Assembly (NCBI GenBank): GCA_949432885.1
Contig: CASQXY010000004.1
Coordinates: 42,900 to 106,899, forward strand
Reading direction: 5' to 3'
DNA length: 64,000 nt
From: an uncultured bacterium
Lineage (GTDB): Bacteria > Bacillota > Clostridia > Christensenellales > CAG-917
Numbering within the stretch: the stretch's first letter is position 1; the number at the start of each line of letters is the position of its first letter. A program made the position numbers and the translations under genes. This document shows positions 1 through 64,000 of the stretch, one piece after another. A model generated the notes under the pieces. The model did not search any database. It had not been told where the DNA came from and worked only from the letters and a program-made list of their open reading frames with translations.

Positions 1-249
1 ACGGCAATCCTTGTCGAGCCGCAGGCGGACAGCAAGGTTAAAGTGCTGGAAATGTCCGTGGAGGATTTGGATTTGTCCGTCCGTTCGTACAACTGCTTGA
101 AGCGCGCAAACATTCATACCGTAGACGATTTGACAAGACGTTCCGAGGACGATATGTTGAAGGTGAGAAACCTCGGAAAGAAATCCCTCGAAGAAGTTGT
201 CAAAAAGCTCGAAGACCTCGGTCTGGGCTTGAAGACGCAAGAGGACTAA
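1..249 (+). CDS. rpoA: DNA-directed RNA polymerase alpha subunit, C-terminal fragment (5' end lies outside the window)
   Basis: Frame 1 is open from the window edge. The translation ...[52 protein letters not shown]... matches the helix-hairpin-helix alpha-CTD. Stop TAA at 247-249. The gene sits directly upstream of rplQ, as in the conserved rpoA-rplQ arrangement. Confidence 0.9.
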
Positions 250-259
250 GGAGGACAAT

Positions 260-778
260 ATGCCGAAAAAATTAGGAAAACGCACAGACCAAAGATTGGC
301 AATGCTCAAAAATCAAGTTTCCGAGTTGCTGTGGTACGGTGAAATCAGCACCACCGTCGACCGTGCGAAGGCTGTCAGAAGCCTTGCGGAAAAATATATC
401 ACTATCGCTATGAGAGCGTATAAGGATGACGTGAAGGTCACGAAGGAAGTGACTACGACAAACGCAAAGGGCGTGAAATCTCAGACTGCGGTCGAGATTA
501 CAAACGACGGACCGAAGAAGCTCGCCGCTCGCCGCAGACTTATGGCGGAACTCGTCGATTTGCACGAGGTAAAGGGCGAAAAGGAAACGAAGCCCGCATA
601 CAAAGCCCGTATAAAGGACGTCAAGCATCCTCTTATCGAGAAGATTTTCAAGGAGTATGCGCCCAAGTACGACGCTCGCAAAGAGCAGCTCGGACAAGGC
701 GGCGGATATACGAAGATTTTGAAGACGGGAAATAGGCGTGGGGATGCCGCGGCTACTTGCATTCTCAAACTCATTTAA
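260..778 (+). CDS. rplQ: 50S ribosomal protein L17 (long form with internal insertions)
   Basis: RBS aaggagg lies 6 nt upstream. The N-terminus (KLGKRTDQRLAMLKNQVSELL...ISTTVDRAKAVRSLAEKYITIA) and C-terminus (GGYTKILKTGNRRGDAAATCILKLI) are typical L17. At 172 aa it is longer than the roughly 120 aa of model L17 proteins. Confidence 0.9.
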   Translation: MPKKLGKRTDQRLAMLKNQVSELLWYGEISTTVDRAKAVRSLAEKYITIAMRAYKDDVKVTKEVTTTNAKGVKSQTAVEITNDGPKKLAARRRLMAELVDLHEVKGEKETKPAYKARIKDVKHPLIEKIFKEYAPKYDARKEQLGQGGGYTKILKTGNRRGDAAATCILKLI

Positions 779-780
779 TC

Positions 781-912
781 AAAAACCGCGCTATTTGGCG
801 CATTGCATTGTCAACGCCCATATTCCTCACCGTCACGTACGTCAGTACGTTAGGCGGTTCGGAATATGGGCGTTTTCGCGCACTGCATCCAAATATCGCG
901 GTTTTTATTATT
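781..912 (+). terminator. Compound hairpin terminator after rplQ
   Basis: Outer stem aaaaaccgcg (781-790) pairs with cgcggttttt (897-906). A perfect 14-bp inner stem pairs aacgcccatattcc (813-826) with ggaatatgggcgtt (861-874). A T-rich run follows (902-912). Confidence 0.55.
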
Positions 913-1270
913 ATAGTTGGATAGGAAGTGAACACGATGTACACTTATTCAAGGGGCTGCACCAGCGCGTGCAGGGCGCGCGCCTACCTGAGTGCCGAGC
1001 TTGACGTCCCGTACAAGTGAGGGGCAAATTCTGTTTATATTGCCCCGAACGAGTGATATAAACAGTGCTCTATGCTCGTATATGCGAGCGCCGAGTTCCC
1101 CTCCCGTGAGTAACGTAGAGTATAAGCAGAAAGCGTTCCTATTCCGAGCGGGAGGGGAAAGCCCGAAGGGAAGGGGTGGGTTATTAAATTAAAGTACTCA
1201 ACCTACACCCTTGTAGACCACGTCGCCCCACAGCTTATTAGGACACGTCACCCTCAGCTTGATAAATATA

Positions 1271-1325
1271 AAAACGCTTTATTGAGTAAATGCAAAGTGC
1301 GACTTACTCAATATCGCGTTTTTAC
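1271..1325. terminator. Bidirectional intrinsic terminator
   Basis: The sequence aaaaacgctttattgagtaa...ttactcaatatcgcgttttt forms a stem flanked by an A-run on the left and a T-run on the right. It could therefore terminate the minus-strand XRE gene and any plus-strand transcript coming from 913-1270. Confidence 0.6.
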
Positions 1326-1369
1326 AGTGCTTGAATTTGAATATATACAAGCGAGCTTGTGACCGTATT

Positions 1370-1573
1370 TTATTCTTCAAGCAATTCCAAGATGGAAATA
1401 TCGTACGCGTGACATATCGCAAAAATATCGTTAAGAGTCGGGATTATCTTATATATCTCTATCGCACTGACTTTTGATTGCGATATTCCGATTGCTTTAC
1501 CGAATTTTTCTTGGCTTAAATGCAACGATTTACGCAAGTATTTTACGTTGTCACATACATATGAGAAATCCAT
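1370..1573 (-). CDS. XRE-family helix-turn-helix transcriptional regulator (67 aa)
   Basis: LRKSLHLSQEKFGKAIGISQSKVSAIEIYKIIPTLNDIFAICHAYDISILELL is a canonical HTH_3 (Cro/C1) fold pattern. The gene lies in a low-GC islet. Confidence 0.8.
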   Translation of the reverse strand: MDFSYVCDNVKYLRKSLHLSQEKFGKAIGISQSKVSAIEIYKIIPTLNDIFAICHAYDISILELLEE

Positions 1574-1583
1574 AATTCACCTC

Positions 1584-1660
1584 TACAAATATGTTTTTAA
1601 AAATAATACTACAAATAAGTTTGTAAGTAAAGTTTTTTTACAAATATTTTTGTACAAATA
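1584..1660. promoter_or_regulatory. Four direct copies of TACAAATA in the divergent XRE intergenic region (candidate operators)
   Basis: TACAAATA occurs at 1584-1591, 1610-1617, 1639-1646 and 1653-1660, all within the 106-nt spacer between the two divergently transcribed HTH genes. Confidence 0.45.
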
Positions 1661-1679
1661 TAGAATAGAGGTAAGTTTT

Positions 1680-1886
1680 ATGAATTGCAGCGAAGCGTTA
1701 AAATATCAAAGGGAAATTAAAGGATATTCGCAAAGCGCACTGGCGTTGGAGACGGGTATATCGCAACAGAGAATCAGCTATTATGAGAGCGGAAAGCATT
1801 CTCCGTCTATTGAAGATTGTATTAAACTTGCCGATTTTTACGGAATATCACTTGATGAACTAGTAGGGCGAATTTATAAATACTAA
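1680..1886 (+). CDS. XRE-family helix-turn-helix transcriptional regulator (68 aa)
   Basis: I chose the internal ATG at 1680 because it is preceded by the RBS gaggt. The upstream part of the 1548 ORF is AT-rich junk. ALKYQREIKGYSQSALALETGISQQRISYYESGKHSPSIEDCIKLADFYGISLDELV is a canonical HTH_3 sequence. Confidence 0.8.
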   Translation: MNCSEALKYQREIKGYSQSALALETGISQQRISYYESGKHSPSIEDCIKLADFYGISLDELVGRIYKY

Positions 1887-1907
1887 TAACGAAATATCAT
1901 ATTGTAG

Positions 1908-2648
1908 TCACTCCAACGAAGTTGGCAAAGGCTGCCACAAATTGTTTCTTTCCGGGTGGTAGATTGCGCCTAGAATCCTGTCTTTGGCAAAAGGTACGTC
2001 CTTGCAGATATGCTTTATCAAGTCTTTGGCATACTCGCGCTTGCTTGTGTGGTTCATAGGGCAGGGATTGTCGACTACGGGCAGATCAAGTCTGTCGACG
2101 GCGCTTTTTATGTCGCCTTCCTCTATATAAATGAGCGGTCGAATCAGCGACACTCCTGAATTGCTCATGTAAGCCGTCGGGGAAAAGCAGGAGAAGCGAC
2201 CCTCGTAGATTAGGGACAGCAGCATGGTTTCCGCCACGTCATCGGCATTGTGCCCTAGAGCGAGCTTGCCTCCGCCCAATTCGTTTATCTTGCCGTTGAG
2301 CGCGCCTCTGCGCATTTTGGCGCAGAGAGAGCAGGGGTTAGACTCCTTCCTTGCGTCGAATATTATTTCCGCAATGTCCGTCTTCACGATATGGTGAGCT
2401 ACGCCCAGTTCGTTGCATTTTTCCGTCAGAGCGGAAAATGGCACGGCGTTGTCCTTTGTCAGACCCATATCTACGGTGACGGCTTCGAGGGTGAATTTTT
2501 CGGGCGAAAACCTCTGATACGCGGCGAGAGCGCAGAGCAGCAGCGTACTGTCCTTTCCGCCAGAAAGTCCGACGAATATTCTGTCGCCGTCCGCTATCAT
2601 CTTGTAATCCTGTATCGCGCGCCGCATTGCGCTGAGAATTTTTTGCAT
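1908..2648 (-). CDS. ttcA: tRNA 2-thiocytidine biosynthesis PP-loop ATPase (TtcA family)
   Basis: It has the PP-loop VGLSGGKDS and the TtcA-type cysteine motif PCSLCAKMRRG. I placed the start at the internal Met (MQKILSAMRR...), which has ggtga upstream. The ORF-track start at 2699 would add an implausible 17 aa. Confidence 0.8.
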   Translation of the reverse strand: MQKILSAMRRAIQDYKMIADGDRIFVGLSGGKDSTLLLCALAAYQRFSPEKFTLEAVTVDMGLTKDNAVPFSALTEKCNELGVAHHIVKTDIAEIIFDARKESNPCSLCAKMRRGALNGKINELGGGKLALGHNADDVAETMLLSLIYEGRFSCFSPTAYMSNSGVSLIRPLIYIEEGDIKSAVDRLDLPVVDNPCPMNHTSKREYAKDLIKHICKDVPFAKDRILGAIYHPERNNLWQPLPTSLE

Positions 2649-2801
2649 TTTTTCACCGTCTCGTAATAGAATTATATAGACAGAATTATACTCAAACATG
2701 CGCGTAATGACAAGCGCAATCGTTCAATTCGTCTTGACATAATTTTTGTCGTCACGTATACTTGATTTCAAGCGCGGTATGACGCGCGAGGAGACAGCCG
2801 A

Positions 2802-3656
2802 GTGATTGATACCGTAATCGACTTTTTCCGTACGATAACAGGCAACGATTATCTTACGTTATACGTTATTTCGATTATCCCCATCATCGAATTGAGAGGG
2901 GCGATTGTGTTTATGTCGGGAATGTTCAGCAGTGTACAGGAGATGATTGCGGGCATGTTTTGCTGTGTGGCGGGGTCAACTACTGTTATTTTGCCGCTTA
3001 TTCTTATCACCAGACCGCTTATAAGGCGTATGAAACGCTCGAAATGGTTTTCAAAGTTGGCGAAGAGCGTAGAGGCTTCGCTTGCCGACAGGGCGGAGTC
3101 CGCCTATTCCGCCGAAAACGATGCGCGTAAGGCGGAGGAAGCTGCGCAGGACGGAAAAATGAAGAGAAAGCCGCTGTCGACGGATACGAAAAAGTTTTTG
3201 GGGCTGTTTCTTTTTGTGGCTATTCCGCTGCCTATGACGGGGGCTTGGACGGGCTCGTGTATAGGCAGTTTCCTTGATTTCCCCGTTTGGAAAGCCGCGC
3301 TTGCGGTGTTCCTCGGCAATATTGTCGCAGGCTCCATACTGACGGTCATCGCATTTTTTATGCCCAAGCAGTTTGCGGATTTGTTCCTATACGGATTTGT
3401 CATTCTGGCGATTGTTATTGCGTTCATTCTTTATTTTACGCGTTCTAAACGCATGGAAAAGCGCAGACAGGCGGAGCTTGCAAAGTACGGCGGAAAGAAT
3501 GAATACGAATTGGAGCTGCTTAGAAAGGAAGCTGACGAGGACGGCAGAGTACTCATAAAAAAGGAGTATATCGACGAGAACGGCGATAGGCACATTATCA
3601 TCGGAAGGGACGCGAAAAAGAACGAGAACGCGGTCGACGACGATAAAGTTATTTAG
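2802..3656 (+). CDS. Polytopic membrane protein, small-multidrug-export-like (COG2426-type) with charged central loop and C-terminal tail
   Basis: GTG start. The N-terminal motif IIPIIELRGAIVF is typical of the putative small multidrug export family. Several hydrophobic helices flank a Lys/Glu-rich loop. Confidence 0.5.
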   Translation: MIDTVIDFFRTITGNDYLTLYVISIIPIIELRGAIVFMSGMFSSVQEMIAGMFCCVAGSTTVILPLILITRPLIRRMKRSKWFSKLAKSVEASLADRAESAYSAENDARKAEEAAQDGKMKRKPLSTDTKKFLGLFLFVAIPLPMTGAWTGSCIGSFLDFPVWKAALAVFLGNIVAGSILTVIAFFMPKQFADLFLYGFVILAIVIAFILYFTRSKRMEKRRQAELAKYGGKNEYELELLRKEADEDGRVLIKKEYIDENGDRHIIIGRDAKKNENAVDDDKVI

Positions 3657-3917
3657 TGGTTTTGTTTATTTATATGAGGTAATTTGAGACCGTGATTTAT
3701 TATTGAGAAATAATATAGGTTTGATTGAAAAGTTACTGTTAGTAAAAAAGTGAAATTTTGGTTCGGAAAGTAAGAAATTTTATTATTTTGAATATTAGAC
3801 GGAGATATTGAGATGAGTGACGCAAAAGAGGCGCTTTTGAGAACCGCCTAACGTATTTTAGTACGTGACGGCTAGCAAAAACGCCTCTTACAAAGTCAAT
3901 CGTTCAATATCGCTGTT

Positions 3918-4847
3918 TTATGCTTTGTTGTTGCAGCCGAGAACGTTTACCAGCTTATGCTTCACAACCTGCTTTACTGCTTCTCTTGCCGGTCCGAGAT
4001 ACTGTCTGGGGTCGAAATGAGAGGGGTTGAGGGCGAAGTGCTCGCGTATCGCGCCCGTGACCGCGATGCGGAGGTCGCTGTCGATATTTATCTTGCAAAC
4101 AGCCATAGTAGCCGCCTTGCGGAGCATTTCTTCGGGAACGCCCTGCGCACCGGGCATGCTTCCGCCGTAGGAATTGACGATTTTCACAAGCTCCTGCGGA
4201 ACGGAGGACGCGCCGTGAAGCACGATGGGGAAGCCCGGCAGGCGCTTGCCGACCTCTTCGAGTATGTCGAAACGCAGCTGTGCTTGTCCTTTGAATTTGT
4301 ATGCGCCGTGAGACGTGCCGATTGCAATAGCAAGCGAATCCACGCCCGTTTTGGAGACAAATTCCTGCACTTGGTCGGGATCGGTGAATGCCGCGTCCTT
4401 TGCGGATACGTTTACTGCGTCCTCGATACCCGCGAGCTTGCCGAGCTCGGCTTCAACCACGACGCCGTGGTCGTGCGCGTATTCTACAACCTGCTTGGTG
4501 ATGTTGATGTTTTCCGCAAACGGGTGCGCGCTCGCGTCTATCATAACGGAAGTAAAGCCGCTGTCTACGCAATCCTTACAGAGCGCGAAGCTGTCGCCGT
4601 GGTCGAGATGCAAACAGATGGGAAGTCCGCTCGTTTCGACGGCGGCGTCAACCATTTTGGTGAGATAGGCCGTGTTTGCATACTTTCTTGCGCCCGCGGA
4701 AACTTGTAGTATGAGCGGAGCTCTCTCTTCGGTCGCCGCTTCCACGATACCTTGGATAATCTCCATATTGTTGACGTTGAACGCACCGATTGCATATCCG
4801 CCTTCATACGCCTTTTTGAACATTTCAGTTGTTGTAACCAATGGCAT
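3918..4847 (-). CDS. fba: Class II fructose-1,6-bisphosphate aldolase
   Basis: MPLVTTTEMFKKAYEGGYAIGAFNVNNMEIIQGIVEAA...LILQVS...HLDHG...HGASS is full-length class II FBA. Confidence 0.92.
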   Translation of the reverse strand: MPLVTTTEMFKKAYEGGYAIGAFNVNNMEIIQGIVEAATEERAPLILQVSAGARKYANTAYLTKMVDAAVETSGLPICLHLDHGDSFALCKDCVDSGFTSVMIDASAHPFAENINITKQVVEYAHDHGVVVEAELGKLAGIEDAVNVSAKDAAFTDPDQVQEFVSKTGVDSLAIAIGTSHGAYKFKGQAQLRFDILEEVGKRLPGFPIVLHGASSVPQELVKIVNSYGGSMPGAQGVPEEMLRKAATMAVCKINIDSDLRIAVTGAIREHFALNPSHFDPRQYLGPAREAVKQVVKHKLVNVLGCNNKA

Positions 4848-5767
4848 AATTTGTGTAGCCTCCTAGTTATTTTACGGTTAGTATTATACATCCGTGAGAG
4901 AAAAAATTCAACTGTTTGCAATAAATTCCGAATTATCCGTTCCGAAATGTTTCGGTGAAAAAGTGTTACGATATAGCCGCAGGGAAAATCTTGCGAGCCC
5001 GTCAATTCGGACGCGCAACAAAAACTGCTTGTAAAAATCTTAAATTTTTTTAATTTCTCCGAAAAAATTTGTTAAATTATTTTTGTATAAATATTCGCAA
5101 TTTATACGTTCATATGGAATAACCGAGTCGGAGTTTTTATTTAAATCGGATTTTCGACAAGATTTTTACGGTTGCCGTTTGCACGGGGCAGAGTGAAGTT
5201 CGGAATACTTGGGACATTGTGTTTTTGTCGGATTTTGATTCTCGGATATGTGTTATTGTCGGATATGCGGGTTTTTCGGCATGCTAAACGAGTAAATTTG
5301 ACATATAATATGCTCGGCTTGCTGTAATTTTGAGAGAAATACATTCGCGCGGGTTTATCGTTTGCTTATTGCAGATGCGCAATTATCCGAACGGAGCTAT
5401 ATTATAAAGTATGCAATAATACAATAGTTTACCGCATATAGTAAAAGTGTAAACTTATTTTTTGTCCTAGATGTGGCGCCTCGGCGTTGTGCTTTTCACA
5501 AAATATGGAAATTAAATTCCAAATAAATGCATAAAATGTCACTGTTTATTCATAAAAACGGCGTCATAATGCATAAATCTGCAATTATTAAAGGTTTTTA
5601 AGGGTGTTTTTATATAAAAAATCATTTGCCTATTATTAGGTTTTGTATTAAAATATAAAAACAAAGTATTTATACGCTATGTGCGTGTGAGATAAAAATA
5701 CATATAAATTCACAACATATTCAAAGAATGTTCGATAGGTTTTGGGGGAAACCTTTGGAGGATAGAG

Positions 5768-8700
5768 ATGTCAAAGACTGAAAAGAGGCTGAGTATCGTA
5801 TCGATTGTGCTTATTGCGGTTATGGTGTTTACCACCGTTTTCAACGTGGCAATCGGAGGTATTTCCCTTGCGGCTGACGGCAGCGTGGGTTCGGGAGGCA
5901 ACGGTTCTTCCGCCGCTAACAATTTTGAAAAGGTCAATATGGACCTAAGCGCTCTCAGAGAGCAATATGTCAAGCAGTCGCTTATGCAAAAGAATATTGC
6001 TTCTTACGACGGCGAGCGCTGGGTGATTGTGGAGCTTATCGGGGATACTCTTTACGACAAATTCAGTTCCAGTACCCGTTATAACGAGTATTCGGAATTC
6101 GGAAAGAGCGTGGAGGGCAGAAAGGCGAAGGCAAATATTCAAGCCGAGCAGCAGAAGTTCCTTTCCAAGCTCGATTCTCACGGTATCGACTACAAGTTTA
6201 AGTATTCCTATACGGGGCTTGCGAACGCGGTCGCTATAAAGATAAATTCGGACGCTTTCAACGCCGTCAAAAAGATGAACGGCGTTTCCGACGTGTATTA
6301 TACGGAAAATTATGCCGTTCCTACCGTCGAGGCGGTGACTAACAACGCGAACGTTTATACGACGGGCATTTACGATTCCTCGGATATCGATTATAAGGGC
6401 GAGGGTATGGTCGTGGCAGTGCTCGATACGGGTCTCGACTATACGCACGAAGCGTTTGCCGCGATGCCCAAGAATCCGAGCCTCGGCTGGGACAAGGCTT
6501 ATATCGAGGAAAAGATTTCTTCTCCCAATTTCAATGCGGTGGGTACCGCGGACGATTTCTATTACAATGAGAAAATTCCGTTTGCATACGATTATGCGGA
6601 CGATGATACGGACGTATATCCGTCTTACTCCTCGCACGGCACTCACGTGGCGGGTATCGTTGCGGGCAGCAGCGACTACGTCGTGAACAAGGAGACGGGC
6701 GAAAAGTTCATCGGCGTTGCTCCCGAAGCACAGCTTGTCATCGGCAAGGTTTTCACCGACAACCTTGACAGCGAAGGACTCGGCGGAGCAAACTCCATGG
6801 ACATTCTCGCGGCGGTCGAAGACTGCGCCCTGCTCGGCGTGGACGTTATCAATATGAGTTTGGGAACGGCGGCCGGCTTTACGGACGAAAGAAGCTCCAC
6901 TTGGATTACGGAAGTTTACGCACAGGTTGAGGCGGCGGGTATCAGCCTCGTAGTCGCGGCAAGTAACGATTACAGCTCCGGCTTCGGCGGCGGCAACGGT
7001 ACCAACCTTGCAAGCAATCCCGACAGCGGTACGGTGGGCTCTCCCTCGACATACGGCTTTGCGCTTTCCGTCGCTTCTATCAATGGACAGAAATCAGATT
7101 ATCTCATTGCGAACGACGACCCAAATCAAGTTGCGTTTATAACGGAATCCAGCAACGAGTTCGGCGTGGCGTTTGAATTTGTGGATTTGCTCTACGAAAT
7201 CGCGGCGCAGACGAGGAACGTAGCTTCCGTAGCAAGAACGGAAAATCTGAAATTCAAATACGTGGTTATCGGAGACGTCGGACGTCCCGGCAACTATACT
7301 TCTACTATAAAGAGAAGACTTGCGGATAAGACGGGCTATGACGGAACGATTGCTCTTGTCAAGCGCGGAGACACTACGTTTGCGGAAAAGGTTCAGGCGG
7401 CTATGGACGCAGGCGCGGACGCGTGTATCATATACAACAGCGTCGCAGGTACGATAAGAATGTCTCTCGGCGACGTGGAGAACCCGATTCCGACGTGTTC
7501 TATAACTATGGACGCAGGCAAGGTGCTTGTGGATAACGCGGACAGAAGAACGTCGTGCGGAAGCGTAACCGTCAACGCAAGCGAACAGATTGCGGGTCCG
7601 TTCATGTCTGATTTTTCGAGCTGGGGACCCACGCCCGACCTGCATCTCAAACCCGAAATCACCGCTCACGGCGGCGAAATTACGTCGGCGGTTGCAGGCG
7701 GATACGACGTATACAGCGGCACATCTATGGCGGCTCCGAATATGGCGGGCGCGATTGCGCTTCTGCGTCAGCACCTCAAAGCCGAGGGGCTTCAAGGCAA
7801 GGATCTCAGCGCAAGAATAAATCAAGTGCTTATGAGTACCGCCACTATTGCGAATAACGACAGCGGCAACCCCTATTCGCCCAGAAAGCAGGGCGCGGGT
7901 CTTGCGGGTATTAAGGACGCGATAGACTCCGAGGGCTATATCACTGTCAACGACGCCAAAGGCAACGTTAGCGATAAAACCAAAATCGAGCTTTTCGACG
8001 ACCCGATGAAGAAGGGCGTGTACGAGCTTAGATTCACAATGCATAACACGACGGATAGCATGCAGACCTATGAGCCGAAGGTTTACGTTATGACAGAAAC
8101 CATGTCCTCCGATATGAAGACGGTGGCGGAAAAGGCTTATATTCTGAATAATGACTGCACTATCGAGTACAGAGTGGGCGGACAGGTCCACAGCGGCACG
8201 CTTACAGTACCGCAGAACAGCACCGTAGAGGTGGAAATCAAAATTACTCTCGGCGCGGGAGCGAGAGAGTATCTCGATAAGAATTTCATCAACGGAATGT
8301 TTGTCGAAGGCTTCGTGTCTATGGTTGCGACGGGAAATACGAAGATAACGCTTGGACTGCCTTATCTGGCGTTTTACGGCGACTGGACTGACGCGCCTCT
8401 GTTTGATTACGACACGTACGAACTTGCGGAAAGCGAAAAGGACTCCGAAATCAAGACCGAAAACAAGCTCAAAGCCAGCGCTGCCGAGACTAGAATCATC
8501 GGCATGTATTACAACGACGAATATATTCTCCCCCTCGGACAGTATATATACGAGCAGGACGAAGAGGAAGTTCAGATTTATCCCGAAAGAGAAAAAATCG
8601 CAATTTCCATGTTCGACGACACGACGTACGGACATACGATTTACGAGATATACGCAGTCTATGCGGGTTTGTTGCGCGGCGCCGCTTATATGAACGTAGT

Positions 8701-11700
8701 TATTACGGACGCGGCGACGGGCGAGGTCAAATTCGTCCAAAGGCAGGAGAACGTAAATAAATCCTATGCGGCAGGCGGCTCTAACCGCGGCGCTTTCGTG
8801 CCCCTCGAACTGAATCCCGCCGAATGGGGACTTTCCAACAACTCGACTTATAACGTTTCGCTCGTAGGAGAAATCGATTACGGTCACTACGAAGACGCGA
8901 ACGGCGAGAAGCACGGCGCTCTTGCGGGACAGAATAAGAAGAACGTTGACAAAGAAGGCTACCGTATAGACGAAAACGGAAACCGCGTTCTCGACAAGAA
9001 CGGCTATCCCATACTTGACATAAGAAACTCGTTCGACTTCCAGTTTACGGCGGACTATGAAGCCCCCGAAATGCTGTCGTATAAGATACGCTATGTTCCT
9101 TATACAGTAAATAAGGTAGTTAAGTACCGTATATATATGGACGTCGAGGTCAGAGACAACCAGTACGTTCAAGATATTTTGCCATGTTATATAGACGAGA
9201 CTCGTGAGGAAAATAAGCTCCGTCTGCTCACCGAATACGCTATACCCGTATACGGGCAGAAGGGCGAGACGAGCACGGTTTCGTTTGAGATAACCGATTT
9301 GTACGACGACTATATCAAAAACAGCACCGAAGAAAAGCAGCTGTATCTGCAAGTTGAGGATTACGCGCTTAATTCTACGACGTACAGGATAAGGCTGGGT
9401 TCGGAGGGTATATCTTCCACGGCAAAGAATTATCCGTATTCCGTTGATTTCGCCGAGGACGAATTGCTTGTGAAGGGCGATTCCGCCGTCGACGGCAAGG
9501 GCAACACCTATAATTGGTACGAGCTCACTTTGTCGCCTTATACGCTTTATACGCTTAATCCGACCGTTAAAGTGCTGAACGACGCAGGCGAACCCGTTGT
9601 TTCGACTTCCACCGACGCACTCTTCAAGACTCTTACCTGGACGGGCGGCGGCAAAAGAGTGATTGCGGACAACTATCAGCTGTTCAGCAATTCGCCTGCC
9701 GTTTCGGCAAGAACGACAATGACTCTCGGCGACGAAACCGGAAAGGTTTACGCCAGAATAAGGGTGTCTATAAAAGGAGAGACGGTCAATTCTCTGCCTA
9801 AGCCAGAAAGCATCAAGTTCAATCCCGTGATAAACGGCGACGGTTACGTCGTATCTCTCGACGCGATTGCGCCGGAGCTCGAGCTCAACCCCGGTCAGAC
9901 GCTGAAACTCGGTTGGAGCGTTTCTCCTTGGTACTGCACGCCTCCTCAGGTGATTTGGTCTTCTTCCAATCCTCAGGTCGTCGACGTGGACTCCGAGGGC
10001 AATGTTACGACGCTGGCCAGAGGTAGCTCTTATATTACGGTTCAGTCCAAGGACGACCCCAACGTCGTCAAGAGCGTGCGCGTCAAGGTGGGCGCATCTT
10101 ACAGGGTGTCCAATTTCACATTGATGGATTTCTACGGCCACGGGGAAGCGATTATTCCGAATAATCTGAACATTATGTACCTCAACGAAGATTGCTTCAA
10201 GGGCAGAACGGATATCGAAAAAGTCGTTCTTCCCACGACGCTTACGGAAATTCCCGAGAATGCGTTCCAAGGCTGTACTTCGCTCAAAGAGGTCATTATC
10301 CCCGGAAAGTGTACGGTTATCAGAGAAAACGCGTTTAACGGATGTAAGGGACTGACAACCGTCAGACTCGGTCAGTTTGTCGATTCAGAGCAGAACTCCG
10401 TCGGAGACGAGTATTATGGAACGCTGACGGTCGGACGCCACGCGTTCAGAAACTGTGAGAATCTGGATACCATAACAATGTACGGCGGCACATACGGAGA
10501 GTCCGACTATTACGAAATAAATTCTCAGCGCCGCATTACGACCCTTTACGACGAAGCGTTTTTGGGCTGCGTGAAGCTCAAAAGCATAGATTTGTACGAA
10601 GTGCGCGTGTCGGGCTCGGGCGTTTTCAGAAACTGTACGGGTCTGAAAACCGTTACGCTCAGCGAGCATACGGTCATCGGCGAATATATGTTCGAGGGCT
10701 GTACTTCGCTAAACAACGTTAATTACAGCGCCGCCGCGGTTGCTCCATACGCGTTTAAGGACTGTACGGGACTTACGTCTCTCAGTCTTGCCGACAGTGT
10801 ACAGAGTATAGGCGCGGGCGCGTTCTATAATACGAGAATGAGCGCCGTCGCTTTGCCTAACGGCGAGATTACCGTCGGCGCGGACGCGTTTGCGCATTGC
10901 GCGAACCTTGCGACAGTGTCGCTTTCCGCCAAGACGCATATAAATATGGGTACGCGTTCGCCCTTCGCCGGATGCACTCAGTTGAAAGAGTATACTTTGG
11001 CGGGAGCAAGCGATTTCTACACCGTTACGGACGGAATCCTGTACGAGGACGGCGGCGCGACGCTCGCGTCCGTTCCCGTTGGACACGCTTCGTTTGAACT
11101 GCCCGTTCAAGTGACGAGGATTGGAGACGCGGCGTACTCCGGCGTTACGGGAATCGCTGACGTCAATCTGAGCCGCAACAATTTCCAAATCGGGAAATAC
11201 GCGTTTGCAAACAGCTCCGTCGAGAGTGTGAAGCTTCCCGACGGCATGACGGCTATACCCGAAGGTCTGTTCTACGGCTGCGCAAGGCTTACTTCCGTGA
11301 CCGCAAACGACGGTTTTGCGGAGTTGAAGAGGATAGAAAACGGCGCATTTCTTAATTGCGCGTCGCTTACTTCGATATCTATGCCCGAAGTGCTTACGAT
11401 AGGCGAAGAGGCGTTTATGGGCAGCGGTCTTACGGCTTTACCGTCTGCGAAGATTACCGAAATCGGTATGAACGCATTCAATGGAACGGCGCTTACAAAC
11501 GTATCCCTGCCAAACCTTTCCAAGCTCGGCGCCGCGGCGTTTGCGAATATCGCCTCTCTTGTCAGAGTCGAGCTCGGAGCTGTGACCTCCATGGGCAGCG
11601 AGGCGTTTATCAATTCGCAGAAAATAACGTACGTGAGCTTTGCACAAGGCACAACAGAGATTGGCGAAAAGGCTTTCTACTCCGAAAATCACGTCAACAA

Positions 11701-13675
11701 CGCTATCGAGGTCGTATTGCCCGATTCGGTTGCCGTTATTGGTTCGAAGGCTTTCTATAATCAAGGCGGTTTGACCTCCGTAAATCTTTCGGGCGTAAAA
11801 TACGTGCACGCGTACGCGTTCTATAAAACAAGTCTTACGGGCGCCGACCTTTCAAATATCGAGCAGATTGGCGCGAGCGCGTTCGAGGAAACCAAGCTCG
11901 TCACAGCAAACCTCGATAAAGCCGAAATTATAGGCGACTCCGCGTTCTACGGAGTGAAGACGCTCACTTCCGTGAACTTCGGCGCGGCAAGAATTATAGG
12001 CTACGAGGCGTTTGCGGATACGGCGTTGAACACGGTGGAAATTCCCGCGACGATGAGCCGCCGCACTTATGATTTCAGTTGGTACGAATACGACGAGAAG
12101 AACAGACCCGAACTCGACCAGTTCAAGACAAGACAGGAGATTGCTTACGGTGCGGGCGCGTTTGCGGGTATACCCACGCTTACCTCGATTACGGTTGCGC
12201 AGGGCAACCCCGTGTTTGTATCCATTGACGGGGTATTGTATTCCCGCGTAGAGAAAGGTCTCGTGCTCGAACAGTATCCGACCGCAAAACCCGATAAGAG
12301 CTATACGGTGGAAAAGAATACGGTTGAGATACGTGAAGAAGCGTTCCAGAGCGTCTCTTCGCTCGAATCCGTTGAGTTCCCGTATACGGTGAACACGATA
12401 GGCGCGTATGCGTTCTTCCAAAGCAGCGTCAAGAACTATAAGTTCAACGGTGTCGAGGCTCCCGTGCTTCTGTCGAATTACTTCGATTTGTCCGTATTTG
12501 CGTCGGACCCCGACACTAAGAGATTCCTTGGCGGAAGCACCAACTTCTATGCGAATTTCTACGACTTTGCGATATTTGCGGACAAGGACGCATGGGCTTC
12601 ACCGAGCGATTACAAGCTTACGCTCACCATTCCGCTCAACGCGACGGGATACGACGGCGTATGGACGGCATTCTTCTCTACCATTAAGCGTACGAGTTCA
12701 ATCGAAGCGGACAGGACTACTCACGCGGCTCTCGAAGCTATTGCGTCTCTTATGAGCTATCTTACCGATAAAGACATTGCAAATATGCCGATTGAACAGG
12801 TAAAGAAGGACAGCGAGCTGGGATTGATTGCGGCAAACGCGCGTAACGCATATAACCAAATTTCCTCACCTGAACAGATTGCGCTTGCGGCGGACAGCTA
12901 TGCAAAGCTTATGAGTGTGGAAAAAGCGCTCAGAGACAGAAAAGCTGCATTGGGTATTCCCGCCAGAATAACGGAGTTGAGAACGATATCGCTTCCGACA
13001 AAGACAAGATACAACATCGGCGAAAAATTCGACCCCACGGGAATGTCTCTCAAAGTCGTTTACGACGACGGTTCGGAAGTCCCGCTGGAAGGCGACAACT
13101 ATACGCTGTCGCAGGATACGATGACGTACAACGCCGAGACGTACGGCAGCTTGGTGATTAGGATAACCTTCAAGGACGACGCCAATATTTATACCGAAAT
13201 AAGCGTTATGGTCAATGCTCCCGAGGATAATGAGAATCCTTCCGATAACGGAGACCCCTCGGCAAACAATACGGGACTCAGCAAATCGGCAGTCATAGCG
13301 ATTTCAGTTGTGATACCCTTGGTGGTACTGTTGGCGGCAGGAGCTGCAATCGCAATCGTTTTGATAAAGAAGAAGTCCGCAAACGGCGACGGTGATAACG
13401 GCGGCGGAAACGGCGGAAACGGCGAGAACGTTTTAGGAAACGACGGCGTCGAAAATATCGAGAGCGGCGAAGTTGAAGCGTCCTCGACGGAAGCTGTCGT
13501 TACGTCGGAGAATGCAGCGGAAACAGCCGAAATGAAGGATTCGGACGGAATGTCGGACTCTGCTTCCGAGGCAAACGCCGAAGACGCTGAGAGCTCGGAG
13601 GAGGAGTTGATAGACGCGAAAGCCGAAAACAACCCCGCCGATGAGGCGACAGCGGAGCTCGGAGAAGAACTCTGA
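5768..13675 (+). CDS. Giant membrane-anchored surface protein: subtilisin-like S8 protease with PA insert, Ig-like domains and about 0.8 kaa of BspA-type leucine-rich repeats
   Basis: RBS ggagg at 5756-5760, followed by an N-terminal signal/TM segment. The subtilase triad is present: VAVLDTGLD (Asp codon 6425-6427), HGTHVAG (His codon 6635-6637) and SGTSMAAP (Ser codon 7724-7726). A PA-like insert (ALVKRGDTTFAEKVQAAMDAGADACIIYN) lies between His and Ser. A Big_2-like segment spans about 9880-10090. Repeats of the form IxxxAFxxCxxLxxV span about 10100-12450, and an Ig-like segment about 12960-13210. A C-terminal TM helix (about 13290-13370) is followed by KKK and a roughly 100-aa acidic tail. 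Confidence 0.9.
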   Translation: MSKTEKRLSIVSIVLIAVMVFTTVFNVAIGGISLAADGSVGSGGNGSSAANNFEKVNMDLSALREQYVKQSLMQKNIASYDGERWVIVELIGDTLYDKFSSSTRYNEYSEFGKSVEGRKAKANIQAEQQKFLSKLDSHGIDYKFKYSYTGLANAVAIKINSDAFNAVKKMNGVSDVYYTENYAVPTVEAVTNNANVYTTGIYDSSDIDYKGEGMVVAVLDTGLDYTHEAFAAMPKNPSLGWDKAYIEEKISSPNFNAVGTADDFYYNEKIPFAYDYADDDTDVYPSYSSHGTHVAGIVAGSSDYVVNKETGEKFIGVAPEAQLVIGKVFTDNLDSEGLGGANSMDILAAVEDCALLGVDVINMSLGTAAGFTDERSSTWITEVYAQVEAAGISLVVAASNDYSSGFGGGNGTNLASNPDSGTVGSPSTYGFALSVASINGQKSDYLIANDDPNQVAFITESSNEFGVAFEFVDLLYEIAAQTRNVASVARTENLKFKYVVIGDVGRPGNYTSTIKRRLADKTGYDGTIALVKRGDTTFAEKVQAAMDAGADACIIYNSVAGTIRMSLGDVENPIPTCSITMDAGKVLVDNADRRTSCGSVTVNASEQIAGPFMSDFSSWGPTPDLHLKPEITAHGGEITSAVAGGYDVYSGTSMAAPNMAGAIALLRQHLKAEGLQGKDLSARINQVLMSTATIANNDSGNPYSPRKQGAGLAGIKDAIDSEGYITVNDAKGNVSDKTKIELFDDPMKKGVYELRFTMHNTTDSMQTYEPKVYVMTETMSSDMKTVAEKAYILNNDCTIEYRVGGQVHSGTLTVPQNSTVEVEIKITLGAGAREYLDKNFINGMFVEGFVSMVATGNTKITLGLPYLAFYGDWTDAPLFDYDTYELAESEKDSEIKTENKLKASAAETRIIGMYYNDEYILPLGQYIYEQDEEEVQIYPEREKIAISMFDDTTYGHTIYEIYAVYAGLLRGAAYMNVVITDAATGEVKFVQRQENVNKSYAAGGSNRGAFVPLELNPAEWGLSNNSTYNVSLVGEIDYGHYEDANGEKHGALAGQNKKNVDKEGYRIDENGNRVLDKNGYPILDIRNSFDFQFTADYEAPEMLSYKIRYVPYTVNKVVKYRIYMDVEVRDNQYVQDILPCYIDETREENKLRLLTEYAIPVYGQKGETSTVSFEITDLYDDYIKNSTEEKQLYLQVEDYALNSTTYRIRLGSEGISSTAKNYPYSVDFAEDELLVKGDSAVDGKGNTYNWYELTLSPYTLYTLNPTVKVLNDAGEPVVSTSTDALFKTLTWTGGGKRVIADNYQLFSNSPAVSARTTMTLGDETGKVYARIRVSIKGETVNSLPKPESIKFNPVINGDGYVVSLDAIAPELELNPGQTLKLGWSVSPWYCTPPQVIWSSSNPQVVDVDSEGNVTTLARGSSYITVQSKDDPNVVKSVRVKVGASYRVSNFTLMDFYGHGEAIIPNNLNIMYLNEDCFKGRTDIEKVVLPTTLTEIPENAFQGCTSLKEVIIPGKCTVIRENAFNGCKGLTTVRLGQFVDSEQNSVGDEYYGTLTVGRHAFRNCENLDTITMYGGTYGESDYYEINSQRRITTLYDEAFLGCVKLKSIDLYEVRVSGSGVFRNCTGLKTVTLSEHTVIGEYMFEGCTSLNNVNYSAAAVAPYAFKDCTGLTSLSLADSVQSIGAGAFYNTRMSAVALPNGEITVGADAFAHCANLATVSLSAKTHINMGTRSPFAGCTQLKEYTLAGASDFYTVTDGILYEDGGATLASVPVGHASFELPVQVTRIGDAAYSGVTGIADVNLSRNNFQIGKYAFANSSVESVKLPDGMTAIPEGLFYGCARLTSVTANDGFAELKRIENGAFLNCASLTSISMPEVLTIGEEAFMGSGLTALPSAKITEIGMNAFNGTALTNVSLPNLSKLGAAAFANIASLVRVELGAVTSMGSEAFINSQKITYVSFAQGTTEIGEKAFYSENHVNNAIEVVLPDSVAVIGSKAFYNQGGLTSVNLSGVKYVHAYAFYKTSLTGADLSNIEQIGASAFEETKLVTANLDKAEIIGDSAFYGVKTLTSVNFGAARIIGYEAFADTALNTVEIPATMSRRTYDFSWYEYDEKNRPELDQFKTRQEIAYGAGAFAGIPTLTSITVAQGNPVFVSIDGVLYSRVEKGLVLEQYPTAKPDKSYTVEKNTVEIREEAFQSVSSLESVEFPYTVNTIGAYAFFQSSVKNYKFNGVEAPVLLSNYFDLSVFASDPDTKRFLGGSTNFYANFYDFAIFADKDAWASPSDYKLTLTIPLNATGYDGVWTAFFSTIKRTSSIEADRTTHAALEAIASLMSYLTDKDIANMPIEQVKKDSELGLIAANARNAYNQISSPEQIALAADSYAKLMSVEKALRDRKAALGIPARITELRTISLPTKTRYNIGEKFDPTGMSLKVVYDDGSEVPLEGDNYTLSQDTMTYNAETYGSLVIRITFKDDANIYTEISVMVNAPEDNENPSDNGDPSANNTGLSKSAVIAISVVIPLVVLLAAGAAIAIVLIKKKSANGDGDNGGGNGGNGENVLGNDGVENIESGEVEASSTEAVVTSENAAETAEMKDSDGMSDSASEANAEDAESSEEELIDAKAENNPADEATAELGEEL

Positions 13676-13685
13676 TATATTAAAC

Positions 13686-13707
13686 GCCGTGCGCTTCGGC
13701 GCACGGC
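13686..13707 (+). terminator. GC-rich hairpin with UUCG loop after the S8 gene (terminator or RNA stabiliser; no U-tract)
   Basis: gccgtgcgc (13686-13694), ttcg loop, gcgcacggc (13699-13707). No T-run follows, so termination efficiency is uncertain. Confidence 0.4.
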
Positions 13708-13842
13708 TGAGGAAAATAATAAGCGATAACTTATGACGATAAGTTTGTAATTTTAAGAAAGTTATTGTACGATAAATTCGACGTAGCTATGAAGCAGTCC
13801 ATATTAGGGCGCTTCGACGGCGTAAAAGTCGTATCGAAGGTG

Positions 13843-15069
13843 ATGAAAGTGAAAAAATTATCTGTGAAACTGCTATTATGCTTGCTTACGGCGCTCGTGC
13901 TTGCGGGAGCGCTTACGGCTTGCAATAAAAACCCCGAAGAGAAAAAGTTTGACTTCCTTGTAACATTCGACTACAACGAGGGGAATACCGTGGCGGACGC
14001 GGACAAAAAGCCGAATCAGACATTGGGCGTGCTCAACAACGGACTTGTCAGCATTCGACCGGGATATAATAATAGTTTTGAAGAGGGTGAATTCGATACA
14101 TATTACGTGGAAGGGTGGTACCTTCCCAAACTCAGCGCAGGCGGAGATGTTATAGTAAACGAAGAGACGGGAGTGGTCGAACTCGACAGAGAGTGGAATT
14201 TCAAGACCGACAGAGTGACGGAGCCTGTTACGCTGTACGCAAAGCTCGGTCTAAACGCCAAGCTTATTTATGTAGATATCAAGACGGGAGAGGAAGTCGG
14301 CTTTATGCGTTATGCTCCCGGTTACAGCCGCACCAAGCCTACCGCATCGAAGGCAAGACCCAATAAGCCGGGCTATACTTTCCTTGAAAAATATTACGTA
14401 GACGCGGAGCGTAAGGAAGAGTTCGTATGGCCTTACGTGTTTACGACGGAGGATAAGCGTATTTACGTCGATATGGTCGAAGGTATTTGGAGAGTAGTTT
14501 CCACGGCCGGTGACTTTGTATCGAGCATAAACGCCAATCAGAGCATCTTTCTCTTAAACGATATTGACTTCGCGGACTATAAAGGCAATTTGTGGGGTAC
14601 CTACGACGTCGGGTTGGAGTTGTATACCAGCGGCGGAAAATTTGATGGAACCATAAACGGCAACAATCACAAGATATTGAATATAAAGAGGAAATTGCAG
14701 GCAAGTCAATCGAACAGCGGCGACAATATGGGCGGTTTGTTCGGTACGCTTGGTGCGACCGCAAATATATACGACATTTCTTTCGTAAACGTGAGCGTGG
14801 AGTATTCCGTTCACTCGTCGTTGAATATGCCCGGACTTTATATAGGCTTGTTTGCTTGGAAGGCGGAGAGCGGAGCGAAGATTTCCAACGTGACCGTAAC
14901 GGGCTCGCTTACTTACTCGAAATTGAAAGGACGCGTTATCGGAAGTACATGGATTGCGAAGAATGACGCGAAATCCGAGGATATAATAAACGTCGATTTC
15001 CGGGGAGTGACGGAAACGATTCTTCCCGATCCCTCAGATTCGACGCCCGACGAAGATACGGAAGAATAA
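13843..15069 (+). CDS. Lipoprotein with Listeria-Bacteroides repeats and a GLUG-like beta-helix segment (408 aa)
   Basis: I placed the start at ATG 13843 (RBS gaagg at 13836-13840). The signal MKVKKLSVKLLLCLLTALVLAGALTAC ends in a lipobox. FDYNEGN...GWYLP is Listeria-Bacteroides-repeat-like. FDGTINGNNHKILNI...GGLFGTLG is the GLUG-type pattern shared with the downstream lipoproteins. Confidence 0.8.
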   Translation: MKVKKLSVKLLLCLLTALVLAGALTACNKNPEEKKFDFLVTFDYNEGNTVADADKKPNQTLGVLNNGLVSIRPGYNNSFEEGEFDTYYVEGWYLPKLSAGGDVIVNEETGVVELDREWNFKTDRVTEPVTLYAKLGLNAKLIYVDIKTGEEVGFMRYAPGYSRTKPTASKARPNKPGYTFLEKYYVDAERKEEFVWPYVFTTEDKRIYVDMVEGIWRVVSTAGDFVSSINANQSIFLLNDIDFADYKGNLWGTYDVGLELYTSGGKFDGTINGNNHKILNIKRKLQASQSNSGDNMGGLFGTLGATANIYDISFVNVSVEYSVHSSLNMPGLYIGLFAWKAESGAKISNVTVTGSLTYSKLKGRVIGSTWIAKNDAKSEDIINVDFRGVTETILPDPSDSTPDEDTEE

Positions 15070-15154
15070 CAAACGGAATTTTAGTCTCGGCGGAGTTCGC
15101 TTTGCCGATTCGTAGAATAAATCAAACTCTCTTTGGGGAGTGAAGGAGTGAACA

Positions 15155-17941
15155 ATGAAGAATACAAAACGATTTTCTGTGTTAGTGATAGCAGTTTTGA
15201 TTGTCTGCGTGATTGCAACAGCGTTGACCGCGTGCAATCCCACAGATGGAAATCACTATGACCCTGAAACACGTCCGTTTTCTATGAGTATTTCTCAGCC
15301 GGACGGCGTTTTCAACCCGTTTTTCTCAACTTCCGCGTATGACAGCAGCGTTATAAGTCTTACGCAAATCGGAATGCTTAACACCGATAAGGAGGGAAAA
15401 ATCGTATACGGTGAAAACGAGCCTACGGTTGTAAAGGACTACACTAAAATCGAAAACAAAAACGATAACGGCGACGTCGTGACGACTACGTACGAGTTCC
15501 TTATCAAGAAAGGAATCAAGTGGTCCAACGGTTCCGACCTCACTATCAAGGACGTCCTGTTCAATCTGTATGTTTATCTCGACCCCGCATACACGGGTTC
15601 TGCGACAATCTATTCCACGGATATCGTAGGTTTGAAGAATTACAGATTGCAGACACAAGACGAGATTTCCGACGGCAGTGTTTCCAACTTTGAATCCAAG
15701 TTTATCGCCGCGGCCAATATGCGTATCAACGATATGATCGATTACGTACAGATTTACGGCAAGGGCGTGGCTTCGGGAGATAAGCCGACACTTCGTCCCG
15801 GCGCGAGTCCCGCGAAAATCGCTCAGGATTTCGCAATTACGGCGAGATTGTTCAAAGAAGAGCTCACGTCGGATTGGAACGCAATCAACAAGGACGACTA
15901 TACGGATTGGGGATTCACCGAAAGCTGGCAGATATTCCTCCTCAACGACGGCGGATACATGGGGCTTCTCGCCAAGGATAGCGAGGGCAACTATGTGCGC
16001 GACGAGGATGATAATTATCAGCTCGACCCCATAGCGGCAAACGATATTTGGGTAGGTCAGGTTGTTTCGGAAGGTCTTGTGCCCCTCGGTCTTGCGACAA
16101 TAGACGACAATGACAACGTTACGCTTTCGCAGGATTCCAAAGCGGTTAACGACGCTATCAAAAATTATTGCATCGAGACGGTTTTCAGCCAGTTCTTCCC
16201 GAGATTCCTCGAAAGAGATATAAACGACGGCAGTCTGTATCAGGACCCCGCGGCAGCCGATATCATAAACAGAAAGGACGACGCGTTCAAATTGACGGAC
16301 GCCGAGGTCACGAAGGTAAGCTCTTCGATAATAACTCAGACAAATGCGGGTCAGTTTGAGACAGTCGCACGCTATTGGCAGACCGCTACGACCATACTCG
16401 AAAAGTATACTGCCGACGCGAAGAGCGAGGAATTTGAAAAGTACGGCAATTCAAGACCTGTGCCGAACATAACAGGCATAACTACAAGATCAAACGTTAC
16501 GAACTTCAACGAAAAAAATCTCGGAAGCGAGTACGACGTGCTCAGCATAACGATAAACGGAGTAGACCCCAAAGCAATTTACAACTTCGCCTTCAACGTT
16601 GCGCCGATGTATTATTATTCCACGACGTCTTGGACAAACTCCAAGGGCGTGACGAAGAATTATATCAGCGAATTTGACGGAGTGTACAACTTCGGTCTCG
16701 AATTCGGTAGCAGCTCGTTTATGAACGAGGTCGTCAACGCGGCTTGGAAAATCGGCGTGCCCGTAGGCGCAGGTCCTTATATGGCTTCTTCCGAAACGGG
16801 CAAGACGGATGGCGTGAGCGGCAGCGAGTTCATGAACAACAACATGATTTACTACATTCGCAATCCCTATTTCTACACCGTTGGCGAGGGTCTGTCGAAC
16901 GCTAAAATCAATACAGTAAGATATAAGGTTGTCGAATCCGACCAAATTATCAACGCTCTTGCAAACGGGGACATCGATTTCGGCGACCCCAGCGCGACCA
17001 AGGAGAACATCGACGCGGTTGAAGGCGCGGGACTCACTCACGTGGAAATCGATACGAGCGGTTACGGTTATGTGGGTATCAACCCCAGATTCGTACCCAG
17101 CGTGAACGTGCGCCGCATAATCATGAGCGCGATGAACAACGCGCAGATTGTTGACAACTATTATAAGGGCGACCTAGCGTCTACTATAGTTCGTCCTATG
17201 TCCAAGACAAGCTGGGCTTATCCCAAAACCGCCACCACATACGTGTCCAACCAAATCGGAAGCCTCAACTTCAACTATGCGTACTCTACGGCGTTAAACG
17301 ATACGGTCAAGAACATTCTTACCGCGGAAGGCTACTCCCAAGTAGGCGGAGTGTGGGAGAAGACGATTCCGGGCTTCGGCGTGGACAGACTGGACTATAA
17401 GTTTACAATAGCCGGCGGCTCTACGGACCACCCTGCATACAGCATGTTCCTTAATGCGGCTCAAATCCTCAACAGCTACGGATTTGCAGTCAAAGTAGTA
17501 ACTTCTCAGACGGCTCTTACCGATTTGAGTTCGGGTAAACTGGAAGTTTGGGCGGCTGCGTGGTCAAGCACTATCGACCCCGATATGTATCAGGTTTATC
17601 ATATGGAATCACAGGCGAGCTCGGTCAAGAACTGGGGTTATTCGCAGATTCTCGGTCAAACCTGTCCCGACGCTTGGGGCGACGAATACATCATCGTCGA
17701 ACAGCTCAGCAAATTGATAGACGAAGGCAGGTCGACCAACAGCGAAGACGACCGTAAAGCGATTTACGCGGACGCGCTTGACCTCGTTATGGAAATGGCG
17801 GTTGAGTTCCCGACCTATCAGCGTAAGGATATGTCCGCGTATCAGACCGATCTGCTCAATCCTAGCACTGTACCTTCAAAGGACGAATGTTCTCCGTACA
17901 GCGGATTGCTCGCCCGTATTTGGGAAATCAATTATCTATAA
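15155..17941 (+). CDS. ABC transporter substrate-binding lipoprotein, peptide/nickel (family 5, OppA/DppA-like), 928 aa
   Basis: RBS gaaggag. The signal ends in the lipobox LTAC. GIKWSNGSDLTIKDVLFNLYVYLDP and GPYM...YIRNPYFY are family-5 SBP hallmarks. The protein is much longer than model OppA proteins. Confidence 0.85.
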   Translation: MKNTKRFSVLVIAVLIVCVIATALTACNPTDGNHYDPETRPFSMSISQPDGVFNPFFSTSAYDSSVISLTQIGMLNTDKEGKIVYGENEPTVVKDYTKIENKNDNGDVVTTTYEFLIKKGIKWSNGSDLTIKDVLFNLYVYLDPAYTGSATIYSTDIVGLKNYRLQTQDEISDGSVSNFESKFIAAANMRINDMIDYVQIYGKGVASGDKPTLRPGASPAKIAQDFAITARLFKEELTSDWNAINKDDYTDWGFTESWQIFLLNDGGYMGLLAKDSEGNYVRDEDDNYQLDPIAANDIWVGQVVSEGLVPLGLATIDDNDNVTLSQDSKAVNDAIKNYCIETVFSQFFPRFLERDINDGSLYQDPAAADIINRKDDAFKLTDAEVTKVSSSIITQTNAGQFETVARYWQTATTILEKYTADAKSEEFEKYGNSRPVPNITGITTRSNVTNFNEKNLGSEYDVLSITINGVDPKAIYNFAFNVAPMYYYSTTSWTNSKGVTKNYISEFDGVYNFGLEFGSSSFMNEVVNAAWKIGVPVGAGPYMASSETGKTDGVSGSEFMNNNMIYYIRNPYFYTVGEGLSNAKINTVRYKVVESDQIINALANGDIDFGDPSATKENIDAVEGAGLTHVEIDTSGYGYVGINPRFVPSVNVRRIIMSAMNNAQIVDNYYKGDLASTIVRPMSKTSWAYPKTATTYVSNQIGSLNFNYAYSTALNDTVKNILTAEGYSQVGGVWEKTIPGFGVDRLDYKFTIAGGSTDHPAYSMFLNAAQILNSYGFAVKVVTSQTALTDLSSGKLEVWAAAWSSTIDPDMYQVYHMESQASSVKNWGYSQILGQTCPDAWGDEYIIVEQLSKLIDEGRSTNSEDDRKAIYADALDLVMEMAVEFPTYQRKDMSAYQTDLLNPSTVPSKDECSPYSGLLARIWEINYL

Positions 17942-18004
17942 GAATCGCGTTTATAAAGTAAACGTAACAAAACAGATATAAAGGTAACAAAACAAACTTT
18001 ATGT

Positions 18005-18038
18005 TTCTGTCCGCCGCGCCGACGCGCGGCGGACAGAA
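18005..18038 (+). terminator. 14-bp GC-rich hairpin after the SBP gene (attenuator or processing-type hairpin; no U-tract)
   Basis: ttctgtccgccgcg (18005-18018) pairs with cgcggcggacagaa (18025-18038). A hairpin in this position fits differential expression of an SBP gene relative to the permease and ATPase genes. Confidence 0.4.
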
Positions 18039-18245
18039 TGAAAATCGGCTGACGGATATCCCGTTATATCCGTATTACAACCGAAAAAAATGAGAGGGAA
18101 ATTGTGCGTCCAATGCGTCAGCCGCTTGGTCGGCACAACCTTTTCGGCTATATAAGGCAAAAGTCACGCATGTTCCGCAAAGATATGCGTTGGATGCAAA
18201 AGCGCGGCTGCAATACGTCGCCGTCGCAAAAAGGCAGGACAAAAT

Positions 18246-19724
18246 ATGGATACAATCAAATACATCGTCAAACGTATTTTACTTGCGCTTATTATACTGC
18301 TGGGCGTTTCCGTCATTATTTACGGTCTTGCCCGAATGATGCCTACGGACTTCGTCGACAACCAGTATTCGAGCGCGGTATCAAACGGGACAATGACGCA
18401 GGCGGACGTCGACCGTATCAAGGAGCTTTACGGTCTGAATATGCCGGACGCTTTTCTTACGATAAAGGTGAACGGCATTGAAGGCTATGAAGGACAGACG
18501 TTCAGAATTAACGCCAAACAGGATACATATGAGTCGGAGGTGAAATACGGAGCCAAGACTTATTTGGCTTGGTATACGGACGGTTCCAAGGCTACGTATT
18601 ACGGAAGCGACGACACCGCTATAATTCTGAATATCAGACCCGACGAACAAACGGGCTACAATTTTGCAATAGGCAAGATTTACTCGTCGGGAGTCGATTT
18701 GCCTGATGATGTTGATGATGAAAACGCCGTGATTATGCTCGACGAGCAGTTTGTTCCCGAATATGAGGGAGTTTTCAGACTCGATGAAACCGAGGGTATG
18801 GGTATCGACCAAATAAGACAGATTTTGGTGGATTACCGCAAATCGGGAAGCGAGCACAAGAACGACGCTTTTAAGCAGACGAGCTTGAATATGGATTACC
18901 GTCTTGCAAAGGGCACGGAAAAAGCGGGCGCAGTCTTGAAGGGATATTTCAGTTGGCTCGGAAATATGTTCAAGGGAGACCTCGGTATCTCTTTCAAATA
19001 TAAAAGACCCGTTGCGGACGTTATCGTTCAGAATATGGGCATTTCGTTTGCAATAGCGTTTATCGCCACTATACTGCAATTCATTATAGCAATTCCGCTC
19101 GGAATAAAAGCCGCGGTCAACCAGTACGGCGTCGTCGACTATACTGTTACGGTTTTTGCGATGATTGGTATAAGTTTGCCGACGTTCTTCCTTGCCGCTA
19201 TCGTGATAAGAGTGTTTTCGGTCGGGCTAGGTTGGTTTGAGGTCGGAGGCATAGCCTCGGCGTCGATGCCGACGGACGCGAGCTGGATTTTGCGTCTCGG
19301 CGACAACTTGTGGCATATGATTTTGCCTATGTTCGTGCTCGTCGTGCTTTCAATAGGTTCGCTTATGCGCTACACTAGGACAAATACGCTCGAAGCGCTG
19401 AGCGCGGATTACGTGCGAACCGCGCGCGCAAAAGGACTCAGCGAAAAGACGGTCGTATACAAGCACGCATTTAGAAATACTATGATTCCGCTCGTTACGC
19501 TCATGGCGGGAATACTGCCCAGTCTGTTCGGCGGAGCGATGATTACCGAAACCGTTTTCAGTATCCCCGGCATAGGTAAGCTGGCTTACGATGCGCTTAT
19601 TGTGGCGGACGTACCCTTTATAATGGGATACAACATGTTTATGGCTATATTGACAGTTATAGGAACGCTGTTCAGCGATTTGATGTACGCCGTGGTCGAC
19701 CCGCGCGTTAAGATTGGACGATAG
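18246..19724 (+). CDS. ABC transporter permease, OppB/DppB-like, with a roughly 190-aa extracytoplasmic insertion (492 aa)
   Basis: The N-terminus IKYIVKRILLALIILLGVSVIIYGLARMMP and the C-terminal core (LSADYVRTARAKGLSEKTVVYKHAFRNTMIPLVT) are canonical. A long non-hydrophobic segment (about 18365-18950) follows TM1. Confidence 0.85.
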   Translation: MDTIKYIVKRILLALIILLGVSVIIYGLARMMPTDFVDNQYSSAVSNGTMTQADVDRIKELYGLNMPDAFLTIKVNGIEGYEGQTFRINAKQDTYESEVKYGAKTYLAWYTDGSKATYYGSDDTAIILNIRPDEQTGYNFAIGKIYSSGVDLPDDVDDENAVIMLDEQFVPEYEGVFRLDETEGMGIDQIRQILVDYRKSGSEHKNDAFKQTSLNMDYRLAKGTEKAGAVLKGYFSWLGNMFKGDLGISFKYKRPVADVIVQNMGISFAIAFIATILQFIIAIPLGIKAAVNQYGVVDYTVTVFAMIGISLPTFFLAAIVIRVFSVGLGWFEVGGIASASMPTDASWILRLGDNLWHMILPMFVLVVLSIGSLMRYTRTNTLEALSADYVRTARAKGLSEKTVVYKHAFRNTMIPLVTLMAGILPSLFGGAMITETVFSIPGIGKLAYDALIVADVPFIMGYNMFMAILTVIGTLFSDLMYAVVDPRVKIGR

Positions 19725-19735
19725 GAGGTGAGATT

Positions 19736-21094
19736 ATGAAAAAGGATAAAACCGTAAAAGAACCCATTGTCTCCCAAAACCTGTCCGAAACGGCTGTGGT
19801 TAACGTCGGCGACGAAATCGAGAAAACTTCCGAACAAATGATAGAGTCCGTTGAAGATACCGCCGTCGCGGAAAAATTTGAAGACATAGAAGACGCCGAA
19901 AACATACAAACTAATCTCGACGATATTTCCGAAACGGAGCCAATACAGGCTATCGGGGATATAAACGCCGAAGCGGACGGCGCGGCAGGCGGGACCACGG
20001 ATTCGACTTCTGCGGACTCGGATGGAGGCGGAAGCTCAAACTCCTCCGACGGTAACGAGGAGAGCTTGGAAGAGATTACGGGCCGTACGCTCAGCCCCGG
20101 AAGAATAGTGCTCAAAAGATTCTTCCGCTCAAAGCTCTCGATGACGGGACTTGTCATTTTGATTGCGCTGTTCCTGTTCTCGTTTATCGGACCGCTGTTC
20201 AACGTGCTCCCCTTTATTTGGGGAGAAAAGCAGCCCGATTATTCGAGCAGTGTGAAAGAAGATACGATGATAAAGGTTGAAATTTCGCCTAGTGAAAACA
20301 GCGATTACGCTGTATACGACAGCGAAGAAGGCGGAAGCAATACGGTTTATATCGTCATTTCCTCCAATCCGAGCAACAACCTTAAACCGTCCTCAACGCA
20401 CTGGTTCGGCACAGACGACAAGGGCTACGACGTGTTCTCGCGTCTGATGTACGGCGGAAGAATCTCGCTTACGATAGGATTTGTCGTCGTTCTGCTTGAA
20501 ACTCTTATCGGCGTTATACTCGGCGGTATCGCGGGCTATTTCGGCAAATGGGTGGACCAGATTATCATGCGTGTAGTTGATATATTCAACTGCGTGCCTA
20601 CGCTTCCGATGCTTATGATTGTGGGCGTTGCTCTCGAATCGCTGGATATTTACGGAGTCGAAAGACTGTACATAATGATGGCGATGATGACCTTGTTCGG
20701 ATGGGCGGGCACCGCAAGACTGGTGCGCGGACAGATACTGTCGCTTCGTGAGCAGGACTTTATGCTGAGCGCTGAGGCGAGCGGACTTACGATAAGGCGT
20801 AAGATATTCAAGCATCTGATACCCAACGTATTGCCGCAGTTGATTGTTTCGATGACGCTGGGTCTCGGAAGCGTAATCCTTATGGAAGCTACGCTCGGAT
20901 ATCTCGGAATCGGCTTGCCGACCGAATACGCGACTTGGGGCAATATGATTAACGCCGCCGCGAACAACACTGCGCTGAGGCTATACCCGAATCTTTGGAT
21001 TCCGCCGGGAATCTGTATTGTGCTCGCCGTTCTCGCATTTAACTTCGTAGGCGACGGATTGCGCGACGCGTTCGACCCGAAGGCAAGGAGATAA
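19736..21094 (+). CDS. ABC transporter permease, OppC/DppC-like, with a roughly 115-aa acidic N-terminal extension (452 aa)
   Basis: RBS ggaggtga. The core is canonical (WFGTDDKGYDVFSRLMYGGRISL...SLREQDFMLSAEASGL...LRDAFDPK). The N-terminus is rich in Asp, Glu and Ser. Confidence 0.85.
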   Translation: MKKDKTVKEPIVSQNLSETAVVNVGDEIEKTSEQMIESVEDTAVAEKFEDIEDAENIQTNLDDISETEPIQAIGDINAEADGAAGGTTDSTSADSDGGGSSNSSDGNEESLEEITGRTLSPGRIVLKRFFRSKLSMTGLVILIALFLFSFIGPLFNVLPFIWGEKQPDYSSSVKEDTMIKVEISPSENSDYAVYDSEEGGSNTVYIVISSNPSNNLKPSSTHWFGTDDKGYDVFSRLMYGGRISLTIGFVVVLLETLIGVILGGIAGYFGKWVDQIIMRVVDIFNCVPTLPMLMIVGVALESLDIYGVERLYIMMAMMTLFGWAGTARLVRGQILSLREQDFMLSAEASGLTIRRKIFKHLIPNVLPQLIVSMTLGLGSVILMEATLGYLGIGLPTEYATWGNMINAAANNTALRLYPNLWIPPGICIVLAVLAFNFVGDGLRDAFDPKARR

Positions 21095-21097
21095 GCC

Positions 21098-22900
21098 ATG
21101 AATCAGGAAGAAAAAAAGCAGAAGAATAAACATTATATATCGGCGAAGGAATCGCGCGAGATTGTCAAAAACAACAACAGGACGATACGCGAGTTGCAGC
21201 GTAAGCGTAAATCCTACAAGCGTGAGGATTACGTCACAGAAATGCGCGACCCGAACAATATTGTCGAGTTTGACGATTTGCACACTTATTTCTTTACGGA
21301 TAACGGCGTAGTCAAAGCGGTCAACGGAGTGTCTTTCGATATTCCGCAGGGTTCGACGGTAGGCGTAGTCGGCGAGTCCGGCTGCGGAAAGTCGGTCACA
21401 AGCCTTTCGCTCATGCAGTTGGTGCAAGGACCTATGGGTCAAATCGTCAGCGGAAGCATACGTTTCCGTTCCACTGTGCGCGAGTCCTGCGTGGAGCCTC
21501 TTATGAAGCCGCAGACGGACGAGTTCGGGAATACCGTCACCGATGAAAACGGCAACCCCGTCATGGTGCAGGTAGTGGACAAAAACGGCGAGCCAGTATC
21601 CAAGAAGCAGAGCAAAGAGCCAGTTATGGTTCAGGAAAGGGTGTGCGTGCCCGTCTTCGACGAGAACGGCAACCCCGTCATGGTGCAGGCTTTGGATAAA
21701 AAGGGCAATCCCAAATATAAAAAACGCAGAATTGTCGAAGTCGGAGAAAACGTTGAAGATGCAGGCGAGATATCCGCAGAGGAATTGCATGGGAACACGC
21801 CAAATACGGTCGAATCCGCGGATTCAGTGAAGGATACTGATTCGGAAATAAGTGGGACTGATAACGCGGTTGCGGAAAGCTCCGACGAGACGTTAAAGAG
21901 CGACGCCGACGGCGAGCCCGCAGAGAAGAAGACGATAAGCGATTTGGTAGCCGCGGCGCTGGATAAGATTACCGCAAAACTGCCGAAATACGAGCAGATA
22001 CCCGTTATGGTTCAAAAGCTCGTGGAAAAGCCGATATTCGACGAGGCGGGAAACCCCGTTATGGTGCAAGCCGTCAATAGACACGGCAAGCCGAAATTCA
22101 GAAAGAAATACGACGAACACGAAGAGGTCGTCGATATTGCAAAGATGCCTGTTTCGGATATGTCGTCCATACGCGGCAGGGAAATCGCAATGATATTCCA
22201 AGAGCCTATGACAAGTCTGAATCCAGTGTTTACGATTGGATATCAGCTTGACGAAGTCACGCTTTTGCACGTGGGCGGAGCGGACAAGGACGACGCAAAG
22301 AGAAGAAGTATCGATATGCTCAAACTTGTCGGAATCGCTATGCCCGAGCACGTGTACAACTCCTATCCGCATCAGCTTTCGGGAGGTATGAGACAGCGCG
22401 TCATGATAGCAATGGCGCTGTGCTGCAATCCAAAGCTCATAATCGCGGACGAGCCCACCACCGCGCTTGACGTTACCATTCAGGCACAGATATTGGATTT
22501 GCTCCGCGAGGTCAAGGACAAGATAAGCGGAAGCATTATGCTCATCACCCACGACCTCGGAGTTATTGCGGAGATGGTTGACTACGTCGTGGTTATGTAC
22601 GCGGGAAGAGTCGTAGAAAAGGGCACGGTGAGAGAGATTTTCAAAAATCCGCTTCATCCTTACACCATCGGATTGCAGAAGAGCAAGCCCGTCGTAGGCA
22701 AGAACGTGGACAGACTGTACAGCATCCCCGGCAACGTTCCCAATCCTATCGACATGCCGTCTACTTGCTATTTCAGAGACAGGTGCGATATGCGTTGCGA
22801 GGCGTGCCGAGGCGATTATCCCGAAATGATACAGGTGTCGCCGACGCATTTCGTGGCTTGCCACAGATACAAAGATTTGCAAAAGGAGCGTGAAGAATGA
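21098..22900 (+). CDS. ABC transporter ATP-binding protein, OppD/DppD-like, with a roughly 230-aa repeat-bearing insertion (600 aa)
   Basis: Walker A GESGCGKS, Q-loop region IAMIFQEPMTSLNP, signature LSGGMRQR and Walker B LIIADEPTTALD are all present. The C-terminal Cys cluster is CYFRDRCDMRCEAC...ACH. The insertion lies between Walker A and the Q-loop (about 21470-22170). Confidence 0.85.
   Translation: MNQEEKKQKNKHYISAKESREIVKNNNRTIRELQRKRKSYKREDYVTEMRDPNNIVEFDDLHTYFFTDNGVVKAVNGVSFDIPQGSTVGVVGESGCGKSVTSLSLMQLVQGPMGQIVSGSIRFRSTVRESCVEPLMKPQTDEFGNTVTDENGNPVMVQVVDKNGEPVSKKQSKEPVMVQERVCVPVFDENGNPVMVQALDKKGNPKYKKRRIVEVGENVEDAGEISAEELHGNTPNTVESADSVKDTDSEISGTDNAVAESSDETLKSDADGEPAEKKTISDLVAAALDKITAKLPKYEQIPVMVQKLVEKPIFDEAGNPVMVQAVNRHGKPKFRKKYDEHEEVVDIAKMPVSDMSSIRGREIAMIFQEPMTSLNPVFTIGYQLDEVTLLHVGGADKDDAKRRSIDMLKLVGIAMPEHVYNSYPHQLSGGMRQRVMIAMALCCNPKLIIADEPTTALDVTIQAQILDLLREVKDKISGSIMLITHDLGVIAEMVDYVVVMYAGRVVEKGTVREIFKNPLHPYTIGLQKSKPVVGKNVDRLYSIPGNVPNPIDMPSTCYFRDRCDMRCEACRGDYPEMIQVSPTHFVACHRYKDLQKEREE
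21541..22093 (+). repeat. Five copies of a PVMVQ-centred peptide/DNA repeat inside the OppD-like insertion
   Basis: NGNPVMVQVVDKNGEP (about 21541-21595), EPVMVQERVCVPVFDE (about 21617-21665), NGNPVMVQALDKKGNP (about 21659-21712), IPVMVQKLVEKPIFDE (about 21994-22045) and AGNPVMVQAVNRHGKP (about 22039-22093). The DNA string aaccccgt(c/t)atggtgca(g/a)g recurs. Confidence 0.65.
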
Positions 22901-24120
22901 GTATGCGCACCAATAAAATAGACGAAGCCGTAAAAAACGTGACCGAATCCGCTGCGGAGGATAAAAGCGTCGAAACCGTTCTTTCTGATGATAAGGCGAA
23001 TGAAAGAACGTATATCGCCGCGTCCGAAACGGAAGCAGCGCCTATAAGCGACAGCGGCGCGCAGAGCGACTGCAACGGAGATTGCTCGGCGTGCGGAGCG
23101 GTTTGCGAATCCAAAGCGGAAAAAGACATTCCAAGTATAGATTATGAGGAACCGTATCTGCTCAGAGTCAGAAATCTGAAAGAATACTTCCCGATAAAGA
23201 CCTATTTCAACAAGAAGAAAAACGTCTATCTCAAAGCGGTCGACGGAGTGTCGTTCAATCTGAAACAGGGCAAAACGATAGGTATAGTCGGAGAATCCGG
23301 CTGCGGCAAGACAACGCTTGGAAGGACTATACTACGGCTGTACGAGCCGACTTCGGGCGAGATTGTATTCGACGGACACCATATCGAGAAGATAAAGGGC
23401 GAGGCTCTGAGAAAAATGCGTCCGCATTTCCAAATGATTTTTCAGGACCCCTATTCGTCGCTGTCTCCAAGACTTACGGTCGGTGAGATTGTCGGCGAGG
23501 CGGTAAAGACGCATAATATAGTTCCGAAATCGGATTATAAGGATTATATAGTGGATATCATGCAGAAATGCGGTTTGCAGCCGCACTATTTTGAAAGATA
23601 TCCCCACGAGTTTTCGGGCGGACAGAGACAGCGTATCTGTATTGCTAAAGCGCTCGCCTTAAAACCCAAGCTCGTCATCTGCGACGAACCCGTATCCGCG
23701 CTCGACGTGTCCATACAGGCGCAGGTCATAAATCTGTTTAAGGATTTGCAGGAATCGGAGAATTTGGCGTACATATTCATATCGCACGACCTATCCGTCG
23801 TCGAACATATCTCGGACGAGGTGGGCGTTATGTATCTGGGCAGTATGGTGGAATTCGGCACTAAGGACGATTTGTTCTCAAATCCGATGCACCCGTATAC
23901 CGAGGCTTTGTTCTCGGCGGTGCCTATACCCGACCCCGATACCAAGATAAAGAGAATAATCTTACAGGGAGACATTCCGTCTCCCGCAAATCCGCCGAGA
24001 GGATGTAAGTTTCATACAAGATGCAGCAAATGTATGGATATTTGCAGAGAAACGGAACCTAAATTCAAAGATTACGGCAACGGTCATTTTGTGGCTTGCC
24101 ACCTGTATCCGCAGGATTGA
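22897..24120 (+). CDS. ABC transporter ATP-binding protein, OppF/DppF-like, with a roughly 90-aa N-terminal extension (407 aa)
   Basis: ATGA start/stop overlap with the upstream ATPase gene. Walker A GESGCGKTT, signature FSGGQRQR and Walker B LVICDEPVSALD are present. The C-terminal Cys cluster is CKFHTRCSKCMDIC...ACH. The N-terminal extension contains CNGDCSACGAVC. Confidence 0.85.
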   Translation: MSMRTNKIDEAVKNVTESAAEDKSVETVLSDDKANERTYIAASETEAAPISDSGAQSDCNGDCSACGAVCESKAEKDIPSIDYEEPYLLRVRNLKEYFPIKTYFNKKKNVYLKAVDGVSFNLKQGKTIGIVGESGCGKTTLGRTILRLYEPTSGEIVFDGHHIEKIKGEALRKMRPHFQMIFQDPYSSLSPRLTVGEIVGEAVKTHNIVPKSDYKDYIVDIMQKCGLQPHYFERYPHEFSGGQRQRICIAKALALKPKLVICDEPVSALDVSIQAQVINLFKDLQESENLAYIFISHDLSVVEHISDEVGVMYLGSMVEFGTKDDLFSNPMHPYTEALFSAVPIPDPDTKIKRIILQGDIPSPANPPRGCKFHTRCSKCMDICRETEPKFKDYGNGHFVACHLYPQD

Positions 24121-24151
24121 GCTGGACGCGAGTCTTGCAAAGGAGTAAGAA

Positions 24152-27100
24152 ATGAAAAGAGCAAGCAATAGGCGGGGGAAAATATTTATTGCGGCCTTGG
24201 CGCTTATGCTGTGCATAATAAGCATATTTACGCTGGTCGCTTGCAATCCGGACAGCGATCCCGTCGTCGTTTATATCTTCGGCGACTACGAAGGCGCAGA
24301 GCCTTCCGTCACGCGTCCGATAATTAACGGAACCATAGTCGAGCCCGAAACGCCCGTACGCGATGGCTACGAGTTTTTGTATTGGGCGGTGCTCGGTCAA
24401 GAGGACGTGCCCTTCGATTTCTCGGGCAAGCACGACAGCGTAACGCTCGTCGCGGTCTGGAAGCCGCTTGAAGCGGGCTTTGTCGAGCTGCACTGGCAGT
24501 CCAAGGAGGAATGCGGCGCGGAATTTGTATTCTCGGGCGCGCGTCCGAACAGGGTCGAGAGGGGAACGACCGTGGTTTTCGAGGTGAAAGCGTCTCCGTT
24601 TTATACGGGAACGCCCGTCGTCTATGCGGGCGCCACAGCTCTTGAAAAGGGTGCGGACGGAAAGTATTCGTTTGTAGCGGACGCTGAGTTTACGGTGAGC
24701 GTATCCGGTCTTACGCCGGATAAAACGCCTATGGAGGGCTACGGAACGGAGGCAAGACCTTATATCGTGACCCGTCCCGTTCACGTTCAGGATATCGCCA
24801 AAAAAGTGAACGACAGGTCTGATACGGAGTATAACGAAGCGTACTTCGAGCTCGGAGCCGATATCGATTTCGATGGCGAAACGCTTATGCCTATCGGCAA
24901 CGATCTGCTGTATGCGACGATGTTTTCGGGCAGCTTCGACGGAAAGGGACATACCTTGCGCAATTTCGAGCTGGAAAGCGGACAGACCGCTTCGGCGCTT
25001 TTCGGATACACTTATCTTGCAACTATAAAAAATCTTAACGTTGTCGCCGATTTGGACATCATTTCGCCTGAGGAGGGTCTGTTTGCGGCGGGTATTGCGG
25101 CATACAGCTTCGGTTCGGATATTACGGGCTGTTCCTTTGAAGGCTCTATCAACGTTTCGTGCGATACGAATACAAATCAGACCTCGGTATATGCGGCGGG
25201 CATCGTCGGATTTATGCAGGGCGAAGTCGGAAGCACTTCGGATGATTCGGCGACTGCCACGGTTTCGTACTCTTTTGTGAGAGCGAATATCAGCTCGTAC
25301 GGAATTTACGACGCGACCGCTATCGGCGGTATCGTCGGCGGAATGAGCGGCAACGGTATTCTCGCCACTGTCAACGTGTACAACTGCTTTGCGGATGCGG
25401 AGCTCGAAGGCATTGCGATGAGAGCAGGCGGAATCGCGGGATGGATGAGAAGCCTTGCTTCCATTGATAACTGCTATACTAAGGGAATCGTTTCGACTAC
25501 AAGCAAAAAGTCGCAGGGTTCGCAAAAGGGCGGAATAGTCGGCGAAGCGTACAACGAAAACTCCTTGACCTACTGTCTGTCCGGAGTTAGCGGCGTAAGC
25601 GGAAACGTCTCCGACCGCGGCTACGGAATCATCGGTCTTATCGCTGCGCCGGATTACGTCAATATAGACGACAGAGAAACCGCGCTTATCGGCAATGTTT
25701 ATTCTTTGAAAGACAGCGTAACCAAGGGGCAGAGAACGTATTCGCTGGGCAATTTCGACGACGTTCTTGCGCTTATGGATTGGAACTCGGAGGAGTGGAA
25801 ATCAATAGACGGTTCCATACTTCCGGATGCGAAGGGAAGCGAAAGCGTTCCGCTCAAAGCGACTTTCGTATTCAAAGAAACGTACAACGAGCACGACAGA
25901 GCGACGCTGACCGAAATGGCGGACAATGAAACCGTGTACGGATATATCCCGATTTCTTATGTGTTCAGCGGAGACGGTCTCAATACGCTCACCGCCGATA
26001 ACGGCACAATATCGTACGGATTCTTCCTCGACGAGGAGTGCACGCAACGCATATCTTCCGCATTCCTGTTAAGCGGACACGATATCACGGTTTACGTCGG
26101 ATTTGCGGATTACAGCACCGTCGCGGGCGAGTATTTTATAAGGATAGGCAACAACGACGTTAAGCTCGCCTTTGACAATAACGGAATGATGACGATGTCT
26201 ACCGGCGGTATCCGCGCGAATTATATGTACGTTTACAACGGTTCGTATATCGTCGTCCACGACGCATACTTTGCATATCTCGGCTTTGAAATAAAACAGG
26301 GCGCGGACGCGCATGTGGATTTCCGCATCGATAAGAATTCCAACGGAACGCTCACTATTTACGATACGGTATTCTTCGGAGAGGGCTGTCAAAAGGACGC
26401 TATCGTTGCCAGTGAGTATAATAAGTTAATAGGCAAGTGGTATACCATGGGTCAGACGCTCGTGTATACGTTCTATGCGGACGGATCGGGCGTGCTTTCA
26501 AACGGCAACGCGTTTACGTACATCGTCAACGGCAACAGTATAACGATTACGCAGGGCAGTACCCGAATTTCTGGAATGCTGTCGGACGACGGACGTACGA
26601 TTTCGCTTTCGGGAGGGTCAACGCTTTCTATCGATAAATACGACGAATACAGCGGCACTTGGGAGAGCGCTTTCAACAATCAGCTTGTCATAAGTTTTGA
26701 CGGAGTGAATACCGCAAAGGTCGGTAACAGAACGTATACGTATTCCATTGACGACAACGGCATTCTTATTTCGCAGGAGCTCAGAGCATATTTCAACGAC
26801 AATAAAATGCTCGTGCTCGAACTCGACGGCGTTACGACCGTACTCGGGCGCGAGGGTAGCTTTATAGGAGAATGGAAGGATTCGATGCTCGATTACACTA
26901 TGACTCTGCTCGGCATAGATAAGGACGGATACGGCGTCGGATACGATAGCAACGGTTTTACCTTTACGTATAGCTACAATTCTTCGATGGAAAGCGTTCC
27001 GATAAATATGTACGTGAGGGAGACTTATTTCGGATACGGGACTTTGTCCGTTGCAAAGAAGCCCTCTCAGGAGGAAATTGACAAGGGTAAGCCTGATTTG

Positions 27101-28300
27101 AGCGGAATGGAATTCCTTGCGATGGCGGTTTATACTCCGAGTTCGGGTATGATAACCGACGATTACAACCTGACGTACAGAGATATTTTCTACGGCAAAT
27201 GGAATTCGCCTCTCGGGCTCTCGCTGGATTTCAACGGAGACGGAGCATATCATTTCAGCGTTCCGCTTAACAGCGGCGAGTTTTGGACGACTGAGGGTAA
27301 GGTAACGGTAACGGAAAACGGAATGGATACGGTTGTGGATTATAACTATGACAGAAAGACCGCGACCGCAACCTTCACTTATAATGAGAAAGTGTATACG
27401 GTCACTAAAAACGGCGAAGATATCCGCGCGACGGTAAGCGACGGAAGCGTGCTTGATTTCAGAACTCCCGATATCATGAGCTATAACGATTGGCATGCGG
27501 TAGGTATCAAGAGGATTTCGTTCAACGGTCAGGGCAACGTTGACAACGGAAAGGTCGTTATGACGTTTGCGGACGGCACAAAGGAGACTTATTCGTACGC
27601 GTTTACAAATGAGGATACGACCGTTGAGATACTGAACGCTTCTTCCGAGGTCGTATATACGCTCGATGTCGAGAGCTTGGAACTTTCCAAAGCGGACGGC
27701 ACGGCGGTGGGCGTACTCGGCATATACAGCGATATTGTCGGCAAGGTATATACGGTTTACGGCACGGGAGCTACGCTCGACCTCACGGGGCTTCTCGATA
27801 AGGACGGCGCCGGCGCCGCTACGCTCAACGATATAAGCCTTAATCTGAGATATATTGACGGAATGCTGATGATGTTCGATTCGTCGGGAACTTTTGTCAG
27901 ATATTTGGTATATCACGACGAAAATACGATTTTGGTTGCGGATACAAGCGGCAAGCTCAATACGATTGCGTTCATACGCGACGAAGTTATGGGCACGTAT
28001 TATAACTCCGACGCAAGCACGATGCTTGTTTTCGACGGAGCGGCATTCAACGGATATATGGACGCCGAAGCGGTTTTGTGCGAGGTGGACGGCGAGGGAT
28101 TTGTACTCGCCGAGACGGAGTACGTCTACGTTTATCTTGACGGCGAGTACGTGCTTGGCGAGATGCAAAAGGCGGCGGATTCGGACGAGATTGTCTTCAA
28201 GCCTATCTATAAAGTAAGTTTCACCGCCGTTGCGGACGCGACAAAGTTTACGTCCGAGGACGGGGTAAAGAGCATATGGCTGGTTCCCGTCGAGGAATAA
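24152..28300 (+). CDS. Giant lipoprotein with a Listeria-Bacteroides repeat and multiple GLUG-type motifs (1382 aa)
   Basis: RBS aaggag. Lipobox FTLVAC. GYEFLYWAV...VTLVAVW is a Listeria-Bacteroides repeat. FDGKGHTLRNF is followed by repeated AAGIAAY / AAGIVGF / IGGIVGG / AGGIAGW / KGGIVGE motifs (GLUG pattern). The C-terminal roughly 850 aa have no recognisable motif. Confidence 0.8.
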   Translation: MKRASNRRGKIFIAALALMLCIISIFTLVACNPDSDPVVVYIFGDYEGAEPSVTRPIINGTIVEPETPVRDGYEFLYWAVLGQEDVPFDFSGKHDSVTLVAVWKPLEAGFVELHWQSKEECGAEFVFSGARPNRVERGTTVVFEVKASPFYTGTPVVYAGATALEKGADGKYSFVADAEFTVSVSGLTPDKTPMEGYGTEARPYIVTRPVHVQDIAKKVNDRSDTEYNEAYFELGADIDFDGETLMPIGNDLLYATMFSGSFDGKGHTLRNFELESGQTASALFGYTYLATIKNLNVVADLDIISPEEGLFAAGIAAYSFGSDITGCSFEGSINVSCDTNTNQTSVYAAGIVGFMQGEVGSTSDDSATATVSYSFVRANISSYGIYDATAIGGIVGGMSGNGILATVNVYNCFADAELEGIAMRAGGIAGWMRSLASIDNCYTKGIVSTTSKKSQGSQKGGIVGEAYNENSLTYCLSGVSGVSGNVSDRGYGIIGLIAAPDYVNIDDRETALIGNVYSLKDSVTKGQRTYSLGNFDDVLALMDWNSEEWKSIDGSILPDAKGSESVPLKATFVFKETYNEHDRATLTEMADNETVYGYIPISYVFSGDGLNTLTADNGTISYGFFLDEECTQRISSAFLLSGHDITVYVGFADYSTVAGEYFIRIGNNDVKLAFDNNGMMTMSTGGIRANYMYVYNGSYIVVHDAYFAYLGFEIKQGADAHVDFRIDKNSNGTLTIYDTVFFGEGCQKDAIVASEYNKLIGKWYTMGQTLVYTFYADGSGVLSNGNAFTYIVNGNSITITQGSTRISGMLSDDGRTISLSGGSTLSIDKYDEYSGTWESAFNNQLVISFDGVNTAKVGNRTYTYSIDDNGILISQELRAYFNDNKMLVLELDGVTTVLGREGSFIGEWKDSMLDYTMTLLGIDKDGYGVGYDSNGFTFTYSYNSSMESVPINMYVRETYFGYGTLSVAKKPSQEEIDKGKPDLSGMEFLAMAVYTPSSGMITDDYNLTYRDIFYGKWNSPLGLSLDFNGDGAYHFSVPLNSGEFWTTEGKVTVTENGMDTVVDYNYDRKTATATFTYNEKVYTVTKNGEDIRATVSDGSVLDFRTPDIMSYNDWHAVGIKRISFNGQGNVDNGKVVMTFADGTKETYSYAFTNEDTTVEILNASSEVVYTLDVESLELSKADGTAVGVLGIYSDIVGKVYTVYGTGATLDLTGLLDKDGAGAATLNDISLNLRYIDGMLMMFDSSGTFVRYLVYHDENTILVADTSGKLNTIAFIRDEVMGTYYNSDASTMLVFDGAAFNGYMDAEAVLCEVDGEGFVLAETEYVYVYLDGEYVLGEMQKAADSDEIVFKPIYKVSFTAVADATKFTSEDGVKSIWLVPVEE

Positions 28301-28369
28301 TTTACAGCATATTTCACTTAAACGCGCTTTGAGCTTTCAGGCGGGTTTATGACAAGCAGGAGATTTGTT

Positions 28370-31300
28370 ATGGAAAAAGAAAATTTATCTTCGGTCGCAG
28401 GCAATGAGCGCCGCGGCGGCAGAGCCAAGAGCCTCGTTATTGCCGTTGCCTTGGTCGTTATGCTTTCTCTGATACTGGGAATAACGCTGACCGCGTGCAA
28501 CGACACAGTAAAATGGACGGTTTCGTACACTGGCGAGGGTGTGACGACTCCCTCCGAAATCGTGATAAACGGCGGCACCGCCATGAAGCCCGCCAGCCCC
28601 ACCCGAGACGGTTATATGTTTACGGGTTGGCTGCTGAACGGAGTACCGTTTGATTTTTCTACGCCGATTACGGGCGATATCACGCTCACCGCCGGCTGGG
28701 AGGTTCTGTTGCCTTCCGCTATGACGGGAACGGGCATTAAGCAAGACCCATACGTGCTTTGGACGGCGAACGACCTTATCAATTTCTCGTCAAGGGTAAA
28801 CGCCGCGGAGGTAGAGGGCAACCGCAATTTCTATAACGCTTATTTTAAGCTGGGAACGGATATCGATATGAGCGGAATACGTTACACTCCGGCAGGCAGA
28901 ATATCCTCCTATGATAAGACCGTAATCGATCCCGAGACGGGCGAAGAAAGCGTGCAAACCGTAAATATTTTCGGATTTGAAGGCGTCTTTGACGGAAACG
29001 GACATAAGATATCCAATCTTTCGATAAATCAGAATCTCCGTCAGGGAACCTACTACGTAGGCTTCTTCGGCATAACCAATGAAGCGATTGTTTCCGACGT
29101 GACCTTTGAAAACATAAATTACGTCGTAGAATCCGGCGCGGATACGGACTCGATAGGCGCGAACGTAGGCGGCGTGGCGGGGGTCGCGTCCGATACCGTG
29201 CTGATGGGCGTGCACGTCACAGGTAAAATAGAAGCAAGGCTTTGCGCGACAAATTCCGGACATATAGGCGGACTTGCGGGCAGTTGGGAGATTGGCGGCG
29301 GAAAATATGCGTTTGCGGAAAACTGCTTTGCAAACGTCGAAATAACCCCCGGAAAATTCAGTGACGACGACGCCGCGGCGACTCCCGACAATGCTATATT
29401 CGGAGGACTTTTCGCGCGCGTTTACAATATGAGCTCGGCGGCTGCGATAATAAACAGCGCTTCGGCGGGCAAGACCGTAGGCGGAAACATATCGGGAGGA
29501 TTGGTCGGCTACGCCGCAGCTCCCGCGTTTTCAATAGTCAACTGCGTAAGCTCTATGACGGTGCAGGTCGGCTCTAAAACCGACAACACCTATGCGGGCG
29601 GCTTGCTTGGGTTTACTCGCTCAGACGTGCTGATTATGGATAGCCTGTATATCGGAACGGTCGTCGGGACAAAGCCCTCCGCTGCCGAGAAGGACGGTTA
29701 TGCCGGCGCGATTGTGGGATATTGCGAAGAGGACACCTATGATATAGAATACGAAGCGGGTATCGCGGTTGTAAACACCTATTATAAGGCGAACGTCTCT
29801 ACCTGCGACGTCAAAACCCAAAAGGGCATAAGCCTGCCCTCCAACGCAAATCCCGATATCACTTGGGCAAAAACCCAGCTCGGATGGGACGAGGCAATCT
29901 GGACGGGAACGGACAGCGTAAGATTTATTCCGACATCCGCCTACGCGGCGCAGATACACGAATCCTTTACGCTCACGCTCGACGGCGGGTCGTTTGTCGA
30001 AATGAGAGAAAGTCAATCCGGCGGAAAGGGAAGCTATGGATATGTCGGACTACTTGATAGACTTCCCGCCAGAAGCGATTATCATACGTTCTGGGACTGG
30101 GAGCTAGAAGACGGCGTAAGATACCGTTATTATATGCCTATCGTCAAGGATATAGAGCTTACCGCGAAGTGGTTCAGTACCGAATCCGTTGCGGGCTTGT
30201 ACACGGGAACGGCAACGTTGAACGAATCCATCGACGCAGGTATTTTGGAGCTTATGAGGGACGGCACTTTGCAGTGGGTGCAGTCGGGTACGCTTAACGG
30301 AACATACTCCACGGACGGAAACCATCTTATCATGCATATGTTCTCGGCGTCGTTGGGCGATATCGCTTGCACTATCGACGGAGAGGATTTGACCTTTAAG
30401 GTCAGTGCAGGAATGACCGGCGACGTAACGTATGAAATGAAAAAGTCCGATTTGAGGTATTTCGGAGAATACTACTCGGAAGACGGCGATATGCTCGGAT
30501 TTACGGGTGAAAGCGGACTTGTGCTGAACAGCTTCAAAATCAATTCCGAGAGCGTTAAGGGTACGTTTACGCTTGACCCCGACAATGACGAGTCGTTCAG
30601 CGTAAGCGGCGGAGCTTTGACGTCTTACTTCTCGTCTATGACGGTTGAGTACGTCAACGCGTGGACTATACGCGTGAACTTCGTAGGCAAGAATTCCTAT
30701 CCGTCTATAAACACTACGTTCAGCAAGCTCGGCGATCCCGACTATACGGGAAAGAAATTCGTGGGAAGGTGGACTGTTTCGTATGCGTCCAATTATGAGC
30801 CTTTCCGCTGCGATAAATATATCCTTACGCTGAATGCGGACGGAAGTGCGTCGGTGACGAGTCCGTTCAGCGAAACGGAAGGAAGATATTATGCGTTCGG
30901 CGACAAAATCAGACTGGATTACGACGGATATATCAGCATGCTGACATATTACGGAGAGCAGGACGTTCTGTTTGGAATTTACAATCGCGGCACCTCGTCA
31001 AAGCGCGATATGGTTTGCATACGCATCGAGGGAGATACGGACATAAAGGATTTGGATTTCCGTTGCTACGTCATCGACCCGAACACTTACGACTCCATCC
31101 ATACGTCAAACTATCCTTACGTTAAGACCGCGGTTTACAAGTACGGCGAAAAGGCGTTTTACGTTGAAAACGGCGAATTTAAGTCCGACGCGGTTATTAC
31201 GGGCAGCTTTGAAGATAACGGCACCGTTGTAATAAACGGTCAAAAGTATATTGTCGTCAAAAAAACAGACGGCAACGTCGAGGGTCGGTCTCTTGTCAGA

Positions 31301-32353
31301 ATGGGAGATGAAAACGGAATGTACAGCTATAAGGGCGGTTCACTCTCCTTAAACGGCATAGGCTACGGCTTACTGAACGGGGAGCCTGTAAGGTATTGGG
31401 TTTACGATACGCGCGTCGTAGTGCTCGCCGACAACGATGAAGTTTTCGCTTTCGACTATACGGCGGCTAAGGCAGCGGGCAATGCCGTCACCGCTCTCGA
31501 ACACGACGGCTATCAGGGCGTATGGTATTCGGACAAAGAGGCGACCGCAAGCTCCAAGGCAGAGAAAAAGTATTATAAACTTGTACTTGACGGCTTCGGA
31601 CACACCGCTACGTTCTATATCAAGGAAGGCGTCGGTTACAGCTTCAACTGGGGCGGCGGCTGGGGAACCTACGCAATCACTCCCGGCGGTGTAAGGACGA
31701 TGTTCAATGCTTCGCAGGTAGCGGATTTCTCATTCTATTACGATATGAAACTCGCGTATTCCAGAAGTTTCGTGTCCGAGAAAAAGCCCAGAAGCTTCTA
31801 TAAGAACGGATATACCGGCTCGCTCGAACCACCCGCGCTTCCTTTGAGTGCGGTCGGCAGATATACGGGAGAGGAGTCGGACGGCACGCAGGTGGTGTTC
31901 AATCTCCGCGAGGATTTGACGGGTTCTTACAAGGGCGCGGCGTATATAGCGGTATTTGACGGTGATAACATCGTGAGATTTACGATCGGCAGCGTACAGT
32001 ACGCGTTCAACATTACGACCAAGACGCTTGTCTACGGGTCGGAGAACGTGGCGCTTGCGCTCGGCGGAGAGGTTACGGAGGTCATTCCTTCGGCAATTTG
32101 CGGAGAGTATTCCGGTACTGTCGACGGATACGGCGGTTCGCGTCAGGTTACGTTGACTATTTCTACGGAGGGTGCGGTTGCATACGATACTATGACGTTT
32201 ACGGTGAGTTATGACATAACTTCAAACGTCATATCGGGAATTGTCGGCGACAACAGTATCACAATCAGGTACAACTCCGTTGACGGTACTATCACTGTAT
32301 ACGCTTCTATCGGCGGATATACGTACAACGGCACTATGACCAAGACTGCGTAA
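28370..32353 (+). CDS. Giant lipoprotein, paralog of 24152-28300 (Listeria-Bacteroides repeat plus GLUG motifs; about 1327 aa)
   Basis: I prefer the start at ATG 28370 (RBS aggag 28358-28362) over the ORF-track start at 28349. Lipobox LTLTAC. GYMFTGWLLNGVPFDF...LTAGW, then FDGNGHKISNL, then VGGVAGV / IGGLAGS / SGGLVGY / AGGLLGF motifs. Confidence 0.8.
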   Translation: MEKENLSSVAGNERRGGRAKSLVIAVALVVMLSLILGITLTACNDTVKWTVSYTGEGVTTPSEIVINGGTAMKPASPTRDGYMFTGWLLNGVPFDFSTPITGDITLTAGWEVLLPSAMTGTGIKQDPYVLWTANDLINFSSRVNAAEVEGNRNFYNAYFKLGTDIDMSGIRYTPAGRISSYDKTVIDPETGEESVQTVNIFGFEGVFDGNGHKISNLSINQNLRQGTYYVGFFGITNEAIVSDVTFENINYVVESGADTDSIGANVGGVAGVASDTVLMGVHVTGKIEARLCATNSGHIGGLAGSWEIGGGKYAFAENCFANVEITPGKFSDDDAAATPDNAIFGGLFARVYNMSSAAAIINSASAGKTVGGNISGGLVGYAAAPAFSIVNCVSSMTVQVGSKTDNTYAGGLLGFTRSDVLIMDSLYIGTVVGTKPSAAEKDGYAGAIVGYCEEDTYDIEYEAGIAVVNTYYKANVSTCDVKTQKGISLPSNANPDITWAKTQLGWDEAIWTGTDSVRFIPTSAYAAQIHESFTLTLDGGSFVEMRESQSGGKGSYGYVGLLDRLPARSDYHTFWDWELEDGVRYRYYMPIVKDIELTAKWFSTESVAGLYTGTATLNESIDAGILELMRDGTLQWVQSGTLNGTYSTDGNHLIMHMFSASLGDIACTIDGEDLTFKVSAGMTGDVTYEMKKSDLRYFGEYYSEDGDMLGFTGESGLVLNSFKINSESVKGTFTLDPDNDESFSVSGGALTSYFSSMTVEYVNAWTIRVNFVGKNSYPSINTTFSKLGDPDYTGKKFVGRWTVSYASNYEPFRCDKYILTLNADGSASVTSPFSETEGRYYAFGDKIRLDYDGYISMLTYYGEQDVLFGIYNRGTSSKRDMVCIRIEGDTDIKDLDFRCYVIDPNTYDSIHTSNYPYVKTAVYKYGEKAFYVENGEFKSDAVITGSFEDNGTVVINGQKYIVVKKTDGNVEGRSLVRMGDENGMYSYKGGSLSLNGIGYGLLNGEPVRYWVYDTRVVVLADNDEVFAFDYTAAKAAGNAVTALEHDGYQGVWYSDKEATASSKAEKKYYKLVLDGFGHTATFYIKEGVGYSFNWGGGWGTYAITPGGVRTMFNASQVADFSFYYDMKLAYSRSFVSEKKPRSFYKNGYTGSLEPPALPLSAVGRYTGEESDGTQVVFNLREDLTGSYKGAAYIAVFDGDNIVRFTIGSVQYAFNITTKTLVYGSENVALALGGEVTEVIPSAICGEYSGTVDGYGGSRQVTLTISTEGAVAYDTMTFTVSYDITSNVISGIVGDNSITIRYNSVDGTITVYASIGGYTYNGTMTKTA

Positions 32354-32372
32354 TAATCCTCTTTAACACACG

Positions 32373-32410
32373 AAAACGCTTTCTCGCAAGGGAAAGCGTT
32401 TTTAATTTTG
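32373..32410 (+). terminator. Intrinsic terminator after the second giant lipoprotein gene
   Basis: aacgctttc (32375-32383) pairs with gaaagcgtt (32392-32400), followed by tttaatttt. Confidence 0.75.
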
Positions 32411-32677
32411 CTAAATGCACAGACTATATGCGTGCGGGCGGAGCGATATACTGCCATAATGTATAATATTTGGCATAATTATAAGAGTTTTGCATTTTTA
32501 ATGGTATAAAAATACATAAATAGCTGCGTAAAAGTGTATGAATATGAAATTTATGCATAAAATGCAAAAAAAGTAGTAGACAACGTGGCAGAGCGGTGTT
32601 ATGATTGAACAAATATAATAGCGCCATCGTATATTGACGGTACGCCGTATCAGAATCAATTTTAAGGAGATATTTTC

Positions 32678-35600
32678 ATGAAAAAAAGGAACGTAATACT
32701 TTCGGTCGTGATGGTAGCGCTTGTGCTCGTTCTTGCAGTGAGCGTTTTGGTCGCGTGCAATCCCGACCCGCCTGCGACAGACCCGACGCCACCTCCCGCA
32801 ACCGAAACTAAGACCGTCACCTTCAAGGACGGAGAGACCGTTGTCGGGACTCCCGTTACCGTCAATAAAGGTACGGCGCTGACCGCGGAGCAAATCCCGA
32901 GCGCTCCTGATAAAGCAAATTACACATTCAACGGTTGGTATATAGGTCAGACCAAGGTCGAAGCGGGCTACGTTGTCAACGAGGATGTAACGGCTTTGGC
33001 GAATTATTCGGCTGTTCCTGTCAACCCCGTCGTCACTTTCACCGTCAACGGTTCTACCGTAAAGACAGCGGAAGTCGTTTCGGGCGAAAAGCTGGACGTG
33101 ACCCAGCTGCCATCCGACCCCGAGGTGCTCGGATATGATTTCGAGGGTTGGTTTAACGGGACCGCGCAGCTTGACGTTGCGGATATGCCCGTCATAACCC
33201 AAAGCGTAACCTATACCGCAAAGCTCACGAAAGTCGCCTATCTCGTCACGTTTGAGGAAGAGGGCTATGACGATATCGTTAAGGCTGTTCCGTATACAGA
33301 CGCCGTAATTCCCGCGGAATTTATTCCCGCGTTTCATGCTGTCGTCGGAAAAGTATTTTCGGGCTGGTATTCCGCCTCTGGAAGCGCCGTCGTTAAAGCG
33401 GAGGTAGGCACTGCTATCGCTTCCGACGTTACCTTTACCGCAAATTTCGTGGATATTAACAGCTTTCAGGGCGGCTGGATTAATACTACCGACAAAGTTA
33501 CCGTCGCCGTGGTAGGGACGAAAGTATACAGCACCGAAGGCGAATTGCAAGGAAATCTTGATTTCGAGCTTGACAATGAAACGGGCAATCTTGTATACAC
33601 GACAAGCGGTGATTACGGTTATACCATAAGCGTTGTGAACGACGTAATGACTTTCTCTCATTTTTATTATGACGCTATGGAAGATGGGGACATTAGAAAA
33701 ACCTATACTCTGACAAAAGGCGAGTCCGTTCCTTACAGCGGCACATATTGGAAAAATGACGATACAAAGCTCGTAATAATTGACGGCATAGTTACAAACT
33801 ATTCAAGTTTTATGAAATATGCGAGAATGTATCAGGACGGCAGCGCCTACAAATTGGAGTATTTCCACAATTCGTCGGCAGAGATTCCGACTATTGCCGA
33901 CGTGACGATAGACGAGAAGGGCAGCCTGATTATAACGAATGCAAACGACGCCACGCATAACGGAATGTTTGTAAAAGCCGAATCCGTGTACCGTTATGAT
34001 AACTATATTTCGGGTGTAGGAACCCACGTATTGATAGATTATACCGTGGCGGAAGGTCAGCACATATACGTATATCGCAATCCCGCCGAGGTCTACGCAT
34101 ATACGACAGTAACAGGAACGATTGAACAGGGCAATATTGTTACTATAATGATTGACGACGCGCAAAAAGAGATAAAAATAACAGAACCGTCGTCTTACTA
34201 CGGCAGATTTATATTTGCAGGCGAAGAAGCGGGAACTTATACGGGCATTATAGGTGGGCAGACCGTAACGATGGTACTCGACGGCTTCGGAAGCATTACC
34301 GGCTCTATTGTCGAAGACGCAACCGACCAGACTTATATCGTAATTGAGGGCACAATTATTTGCGGCGATACGGGTATCACTGTGAATAAGGACGATATGA
34401 CCTTTACGTTGGCAGAGGCTATTGACGGCGGAATAAGCGGTGAGTTTACCTATCGTTCAAATGGCAAATATGTCGCTACGTTCTATGACTTCGGAATTGT
34501 GGTTCTCAATTACAATAACGGAAGCTCCGTCTATTCAGGTGAATACACTGCAAACAGCGGAAAAGTCACCGTAAGCAATGTCAACTACTATATCGACGGA
34601 ACTTGGACGGTCGAAGAGTTGGGTAAGGTGCTTGTAAACGGTGATAAGATATATGTTCAGGACGGCGCGGATATCAATTCTCACGAGGAGGACTTTGCGG
34701 GCTGGTGGAAGGATACGAGCGACAACTACGTCAGCATAAATACGGCGACGAAGAAAGTCAACTACAATGATACGGCTTACACCTACAAGGCGAATTACAA
34801 CGGAACGGTGCTTACGTTCCAAGCGAAAGAAAACTGCGATAATTGGCCGAGCGTAGAGCGTGATTATACTGTCACTGTTTCGGGAGATACTCTTACGATT
34901 TCGCACCAGTGCGGAGCCGATGACGGCGACGGCGGCGTAGAGCTCAGCACCGTTACTAAGACGTATACCAAGACCGCGGAGCCTGTCGTAGAGCTTGACG
35001 CTTTCGAGGGTAAGTGGACGAAGGCTTCCGGTTATATGTTCGATGCGATGATATTCAACGGAAAGGGTACTGTAAATCTCGGCAATAAATATGTCGCATA
35101 TACTATTGACGGGGGGGCAGCTAAGTTTACGGCCGATTCTAGAAATTATACCGCGACGATTTCCGGAAGTACGCTCACTCTTTCATATTATGATGACGAA
35201 GCTTTTTGTGACGTTACCGCTAAGTATTCCAAGGCCGAAAAGGACGCGTTCGCAGGCGATTGGATTAATGAGAGCGAAAGCGATAACTTCTATCAATATG
35301 CGTTTTCTTTCGACGGCTACGGTACGCTTACGGTAAGCAGCTCGAAGTATCCTACAAGCAGTTATTATAACGGCACGCACGCTTACACGATATCTAACAA
35401 TACTATCACGATAAACAATTTCCTCAGCTATAACTGGACGTTCACCCTTAACGACGACGGAACTATAACGATTGCGTGCACCGATTCGGACACTTTCGCC
35501 GGCCCGTTGAACGGCAAAACGATCACTAAGGTCGGCGGCACTCAAGCTCCCGCGTCGGACGCTTTTGCCGGAACATATAAATCCGGCGGAAACACAATCG

Positions 35601-35803
35601 TTTTCAACGGTGACGGAACGGGTAAGTATAACGACACATATGATTTCACGTATACTATCAGCGGCAACGTAGCTAATCTCAGCAATTTTGCGGCATATGA
35701 CGACGATGCGAATACAGCTACGTTAAGTGGAACTAGTCTGTCGGTGCATTTATCCGGAGGTTATGGTGACAACGTGTATAATGCTACGTTTACGAAACAA
35801 TAA
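32678..35803 (+). CDS. Giant lipoprotein with at least three tandem Listeria-Bacteroides repeats (1041 aa)
   Basis: RBS aaggag. Lipobox VLVAC, followed by a Pro/Thr linker. Three units are VTFKDGETVV...YTFNGWY, FTVNGSTVKT...YDFEGWF and VTFEEEGYDD...VFSGWY. The rest is rich in Thr, Gly, Tyr and Asn with no motif I recognise. Confidence 0.8.
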   Translation: MKKRNVILSVVMVALVLVLAVSVLVACNPDPPATDPTPPPATETKTVTFKDGETVVGTPVTVNKGTALTAEQIPSAPDKANYTFNGWYIGQTKVEAGYVVNEDVTALANYSAVPVNPVVTFTVNGSTVKTAEVVSGEKLDVTQLPSDPEVLGYDFEGWFNGTAQLDVADMPVITQSVTYTAKLTKVAYLVTFEEEGYDDIVKAVPYTDAVIPAEFIPAFHAVVGKVFSGWYSASGSAVVKAEVGTAIASDVTFTANFVDINSFQGGWINTTDKVTVAVVGTKVYSTEGELQGNLDFELDNETGNLVYTTSGDYGYTISVVNDVMTFSHFYYDAMEDGDIRKTYTLTKGESVPYSGTYWKNDDTKLVIIDGIVTNYSSFMKYARMYQDGSAYKLEYFHNSSAEIPTIADVTIDEKGSLIITNANDATHNGMFVKAESVYRYDNYISGVGTHVLIDYTVAEGQHIYVYRNPAEVYAYTTVTGTIEQGNIVTIMIDDAQKEIKITEPSSYYGRFIFAGEEAGTYTGIIGGQTVTMVLDGFGSITGSIVEDATDQTYIVIEGTIICGDTGITVNKDDMTFTLAEAIDGGISGEFTYRSNGKYVATFYDFGIVVLNYNNGSSVYSGEYTANSGKVTVSNVNYYIDGTWTVEELGKVLVNGDKIYVQDGADINSHEEDFAGWWKDTSDNYVSINTATKKVNYNDTAYTYKANYNGTVLTFQAKENCDNWPSVERDYTVTVSGDTLTISHQCGADDGDGGVELSTVTKTYTKTAEPVVELDAFEGKWTKASGYMFDAMIFNGKGTVNLGNKYVAYTIDGGAAKFTADSRNYTATISGSTLTLSYYDDEAFCDVTAKYSKAEKDAFAGDWINESESDNFYQYAFSFDGYGTLTVSSSKYPTSSYYNGTHAYTISNNTITINNFLSYNWTFTLNDDGTITIACTDSDTFAGPLNGKTITKVGGTQAPASDAFAGTYKSGGNTIVFNGDGTGKYNDTYDFTYTISGNVANLSNFAAYDDDANTATLSGTSLSVHLSGGYGDNVYNATFTKQ

Positions 35804-35825
35804 TACGTTTCAGTGAAGCGATACG

Positions 35826-35856
35826 AAATGCGCACTCGTTTGAGTGCGCATTTTTT
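35826..35856. terminator. Strong intrinsic terminator (usable from both convergent directions)
   Basis: aaatgcgcactc (35826-35837), gttt loop, gagtgcgcattt (35842-35853), followed by a T-run. Confidence 0.85.
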
Positions 35857-36111
35857 GTCTTAAATGTAGATTAAAATATCCGCTTAAAAACCAACTGATC
35901 AAAAAGTGTAAATTTACTTCGCGCTTTTTGTGCTTTACCTGTTAAATTTAATTTTACAAAATGATGGAATTCACTTCCATCATTTTGTACCGTATGAGTT
36001 CGCGCTTATAGCAAAACTCAGCGCGCATAGGTTGCTTAATTCAATCACATGCTTATTGCGCGATGATTTTGCGTGCCGTAGCGTAGCAAGGCATAACGTT
36101 TTGCGCGACAT

Positions 36112-36387
36112 CTACCTCAGCCACAGCCACATCACCACAATCACCACCGCAAACGCGACGACGGCAATCATCAGTCTCGGAAGCATAACGGCAAGACCGG
36201 CGCGCACGATTGCGCGACGTTCCTTTTTGGAGTACATTTCCTTGTGCATTTTGCGCTCCTCCTTTGAGGGGCGTTTTTTGCGGTTCATGTACGCCATTCT
36301 GCGATACTTCGGAAGCTCGTCCCCGTTCATAGGGGCGATGACTACGCCCGTATCCCAATCGTCATTATGCCTGTCTTTCTTTGCCAT
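36112..36387 (-). CDS. Small basic membrane protein (91 aa), function unknown
   Basis: It starts 10 nt after the pmbA stop on the same strand. It has a Lys/Arg-rich N-terminal half and one C-terminal TM helix (LAVMLPRLMIAVVAFAVVIVVMWLWL). Confidence 0.5.
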   Translation of the reverse strand: MAKKDRHNDDWDTGVVIAPMNGDELPKYRRMAYMNRKKRPSKEERKMHKEMYSKKERRAIVRAGLAVMLPRLMIAVVAFAVVIVVMWLWLR

Positions 36388-36397
36388 TGCCTGCCGC

Positions 36398-43713: not shown

Positions 43714-46512
43714 ATGGCGACTGATTACAGACAGCTTGTAGAGAATAAGCGCCAGGCAATGGTGAATGCCTTGCTTGAAAGCATTGAAAAGAATCCGACA
43801 AAATGGGAGCGTGGTTGGTATGCGCTTGACGTTCCGTATAATGCAACCACGGGTAAAAACTACAACGGACTTAATTCGTTGTTTCTTGATGCCATATCGC
43901 AGTTGCGTGGATACAAGGACGAACGTTGGGTTACGTTCAATCAGGCGAAAGAGCTCGGAGCAAGTATCAAATCTGGTGAGAAATCAAGCGATGTCTTTTA
44001 CTGGTCTCAATATGATAAAAAGACAAAGAAGCCGTTTGATCCTGATACTATTGAGGAAATGACCGAAGAGGAGTGCAAGGAGTACATAAAAGAGAATGTA
44101 CGTCCAGTGCTTAAATTCTATCAAGTTTTTAATGCTGAACAATGCAAAGATTTTCCTGAAACCACAAGAAAAAATGCAAAGTCTGATGCAGAGATTGCAA
44201 AACAGAATATCCAGATTGAAACCATAATCAAGAACAGTAGTGCGCCCATCAGCTATGATGGCAAAGACCGTGCTTATTATTCGTCGAGCACAGATAGCAT
44301 TCATTTACTGCTGATAGAGTCTTTTAAGACGTCACAAGATTATTATGCGACTGCATTGCACGAAATTGCGCATTCTACGGGACATTCAAGCCGTCTAAAT
44401 CGAGATATGAATAATATATTCGGTTCAGAGGCTTATGCGATAGAGGAATTACGTGCGGAGCTTGCGAGTGTATTTATGCAATCAGAGCTCGGCATCGATT
44501 TAGGCAATGCTGAGATTGCAAACCACGGAGCTTATTTGAAATCTTGGCTCAAAGCAGTTAAAAAAGATGTCAATGTATTTTATCGCGCCGCTGCGGATGC
44601 AGGTAAAATTTCTACATATATAAACGATAACTATCTGAAAGTGTCCAAAGGAAGAACACAAGAAGAAAATCAATCTCAAAATACCGAAGTAAAAATCAAT
44701 ACGCCACGAGATTTGTATCGTCGATATCAAGAGATAAAAGAGCGTACGCCCAACGCGATATATTTTCAGCGTGTAGGCGACTTTTATGAGGTTATGGGCG
44801 ATGATGCGCAACCGATATCGGAAGAGCTTGGATTGACGCTTACAAGCCGTGATGTAGGGCTTTCAGAGCGTGTTCCGATGATTGGCGTACCGCAACACGC
44901 CGTTGAAATCTATATTGAAAAACTGCGTGACAAATACAATGTGCTCCTTGACGGGGAAAACGAAATTAAATCTATTAAACGTCGTATGACGGCAGAGGAG
45001 CAGGAAAAGCTCGTCATCGATACAATCGAGGGGAATACGCCTTCATCTCAAAAGACAGTTAATGCCGAATGGGTGGCGCTTGCAAGTACAGTGGAACTGT
45101 CGCGCGTGCTTGAAATAGCAAAGAAATACGGTTCTGATGTCAAAGACGGTGAACTGACTATTACAGAACAGATGAGAAAGGCAAAGAAAGAAGCCGACAG
45201 TTTACAACAAGCTCAACAAGTTGAGCAAGTTCGACAAGTCGGACAAGTTGAACTTGTTATGCCGATTGAAAGCAAGATGAAAGAATACGGCAAATCAACG
45301 ATGATAAAAATGCCGAAAGGCGGAGAGTATTCTTCATTTGTGTTTTTGACGCCGACAAGATTTTTGCAAGCTGATGAGCAATCAGTAAGGTTAGTAGTTC
45401 CGTCGAATTTTGAATTTACCTTATCGAATGACGGACGTGAGCTGTCGCTCACGGGCGAGGAATTGCGCACCGTATTAGAAGGAAAAGAAATTGGCAAGAG
45501 TGCGCACCGTGTTGCACCTTCCAAGCGCAACGTAGAGAGACTGTATGCCATTAGGAGCAACACGCCGTCAGAGATGAAAGAGATGCCGAACTGGTGCGTG
45601 TATCGCACGAAGTGGAATGCAGAGAAAGGTAAGAAGGACAAATTTGTTTTATCCGTCCACGACGGGAAGTGGGCAAAAATAAATGATCGCTCGACGTGGA
45701 CGGATTTTGAATCCGCCTATAAATATGCGCTTGAAAATAATTGCGAGGGCTTGTCTTTCGCCCTTGACGGTAGCGGGATATCTTGCATTGACCTGGATAA
45801 ATGTGTATCTGCCGATGGAGAGCTGAACGACGCGGCCAAGAAACTCGCGCCTGAGTTAGAAGGCACTTATATCGAAAAAAGCGCATCAGGTAACGGGCTA
45901 CATATTTTCATTAAAGACGATATTCTTTCCAAAGATACGTTTTCAAACCGTGCGACACTTCCAAGTGGGGCGGAAATCGAGGTTTATGATAAGGCCCGTT
46001 TTATATCGATGACTGGCGACTTGTTTGACAAGTCAAAACAGCCTGACTTATCCGACAAGTCTAACTTGTCAGACAAGTCGAACAAGTTAGGCAAGTGCCC
46101 AGTTCAAACAATGAGTTGGCTCCGCCTGGCATTGGGCGCGAAAAACAAAATTACCCCATCGCAGAGCTCATCAGAGCGACGTACAGCGGATATTCGCAAT
46201 CAGAGCGACAGCGAGGTATTAGAACGTATCCGCCGTTCGAGAAAGGGCGAACAGTTCGACACGTTATATAGCGGTGGCGATATTACGGGGGATAAGAGCA
46301 GAGATGATCTGGCGTTCTTAAATACTCTTGCCTTTTTTACTGACTGTAACGAGGATCAAATGCGCCGTATTTTTGAAGGCTCAGGACGTTTTCGCCCTGA
46401 GACGAAGAATCCCGCATACGTGCAGAGGTCTATACGCAAGGCCTGCGATAGCTTGACGGTGCGTTTCGGACAGAATAGCAAACCATCAACACCTGGCAAG
46501 GGCAAAAAATAA
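43714..46512 (+). CDS. Multidomain conjugation/replication protein: ArdC-N ssDNA-binding, zincin HExxH, MutS-domain-I-like, unknown, PrimPol and PriCT (932 aa)
   Basis: I placed the start at ATG 43714 (RBS gagg). The ArdC N-domain is WERGWY...TGKNYNGLNSLFL...RWVTFNQAKELGASIKSGEK. HEIAHSTGH lies at about 44359-44385. The MutS_I-like segment is TPRDLYRRYQEIKERTPNAIYFQRVGDFYEVMGDDA...VPMIGVPQHAVEIYIEKL (about 44701-44950). The PrimPol segment is WCVYR...GLSFALDGSGISCIDLDKC...GNGLHIF...EVYDKARFISMTG (about 45589-46020). The PriCT-like tail is SEVLERIRRSRKGEQFDTLYSGGD...DDLAFLNTLAFFT. Confidence 0.85.
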   Translation: MATDYRQLVENKRQAMVNALLESIEKNPTKWERGWYALDVPYNATTGKNYNGLNSLFLDAISQLRGYKDERWVTFNQAKELGASIKSGEKSSDVFYWSQYDKKTKKPFDPDTIEEMTEEECKEYIKENVRPVLKFYQVFNAEQCKDFPETTRKNAKSDAEIAKQNIQIETIIKNSSAPISYDGKDRAYYSSSTDSIHLLLIESFKTSQDYYATALHEIAHSTGHSSRLNRDMNNIFGSEAYAIEELRAELASVFMQSELGIDLGNAEIANHGAYLKSWLKAVKKDVNVFYRAAADAGKISTYINDNYLKVSKGRTQEENQSQNTEVKINTPRDLYRRYQEIKERTPNAIYFQRVGDFYEVMGDDAQPISEELGLTLTSRDVGLSERVPMIGVPQHAVEIYIEKLRDKYNVLLDGENEIKSIKRRMTAEEQEKLVIDTIEGNTPSSQKTVNAEWVALASTVELSRVLEIAKKYGSDVKDGELTITEQMRKAKKEADSLQQAQQVEQVRQVGQVELVMPIESKMKEYGKSTMIKMPKGGEYSSFVFLTPTRFLQADEQSVRLVVPSNFEFTLSNDGRELSLTGEELRTVLEGKEIGKSAHRVAPSKRNVERLYAIRSNTPSEMKEMPNWCVYRTKWNAEKGKKDKFVLSVHDGKWAKINDRSTWTDFESAYKYALENNCEGLSFALDGSGISCIDLDKCVSADGELNDAAKKLAPELEGTYIEKSASGNGLHIFIKDDILSKDTFSNRATLPSGAEIEVYDKARFISMTGDLFDKSKQPDLSDKSNLSDKSNKLGKCPVQTMSWLRLALGAKNKITPSQSSSERRTADIRNQSDSEVLERIRRSRKGEQFDTLYSGGDITGDKSRDDLAFLNTLAFFTDCNEDQMRRIFEGSGRFRPETKNPAYVQRSIRKACDSLTVRFGQNSKPSTPGKGKK
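45208..45256 (+). repeat. 9-nt-period CAAG/CTTG array 1 (6 units), inside the ArdC-PrimPol CDS, CAAG at codon position 1
   Basis: CAAG at 45208, 45217, 45226, 45235 and 45244, and CTTG at 45253. The array is translated as QQ-VEQ-VRQ-VGQ-VEL. Confidence 0.8.
46020..46095 (+). repeat. 9-nt-period CAAG/CTTG array 2 (9 units), inside the ArdC-PrimPol CDS, CAAG at codon position 3
   Basis: CTTG 46020, CAAG 46029, acag 46038, ctta 46047, CAAG 46056, CTTG 46065, CAAG 46074, 46083 and 46092. The array is translated as DKSKQPDLSDKSNLSDKSNKLGK. Confidence 0.8.
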
Positions 46513-46810
46513 AAGGATAGTTTGCGGAATCCATTTATTTTTTGCGGTTGAGAACCTAAATCAATTCAATCCGCGCAACAACCTCGCCAGGCGTTGCCAG
46601 GCGAGGGCAAAAAACAACGGATCGCCTTGGGCGCCCATTATTTTTTGCGACTGAGAACACAAGCAGGATAAGACGGTGTGCCACACAAGCCGAAAATCGA
46701 CTTTTAATACAAAGTATTACGTGGTGGCACACCTTGGAAGTTTAGGTGCACCAGTATGGCACACCTAAACTTGGACAAATCGGAAACCGATTTTCAGAGG
46801 CGCTACTGCG
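46513..46810 (+). promoter_or_regulatory. Candidate oriT / relaxosome assembly region upstream of the accessory and relaxase genes
   Basis: A 25-nt direct repeat occurs at 46531-46555 and 46634-46658 (ccatttattttttgcggttgagaac / cccattattttttgcgactgagaac). There is an inverted repeat cctcgcc...ggcgagg (46582-46606). The motif TGGCACAC occurs three times, one copy inverted (46675-46686, about 46726, about 46758). An 11-bp inverted repeat pairs aagtttaggtg (46738-46748) with cacctaaactt (46762-46772). Confidence 0.35.
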
Positions 46811-46821
46811 CCAGGAGGGAT

Positions 46822-47277
46822 ATGAAAACACAAGATAAGAAAAATAATTCGTTCCGCATTCGTGTGTATGATGACGACCTTCTGACGTCGATATATGAAC
46901 TTGCAGAGCTGAAAGAATTTGCTTCGATGAACGAGCTTATCTGTACCGCATTGAGTTTCGGCATTGAAAAAATGTATATCGAGCGCGGAAAACGTAAGGC
47001 GTTTACAGCAAAAGATGTGCAGGAGAGCGGGGACGTGAAACTAAACGAACTTATCAAGCGGAGCAAAGCTCAAACAACGACACTTGATGACGTATTTGTG
47101 ATGCTCAACGTAGTTGAAATGCTGATGTCTACGCTGTATAACGCCAAACTATTGGATCTAAAAGGCGAGAGCGTGAGCAGTGAAATGATAGAGAGCGGAT
47201 ATTTATCTGAGTTGCCAGAGAATATACGGCGAGTCAAAGATAGCCTGGTAAAACGCCTGGCTAAAAAGGAGAGCTAA
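46822..47277 (+). CDS. Putative ribbon-helix-helix relaxosome accessory protein (151 aa)
   Basis: I placed the start at ATG 46822 (RBS aggaggg). The N-terminal beta-strand-like SFRIRVYDDDLL is followed by helices. The gene sits immediately upstream of the relaxase with no gap. Confidence 0.5.
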   Translation: MKTQDKKNNSFRIRVYDDDLLTSIYELAELKEFASMNELICTALSFGIEKMYIERGKRKAFTAKDVQESGDVKLNELIKRSKAQTTTLDDVFVMLNVVEMLMSTLYNAKLLDLKGESVSSEMIESGYLSELPENIRRVKDSLVKRLAKKES

Positions 47278-48579
47278 ATGCCAAAAGCGTTATTTAATAT
47301 TGCCTATACATTGCCGAGTGCTCCCTCGTATTTGAAGGGGAATAAAAGGGCGGAGTATATGGCCCGTCGAAAGTTCTACAACTTGACGAGCTCGTATAAC
47401 TTTTTCTCATACGCATTAAACGGCGAAAAGGTAGTTAAAAATGCCAATGCAGAGCATTATTTTACGAGAGAGGGAGAAAATACGGGGTTGTTCAATCTGA
47501 ACGGCCAATTAAATGAGAATCAGATCCGAGAATTGAAATCGGAGTTGAAAAAGACGGAATCTATTATCTGGCACGGCTTTATCAGTTTTGATGCAGAACT
47601 CAATGAGGCATTTAGCACACAAGAAAATGCGGTTAAGTTTATGCGTCAAACGTTCGGCGCGTTTTTGGATCGTACACACTTGAAGCGCGATAATGTTGAG
47701 CTCTTCGCAGCATTGCACGAAGATACGGACAATAGGCATATCCATTTTGAATTTTTTGAAAAACAGCCTAAACGACGCGATAAAAGTGGAGAGCTTTGCT
47801 ATACAAAGAAGGGCAAAATCGATGCGCGAGCGATTGACAATTATCTGGTGAGCGCAAATATGCACTTGGATGAGCACGGCGAAGAATATTATACGGCTCG
47901 TAACAAGGCGATCGAGCAGTTGAATATTGCGCGAAAAGACGTAGCAGGCGGAATTATCCGCAATTCTACGCTTAATCGTGAACTTAATAATCTTATTCGT
48001 AGCTTGCCCGCAACAGGAAGATTGCAGTATGGCTCGGTAAATATGGCGGAATTGCGCCCTCAAATTGATTTAGTAGCAGATTTGCTTATCCAAACAGATC
48101 CAAAAACTCAAAAAGCGCAAGAGGAAATGATTTATCAACTGGCACGAGTAAAAGAGAACGTCGTTGAGCTCGTAAAGAATAATAAGCTCGCTTACGTTGA
48201 TAATCGCAGAATGAGCAAGGAAGAGATTGACAAGGCTATGGGCGACAAGCCTGGAATAGATATGCGCTACGTAGATTTGAACAATGTCGATTATTTTGAG
48301 CGCTTACAAGAAGACTACAAGACGCGTGTCGGCAACGTAGTATTAGGGCTTTGTAAAGACTTAAAGAAAGGCGACCTAAGAGATAGCAAGCGCAGATACG
48401 GTGTAAACGACAAGCATTGCAAGATAAATGCCAAAAATCGACGTCATAAGAGGGCGAACGCCATACGGGATATACAAAACTTACTGTTCGAGCTTTGCAA
48501 AGGAGAGCAGGCGAATTTCTTAAAGACAGTGCAACAAAATGAGAAAGAAAACGAATACGGGAGAGCATCAAACGGCTAA
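47278..48579 (+). CDS. Conjugative relaxase (histidine-triad motif HEDTDNRHIH), MobL/MOBP-like
   Basis: ALHEDTDNRHIHFEF matches the HxDxDNxHxH motif III of MOB relaxases. The N-terminal region is Tyr-rich. The gene lies between the accessory protein and the T4CP. Confidence 0.6.
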   Translation: MPKALFNIAYTLPSAPSYLKGNKRAEYMARRKFYNLTSSYNFFSYALNGEKVVKNANAEHYFTREGENTGLFNLNGQLNENQIRELKSELKKTESIIWHGFISFDAELNEAFSTQENAVKFMRQTFGAFLDRTHLKRDNVELFAALHEDTDNRHIHFEFFEKQPKRRDKSGELCYTKKGKIDARAIDNYLVSANMHLDEHGEEYYTARNKAIEQLNIARKDVAGGIIRNSTLNRELNNLIRSLPATGRLQYGSVNMAELRPQIDLVADLLIQTDPKTQKAQEEMIYQLARVKENVVELVKNNKLAYVDNRRMSKEEIDKAMGDKPGIDMRYVDLNNVDYFERLQEDYKTRVGNVVLGLCKDLKKGDLRDSKRRYGVNDKHCKINAKNRRHKRANAIRDIQNLLFELCKGEQANFLKTVQQNEKENEYGRASNG

Positions 48580-50831
48580 TGAATAAGTTGAGCAAGGGTA
48601 AAAAAATAATAATCACGATTGCAGTAATGATTGTCGGATCGATAATTGTTTTGTTTGCGCTTGCCTTTTTAGGTTCTATTATTTTCAAAAATTCGATACT
48701 CGATTTGCTGAAAAATTGGAGGTTATATGTCATTTGGCTTGTCTTAATAATAATCGGTGTCTGTGCACTTGTTTTTGATTTCCGCGTCAGAGGTAGTAAG
48801 CGTGTGTTAAAGGTCAATTCAGAACTTGAAGATTCGCATTTTATGACTAAATCTGAGATAGCCAAAAACGAGGGATATACAGTAACAAAATTAAGCGAGT
48901 TGCACAAAGTGTCGGACGGTGTTCCTATATTTGCCGAACAGAAAGGGAAGGACATTTATGTCGTTCTTAAAAATCCGCAACATACCGCTATCATAGGCGC
49001 AACGGGTACTGGTAAGACATCGGCGTTTATAGATCCGACGATAGAGATTTTATGCAGAACGAAGACAAAGCCATCTATGGTTGTGACGGATCCAAAAGGG
49101 GAGTTGTACACGCACCACGGAGAGAAGCTCAAAGAGCAGGGCTATAAAGTGAGCGTGATAGATTTAGCAGACGTGTACCACTCTACCAGGTGGAATCCGT
49201 TTAATGACATCTGGCGGAAGACAGAGCGCATTAAAAGTTGTGAGATAGTACAGCGCAAGGGGAAGTATATTTGCGACAAGCAAGTGTTTTTGACAATGAA
49301 TGCAGCCGAGGACGCGAAAAAATCTGTGCAGGCAAAGCTGAAAGATGAGATTTTTGTGGATTTGCAAGATCTGATTTATACGATGTGTCCTATTGAAAAT
49401 AAAAACGAAAGCAGTTGGGAAAAAGGAGCACGTGATTTAATCCTGGCACTTGCCGTAGCGTTTTGGGAAGACGTTTACGACGGATATATGCCGAGAGAAA
49501 AGTTTAATCTTTATAATTTATATCGTACGGTTAGCGATTATGCAAAAGGAGACTGCGATGAATTGAGGGCATATTTTGCTACGCGCTCACCTAACTCGAA
49601 GACACACGGACTATCCAATACGGTGCTTGTGGCCGAGGATAGAACGTTATCGTCCTATTTGACCGACGTATCGCAATACTTCACTTGGATGGCGGACACG
49701 GGAATTTCGGCGCTAACGAGCGGAAACGAAATTGAGTTTAATGATTTCGACGAAGTCCCGAACGTACTTTTTCTTAAAATTCCCGATGAAAAAGAAAACC
49801 GTCATAAGCTCGTAAGTTTGTTTATAACGCAAATGTATAAGGCACTTGTCGAAAAGGCTACGGACAATATGACGAGCGGTAAAACGGAGTCCCAGGAACT
49901 TTTACGCAATACATATTTCATTATGGACGAGTTCGGAAACTTGCCGACATTTCACCGTATGGACAGTATTGTTACTGTCGGTCGCTCTCGTAAAATTTGG
50001 CTTATGCCAGTGGTGCAAGACTTTAATCAGCTTGATAACAAGTACGGAAAAGAAGTAGCAGCGATTATTAGGAGTAACTGTAATACGCAGATATTTATAG
50101 GTACGAATGACGATAACACAAGAAAAGAGTTTTCCGATATGTGCGGTAAAAAGAAAGTCAAGCAGGTTAGTTACTCGGAGAATAACGATATGTCGGTCTC
50201 TACGTCTGCGCAGAGCGTTCCGCTCATTTATCCGAACGAGCTTGAACATCTCAATGATCCTGCTAATGGGGTAATGGGGAATGTGATAATAGCAACACTT
50301 GGTAATTATCCGATAAAGGCGAAATTCACGCCATTTTTCCAGGCGCAGGAAGTTTACGGTGCAACTCCTGCGACGCTTAAACCTGGTGATTTTATTGAGT
50401 TTGATGAGGATGCTGTTCATTACGACATTATGCGTTTTACGACGTATAAGAACGTTGAGGAGCAATTACTGACATTATCTAACGACACGCTTGATTCAGC
50501 GCTCGCTATACAAGACGAACAAGCTCGACAAGTCGGGCAAGTTCAACAAGCCGAGCAAGAAGCAAAAAGGAAGTTGGCTATCAAAATGCTTGCCGACGTG
50601 CAGAAACGGTTAGTGCAGTTAAAGGGCAAAATCCCTAATGAAATGTTTGAGCGTCTAAACGATAGCGATATCAAAAACAAATTGGTCATTCTCAATGATC
50701 TTGCCGATGACGCGGCCACGCAAGGTAATTTTATGTTGTCTGCGTTATGCGATCAGCTAAGGACATTTGTACTTCACAGGTGTTTTGTGCCTGAGCAAAT
50801 AGAAAAAGTCGATATGGAGTGTAAGAGGTGA
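48579..50831 (+). CDS. Type IV coupling protein (VirD4/TraG-like)
   Basis: Two N-terminal TM helices, Walker A IIGATGTGKTSAFIDP, TDPKGELY and Walker B YFIMDEFGNLP. The start overlaps the relaxase stop by 1 nt. Confidence 0.85.
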   Translation: MNKLSKGKKIIITIAVMIVGSIIVLFALAFLGSIIFKNSILDLLKNWRLYVIWLVLIIIGVCALVFDFRVRGSKRVLKVNSELEDSHFMTKSEIAKNEGYTVTKLSELHKVSDGVPIFAEQKGKDIYVVLKNPQHTAIIGATGTGKTSAFIDPTIEILCRTKTKPSMVVTDPKGELYTHHGEKLKEQGYKVSVIDLADVYHSTRWNPFNDIWRKTERIKSCEIVQRKGKYICDKQVFLTMNAAEDAKKSVQAKLKDEIFVDLQDLIYTMCPIENKNESSWEKGARDLILALAVAFWEDVYDGYMPREKFNLYNLYRTVSDYAKGDCDELRAYFATRSPNSKTHGLSNTVLVAEDRTLSSYLTDVSQYFTWMADTGISALTSGNEIEFNDFDEVPNVLFLKIPDEKENRHKLVSLFITQMYKALVEKATDNMTSGKTESQELLRNTYFIMDEFGNLPTFHRMDSIVTVGRSRKIWLMPVVQDFNQLDNKYGKEVAAIIRSNCNTQIFIGTNDDNTRKEFSDMCGKKKVKQVSYSENNDMSVSTSAQSVPLIYPNELEHLNDPANGVMGNVIIATLGNYPIKAKFTPFFQAQEVYGATPATLKPGDFIEFDEDAVHYDIMRFTTYKNVEEQLLTLSNDTLDSALAIQDEQARQVGQVQQAEQEAKRKLAIKMLADVQKRLVQLKGKIPNEMFERLNDSDIKNKLVILNDLADDAATQGNFMLSALCDQLRTFVLHRCFVPEQIEKVDMECKR
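50511..50559 (+). repeat. 9-nt-period CAAG array 3 (6 units), inside the T4CP CDS, CAAG at codon position 1
   Basis: CAAG at 50511, 50520, 50529, 50538, 50547 and 50556. The array is translated as QDEQARQVGQVQQAEQ. Confidence 0.8.
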
Positions 50832-50835
50832 GTAT

Positions 50836-53800
50836 ATGAAAAGAGCAATAAAGGACGCAGGAAAAGTTACAATACTAATTCTTTTTGTTGTGATGATTTT
50901 TCTTATAGTCTTTTCAACGAAACCAATAGAAATAGCGTATGCAGCGACAGTGATTACTACTGATTTGAAATTTGTTAGTGCATCAGTATATTGGTATCAA
51001 AATCAAAAGACAAGTAGTGGCGTTTATGGTGGAACTGACATTATACCAAGCATACCTTATGCCAGTTTAAGGTCTAATGGAACACTTAATTATCATAATG
51101 GGAAATATTATACGGACAACTCTTCTTTGACTGCATTTTATAATGGAATGAGTAATAATTGGAGAGGCTATTCAAATGGAGAGACTTCTGGTGCAAATTG
51201 GGGAAAAATTTCTATAAATTCAGAAAGCGCAGAAGCGGGGCAGTATTGTGCGGACAAAGTAGGTAATTATGGAAGTCAAGCTTTCGCAAATCTTGTAGGA
51301 AAAATTGAATTAAGCTGTGAGTTAAAAAATGGGCTTAATCAGATAACATTTAAGTTGCAACAAGGTTCGCATAAAGTATTTTGGATGAAGCAGGATACTG
51401 CGACAGGTGTGGTTGACGTCATATATGATTCTACATTTCCTGTAATTACAATAAATGGTATAACAAATGGCTATGCCATAAATAGTAATCTTAAAATTTC
51501 AGTATCAGATACATATTTAGATAAGATTACACTCGATGGGAATGTAATAAATAATAATTCTTCGGTAAGTAGATCGAGTTTAAGTGATGGTGTACACACT
51601 GTGGTTGCCGTTGATTATGCGGGCAACGTATCGGCACAGACTTTTACGGTTGATAATACCGCACCAACTATATCTAAAAGCATAACAAGCGATTATACGA
51701 ACAACACGTTTACCGTGACGACAAAAGATGAACATAGCACTGGGTTATTATATAAAACTCCTACTTCGACAGATTGGATAAGCGTTAATAATGATACTAT
51801 TACGATAAATAAGACTAACGGTGACGGATTATATCAGTTTAAGGGTGTTGATATAGTTGGTCTCACGAGTGAAGTTATTAGCATAACGCTTGATACCATA
51901 AGGCCCAGTCTGACTGGACAATCCGACGGAGCTTACACTAACAAGCCATTTACTATAAAAGCGGTAGATACTAATTTTGGTGAGCTTTACTATAAAAGAC
52001 CGAATGGAGAGTTCGCAAAAGCAGAAGGTTCGTCATACGCAATCGTGGCAGGTTCGGCCAATGGAATATATGAATTTTACTGCTTAGACAAGGCAGAAAA
52101 TCGCTTTCCCGAAAGTGGTTCGTTTAAGGTAAATTTCGATACTGTCGCGCCGACATTGACAGGAGTCACCAATGGAGCTTTTTATAAAGATAAAGTTGCG
52201 GTGAAATGGGATAAAAGTGTTCTATTTAATTCGAGCGATGCGGTGACGGCAAAATATTCTCTTTCAACGTCAGGTGCATTCCCGACAAGCTCTGCTACGG
52301 CGTTTGTCTCTGGAACGACGTTTAATGCTGAGGGGAATTATCGCGTCTCTTTTTGTGATAAAGCTGGGAATGAAAAAATTTACACTTTTAGCATTGATAA
52401 GCAAGCTCCTACGTTGACATTGGATGGAGCGAATAGTAAAAATTTTTCTAAAACGTCGATGAAGGCGACTTGGCTCAAAACAATTGGTGGCGTCAGCGCG
52501 CAGTTTATGAATTCCAACGATAGCATTACTGCCAAATATGCTGTTTCAAATTCGGGGACGTTTCCAAAAGTTGCAGATAAAAATTATTTGAGTGGCAGCG
52601 TGCTTACGCAAGAAGGCAATTATCTTATTGTTATCACGGACAAGGCAGGGAATGAAAGATCTTATCAATTCACAATCGATAAAACCGCGCCGACGCTTAG
52701 TTTGAGTGGGTTGGTATCTGGATTGTCTTATAACGGTTCAAAAAGCGGATTTTCGGCGAATTGGGTAACGACAGTAGGCGGAGTAATTTCGCAACGCGTA
52801 AACGACAACGACGTTATCACAGTTAAGTATAGCAGGAATTCGACTACAATTTTCCCGACTTCGGCAAATACGGTGTATACGAGAAATGCCGTTCTTGGTA
52901 ATGAAGGCTATTATCTTTTGCAAATCGCGGACAGCGCGGAGAATATGTCTGAATATCGTATTGTAGTAGATAAAACTGCTCCAACCGTTTCGAGAATATC
53001 AGAATATTTGAATTATGGATTTGATTTTGAAGCCACGGATCTACACAATGCCACCATACTTTATAAATTCAATGACGGACAACAACGTTCGGATAGGTCG
53101 GGCAAAGTAACTATTACGTGTGACAAAGCTAATTACGGCATTTGGGAGTTTTATGCGGAAGACGAGTTAGGAAACAGATCTGAGAAACAATCTATTCATC
53201 TGTTTTATCGTTCTGATTTCGGGAATTTAGAAAATGTAAAAAACGGATATAAAGTTCCAACTTGGTTTACTGTTGCATTGCCGAACAAAATATATACAGA
53301 TATAGCAGGTACATATTCATTTAGGACGCGTGAGGATGCGCTGAGCTTTGCCATTGCCAAAGAGTGGGAGTATCGCGTAGAAAAACTTGCAAATGGTTGG
53401 TCTTATGTCAACATTGGAAACGAGAGCGTGTCGCAGATTTACACGGATAAAACAGCACTTGATACCGCAGTACTGAAATATGCTACCGCGTATGTGTCTG
53501 AACGCAAGGAAATGCAACTCGGCAATAATACTTATCCAAATCCGACCGATAAAAACGGTCAAATTTGTGCCGACGCTCTCACACAACAGAGTTTATCTTA
53601 TCCAGGTATACTGTCCGCATACAAGGATTTACCGCTTTACTTAATACGTCACGACTTTATGTTCTCACAGCCCGAAGTAGGTGTTGCAGGAAACACAAGA
53701 AAAGTACAAATCAAATATTTGGCAAACGATTTTGCCGTAGCTGAAAGCGAATTGGTTGAACTTGCTTATAACCAAAAGTTTGATATGTTCGTCTCTGAGA

Positions 53801-56800
53801 ACGCTTTGATGCAGGGTTATTACCTTGTAGTCGAAAGCGATCTATGCGGAAATGTGCAATGCTACGTTATCTATCTTGATAAAGAAACACCTACGTTATC
53901 AGCGGTTGTGACGAACGGTATGGGCGAGAAGCAGACAGTTGAATTCAATAATGAATATGTCAGTCAGAACGAGAACGTTATGCTGTATGTATCGCTTGAA
54001 ATGCAGTCTCTTATCGATAATATTGACGAGTTCTCTATGATTTGCATTACTGGACGTAAATTTGAAGATAAAGTTTTTGTTGTAGGTGACGAACTGCCTA
54101 CGCTTGCGCTCGAAAACGGTTATTATGGTCGATATACTATTAACGTTTACGACCGCAGTTTGAATTATATATCTTTTAATGTCCGAATAGCGGGCGAAGC
54201 TCCATATCTTACACATACGTCGCTTAATAATGAGATTCGTTGTACTTTTACCGTTAACTATGATACTGCCAACAACGGTATTTCTGAATTGCAAATATTC
54301 AAAGTATCGTACGATGGCGTATATTCGGAGATGTTGCAGGATAGTGACGGAAATCCTATTTCCGCGGCCACGCTTTCGTATGTGATACGTGTGGGCGGTA
54401 AATATGTCGTTCGTTTTACTGACATATTTGGACGAGTAATTGAAACAGATCCTTTGTTTTATATGAAGGGGTTGCCTTCGGGAATCCTTAAAGGTGTTAA
54501 AGAAGGTGGAATCACCAATCGAGACGTATCGTTTGAATTCTCGGAAGGGAATAACATTTATTTATATGCGTATGTCGATAAAGAGTGGATCCGTTATGAC
54601 GAAGTGCTTTCGTTGGTTGAAAAAGAAGGGTACAGCATTGCGTCTATTACGGCCAATGCAGATACGAGCTTAATTTATAAGTTCTTCCTATACGTTGAAA
54701 ATGATTTGAATTTGTTTACAGAGTACAGATTTGAAGTCGATTGCATTGCGCCGACCGTATCGATCGCGTCGGTAGACGGCAAAGCTATTACACCAGAAGA
54801 AGTGACGACGTCGTCGTTTGCCGTAAACTGGGATGAGTCCAATGTTACAGCACGATTTTACAACACGAACGATAAACTCGGACAGTTGGGAGAGAGCGTA
54901 TATCAAAAGAACACAATCATCACCAAAGCGGGGACTTATGTATTCACAGTGCGTGATGTTGTAGGCAATGAAACGATCTTTACTATTACGTTGGACAATA
55001 TGGTGTCATTTACTATTGACGGATCTTACTCAATGCTTGAAGACGGCAGTTATATTTCTAAGTATGATTTGGTTCTAACCGTAACGGAACGCACGTCGCA
55101 GTTCGTATGCACTGCGAATAACGGTATGAATATAGTAAATGGCGGAACTATCAGTGCAGACGGTTCGTATATCTTTGAAATCTCCGATGCCTTTGGTAAT
55201 TCCGTCAGATTGGTGATTATCATTGATAAATTACCGCCTGTTCCTTGTGTGCTCACTGTATCGGATAAAGTGCTTAATATGAACTCAGCGACTAATGAGG
55301 CATTCAAGGTGAGTTGCGATGAGCCAAACGTTAGTATAACTATTAAGCGTGGTGCACAGTATCAAAACTATGATACTAATGAGGTTTTGTCCGAAGAAGG
55401 TATTTATACATTCCGTATGGTAGACAGAATGAATAATGCCGTAACTTTTACTATAACGATCGATAAAAGCGTTGATTACAAAATCAACGGGACTTACTTA
55501 CAACTTGATGACGGCAGTTATATTTCTCGTTATTCCTTATCCGTAACGGGCAGGGAGAATTTCTCGTCATTTTCGGCGATAAGCGAAAGCGGAGTGTCGT
55601 TTGCATTAGGAGAGAAAATAGACGTTGAAGGAATTTACAACGTTGCAATTATTGATTATGTGGGAAATGAAACTGTCATCAAACTAATAATCGATAAAAC
55701 TCCGCCGAGCTTGAAAGTCACGGCAAAAGACGGTAGCGAAGTGCAGAGTGGAAAGACCAATCAATCATTTTCCGTTTCTTGTGATGAGCAGGGAAGCACT
55801 ATAAAAGTTGCTCGCACTTCTGGTTCGTCGGGTACGACTTATATAGGCGAAATGTTGAGCGAGCGAGGTATCTATTATTTCAGAGTTACAGATGTTATCG
55901 GGAATGAGGCAATTTATTCGGTTGAGATAGATTTGAATGTAGGCTTTAACGTAAAGGGCGTTTATAAAATCAATCAGAGCGGTGCGTATGTATCGAACAC
56001 GTCGCTTGCGATAGAATTGACAGAAAATGTCAATTCGTTCAGCGTTAGAAACGACAATGAGGAATTGAGTATTAAACCTAATGAGGAGATAACACAAGAA
56101 AACGTCTATCAAGTCCTAATTGTTGATTTGGCAGGCAATGAGCAGGAAATTACTTTGATTATTGATAAAACCGCACCGACATTTCAGATTTTTACAAAGA
56201 GCGGTGCGACAGCCGAGCCTAACCAAATTGTCAAAGAGGGCTTTTCGGTAAAGTGCGAGGAAGAAGATGCCGTTATAAAGATATCTACCAATGGCACTAA
56301 ATTTTCTATTTACGACGGCGCGCTATGTACGATAGATAATACATATTATTTTGAAATTTCCGATTTTGTCGGCAATGTCGTGGCATTTACGGTCGAGATC
56401 GATTTAGGAATTGAGTATGTAGTACGCGGAAATTATATTCGAGACGGCAATCGTTATTCATCGAGAACGAGCATCATTCTCGAAGTCAAAGAAAGTTTGT
56501 TGAATTTCGACGTGCAAAGCTCTAACGGCTATGTGTTTTCAATCGGAGATACGGTGGACAGAGAGGGGGAATATAAGATCCGCATAGTTGATTTAGCGGG
56601 CAACGTCGCAGAGGTGGAGATAATCATAGATAAAACGCCACCTATTCCGACGATTTCGTCGCTTGACGGAGTATCTATTTTGCCGAATACCGCAACGAGG
56701 TTGCCGTTTACTGTATCAAGCGAAAAGGGCGCGATTATTACATTTTCAACGTCGAGCGTAGGAAAATATGAGCAATATACAGGGACAGTATTCGAGGAAG

Positions 56801-58017
56801 AGAAAAATTACAGTTTTATCATTAGAGACTATGTCGGCAATGAAACGGCGTTCACTGTAAACCTTGACAGATCCGTCAAGTACGAAATCAAAGGCAGTTA
56901 TGTTACTGATAAAGACGGAGCCATTATATCGAGGTACGGTGTATCAGTTCAAGCGTTAGAAACCTTTGCGCGATTTACTGTAAATGACGAGGTTAATCAG
57001 AGCGTTATTTCGGGGGAACGTATAACGATTGAAGGAGAATATAAGACATTCATTGAAGATATGCAGGGCAATACGATTGCTCTTATTATCCGTATCGATA
57101 CAACAGCCCCGATTATAAGCGCTTCGATCGATAACGGCGGAATTGCTAATAAGGAAGTTCAAATCGGAATTGACGGTGCGACGAGCGCATATTATCGAGA
57201 TTCCGCAGGAAACATTATAAATATTGACGGTTCTTGTGTTATCTCAAATAACGGCTCGTATACGGTTATAGCGAAAGATTTGGTAGGCAATGAAAGCTCG
57301 TATAAGTTTTCAATCGACAGCGTGGTAGACGTGCGCACACAGCCTCTTATTAAATCTGGACAGATAATTACGGAGCAAGTAAGTTTTAGTTTTAATGAAA
57401 GGGTAACAACTGAACTTTGGTTCAACAATGAGCCGATAGAGTTTTTATCTAATTTGTCCGATGCAGGCAGTTATAGATTAAGAGCGGTAGACGAGCTTGG
57501 CAATGCTTATGAAGTTGAGTGGATCATAATCGCGCCGATTGCAAATTCTTATGATTTTGAAATCCCGAAAGACTATCAAGCACGTTTGATTAAAGATGAC
57601 AACGTTGTATCGATTTCAAATTCCGTTAAATTGAGTAAAGACGGGTTGTATACGCTTGAACTCGCAAAAGACGACTTTACATACAGTATTGAGTTTACTG
57701 TTGATACCGTTGCACCTACGGTCACAATAACACAAGAAAAAAATCAAGTCACGTTTTCAAAGGCAGATAAGGAAGGCGTTGTTTATACGCTCTATTTGAA
57801 TGGAGAGGAAATCAAGTGCTCTCCCAATTCGACGTTTACAGAGAGAGGCAATTACAGGTTAATAGTGACCGACGAGCTCGGCAATTTTAACTCTTACGAG
57901 TGGGAACTCGATTATATCAACACCTATGGAATAGTTGTGATTGTTATTGCGTCTGTGACGGTATTAGGAATTGTTATAGGTGTTCTGATTTACAGGCGAC
58001 GTCAGTCTGTCAGATAA
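50836..58017 (+). CDS. Giant surface protein with about 14 Ig-like repeats (2393 aa), N-terminal signal/TM and C-terminal TM anchor; putative mating adhesin
   Basis: RBS aggtga. The N-terminus is KVTILILFVVMIFLIVFS. There are fourteen domain-boundary motifs of the form (I/V)D(K/T)xxP(T/S). The C-terminus is GIVVIVIASVTVLGIVIGVLIYRRRQSVR. The gene lies between the T4CP and the T4SS membrane genes. Confidence 0.8.
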   Translation: MKRAIKDAGKVTILILFVVMIFLIVFSTKPIEIAYAATVITTDLKFVSASVYWYQNQKTSSGVYGGTDIIPSIPYASLRSNGTLNYHNGKYYTDNSSLTAFYNGMSNNWRGYSNGETSGANWGKISINSESAEAGQYCADKVGNYGSQAFANLVGKIELSCELKNGLNQITFKLQQGSHKVFWMKQDTATGVVDVIYDSTFPVITINGITNGYAINSNLKISVSDTYLDKITLDGNVINNNSSVSRSSLSDGVHTVVAVDYAGNVSAQTFTVDNTAPTISKSITSDYTNNTFTVTTKDEHSTGLLYKTPTSTDWISVNNDTITINKTNGDGLYQFKGVDIVGLTSEVISITLDTIRPSLTGQSDGAYTNKPFTIKAVDTNFGELYYKRPNGEFAKAEGSSYAIVAGSANGIYEFYCLDKAENRFPESGSFKVNFDTVAPTLTGVTNGAFYKDKVAVKWDKSVLFNSSDAVTAKYSLSTSGAFPTSSATAFVSGTTFNAEGNYRVSFCDKAGNEKIYTFSIDKQAPTLTLDGANSKNFSKTSMKATWLKTIGGVSAQFMNSNDSITAKYAVSNSGTFPKVADKNYLSGSVLTQEGNYLIVITDKAGNERSYQFTIDKTAPTLSLSGLVSGLSYNGSKSGFSANWVTTVGGVISQRVNDNDVITVKYSRNSTTIFPTSANTVYTRNAVLGNEGYYLLQIADSAENMSEYRIVVDKTAPTVSRISEYLNYGFDFEATDLHNATILYKFNDGQQRSDRSGKVTITCDKANYGIWEFYAEDELGNRSEKQSIHLFYRSDFGNLENVKNGYKVPTWFTVALPNKIYTDIAGTYSFRTREDALSFAIAKEWEYRVEKLANGWSYVNIGNESVSQIYTDKTALDTAVLKYATAYVSERKEMQLGNNTYPNPTDKNGQICADALTQQSLSYPGILSAYKDLPLYLIRHDFMFSQPEVGVAGNTRKVQIKYLANDFAVAESELVELAYNQKFDMFVSENALMQGYYLVVESDLCGNVQCYVIYLDKETPTLSAVVTNGMGEKQTVEFNNEYVSQNENVMLYVSLEMQSLIDNIDEFSMICITGRKFEDKVFVVGDELPTLALENGYYGRYTINVYDRSLNYISFNVRIAGEAPYLTHTSLNNEIRCTFTVNYDTANNGISELQIFKVSYDGVYSEMLQDSDGNPISAATLSYVIRVGGKYVVRFTDIFGRVIETDPLFYMKGLPSGILKGVKEGGITNRDVSFEFSEGNNIYLYAYVDKEWIRYDEVLSLVEKEGYSIASITANADTSLIYKFFLYVENDLNLFTEYRFEVDCIAPTVSIASVDGKAITPEEVTTSSFAVNWDESNVTARFYNTNDKLGQLGESVYQKNTIITKAGTYVFTVRDVVGNETIFTITLDNMVSFTIDGSYSMLEDGSYISKYDLVLTVTERTSQFVCTANNGMNIVNGGTISADGSYIFEISDAFGNSVRLVIIIDKLPPVPCVLTVSDKVLNMNSATNEAFKVSCDEPNVSITIKRGAQYQNYDTNEVLSEEGIYTFRMVDRMNNAVTFTITIDKSVDYKINGTYLQLDDGSYISRYSLSVTGRENFSSFSAISESGVSFALGEKIDVEGIYNVAIIDYVGNETVIKLIIDKTPPSLKVTAKDGSEVQSGKTNQSFSVSCDEQGSTIKVARTSGSSGTTYIGEMLSERGIYYFRVTDVIGNEAIYSVEIDLNVGFNVKGVYKINQSGAYVSNTSLAIELTENVNSFSVRNDNEELSIKPNEEITQENVYQVLIVDLAGNEQEITLIIDKTAPTFQIFTKSGATAEPNQIVKEGFSVKCEEEDAVIKISTNGTKFSIYDGALCTIDNTYYFEISDFVGNVVAFTVEIDLGIEYVVRGNYIRDGNRYSSRTSIILEVKESLLNFDVQSSNGYVFSIGDTVDREGEYKIRIVDLAGNVAEVEIIIDKTPPIPTISSLDGVSILPNTATRLPFTVSSEKGAIITFSTSSVGKYEQYTGTVFEEEKNYSFIIRDYVGNETAFTVNLDRSVKYEIKGSYVTDKDGAIISRYGVSVQALETFARFTVNDEVNQSVISGERITIEGEYKTFIEDMQGNTIALIIRIDTTAPIISASIDNGGIANKEVQIGIDGATSAYYRDSAGNIINIDGSCVISNNGSYTVIAKDLVGNESSYKFSIDSVVDVRTQPLIKSGQIITEQVSFSFNERVTTELWFNNEPIEFLSNLSDAGSYRLRAVDELGNAYEVEWIIIAPIANSYDFEIPKDYQARLIKDDNVVSISNSVKLSKDGLYTLELAKDDFTYSIEFTVDTVAPTVTITQEKNQVTFSKADKEGVVYTLYLNGEEIKCSPNSTFTERGNYRLIVTDELGNFNSYEWELDYINTYGIVVIVIASVTVLGIVIGVLIYRRRQSVR
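54739..57099 (+). repeat. Five diverged super-repeats of about 468 nt (about 156 aa, two Ig-like modules each) within the giant surface protein
   Basis: The boundary motif codons (gat-aaa/gat-tgc/gat-aca in xIDKxxP) lie at 54739, 55225, 55693, 56164, 56629 and 57097. The spacings are 486, 468, 471, 465 and 468 nt. Confidence 0.65.
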
Positions 58018-58073
58018 AACAACAGCGTTAAGCTGATTATATAGAAAAACTTTTGAGTAAAGGAGAATTTATT

Positions 58074-58370
58074 ATGTTTAATTTTATGCTCGCAGCGACG
58101 AATGAGTTTAACGAATTTGGCGAAGTATTGTCAGGTCTGTTCGACCAAATGTTTACCCCTCTGATATCGATAGCAGTTGCATTGTGCGCGATATGGGGAT
58201 TGTATCTCGGTCTTAAATTCTGGAAGAGCGGTGGTGATGAAAATAAACGCAAGGAAGCAAAGAATGCGGTATGGATGTTTGTTATCGGTATTATCGTCAT
58301 ATTCGTTGTTGCCGTTGCCGCCCCGTTACTTATCGGCGCTTTAACAAATTGGATGCAAACCCAGGGATAA
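58074..58370 (+). CDS. Small two-TM protein, VirB2/TrbC-pilin-like (98 aa)
   Basis: I placed the start at ATG 58074 (RBS aggag 58061-58065). Two hydrophobic helices are separated by the charged loop KFWKSGGDENKRKEAKN. The gene sits directly upstream of the VirB6-like and VirB4 genes. Confidence 0.45.
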   Translation: MFNFMLAATNEFNEFGEVLSGLFDQMFTPLISIAVALCAIWGLYLGLKFWKSGGDENKRKEAKNAVWMFVIGIIVIFVVAVAAPLLIGALTNWMQTQG

Positions 58371-58383
58371 AGAGGAGTAGGAA

Positions 58384-60201
58384 ATGGGTATTTTAATAAA
58401 GAAAGCATTTGCCCAACTTCTATTTTGGCTCTATGAATTTCTCGACGCCGTTTTCGAGATGTTCCAAATATTGTGTGGTATCTCACCTGTGGAATATACC
58501 GAGAACGGCGAATCGATGTCTGCGTCGATTGTTGAAGTGTTTTTGCGCAGTAGCTCAGTTACCAAGGCGTTTTTATTGCTGTTTTTAATAGCTATTGTTG
58601 TATGCGCTTTTTCGGTGATCGCTGCTGTTGTTAAAAATGTGATAAATATGAAAGGTGAGCGCAAGTCGCACGCCAAAACACTTGGGCAGGGTTTCGGATC
58701 CATTATCGTTACCTTGGTTTTGGCAGTGATAATGTTGCTCGGAATAAATGGCTCTAATGCGTTGTTGGGTAGCGTGTATGAGGCGACAATCGGCAGTAAA
58801 GAGGTGACAAGCATTTCTGCTACGCTCTTTAATATGAGCGTATCTGAATCTTATGTATATGAAGATGCACCGTCATTTAGGCAGGTACAAGCAACTGATG
58901 AATACGGTAGCCCATTGTGGGAAACGAAGGATGGTGGAACAACTACCAACATTGACGACGCTAAAAAGAAGATGAATGAAAAAGGTGAGTGGGTACCAAT
59001 CGAGGTAATCAAATTTGAGCAGTACTATAAATATAAGACCGATGAATCTGGTAATTTTATCAGGGCGTCGGGTTGGCGAAATGATTACACCGCAGCCGAT
59101 CTTGATTTCAGCAAAAATACAGTCAATCAGGTTTTTGGCGTACGCAATAAAAATATGTTGGGATTTGAAGAAGCAGATAGGGGATATAGATCTCAGCCAA
59201 TGGTGGATATTGACAGCTTTAATATCTTTACTGCTTATTTTGTCGTTATACTTGTGATAGTTGCGATTGTCTGGTCTATGCTCGGACTCGTAAAGCGCGT
59301 TTTTGATCTCGTAATGCTTTTCATAATGTTACCGCTTATTAGTGCGACCATTCCTCTTGATGACGGCGCACGTTTGAAAACGTGGCGCGATACCGTTATT
59401 TCGAAGGTTATACTTGCTTACGGAGCTGTTATTTCCGTGAACATCTTCATTTTGCTTGTTCCGATGATTAACGGTATGAATTTAGGATTGCCTTCCGCGT
59501 TTTCTGAAAATCTTTTCAAAATGTTTATGCTAATAGGCGGTGCACTGTGCATTAACGGTGGGCAACTGCTTATTTCGCGTATATTCGGAACATCGGCAGA
59601 GGAGAGCAGAGAAATGGCGCAGTCCGCACGTGCGCTTGTTGGTGGATTAGCCGCCGCGGGTGGGCTTGCTCACTCGGTTAAAAACGGTTTAATCGGCGGT
59701 AAAAACAAATATGGAGTTGAAAGAAAGGGTTTATGGAAAGGTGGCAGACAATTAGCAGGAAAGGCCACAAATTTAGCAGGCAATTTACTCGGTGGCCAGG
59801 CTTATCGCTCTTTTGCAAGCAAAGCGATGGGAGTTGTTGGCGGTGTAAAGAATGCCATATCTGGTGCTACATCGTATAATCGTCCGTCACCCACAGTTAG
59901 TGCTGTTGCTGGGCACGCCTCGCAACCATCAAAGTTAGGTTCGATAAATTCGGCGTTGTCGGGTGGAAGCTCTGAGGGAGCGAAGACGGTTGCAAATGCA
60001 AAAGCGGATACGTCTAATAATAACGCAAATCAATCTGTTGCTAAACCCCCAAGCATAATAAAGAATGGAATAATTGGAGCAGTCGCAGGGAGAGTTAGGC
60101 TTGCTCGTGAAAATTCACAGTTCCAAAATGGTGGTAGGAACGGGCGGATTTTGAAACCAATAAAACCAAGTAGCGGAGCATTTAAGCCCCCGAAGAAGTG
60201 A
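58384..60201 (+). CDS. Polytopic membrane protein, VirB6/TrbL-like (605 aa) with Gly/Ala/Ser-rich C-terminal tail
   Basis: RBS agaggag. Multiple TM helices flank a roughly 130-aa extracytoplasmic loop. The call rests on its position between the pilin-like gene and VirB4. Confidence 0.55.
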   Translation: MGILIKKAFAQLLFWLYEFLDAVFEMFQILCGISPVEYTENGESMSASIVEVFLRSSSVTKAFLLLFLIAIVVCAFSVIAAVVKNVINMKGERKSHAKTLGQGFGSIIVTLVLAVIMLLGINGSNALLGSVYEATIGSKEVTSISATLFNMSVSESYVYEDAPSFRQVQATDEYGSPLWETKDGGTTTNIDDAKKKMNEKGEWVPIEVIKFEQYYKYKTDESGNFIRASGWRNDYTAADLDFSKNTVNQVFGVRNKNMLGFEEADRGYRSQPMVDIDSFNIFTAYFVVILVIVAIVWSMLGLVKRVFDLVMLFIMLPLISATIPLDDGARLKTWRDTVISKVILAYGAVISVNIFILLVPMINGMNLGLPSAFSENLFKMFMLIGGALCINGGQLLISRIFGTSAEESREMAQSARALVGGLAAAGGLAHSVKNGLIGGKNKYGVERKGLWKGGRQLAGKATNLAGNLLGGQAYRSFASKAMGVVGGVKNAISGATSYNRPSPTVSAVAGHASQPSKLGSINSALSGGSSEGAKTVANAKADTSNNNANQSVAKPPSIIKNGIIGAVAGRVRLARENSQFQNGGRNGRILKPIKPSSGAFKPPKK

Positions 60202-60209
60202 GGTGAGGT

Positions 60210-62897
60210 ATGAGAATAATTCCTAAAAAATCAAAGGTCAATCCTACGGTGTGGCGTGACTTTACTTTGTTTGATATCTTATTTGCGTTCTGTCTTGGTA
60301 TTATCGCTTTTATTATCGGAATGAGCAATTTCAAATACAAGTGGCCATTGTTGCTCGTTTATGTAAGCGTATCCATTATGCTGTTTTTATCGGATAATGG
60401 TGAACGTATGTATCAAGACTTAATCTACATACTTCGATTTGTGGTTTCAAAGAAAAAATACACAAAAGAAGATAAACGCAACAATATCAGCGTTCTCATT
60501 CCGTTTAACAGTATAGAAGCGGACGGAGTTGTAAATTATGGAGATTATCTTGGTGCTATTATTTCGATTGGCAGCGTAGAATTTGGGTTGCTTGACGAAA
60601 TAGAACAGGATCGCAGAATATCTGTATTTGCCTCGATGTTAAATGGTTTGGGTGAGAACTTTGTAGCACAGCTCGTTAAGCTCGACAGACCGATAAACTA
60701 TGATGACGTTGCGAGCAGGCTGTTTAGCAAGCTCAAAGCGGCGCAAGATTCAAAAGATGAAGCGAGGATTGAAATTCTTAAAAGTAGACTAAATCAAATA
60801 GACAGCCTTAATAATGTTGCCAAGCAATATCGACCTTATTATTATTTTGTTATTTTTGATCTCGATAATGACAAAGAATCTCTTTTGAAACAGGTCGATT
60901 TTATTCGTGCGAGTTTGGATAGGGCGGGATTGCCGACATCGATGCTCGATCAAAAAGAAGTGGCAGTGTTCTTTAAGTATTGTTATAAACGCGATTTTGA
61001 TGAGCGAGACATAGACGAGGTTGATGATTTAGCAGAATATGTTAAGCCGAATGCTATTAGGTTTAAGCAAAATGCTTGCCTATGCGACGACGTCTATTCG
61101 TTTACGTGCGCCATTTCAGATTATCCTCTTGGTGTTGGCAATGCCTGGGGTGCAGGTATCTTTAATATCGACAACACAAAAGCAATACTTACTATTAAAC
61201 CAGTTGAAAAGGACAAAGCGATTAAGCGTATAGATAAGGCGGTCGTAGAACTTAGTACTCGCCACGGTAGCGGAAAGATATCAGAAGCCATATCGCAGGA
61301 AACGCACGTCGAAACAATGGCAGAGCTCGCGCAACAATTACAAAATGAAAATGAGCTTTTATTTGACTGCTGTATTACAATTACTGGATATAACAATACA
61401 CCTGAAAAGGACTCGGCGTTCCGAAAGAATATAAGAAGACAGATACAGTCCAACGGATTTAAGGTAAATATGCTACGTTGCCGTCAGTTTGACGGATTCG
61501 CAACGTCGAGTATCTCGCGCCGTATGGCGTTGCGTAGCCAGGAGATAGGCATTAACTCCGAGAGCCTTGCGGCGATATTTCCTTTTGTTTTTACGTCGAT
61601 AATTGAGCCTGACGGAATGACTATTGGATACGAGTTTTATCCAGTGGTTTTAGACATTTGGAAGCGTGGGGCGCAATACATAAATTCAAACATTGTTGTT
61701 TTAGGCAAATCTGGATCGGGTAAATCGTTTTTTGCAAAGACGTTGATTTCTCTTGTGTATTCCGATAACTCGAAAATTTTTATACTTGATCCAGAAAACG
61801 AGTATCTACATTTATGTCGGAATGTCGGTGGTCGATTTATCGACGTCGGAAACGCTACGGAAGGGCGTCTTAATCCGTTACATATTTATCAGATCTTGAC
61901 CGATGACGGAAATACGGCAAGTTCGGAAGCCGTATTTAGTGCACATTTAAGATTTTTGGAGAGTTTTTTTGCAATAACGTTAAAGGGAATAACGTCCGAT
62001 GCGCTTGAAGAACTCAATAATTTATTAGGCAAGCTCTATAAGAAGAAAGGTATCGATGAGACGACGGACTGTTCAAAGTTCGCGCCAGAAATGTTCCCCA
62101 CGTTTGACGATTTGAGTGAACTTGTCGAAGAGGAATTTGAATCGGAGACGTCGCCGATGCGCAAGGATAACCTTGATCGGGTGCGAACGTACGTTGCCAA
62201 GTTTGGAAGCGGTGGTAGATTTTCCAACTTATGGAATGGCCCGTCAACGTTGACGACGGACGAGCGTATGATTGTTTTCAATTTTCAGTCGTTGTTTGCA
62301 GCCAAGAATAATACTGTTGCAAATGCGCAAATGCTACTTGTTACTCGATATCTCGACCAACAGATAATAAACATCAGAGAGCAAAACCGTCATCTCGATA
62401 TTCCTGTACACCCGTTTCTTGTTTTTGATGAGGGTTATATGTTCGTTGATGAAGACAACCCGATTGCACTGGACTTCATATTCTTAGAATATAAACGTAT
62501 TAGAAAATATGAGGGCAGTATTGCTTTGTTAACTCAAAACTTATCTGATTTAGTGGGCAATTCAGCGATCGTTCAGAAGACGACGGCAATTATCAATAAT
62601 GCGCAATACTCGTTTATATTTTCGCTCGCTCCGGGAGATTTGCAAATCTTAACCGATCTATATCGCAATGCAGGTGAAATTAACGACGTGGAACGCAATC
62701 AGATTGCGACGGCAATGAATGGGCAGTGCTTTGCAATAAGCTCGATAAGCGAGCGCACGAGCTTTCAAGTAGTGGCGAGCGACGCAGTATATACATTATT
62801 CGATATTCCGAACGGTATGAAACTGATAAAAGAAGGGACACCTATTAGTCCCGAAAATAAACACAAAAAAGAAAAGGAGAATGAACAAAATGATTAA
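60210..62897 (+). CDS. VirB4-type conjugative ATPase with N-terminal TM hairpin (VirB3-like fusion)
   Basis: Two N-terminal TM helices, Walker A VVLGKSGSGKSFFAKT, Walker B FLVFDEGYMF. 895 aa. Confidence 0.85.
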   Translation: MRIIPKKSKVNPTVWRDFTLFDILFAFCLGIIAFIIGMSNFKYKWPLLLVYVSVSIMLFLSDNGERMYQDLIYILRFVVSKKKYTKEDKRNNISVLIPFNSIEADGVVNYGDYLGAIISIGSVEFGLLDEIEQDRRISVFASMLNGLGENFVAQLVKLDRPINYDDVASRLFSKLKAAQDSKDEARIEILKSRLNQIDSLNNVAKQYRPYYYFVIFDLDNDKESLLKQVDFIRASLDRAGLPTSMLDQKEVAVFFKYCYKRDFDERDIDEVDDLAEYVKPNAIRFKQNACLCDDVYSFTCAISDYPLGVGNAWGAGIFNIDNTKAILTIKPVEKDKAIKRIDKAVVELSTRHGSGKISEAISQETHVETMAELAQQLQNENELLFDCCITITGYNNTPEKDSAFRKNIRRQIQSNGFKVNMLRCRQFDGFATSSISRRMALRSQEIGINSESLAAIFPFVFTSIIEPDGMTIGYEFYPVVLDIWKRGAQYINSNIVVLGKSGSGKSFFAKTLISLVYSDNSKIFILDPENEYLHLCRNVGGRFIDVGNATEGRLNPLHIYQILTDDGNTASSEAVFSAHLRFLESFFAITLKGITSDALEELNNLLGKLYKKKGIDETTDCSKFAPEMFPTFDDLSELVEEEFESETSPMRKDNLDRVRTYVAKFGSGGRFSNLWNGPSTLTTDERMIVFNFQSLFAAKNNTVANAQMLLVTRYLDQQIINIREQNRHLDIPVHPFLVFDEGYMFVDEDNPIALDFIFLEYKRIRKYEGSIALLTQNLSDLVGNSAIVQKTTAIINNAQYSFIFSLAPGDLQILTDLYRNAGEINDVERNQIATAMNGQCFAISSISERTSFQVVASDAVYTLFDIPNGMKLIKEGTPISPENKHKKEKENEQND

Positions 62898-63210
62898 AGC
62901 ATTTATTCAAGGTAACTTGACAAACGACGTTGAATTGAAGACGGTCGGAGACAATGAAAAGTCCGTGGCAATATTCACGGTGGCGTCAAATCGCCCAGGG
63001 CGTGATGGTGCAGATTATCTGCGCGTAGAGGTATGGGGAGCAAATGCTAAGAACTGCGCTAAATATCTGAAAAAGGGCAGTGGTGTTTGCTGTGCAGGCG
63101 ATTTGCAAATTGATACCTTTACAAAAGACGATGAACGTAAAATTGCCGTAAAGCTCGTAAATACGCAAGTTGAATTTACCGATCGCAAACCGCAAAGCAT
63201 TATAGAGTAA
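62890..63210 (+). CDS. ssb: Single-stranded DNA-binding protein (short, OB fold only)
   Basis: IKAFIQGNLTNDVELKTVGDNEKSVAIFTVASNR...YLRVEVWGANAKNCAKYLKKGSGVCCAGDLQIDTF is an SSB OB-fold pattern. I prefer ATG 62890 (10 nt after aggag) to 62881. Confidence 0.8.
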   Translation: MIKAFIQGNLTNDVELKTVGDNEKSVAIFTVASNRPGRDGADYLRVEVWGANAKNCAKYLKKGSGVCCAGDLQIDTFTKDDERKIAVKLVNTQVEFTDRKPQSIIE

Positions 63211-63216
63211 AGGATC

Positions 63217-63252
63217 TGCACGTCAGTGTATTTCATTGACGTGCAAATTTTT
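63217..63252 (+). terminator. Intrinsic terminator after ssb
   Basis: tgcacgtca (63217-63225) pairs with tgacgtgca (63237-63245), followed by aattttt. Confidence 0.7.
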
Positions 63253-63255
63253 AAC

Positions 63256-63297
63256 TTTGTCTGGCTTGTCGAGCAAGTTCGACAAGTCGGACAAGTT
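63256..63297 (+). repeat. 9-nt-period CTTG/CAAG array 4 (5 units), intergenic, between the ssb terminator and the next RBS
   Basis: tttg 63256, CTTG 63265, CAAG 63274, 63283 and 63292. Positions 63271-63297 are identical over 27 nt to 45223-45249 (gagcaagttcgacaagtcggacaagtt). Confidence 0.8.
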
Positions 63298-63305
63298 AAA
63301 GGAGA

Positions 63306-63518
63306 ATGGCAATGAATATGGAAGAAATTACGTCGATAATTTTTGAGACTCTTAAACAAGATGATCGGGTGCTCAGCCTTAAAATGATGATGGGGAACAA
63401 AGGAATACAGGTATGTACTGTCGATGGAGAGATTTACAACGTTGGGGGAAGGAGAACACAAAGAAAATTCGGTGGCAAGATTGATTATGTCAAGCAATCA
63501 AATGATGGGGATTATTAA
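63306..63518 (+). CDS. Hypothetical small protein (68-70 aa)
   Basis: RBS aaaggag at 63298-63304. ATG 63312 has better spacing than 63306. I recognise no motif. Confidence 0.45.
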   Translation: MAMNMEEITSIIFETLKQDDRVLSLKMMMGNKGIQVCTVDGEIYNVGGRRTQRKFGGKIDYVKQSNDGDY

Positions 63519-63727
63519 ACTTTGTCACCGTTGGGGAACACAATATTGATTTCTAATTCGCAATCCATCGCATTTACTAATCGCTCATATTCCGAGAGCT
63601 TAAAGTTGTTTGCGATCATTTTGCCTGAAAGATTTGCACGAGATTGTGCAGTTAGTTCAGCAAGCTGTGATTGTGTAATACCTTTTTTTGCCATTGCTAT
63701 TTTTAGTTTCTTAGATAAATCAATCAT
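63515..63727 (-). CDS. XRE-family helix-turn-helix regulator (70 aa)
   Basis: LKIAMAKKGITQSQLAELTAQSRANLSGKMIANNFKLSEYERLVNAMDCEL is an HTH_3 pattern. It converges on, and overlaps by 4 nt, the upstream small ORF. Confidence 0.75.
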   Translation of the reverse strand: MIDLSKKLKIAMAKKGITQSQLAELTAQSRANLSGKMIANNFKLSEYERLVNAMDCELEINIVFPNGDKV

Positions 63728-63844
63728 TTTGATACCTCTAAAACAGAATATAGCAACAAAATGCGGTTGTCAAATAAAAACTTAATAAATTAAGGAAAAA
63801 TACGGCTATAATTAAGAAAAATCTATACAAAGTAAAGAAAAAAC

Positions 63845-63873
63845 TTGACATATAAATTTGTGTGTAGTACAAT
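63845..63873 (+). promoter_or_regulatory. Near-consensus sigma-A promoter driving the next plus-strand gene
   Basis: -35 ttgaca (63845-63850), 17-nt spacer, -10 tacaat (63868-63873). An RBS (agagagg) and ATG 63898 lie downstream. Confidence 0.55.
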
Positions 63874-63897
63874 ATAAGTATCAAAGAGAGGTGTATA

Positions 63898-64000
63898 TGA
63901 ATCACGAAATTTCTTTTAATGATGCTTTTGTAAACGACCACATAGCAGAACTGCTTGCCTTAAATATCAATAAGTTTATTATACGTGACGATCAGATAAA
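63898..64000 (+). CDS. 5' fragment of an unidentified CDS running off the window
   Basis: ATG at 63898 follows the RBS gagagg. The frame stays open to the window edge (MNHEISFNDAFVNDHIAELLALNINKFIIRDDQI...). Confidence 0.3.

Follow-up and report, generated by a model that had tools for sequence, protein, structure and literature searches.

The MetJ metboxes are tandem 8-bp palindromic boxes on which ribbon-helix-helix (RHH) dimers bind side by side; they repeat with an 8-bp period in sets of 2-5 and serve as chromosomal repressor operators in non-coding DNA. In the type Ib system of pCXC100, the RHH protein ParB binds cooperatively to an unbroken series of nine 9-bp repeats; a dimer sits on every 9 bp and makes contact with 18 bp, and the partner is a Walker-type ParA (PMC3074162). 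The pCXC100 repeats are non-palindromic (AGNTGGAAA) and form a single, non-coding array (PMC3074162). Omega, the ParB of pSM19035, is an RHH protein that requires at least four contiguous heptads, in any orientation, and doubles as a global regulator (PMC9499535). Polyvalent proteins of conjugative elements are defined by an ArdC-N and MPTase core to which variable extra domains are joined (Iyer, Burroughs, Aravind 2017; PMC5512222).

The 64-kb stretch of DNA analysed here (the window) holds four arrays of a 9-bp unit that resemble each of these systems in part. As in pCXC100, the units are uninterrupted (3-12 per array), an 18-bp block is over-represented, and the element family encodes ParA with a small RHH-like protein. 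Unlike pCXC100, the unit is built on a symmetric 8-mer, and at least four arrays are dispersed over the element, mostly in coding sequence. Omega and its parS sites share the short contiguous units without spacers, the mixture of direct and inverted copies and the dispersal of several arrays on one replicon. However, omega units are 7-bp heptads in promoter regions, whereas those described here are 9 bp long, lie mostly in genes and are not placed at recognisable promoters. Metboxes are likewise palindromic 8-bp boxes in tandem, but here the period is 9 bp and most copies are coding. Finally, the gene that hosts arrays 1 and 2 encodes a polyvalent protein, with ArdC-N, a zincin-like MPTase and variable effector domains in one polypeptide, and its architecture varies among relatives. 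In a term search of the polyvalent-protein article (PMC5512222), neither 'linker' nor 'low-complexity' occurred; judged against that article, a DNA-level repeat at polyvalent-protein domain junctions appears not to have been described previously. The best explanation, to which we give an even chance, is that the arrays are cooperative binding sites for the ParA-linked RHH protein of the element.

Four arrays in an integrated conjugative element

All four arrays lie inside an integrated conjugative element, of which ~22 kb falls in the window (Table 1), and the ~41 kb of host DNA in the window contains none. They are the sole chains in the window when a chain is taken as at least three C(AA|TT)G units at period 9; a scan of periods 5-14 over the 64 kb gave no other C(AA|TT)G chains. 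In 500 shuffles no chain exceeded three units, and PWM array scores were 44-77 for the real arrays vs at most 23 for shuffled sequence. Each array consists of 4-9 contiguous units in strict 9-bp register, without spacers. An earlier note on this DNA had reported the four arrays, and all are present. Its counts of 6, 9, 6 and 5 units are right in that every unit is in register, but two units in array 2 and one in array 4 are degenerate. The note was also correct that arrays 1 and 4 share a sequence (45223-45249 and 63271-63297, the last 27 nt of array 4); the match is exactly 27 nt long and continues no further in either direction.

Table 1. Arrays, host genes and neighbouring features (positions in the window)
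Feature	Position	Strand	Details
Polyvalent protein gene	43714..46512	+	Hosts arrays 1 and 2; ArdC-N, MPTase-PolyVal, MutS_I, PrimPol, NrS-1 HBD
Array 1	45206..45259	+	6 units of 9 bp (5 CAAG, 1 CTTG); core span 45208-45256; phase 1, QQAQQVEQVRQVGQVELV
Array 2	46018..46098	+	9 units in a single 9-nt register (5 CAAG, 2 CTTG, 2 degenerate: ACAG, CTTA); core span 46020-46095; phase 3, DLFDKSKQPDLSDKSNLSDKSNKLGKC
Type IV coupling protein (T4CP) gene	48579..50831	+	Hosts array 3
Array 3	50509..50562	+	6 CAAG units; core span 50511-50559; phase 1, QDEQARQVGQVQQAEQE
SSB gene	62881..63210	+	Upstream of array 4
Terminator-like hairpin, then T-run	63217..63245	+	Immediately before array 4
Array 4 single-strand hairpin (predicted)	63249..63301	+	Units 1 and 2 pair with 5 and 4; stem reaches the Shine-Dalgarno
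Array 4	63254..63298	+	Non-coding; degenerate TTTG (63256), then CTTG, CAAG, CAAG, CAAG; 4 good units at 63265-63295
70-aa gene	63306..63518	+	Product without assigned function; AAAGGAG ribosome-binding site abuts array 4

Pfam matches in the polyvalent protein are ArdcN, MPTase-PolyVal, MutS_I and NrS1-1 HBD; its start was placed by homology with P0001, and the mechanical ORF call begins at 43630. Array 1 marks the junction of the MutS_I cassette and the PrimPol part, and array 2 occupies the loop that separates the PrimPol catalytic core from the NrS-1-type helix-bundle domain. In the T4CP alignment, array 3 falls in a hypervariable linker from the core to the conserved C-terminal domain. 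As the note had read them, the C of CAAG is the first base of a codon in arrays 1 and 3 but the third base in array 2, and array 4 sits between the terminator-like hairpin and the AAAGGAG of the next gene.

A symmetric unit constrained at the DNA level

Each unit comprises an 8-mer with two-fold symmetry and a single spacer base, RRCWWGYY+N. The consensus proposed earlier, CWWGTYNRA, is better written RR-C-WW-G-YY-N. Base frequencies are mirrored across the unit: position -1 (A.67, G.32) vs position +4 (T.64, C.27), and position -2 (A.49, G.48) vs position +5 (C.57, T.34). Translation gives Q-[V/A]-[E/G/R/K/Q] in phase 1 and [D/N/G/S]-[K/L]-[S/L/P] in phase 3. Unit orientation is free wherever the peptide permits, with CAAG:CTTG ratios of 84:4 in phase 1, 9:5 in phase 3 and 17:7 in non-coding DNA. 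Moreover, 11 of the 44 arrays contain the two-unit block RACAAGTCGGACAAGTT, vs ~1.3 expected, an excess that fits an 18-bp contact.

Arrays with this same consensus recur in related Christensenellales/Clostridia elements of 31% to 51% GC, in each of the three phases and at non-coding positions that are conserved, whereas unrelated genes lack them. Of the 44 non-redundant arrays in our census, 31 are in phase 1, four in phase 3, one in phase 2 and eight in non-coding DNA. That most arrays are within coding sequence is unusual for centromeres and counts against binding by the RHH protein. Across 29 independent Q-[VA]-x runs from 15 loci, the Gln codons are CAA 125 times and CAG twice, the second (Val/Ala) codon ends in Y 116 times vs R 11 times, Gly is encoded by GGA/GGG in 28 cases and by GGT/GGC in none, and Arg by CGA/CGG/AGA. 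The position of array 4 is conserved in six related loci. Between the window and L202, 9 of its 45 positions differ, vs 1 of 40 in the adjacent hairpin, and none of the array changes disturbs the pattern, not even a flip from GACAAGTCG to GACTTGTCG, which involved no indel. Fixed synonymous sites, the use of all three phases and the conserved non-coding spots together indicate selection on the nucleic acid and not on the peptide, as the note had proposed; neither of the two observations that, according to the note, would refute a DNA-level role is made, since the arrays are present and constrained in relatives and missing from unrelated genes.

Could the arrays nevertheless be a minisatellite, with (Q-V/A-x)n as a useful flexible linker and no sequence-specific function for the DNA? 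Slippage, gene conversion between arrays and template switching at inverted units would then homogenise the copies by concerted evolution, with occasional spill into other frames or intergenic DNA. Several observations favour this. Indels of one 9-nt unit separate arrays 1 and 2 of the window from those of its 84%-identical relative L001, a whole-unit copy-number change of the kind seen in slippage-type coding repeats, and permissive linkers acquire and lose arrays. For array 2, the native in-register seeds from which it grew can be seen in relatives without the array. Unit flavours are lineage-specific and blocks are shared within one element, as in the three arrays of L367 with a common flank and the 27-mer of arrays 1 and 4, and the Gln-Val phase predominates. 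However, slippage-type coding repeats keep to a single reading frame and leave synonymous sites free, whereas these arrays occupy three phases and eight non-coding sites. Transitions are abundant in the unit flanks (T/C at +4 and +5, A/G at -1 and -2), some of them non-synonymous, whereas the synonymous CAA-to-CAG transition is almost absent even at 51% GC. In addition, the R/Y-class symmetry of the unit holds in every context, non-coding arrays included; non-coding arrays stay at the same spots across lineages with pattern-preserving changes only; and operator-like boxes with the same core are found in related par operons. We regard the minisatellite explanation as unlikely. Our pattern scans also found ordinary coding tandem repeats (collagen-like G-Q-V, QAQ, SKS), which share the 9-nt period and in some cases have CAAG-containing units. 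Unlike the arrays, these are near-perfect copies in a single frame, and they lack the symmetric degenerate unit, multi-phase or non-coding copies and any tie to one mobile-element family.

Cassette boundaries and the array 4 hairpin

The arrays coincide with domain-cassette boundaries of the polyvalent ArdC-PrimPol protein. The cassettes between the MPTase and PrimPol domains are variable, and they are array-bounded in every architecture compared: the homology blocks shared by the window and L286 abut at the single run of L286, and those shared with L285 are interrupted at the J1 run and again immediately before the J2 run. Array A5 borders an integration module that is represented by a UPF0236 DDE gene or, alternatively, by a tyrosine integrase. 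These placements, together with the 27-nt identity, which is about the minimal length for homologous pairing, are what would be seen if the arrays had been selected as in-frame homology patches, in 9-nt steps, for swapping or deleting domain cassettes and gene modules. We consider such selection distinctly improbable. Exchange by homology needs identity and not a symmetric motif, and the AA/TT flips and pattern-only conservation lower homology. Recombination of a phase-3 or phase-2 array with a phase-1 array could not preserve the frame. Any dispersed direct repeat would, moreover, be expected to give rise to cassette boundaries as a by-product. The exchange between arrays 1 and 2 that the note envisaged would shift the frame because their phases differ; the cassette gain and loss that we see is between phase-1 arrays. 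Next to the T4CP array there is no module to exchange, because the C-terminal domain is conserved. This array is present in the window, L001, L135 and L365 and absent in L285-287 and L361, and this gain and loss counts against the RHH protein as binder.

The arrays might instead act as single-stranded nucleic acid, either as hairpins for priming or loading on a transferred strand (PrimPol, SSB) or as RNA structures that control translation; array 4, for example, could sequester the ribosome-binding site, with array 1 competing for its left arm. Array 1 is identical to the right arm of array 4. Array 4 has a predicted hairpin energy of -30 kcal/mol (z = -8), and array 2 also folds much better than its shuffles (z = -5 to -6.6). 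The array 4 hairpin is retained in four orthologues, where seven one-sided changes keep pairing through G-U, and non-coding arrays usually have CTTG units first and CAAG units after them. On the other side, two-sided compensatory changes affect 0 of 22 array 4 pairs, a count of low power because it comes from four sequences only, and the L202 flip breaks two pairs. The A5 orthologues have no common hairpin (z = 0 to -3), and phase-1 arrays, with nearly all units CAAG, fold weakly. Folding energies of -14 +/- 5 kcal/mol are reached even by synthetic arrays sampled from the unit model; thus, folding is largely a by-product of the symmetric unit. A gathering-threshold Rfam search of 41500-64000 returned tRNA only and no curated RNA family at the arrays. 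The priming signal for PrimPol or SSB suggested in the note finds no support, as the known sites of NrS-1-type PrimPols (GTG, TTTGGTTA) are unrelated to the arrays. A single-stranded role of the arrays seems highly improbable to us. Since array 4 folds into a conserved hairpin over the ribosome-binding site, at least that copy may act as RNA, possibly as an extra role, and this counts against the RHH explanation.

A ParA-linked RHH protein as candidate binder

Which protein might bind the arrays as double-stranded DNA? Relatives carry a pair of genes for a CbiA/MipZ ParA and a ~90-aa RepB-RCR_reg (RHH-like) protein, the fold of the latter being called from a weak Pfam hit and inspection of the sequence alignment. 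In this element, the par genes presumably lie just beyond the right edge of the window, as judged from relatives that share the SSB/70-aa region. In tblastn searches, RHH homologues were found only in array-bearing loci and ParA in both array-bearing and array-free loci, a co-occurrence that is confounded by relatedness; small proteins also drop quickly below tblastn detection, and the outgroup partner proteins align at only 18-26%. A screen within 10 kb of the polyvalent gene found no gene family specific to array-bearing loci.

In L362 the RHH gene ends 43 nt before a six-unit non-coding array, and in L199, L202 and L287 arrays are most densely clustered 1.3-2.2 kb downstream of it. Within the array-bearing clade, no array is directly upstream of parA. 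The two array-free outgroup relatives with the closest ParA have CAAG/CTTG boxes in mixed orientation at that place (six in L139; four in L148, of the form ACAAGT/ACTTGC), spaced exactly every 10 bp and not 9. Like type Ib centromeres, the arrays are runs of about four or more short repeats that directly adjoin one another. The centromere-type dispersed array raised as a candidate in the earlier note gains indirect support from RHH co-occurrence, the outgroup boxes and the pCXC100 precedent. The binder is a different matter: in place of the three proteins that the note named, we favour the RHH protein linked to ParA, whose gene would lie beyond the window.

That the arrays are bound, by which protein and to what biological end are matters of inference, and they would fit together as follows. 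The arrays would be tandem double-stranded DNA sites for a dimeric protein encoded by the element itself, most likely the small RHH centromere-binding protein that adjoins a Walker-type ParA in close relatives. One dimer would occupy each 9-bp unit, with neighbouring dimers binding side by side and cooperatively, in the manner of pCXC100 ParB on its 9-bp repeats and omega on its heptads, and the outcome would be several nucleoprotein patches on the element that serve partition of the excised circle and possibly omega-like regulation. Since each 9-bp unit spans three codons and encodes a polar linker that proteins can tolerate (Q-[V/A]-x or D/N-K/L-S), arrays could become established in the linkers between domains and in protein tails, and not only in intergenic DNA. 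As a side effect, in-frame direct repeats would provide crossover points at which the polyvalent protein acquires or loses whole domain cassettes. Inside genes, the DNA motif dictates the amino-acid sequence of flexible protein linkers.

The arrays and their setting in the conjugative element

An integrated conjugative element takes up the right third of the window, with host genes for an M18 aminopeptidase, TldD/PmbA and YidD to its left. We found all four 9-nt-period CAAG/CTTG arrays within this element and none in 41 kb of host DNA; the earlier note had proposed counting this periodicity, and within the window it is confined to the element. Inspection of the window sequence bears out the placing of the arrays in that note, the codon phases given for the coding ones, and the 27-nt match between arrays 1 and 4 (45223-45249 and 63271-63297), which is exact and has zero extension on either side. 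When the 64 kb was scanned for C(AA|TT)G chains of at least three units at period 9, only arrays 1-4 were recovered, and there were no chains at any other period from 5 to 14. Chains of more than three units arose in 0 of 500 shuffles. Moreover, the arrays score 44-77 under a position-weight model, compared with at most 23 in shuffles, and this model detected no weaker arrays elsewhere in the window.

Features of the element and its left edge, in window coordinates
Feature	Position	Description
Array 1	45208-45256	5 CAAG and 1 CTTG units, single 9-nt register
Array 2	46020-46095	9 units, 2 of them degenerate, single 9-nt register
Array 3	50511-50559	6 CAAG units, single 9-nt register
Array 4	63265-63295	4 good units; a further degenerate TTTG unit at 63256
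tRNA	41906-41993	at the element's left edge
Direct repeat, 32 nt	41816-41847 and 41895-41926	at the tRNA; copies 84% identical
HTH_36 replication-initiator-like protein		element gene; TACGTCAAAAATTG repeats follow
TACGTCAAAAATTG repeat family	43206-43333	five copies, 17-35-bp spacing, some as inverted pairs
Polyvalent protein		element gene; ArdC-N, MPTase, MutS_I, PrimPol, NrS-1 helix bundle
MobL relaxase		element gene
Coupling protein (T4CP)		element gene
VirB4		element gene
SSB		element gene
2393-aa protein	50836-58017	weak BiPBP_C match only
ssb 'terminator' hairpin	63217-63245	arms ACGTCA...TGACGT

Within the polyvalent protein, array 1 lies at the junction that precedes PrimPol and array 2 in the loop joining the PrimPol core and the helix bundle; array 3 lies in the hypervariable linker of T4CP, ahead of its conserved C-terminal domain. 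Array 4 stands, as previously claimed, between a terminator-like hairpin that follows ssb and the next ribosome-binding site, which belongs to a 70-aa gene. This gene has only four homologues, never fused to another domain, and array 4 is therefore not an obvious relic of gene fission. The gene for the 2393-aa protein, though much the longest in the element, is array-free; its family occurs in 9 of 9 array-bearing loci examined versus 22 of 71 array-free loci.

The element probably integrated at the tRNA, with the direct repeat beside it as its attachment repeat. The TACGTCAAAAATTG repeats, directly 3' of the HTH_36 gene and 5' of the polyvalent gene, are likely iterons, an origin, or oriT, and the arms of the ssb hairpin are similar to them. 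A 173-aa protein encoded upstream of the relaxase (46756-47277) had no match in PDB, Pfam or PHROG, and its structure prediction was unusable (pLDDT 37). Other small genes of the element encode an XRE protein (63515-63727, minus strand), a 72-aa protein (43494-43712) and a 129-aa protein (42487-42876).

The repeat unit and the constraint upon it

The consensus built from 102 units is RR-C-WW-G-YY-N. Its flanks mirror each other, position -1 (A.67, G.32) answering position +4 (T.64, C.27) and position -2 (A.49, G.48) answering position +5 (C.57, T.34). The unit is thus a two-fold-symmetric 8-mer with one spacer base, a form that explains the linker peptides. In phase 1, with the C of CAAG at codon position 1, CAA-GYY-NRR is translated as Q-[V/A]-[E/G/R/K/Q]; in phase 3, RRC-AAG/TTG-YYN gives [D/N/G/S]-[K/L]-[S/L/P]; and phase 2, read ACA-AGT-TCA, occurs in a single relative (L286 4478-4504). 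In phase 1, where a CTT codon would mean Leu, CAAG outnumbers CTTG 84:4; the ratio falls to 9:5 in phase 3 and to 17:7 in non-coding arrays. Orientation bias tracks peptide constraint, the pattern expected of a symmetric recognition element. The Spo0A '0A box' is TGTCGAA; it arises only where the unit is CAAG-TT-C-GA and is not the conserved feature.

The polyvalent protein has many homologues in MAGs of Christensenellales and other Clostridia, and about 100 of the best 120 have Q-[V/A]-x runs at domain junctions. The arrays are limited to one clade. More distant relatives (~40% identity) lack these arrays and show no other 9-nt periodic motif in their stead, and specificity switching was rejected on this ground. 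A census of 44 non-redundant arrays, with one assignment corrected by hand, placed 31 in phase 1, four in phase 3, one in phase 2 and eight in non-coding DNA.

Codon use was tallied, without bias, over 29 distinct peptide runs from 15 loci. Gln is encoded by CAA 125 times and by CAG twice, against near parity in the background of the same loci (CAA share 41-55%). The second codon of the runs ends in Y in 116 cases and in R in 11, Gly is GGA/GGG 28 times and never GGT/GGC, and no Arg codons other than CGA, CGG and AGA are used. The consensus is unchanged from 31% GC (L367) up to 51% GC (L361). Flank positions carry many transitions, some of them amino-acid-changing (V/A, E/G, K/R), and their abundance beside the near absence of silent CAA-to-CAG changes is the strongest sign of selection on nucleic acid. 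The comparison of synonymous sites in relatives suggested by the earlier note thus finds these sites fixed inside the runs, and its central inference, that selection acts on the DNA and not on the peptide, is well supported by this codon ratio, the three phases and the non-coding copies.

Array 4 occupies the identical spot in six related loci of two lineages. Between the window and the related locus L202, 9 of 45 array-4 positions differ, versus 1 of 40 in the adjoining hairpin; the motif is intact at every change, and one unit is flipped from GACAAGTCG to GACTTGTCG without an indel. In L199, L202 and L287 a 150-172-aa gene is followed, after its stop codon, by a second non-coding array, A5; in L362 a third lies 3' of a small ribbon-helix-helix (RHH) gene. 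An extra RNA role for array 4 is possible, as it is strongly self-complementary (z = -8; array 2, z = -5 to -6.6) and four orthologues keep its hairpin, which extends as far as the Shine-Dalgarno sequence. However, the hairpin shows no compensatory changes and loses two pairs to the flip in L202, A5 orthologues have no common hairpin, and synthetic arrays generated from the unit model already fold to -14 +/- 5 kcal/mol. Folding thus comes largely with the symmetry of the unit. The arrays have no Rfam match. The suggestion that they are a priming signal for PrimPol is not supported, as the known NrS-1-type template sites GTG and TTTGGTTA are unrelated to the array unit.

Scans of viral contigs with (CAAGY N4)x4 and (RRCAAGYYN)x4, and of metagenome contigs with GACAAGTCGGACAAGTTR, were uninformative for the array family. 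The matches are mostly unrelated simple coding repeats (SGT, QAQ, GKP, collagen-like GQV), together with one poxvirus-like genome. The GACNNGTCC-type 9-nt repeats of metagenome contigs (L289, L290, L300, L313 and others) translate as collagen-like Gly-Gln-Val/Gly-Pro-Val triplets and are false positives for any CAAG-every-9 pattern search. The poxvirus-like giant virus (IMGVR_UViG_2757320477_000001-3; contigs L119, L221, L241, L244, L247, L226, L237, L227, L229 and L273) has VETF, poxvirus poly(A) polymerase and kinase and a GC content of ~30%, and its intergenic DNA is saturated with 9-bp-period RACWWGTYN-like arrays of up to 61 units in both orientations. Their unit shape is that of the element's arrays but the biology is unrelated, and the two are probably convergent. 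A megablast search with the element found nothing in plasmid or phage collections. A database search with the linker peptides returned zero scored matches, presumably because the query is compositionally biased and of low complexity.

A candidate link to partition

Which protein might bind the arrays? Gene order in close relatives continues past the window with SSB, a 67-aa gene and, further on, a ParA of the CbiA/MipZ type. Next come a ~90-aa RepB-RCR_reg protein (RHH-like) and a PBECR4 protein with arrays in its tail, then a small gene, A5, an integration module (UPF0236 or tyrosine integrase), HTH_36 and the polyvalent protein. By tblastn, the RHH protein is found in array-bearing loci only; ParA turns up in these at 83-100% identity and also, at 27-46%, in array-free loci. 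A six-unit non-coding array starts 43 nt after the end of the RHH gene in L362, and in other lineages the densest array cluster is 1.3-2.2 kb downstream of that gene. Within 10 kb of the polyvalent gene, no small-protein family proved to be confined to array-bearing loci in a co-occurrence screen.

Immediately upstream of parA, the two array-free relatives whose ParA is most similar have operator-like boxes, in mixed orientation, that share the array core. In L139 (12104-12162) these are CAAG, CAAG, CTTG, CAAG, CAAG, CAAG at an exact 10-bp period, and in L148 (3768-3808) ACAAGT, ACTTGC, ACAAGT, CCAAGT, also at a 10-bp period. The boxes are candidate par operators or centromeres whose core is common to the 9-bp arrays. 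The small partner proteins of these loci align weakly to the in-group RHH protein, and alignment inspection shows a candidate C-terminal beta-strand-plus-two-helix (RHH-like) segment in all of them.

There are published precedents for the array geometry seen here. ParB of pCXC100 is an RHH dimer on nine uninterrupted 9-bp repeats, with one dimer per 9 bp and 18 bp contacted by each (PMC3074162). The omega protein of pSM19035 requires at least four contiguous heptads, in free orientation, and has several dispersed arrays (PMC9499535). The two-unit block RACAAGTCGGACAAGTT, present in 11 of 44 arrays where ~1.3 would be expected, fits an 18-bp contact. We propose that a dimeric protein of the element would bind RRCWWGYY units cooperatively at 9-bp spacing, the ParA-linked RHH protein being the most likely candidate; the arrays would be tolerated within genes as linkers, and cassette crossover would be a secondary effect. 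This predicted mechanism is the best supported, and we give it no more than about an even chance, since the window does not reach the par genes and relatedness confounds the co-occurrence of RHH protein and arrays. We class the arrays as a putative RHH-type repeat array that lies within coding sequence and shapes it. We found no earlier description of them: a keyword search on linker repeats of ArdC/PrimPol proteins in conjugative elements gave nothing, a term search of the polyvalent-protein paper (PMC5512222) met neither 'linker' nor 'low-complexity', and pCXC100 was the sole precedent to come out of a search on 9-bp repeats and centromeres.

Domain cassettes and the meaning of the arrays

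What lies between MPTase and PrimPol varies among relatives by entire domain cassettes, including MutS_I, AAA_28, PF20054 and unknown domains, and every cassette is bounded by arrays. Homology between the window's element and L286 forms two blocks that meet at the single run of L286, and homology with L285 breaks at the J1 run and again 7-10 residues ahead of the J2 run. Orientation flips and pattern-only conservation are of no help to homology, in-frame recombination of phase-3 with phase-1 arrays is impossible, and the T4CP array has no exchangeable module beside it. We therefore disfavor cassette exchange as the primary purpose of the arrays, and read the boundaries as a consequence of dispersed direct in-frame repeats.

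Arrays differ by whole units between 84%-identical relatives. Array 2 arose from native in-register seeds, and its difference between L001 and the window is a one-unit indel, not a Lys-to-Leu flip. Three arrays lie inside one 1602-aa polyvalent protein of L367 (2793-2846, 3807-3851 and 4347-4400) with the 5' flank and initial units (…ACACAAGARAAACAATCTCAACAAGTTGA…) common to all, reflecting either block copy of array and flank or homogenization within the gene. The homologue P0004 (531 aa, 100% identical) was considered as an assembly break at array 1, but by length arithmetic it extends ~18 aa beyond the array, and its end appears to be a plain contig end. In some relatives the module between the array cluster and HTH_36 is a UPF0236 (ISLre2-like DDE) gene; in another, its place is taken by a tyrosine integrase (L199 15100-16459, L202 16131-17486 and L287 4550-5911 versus L362 1501-2397), which suggests interchangeable integration modules with an array at the border.

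For annotation, the Q-V/A-x low-complexity linkers are here more than protein features, and (RRCWWGYYN)n is a simple signature with which to spot this element family in metagenomes. More tentatively, and with doubt outweighing confidence, we suggest that the element may have spread centromere/operator repeats into its own genes, one symmetric motif serving as docking site, linker template in any frame, and in-frame cassette crossover point. Recombination at in-frame 9-bp arrays would offer a mechanism for the shuffling of polyvalent anti-defense domains in conjugative elements of gut Clostridia. If this is true, partition or regulatory binding-site arrays can reside in coding sequence and set linker peptides, a DNA-binding code has a direct hand in protein architecture and in modular evolution, and the element family would be a clean natural case of overlapping DNA and protein codes.
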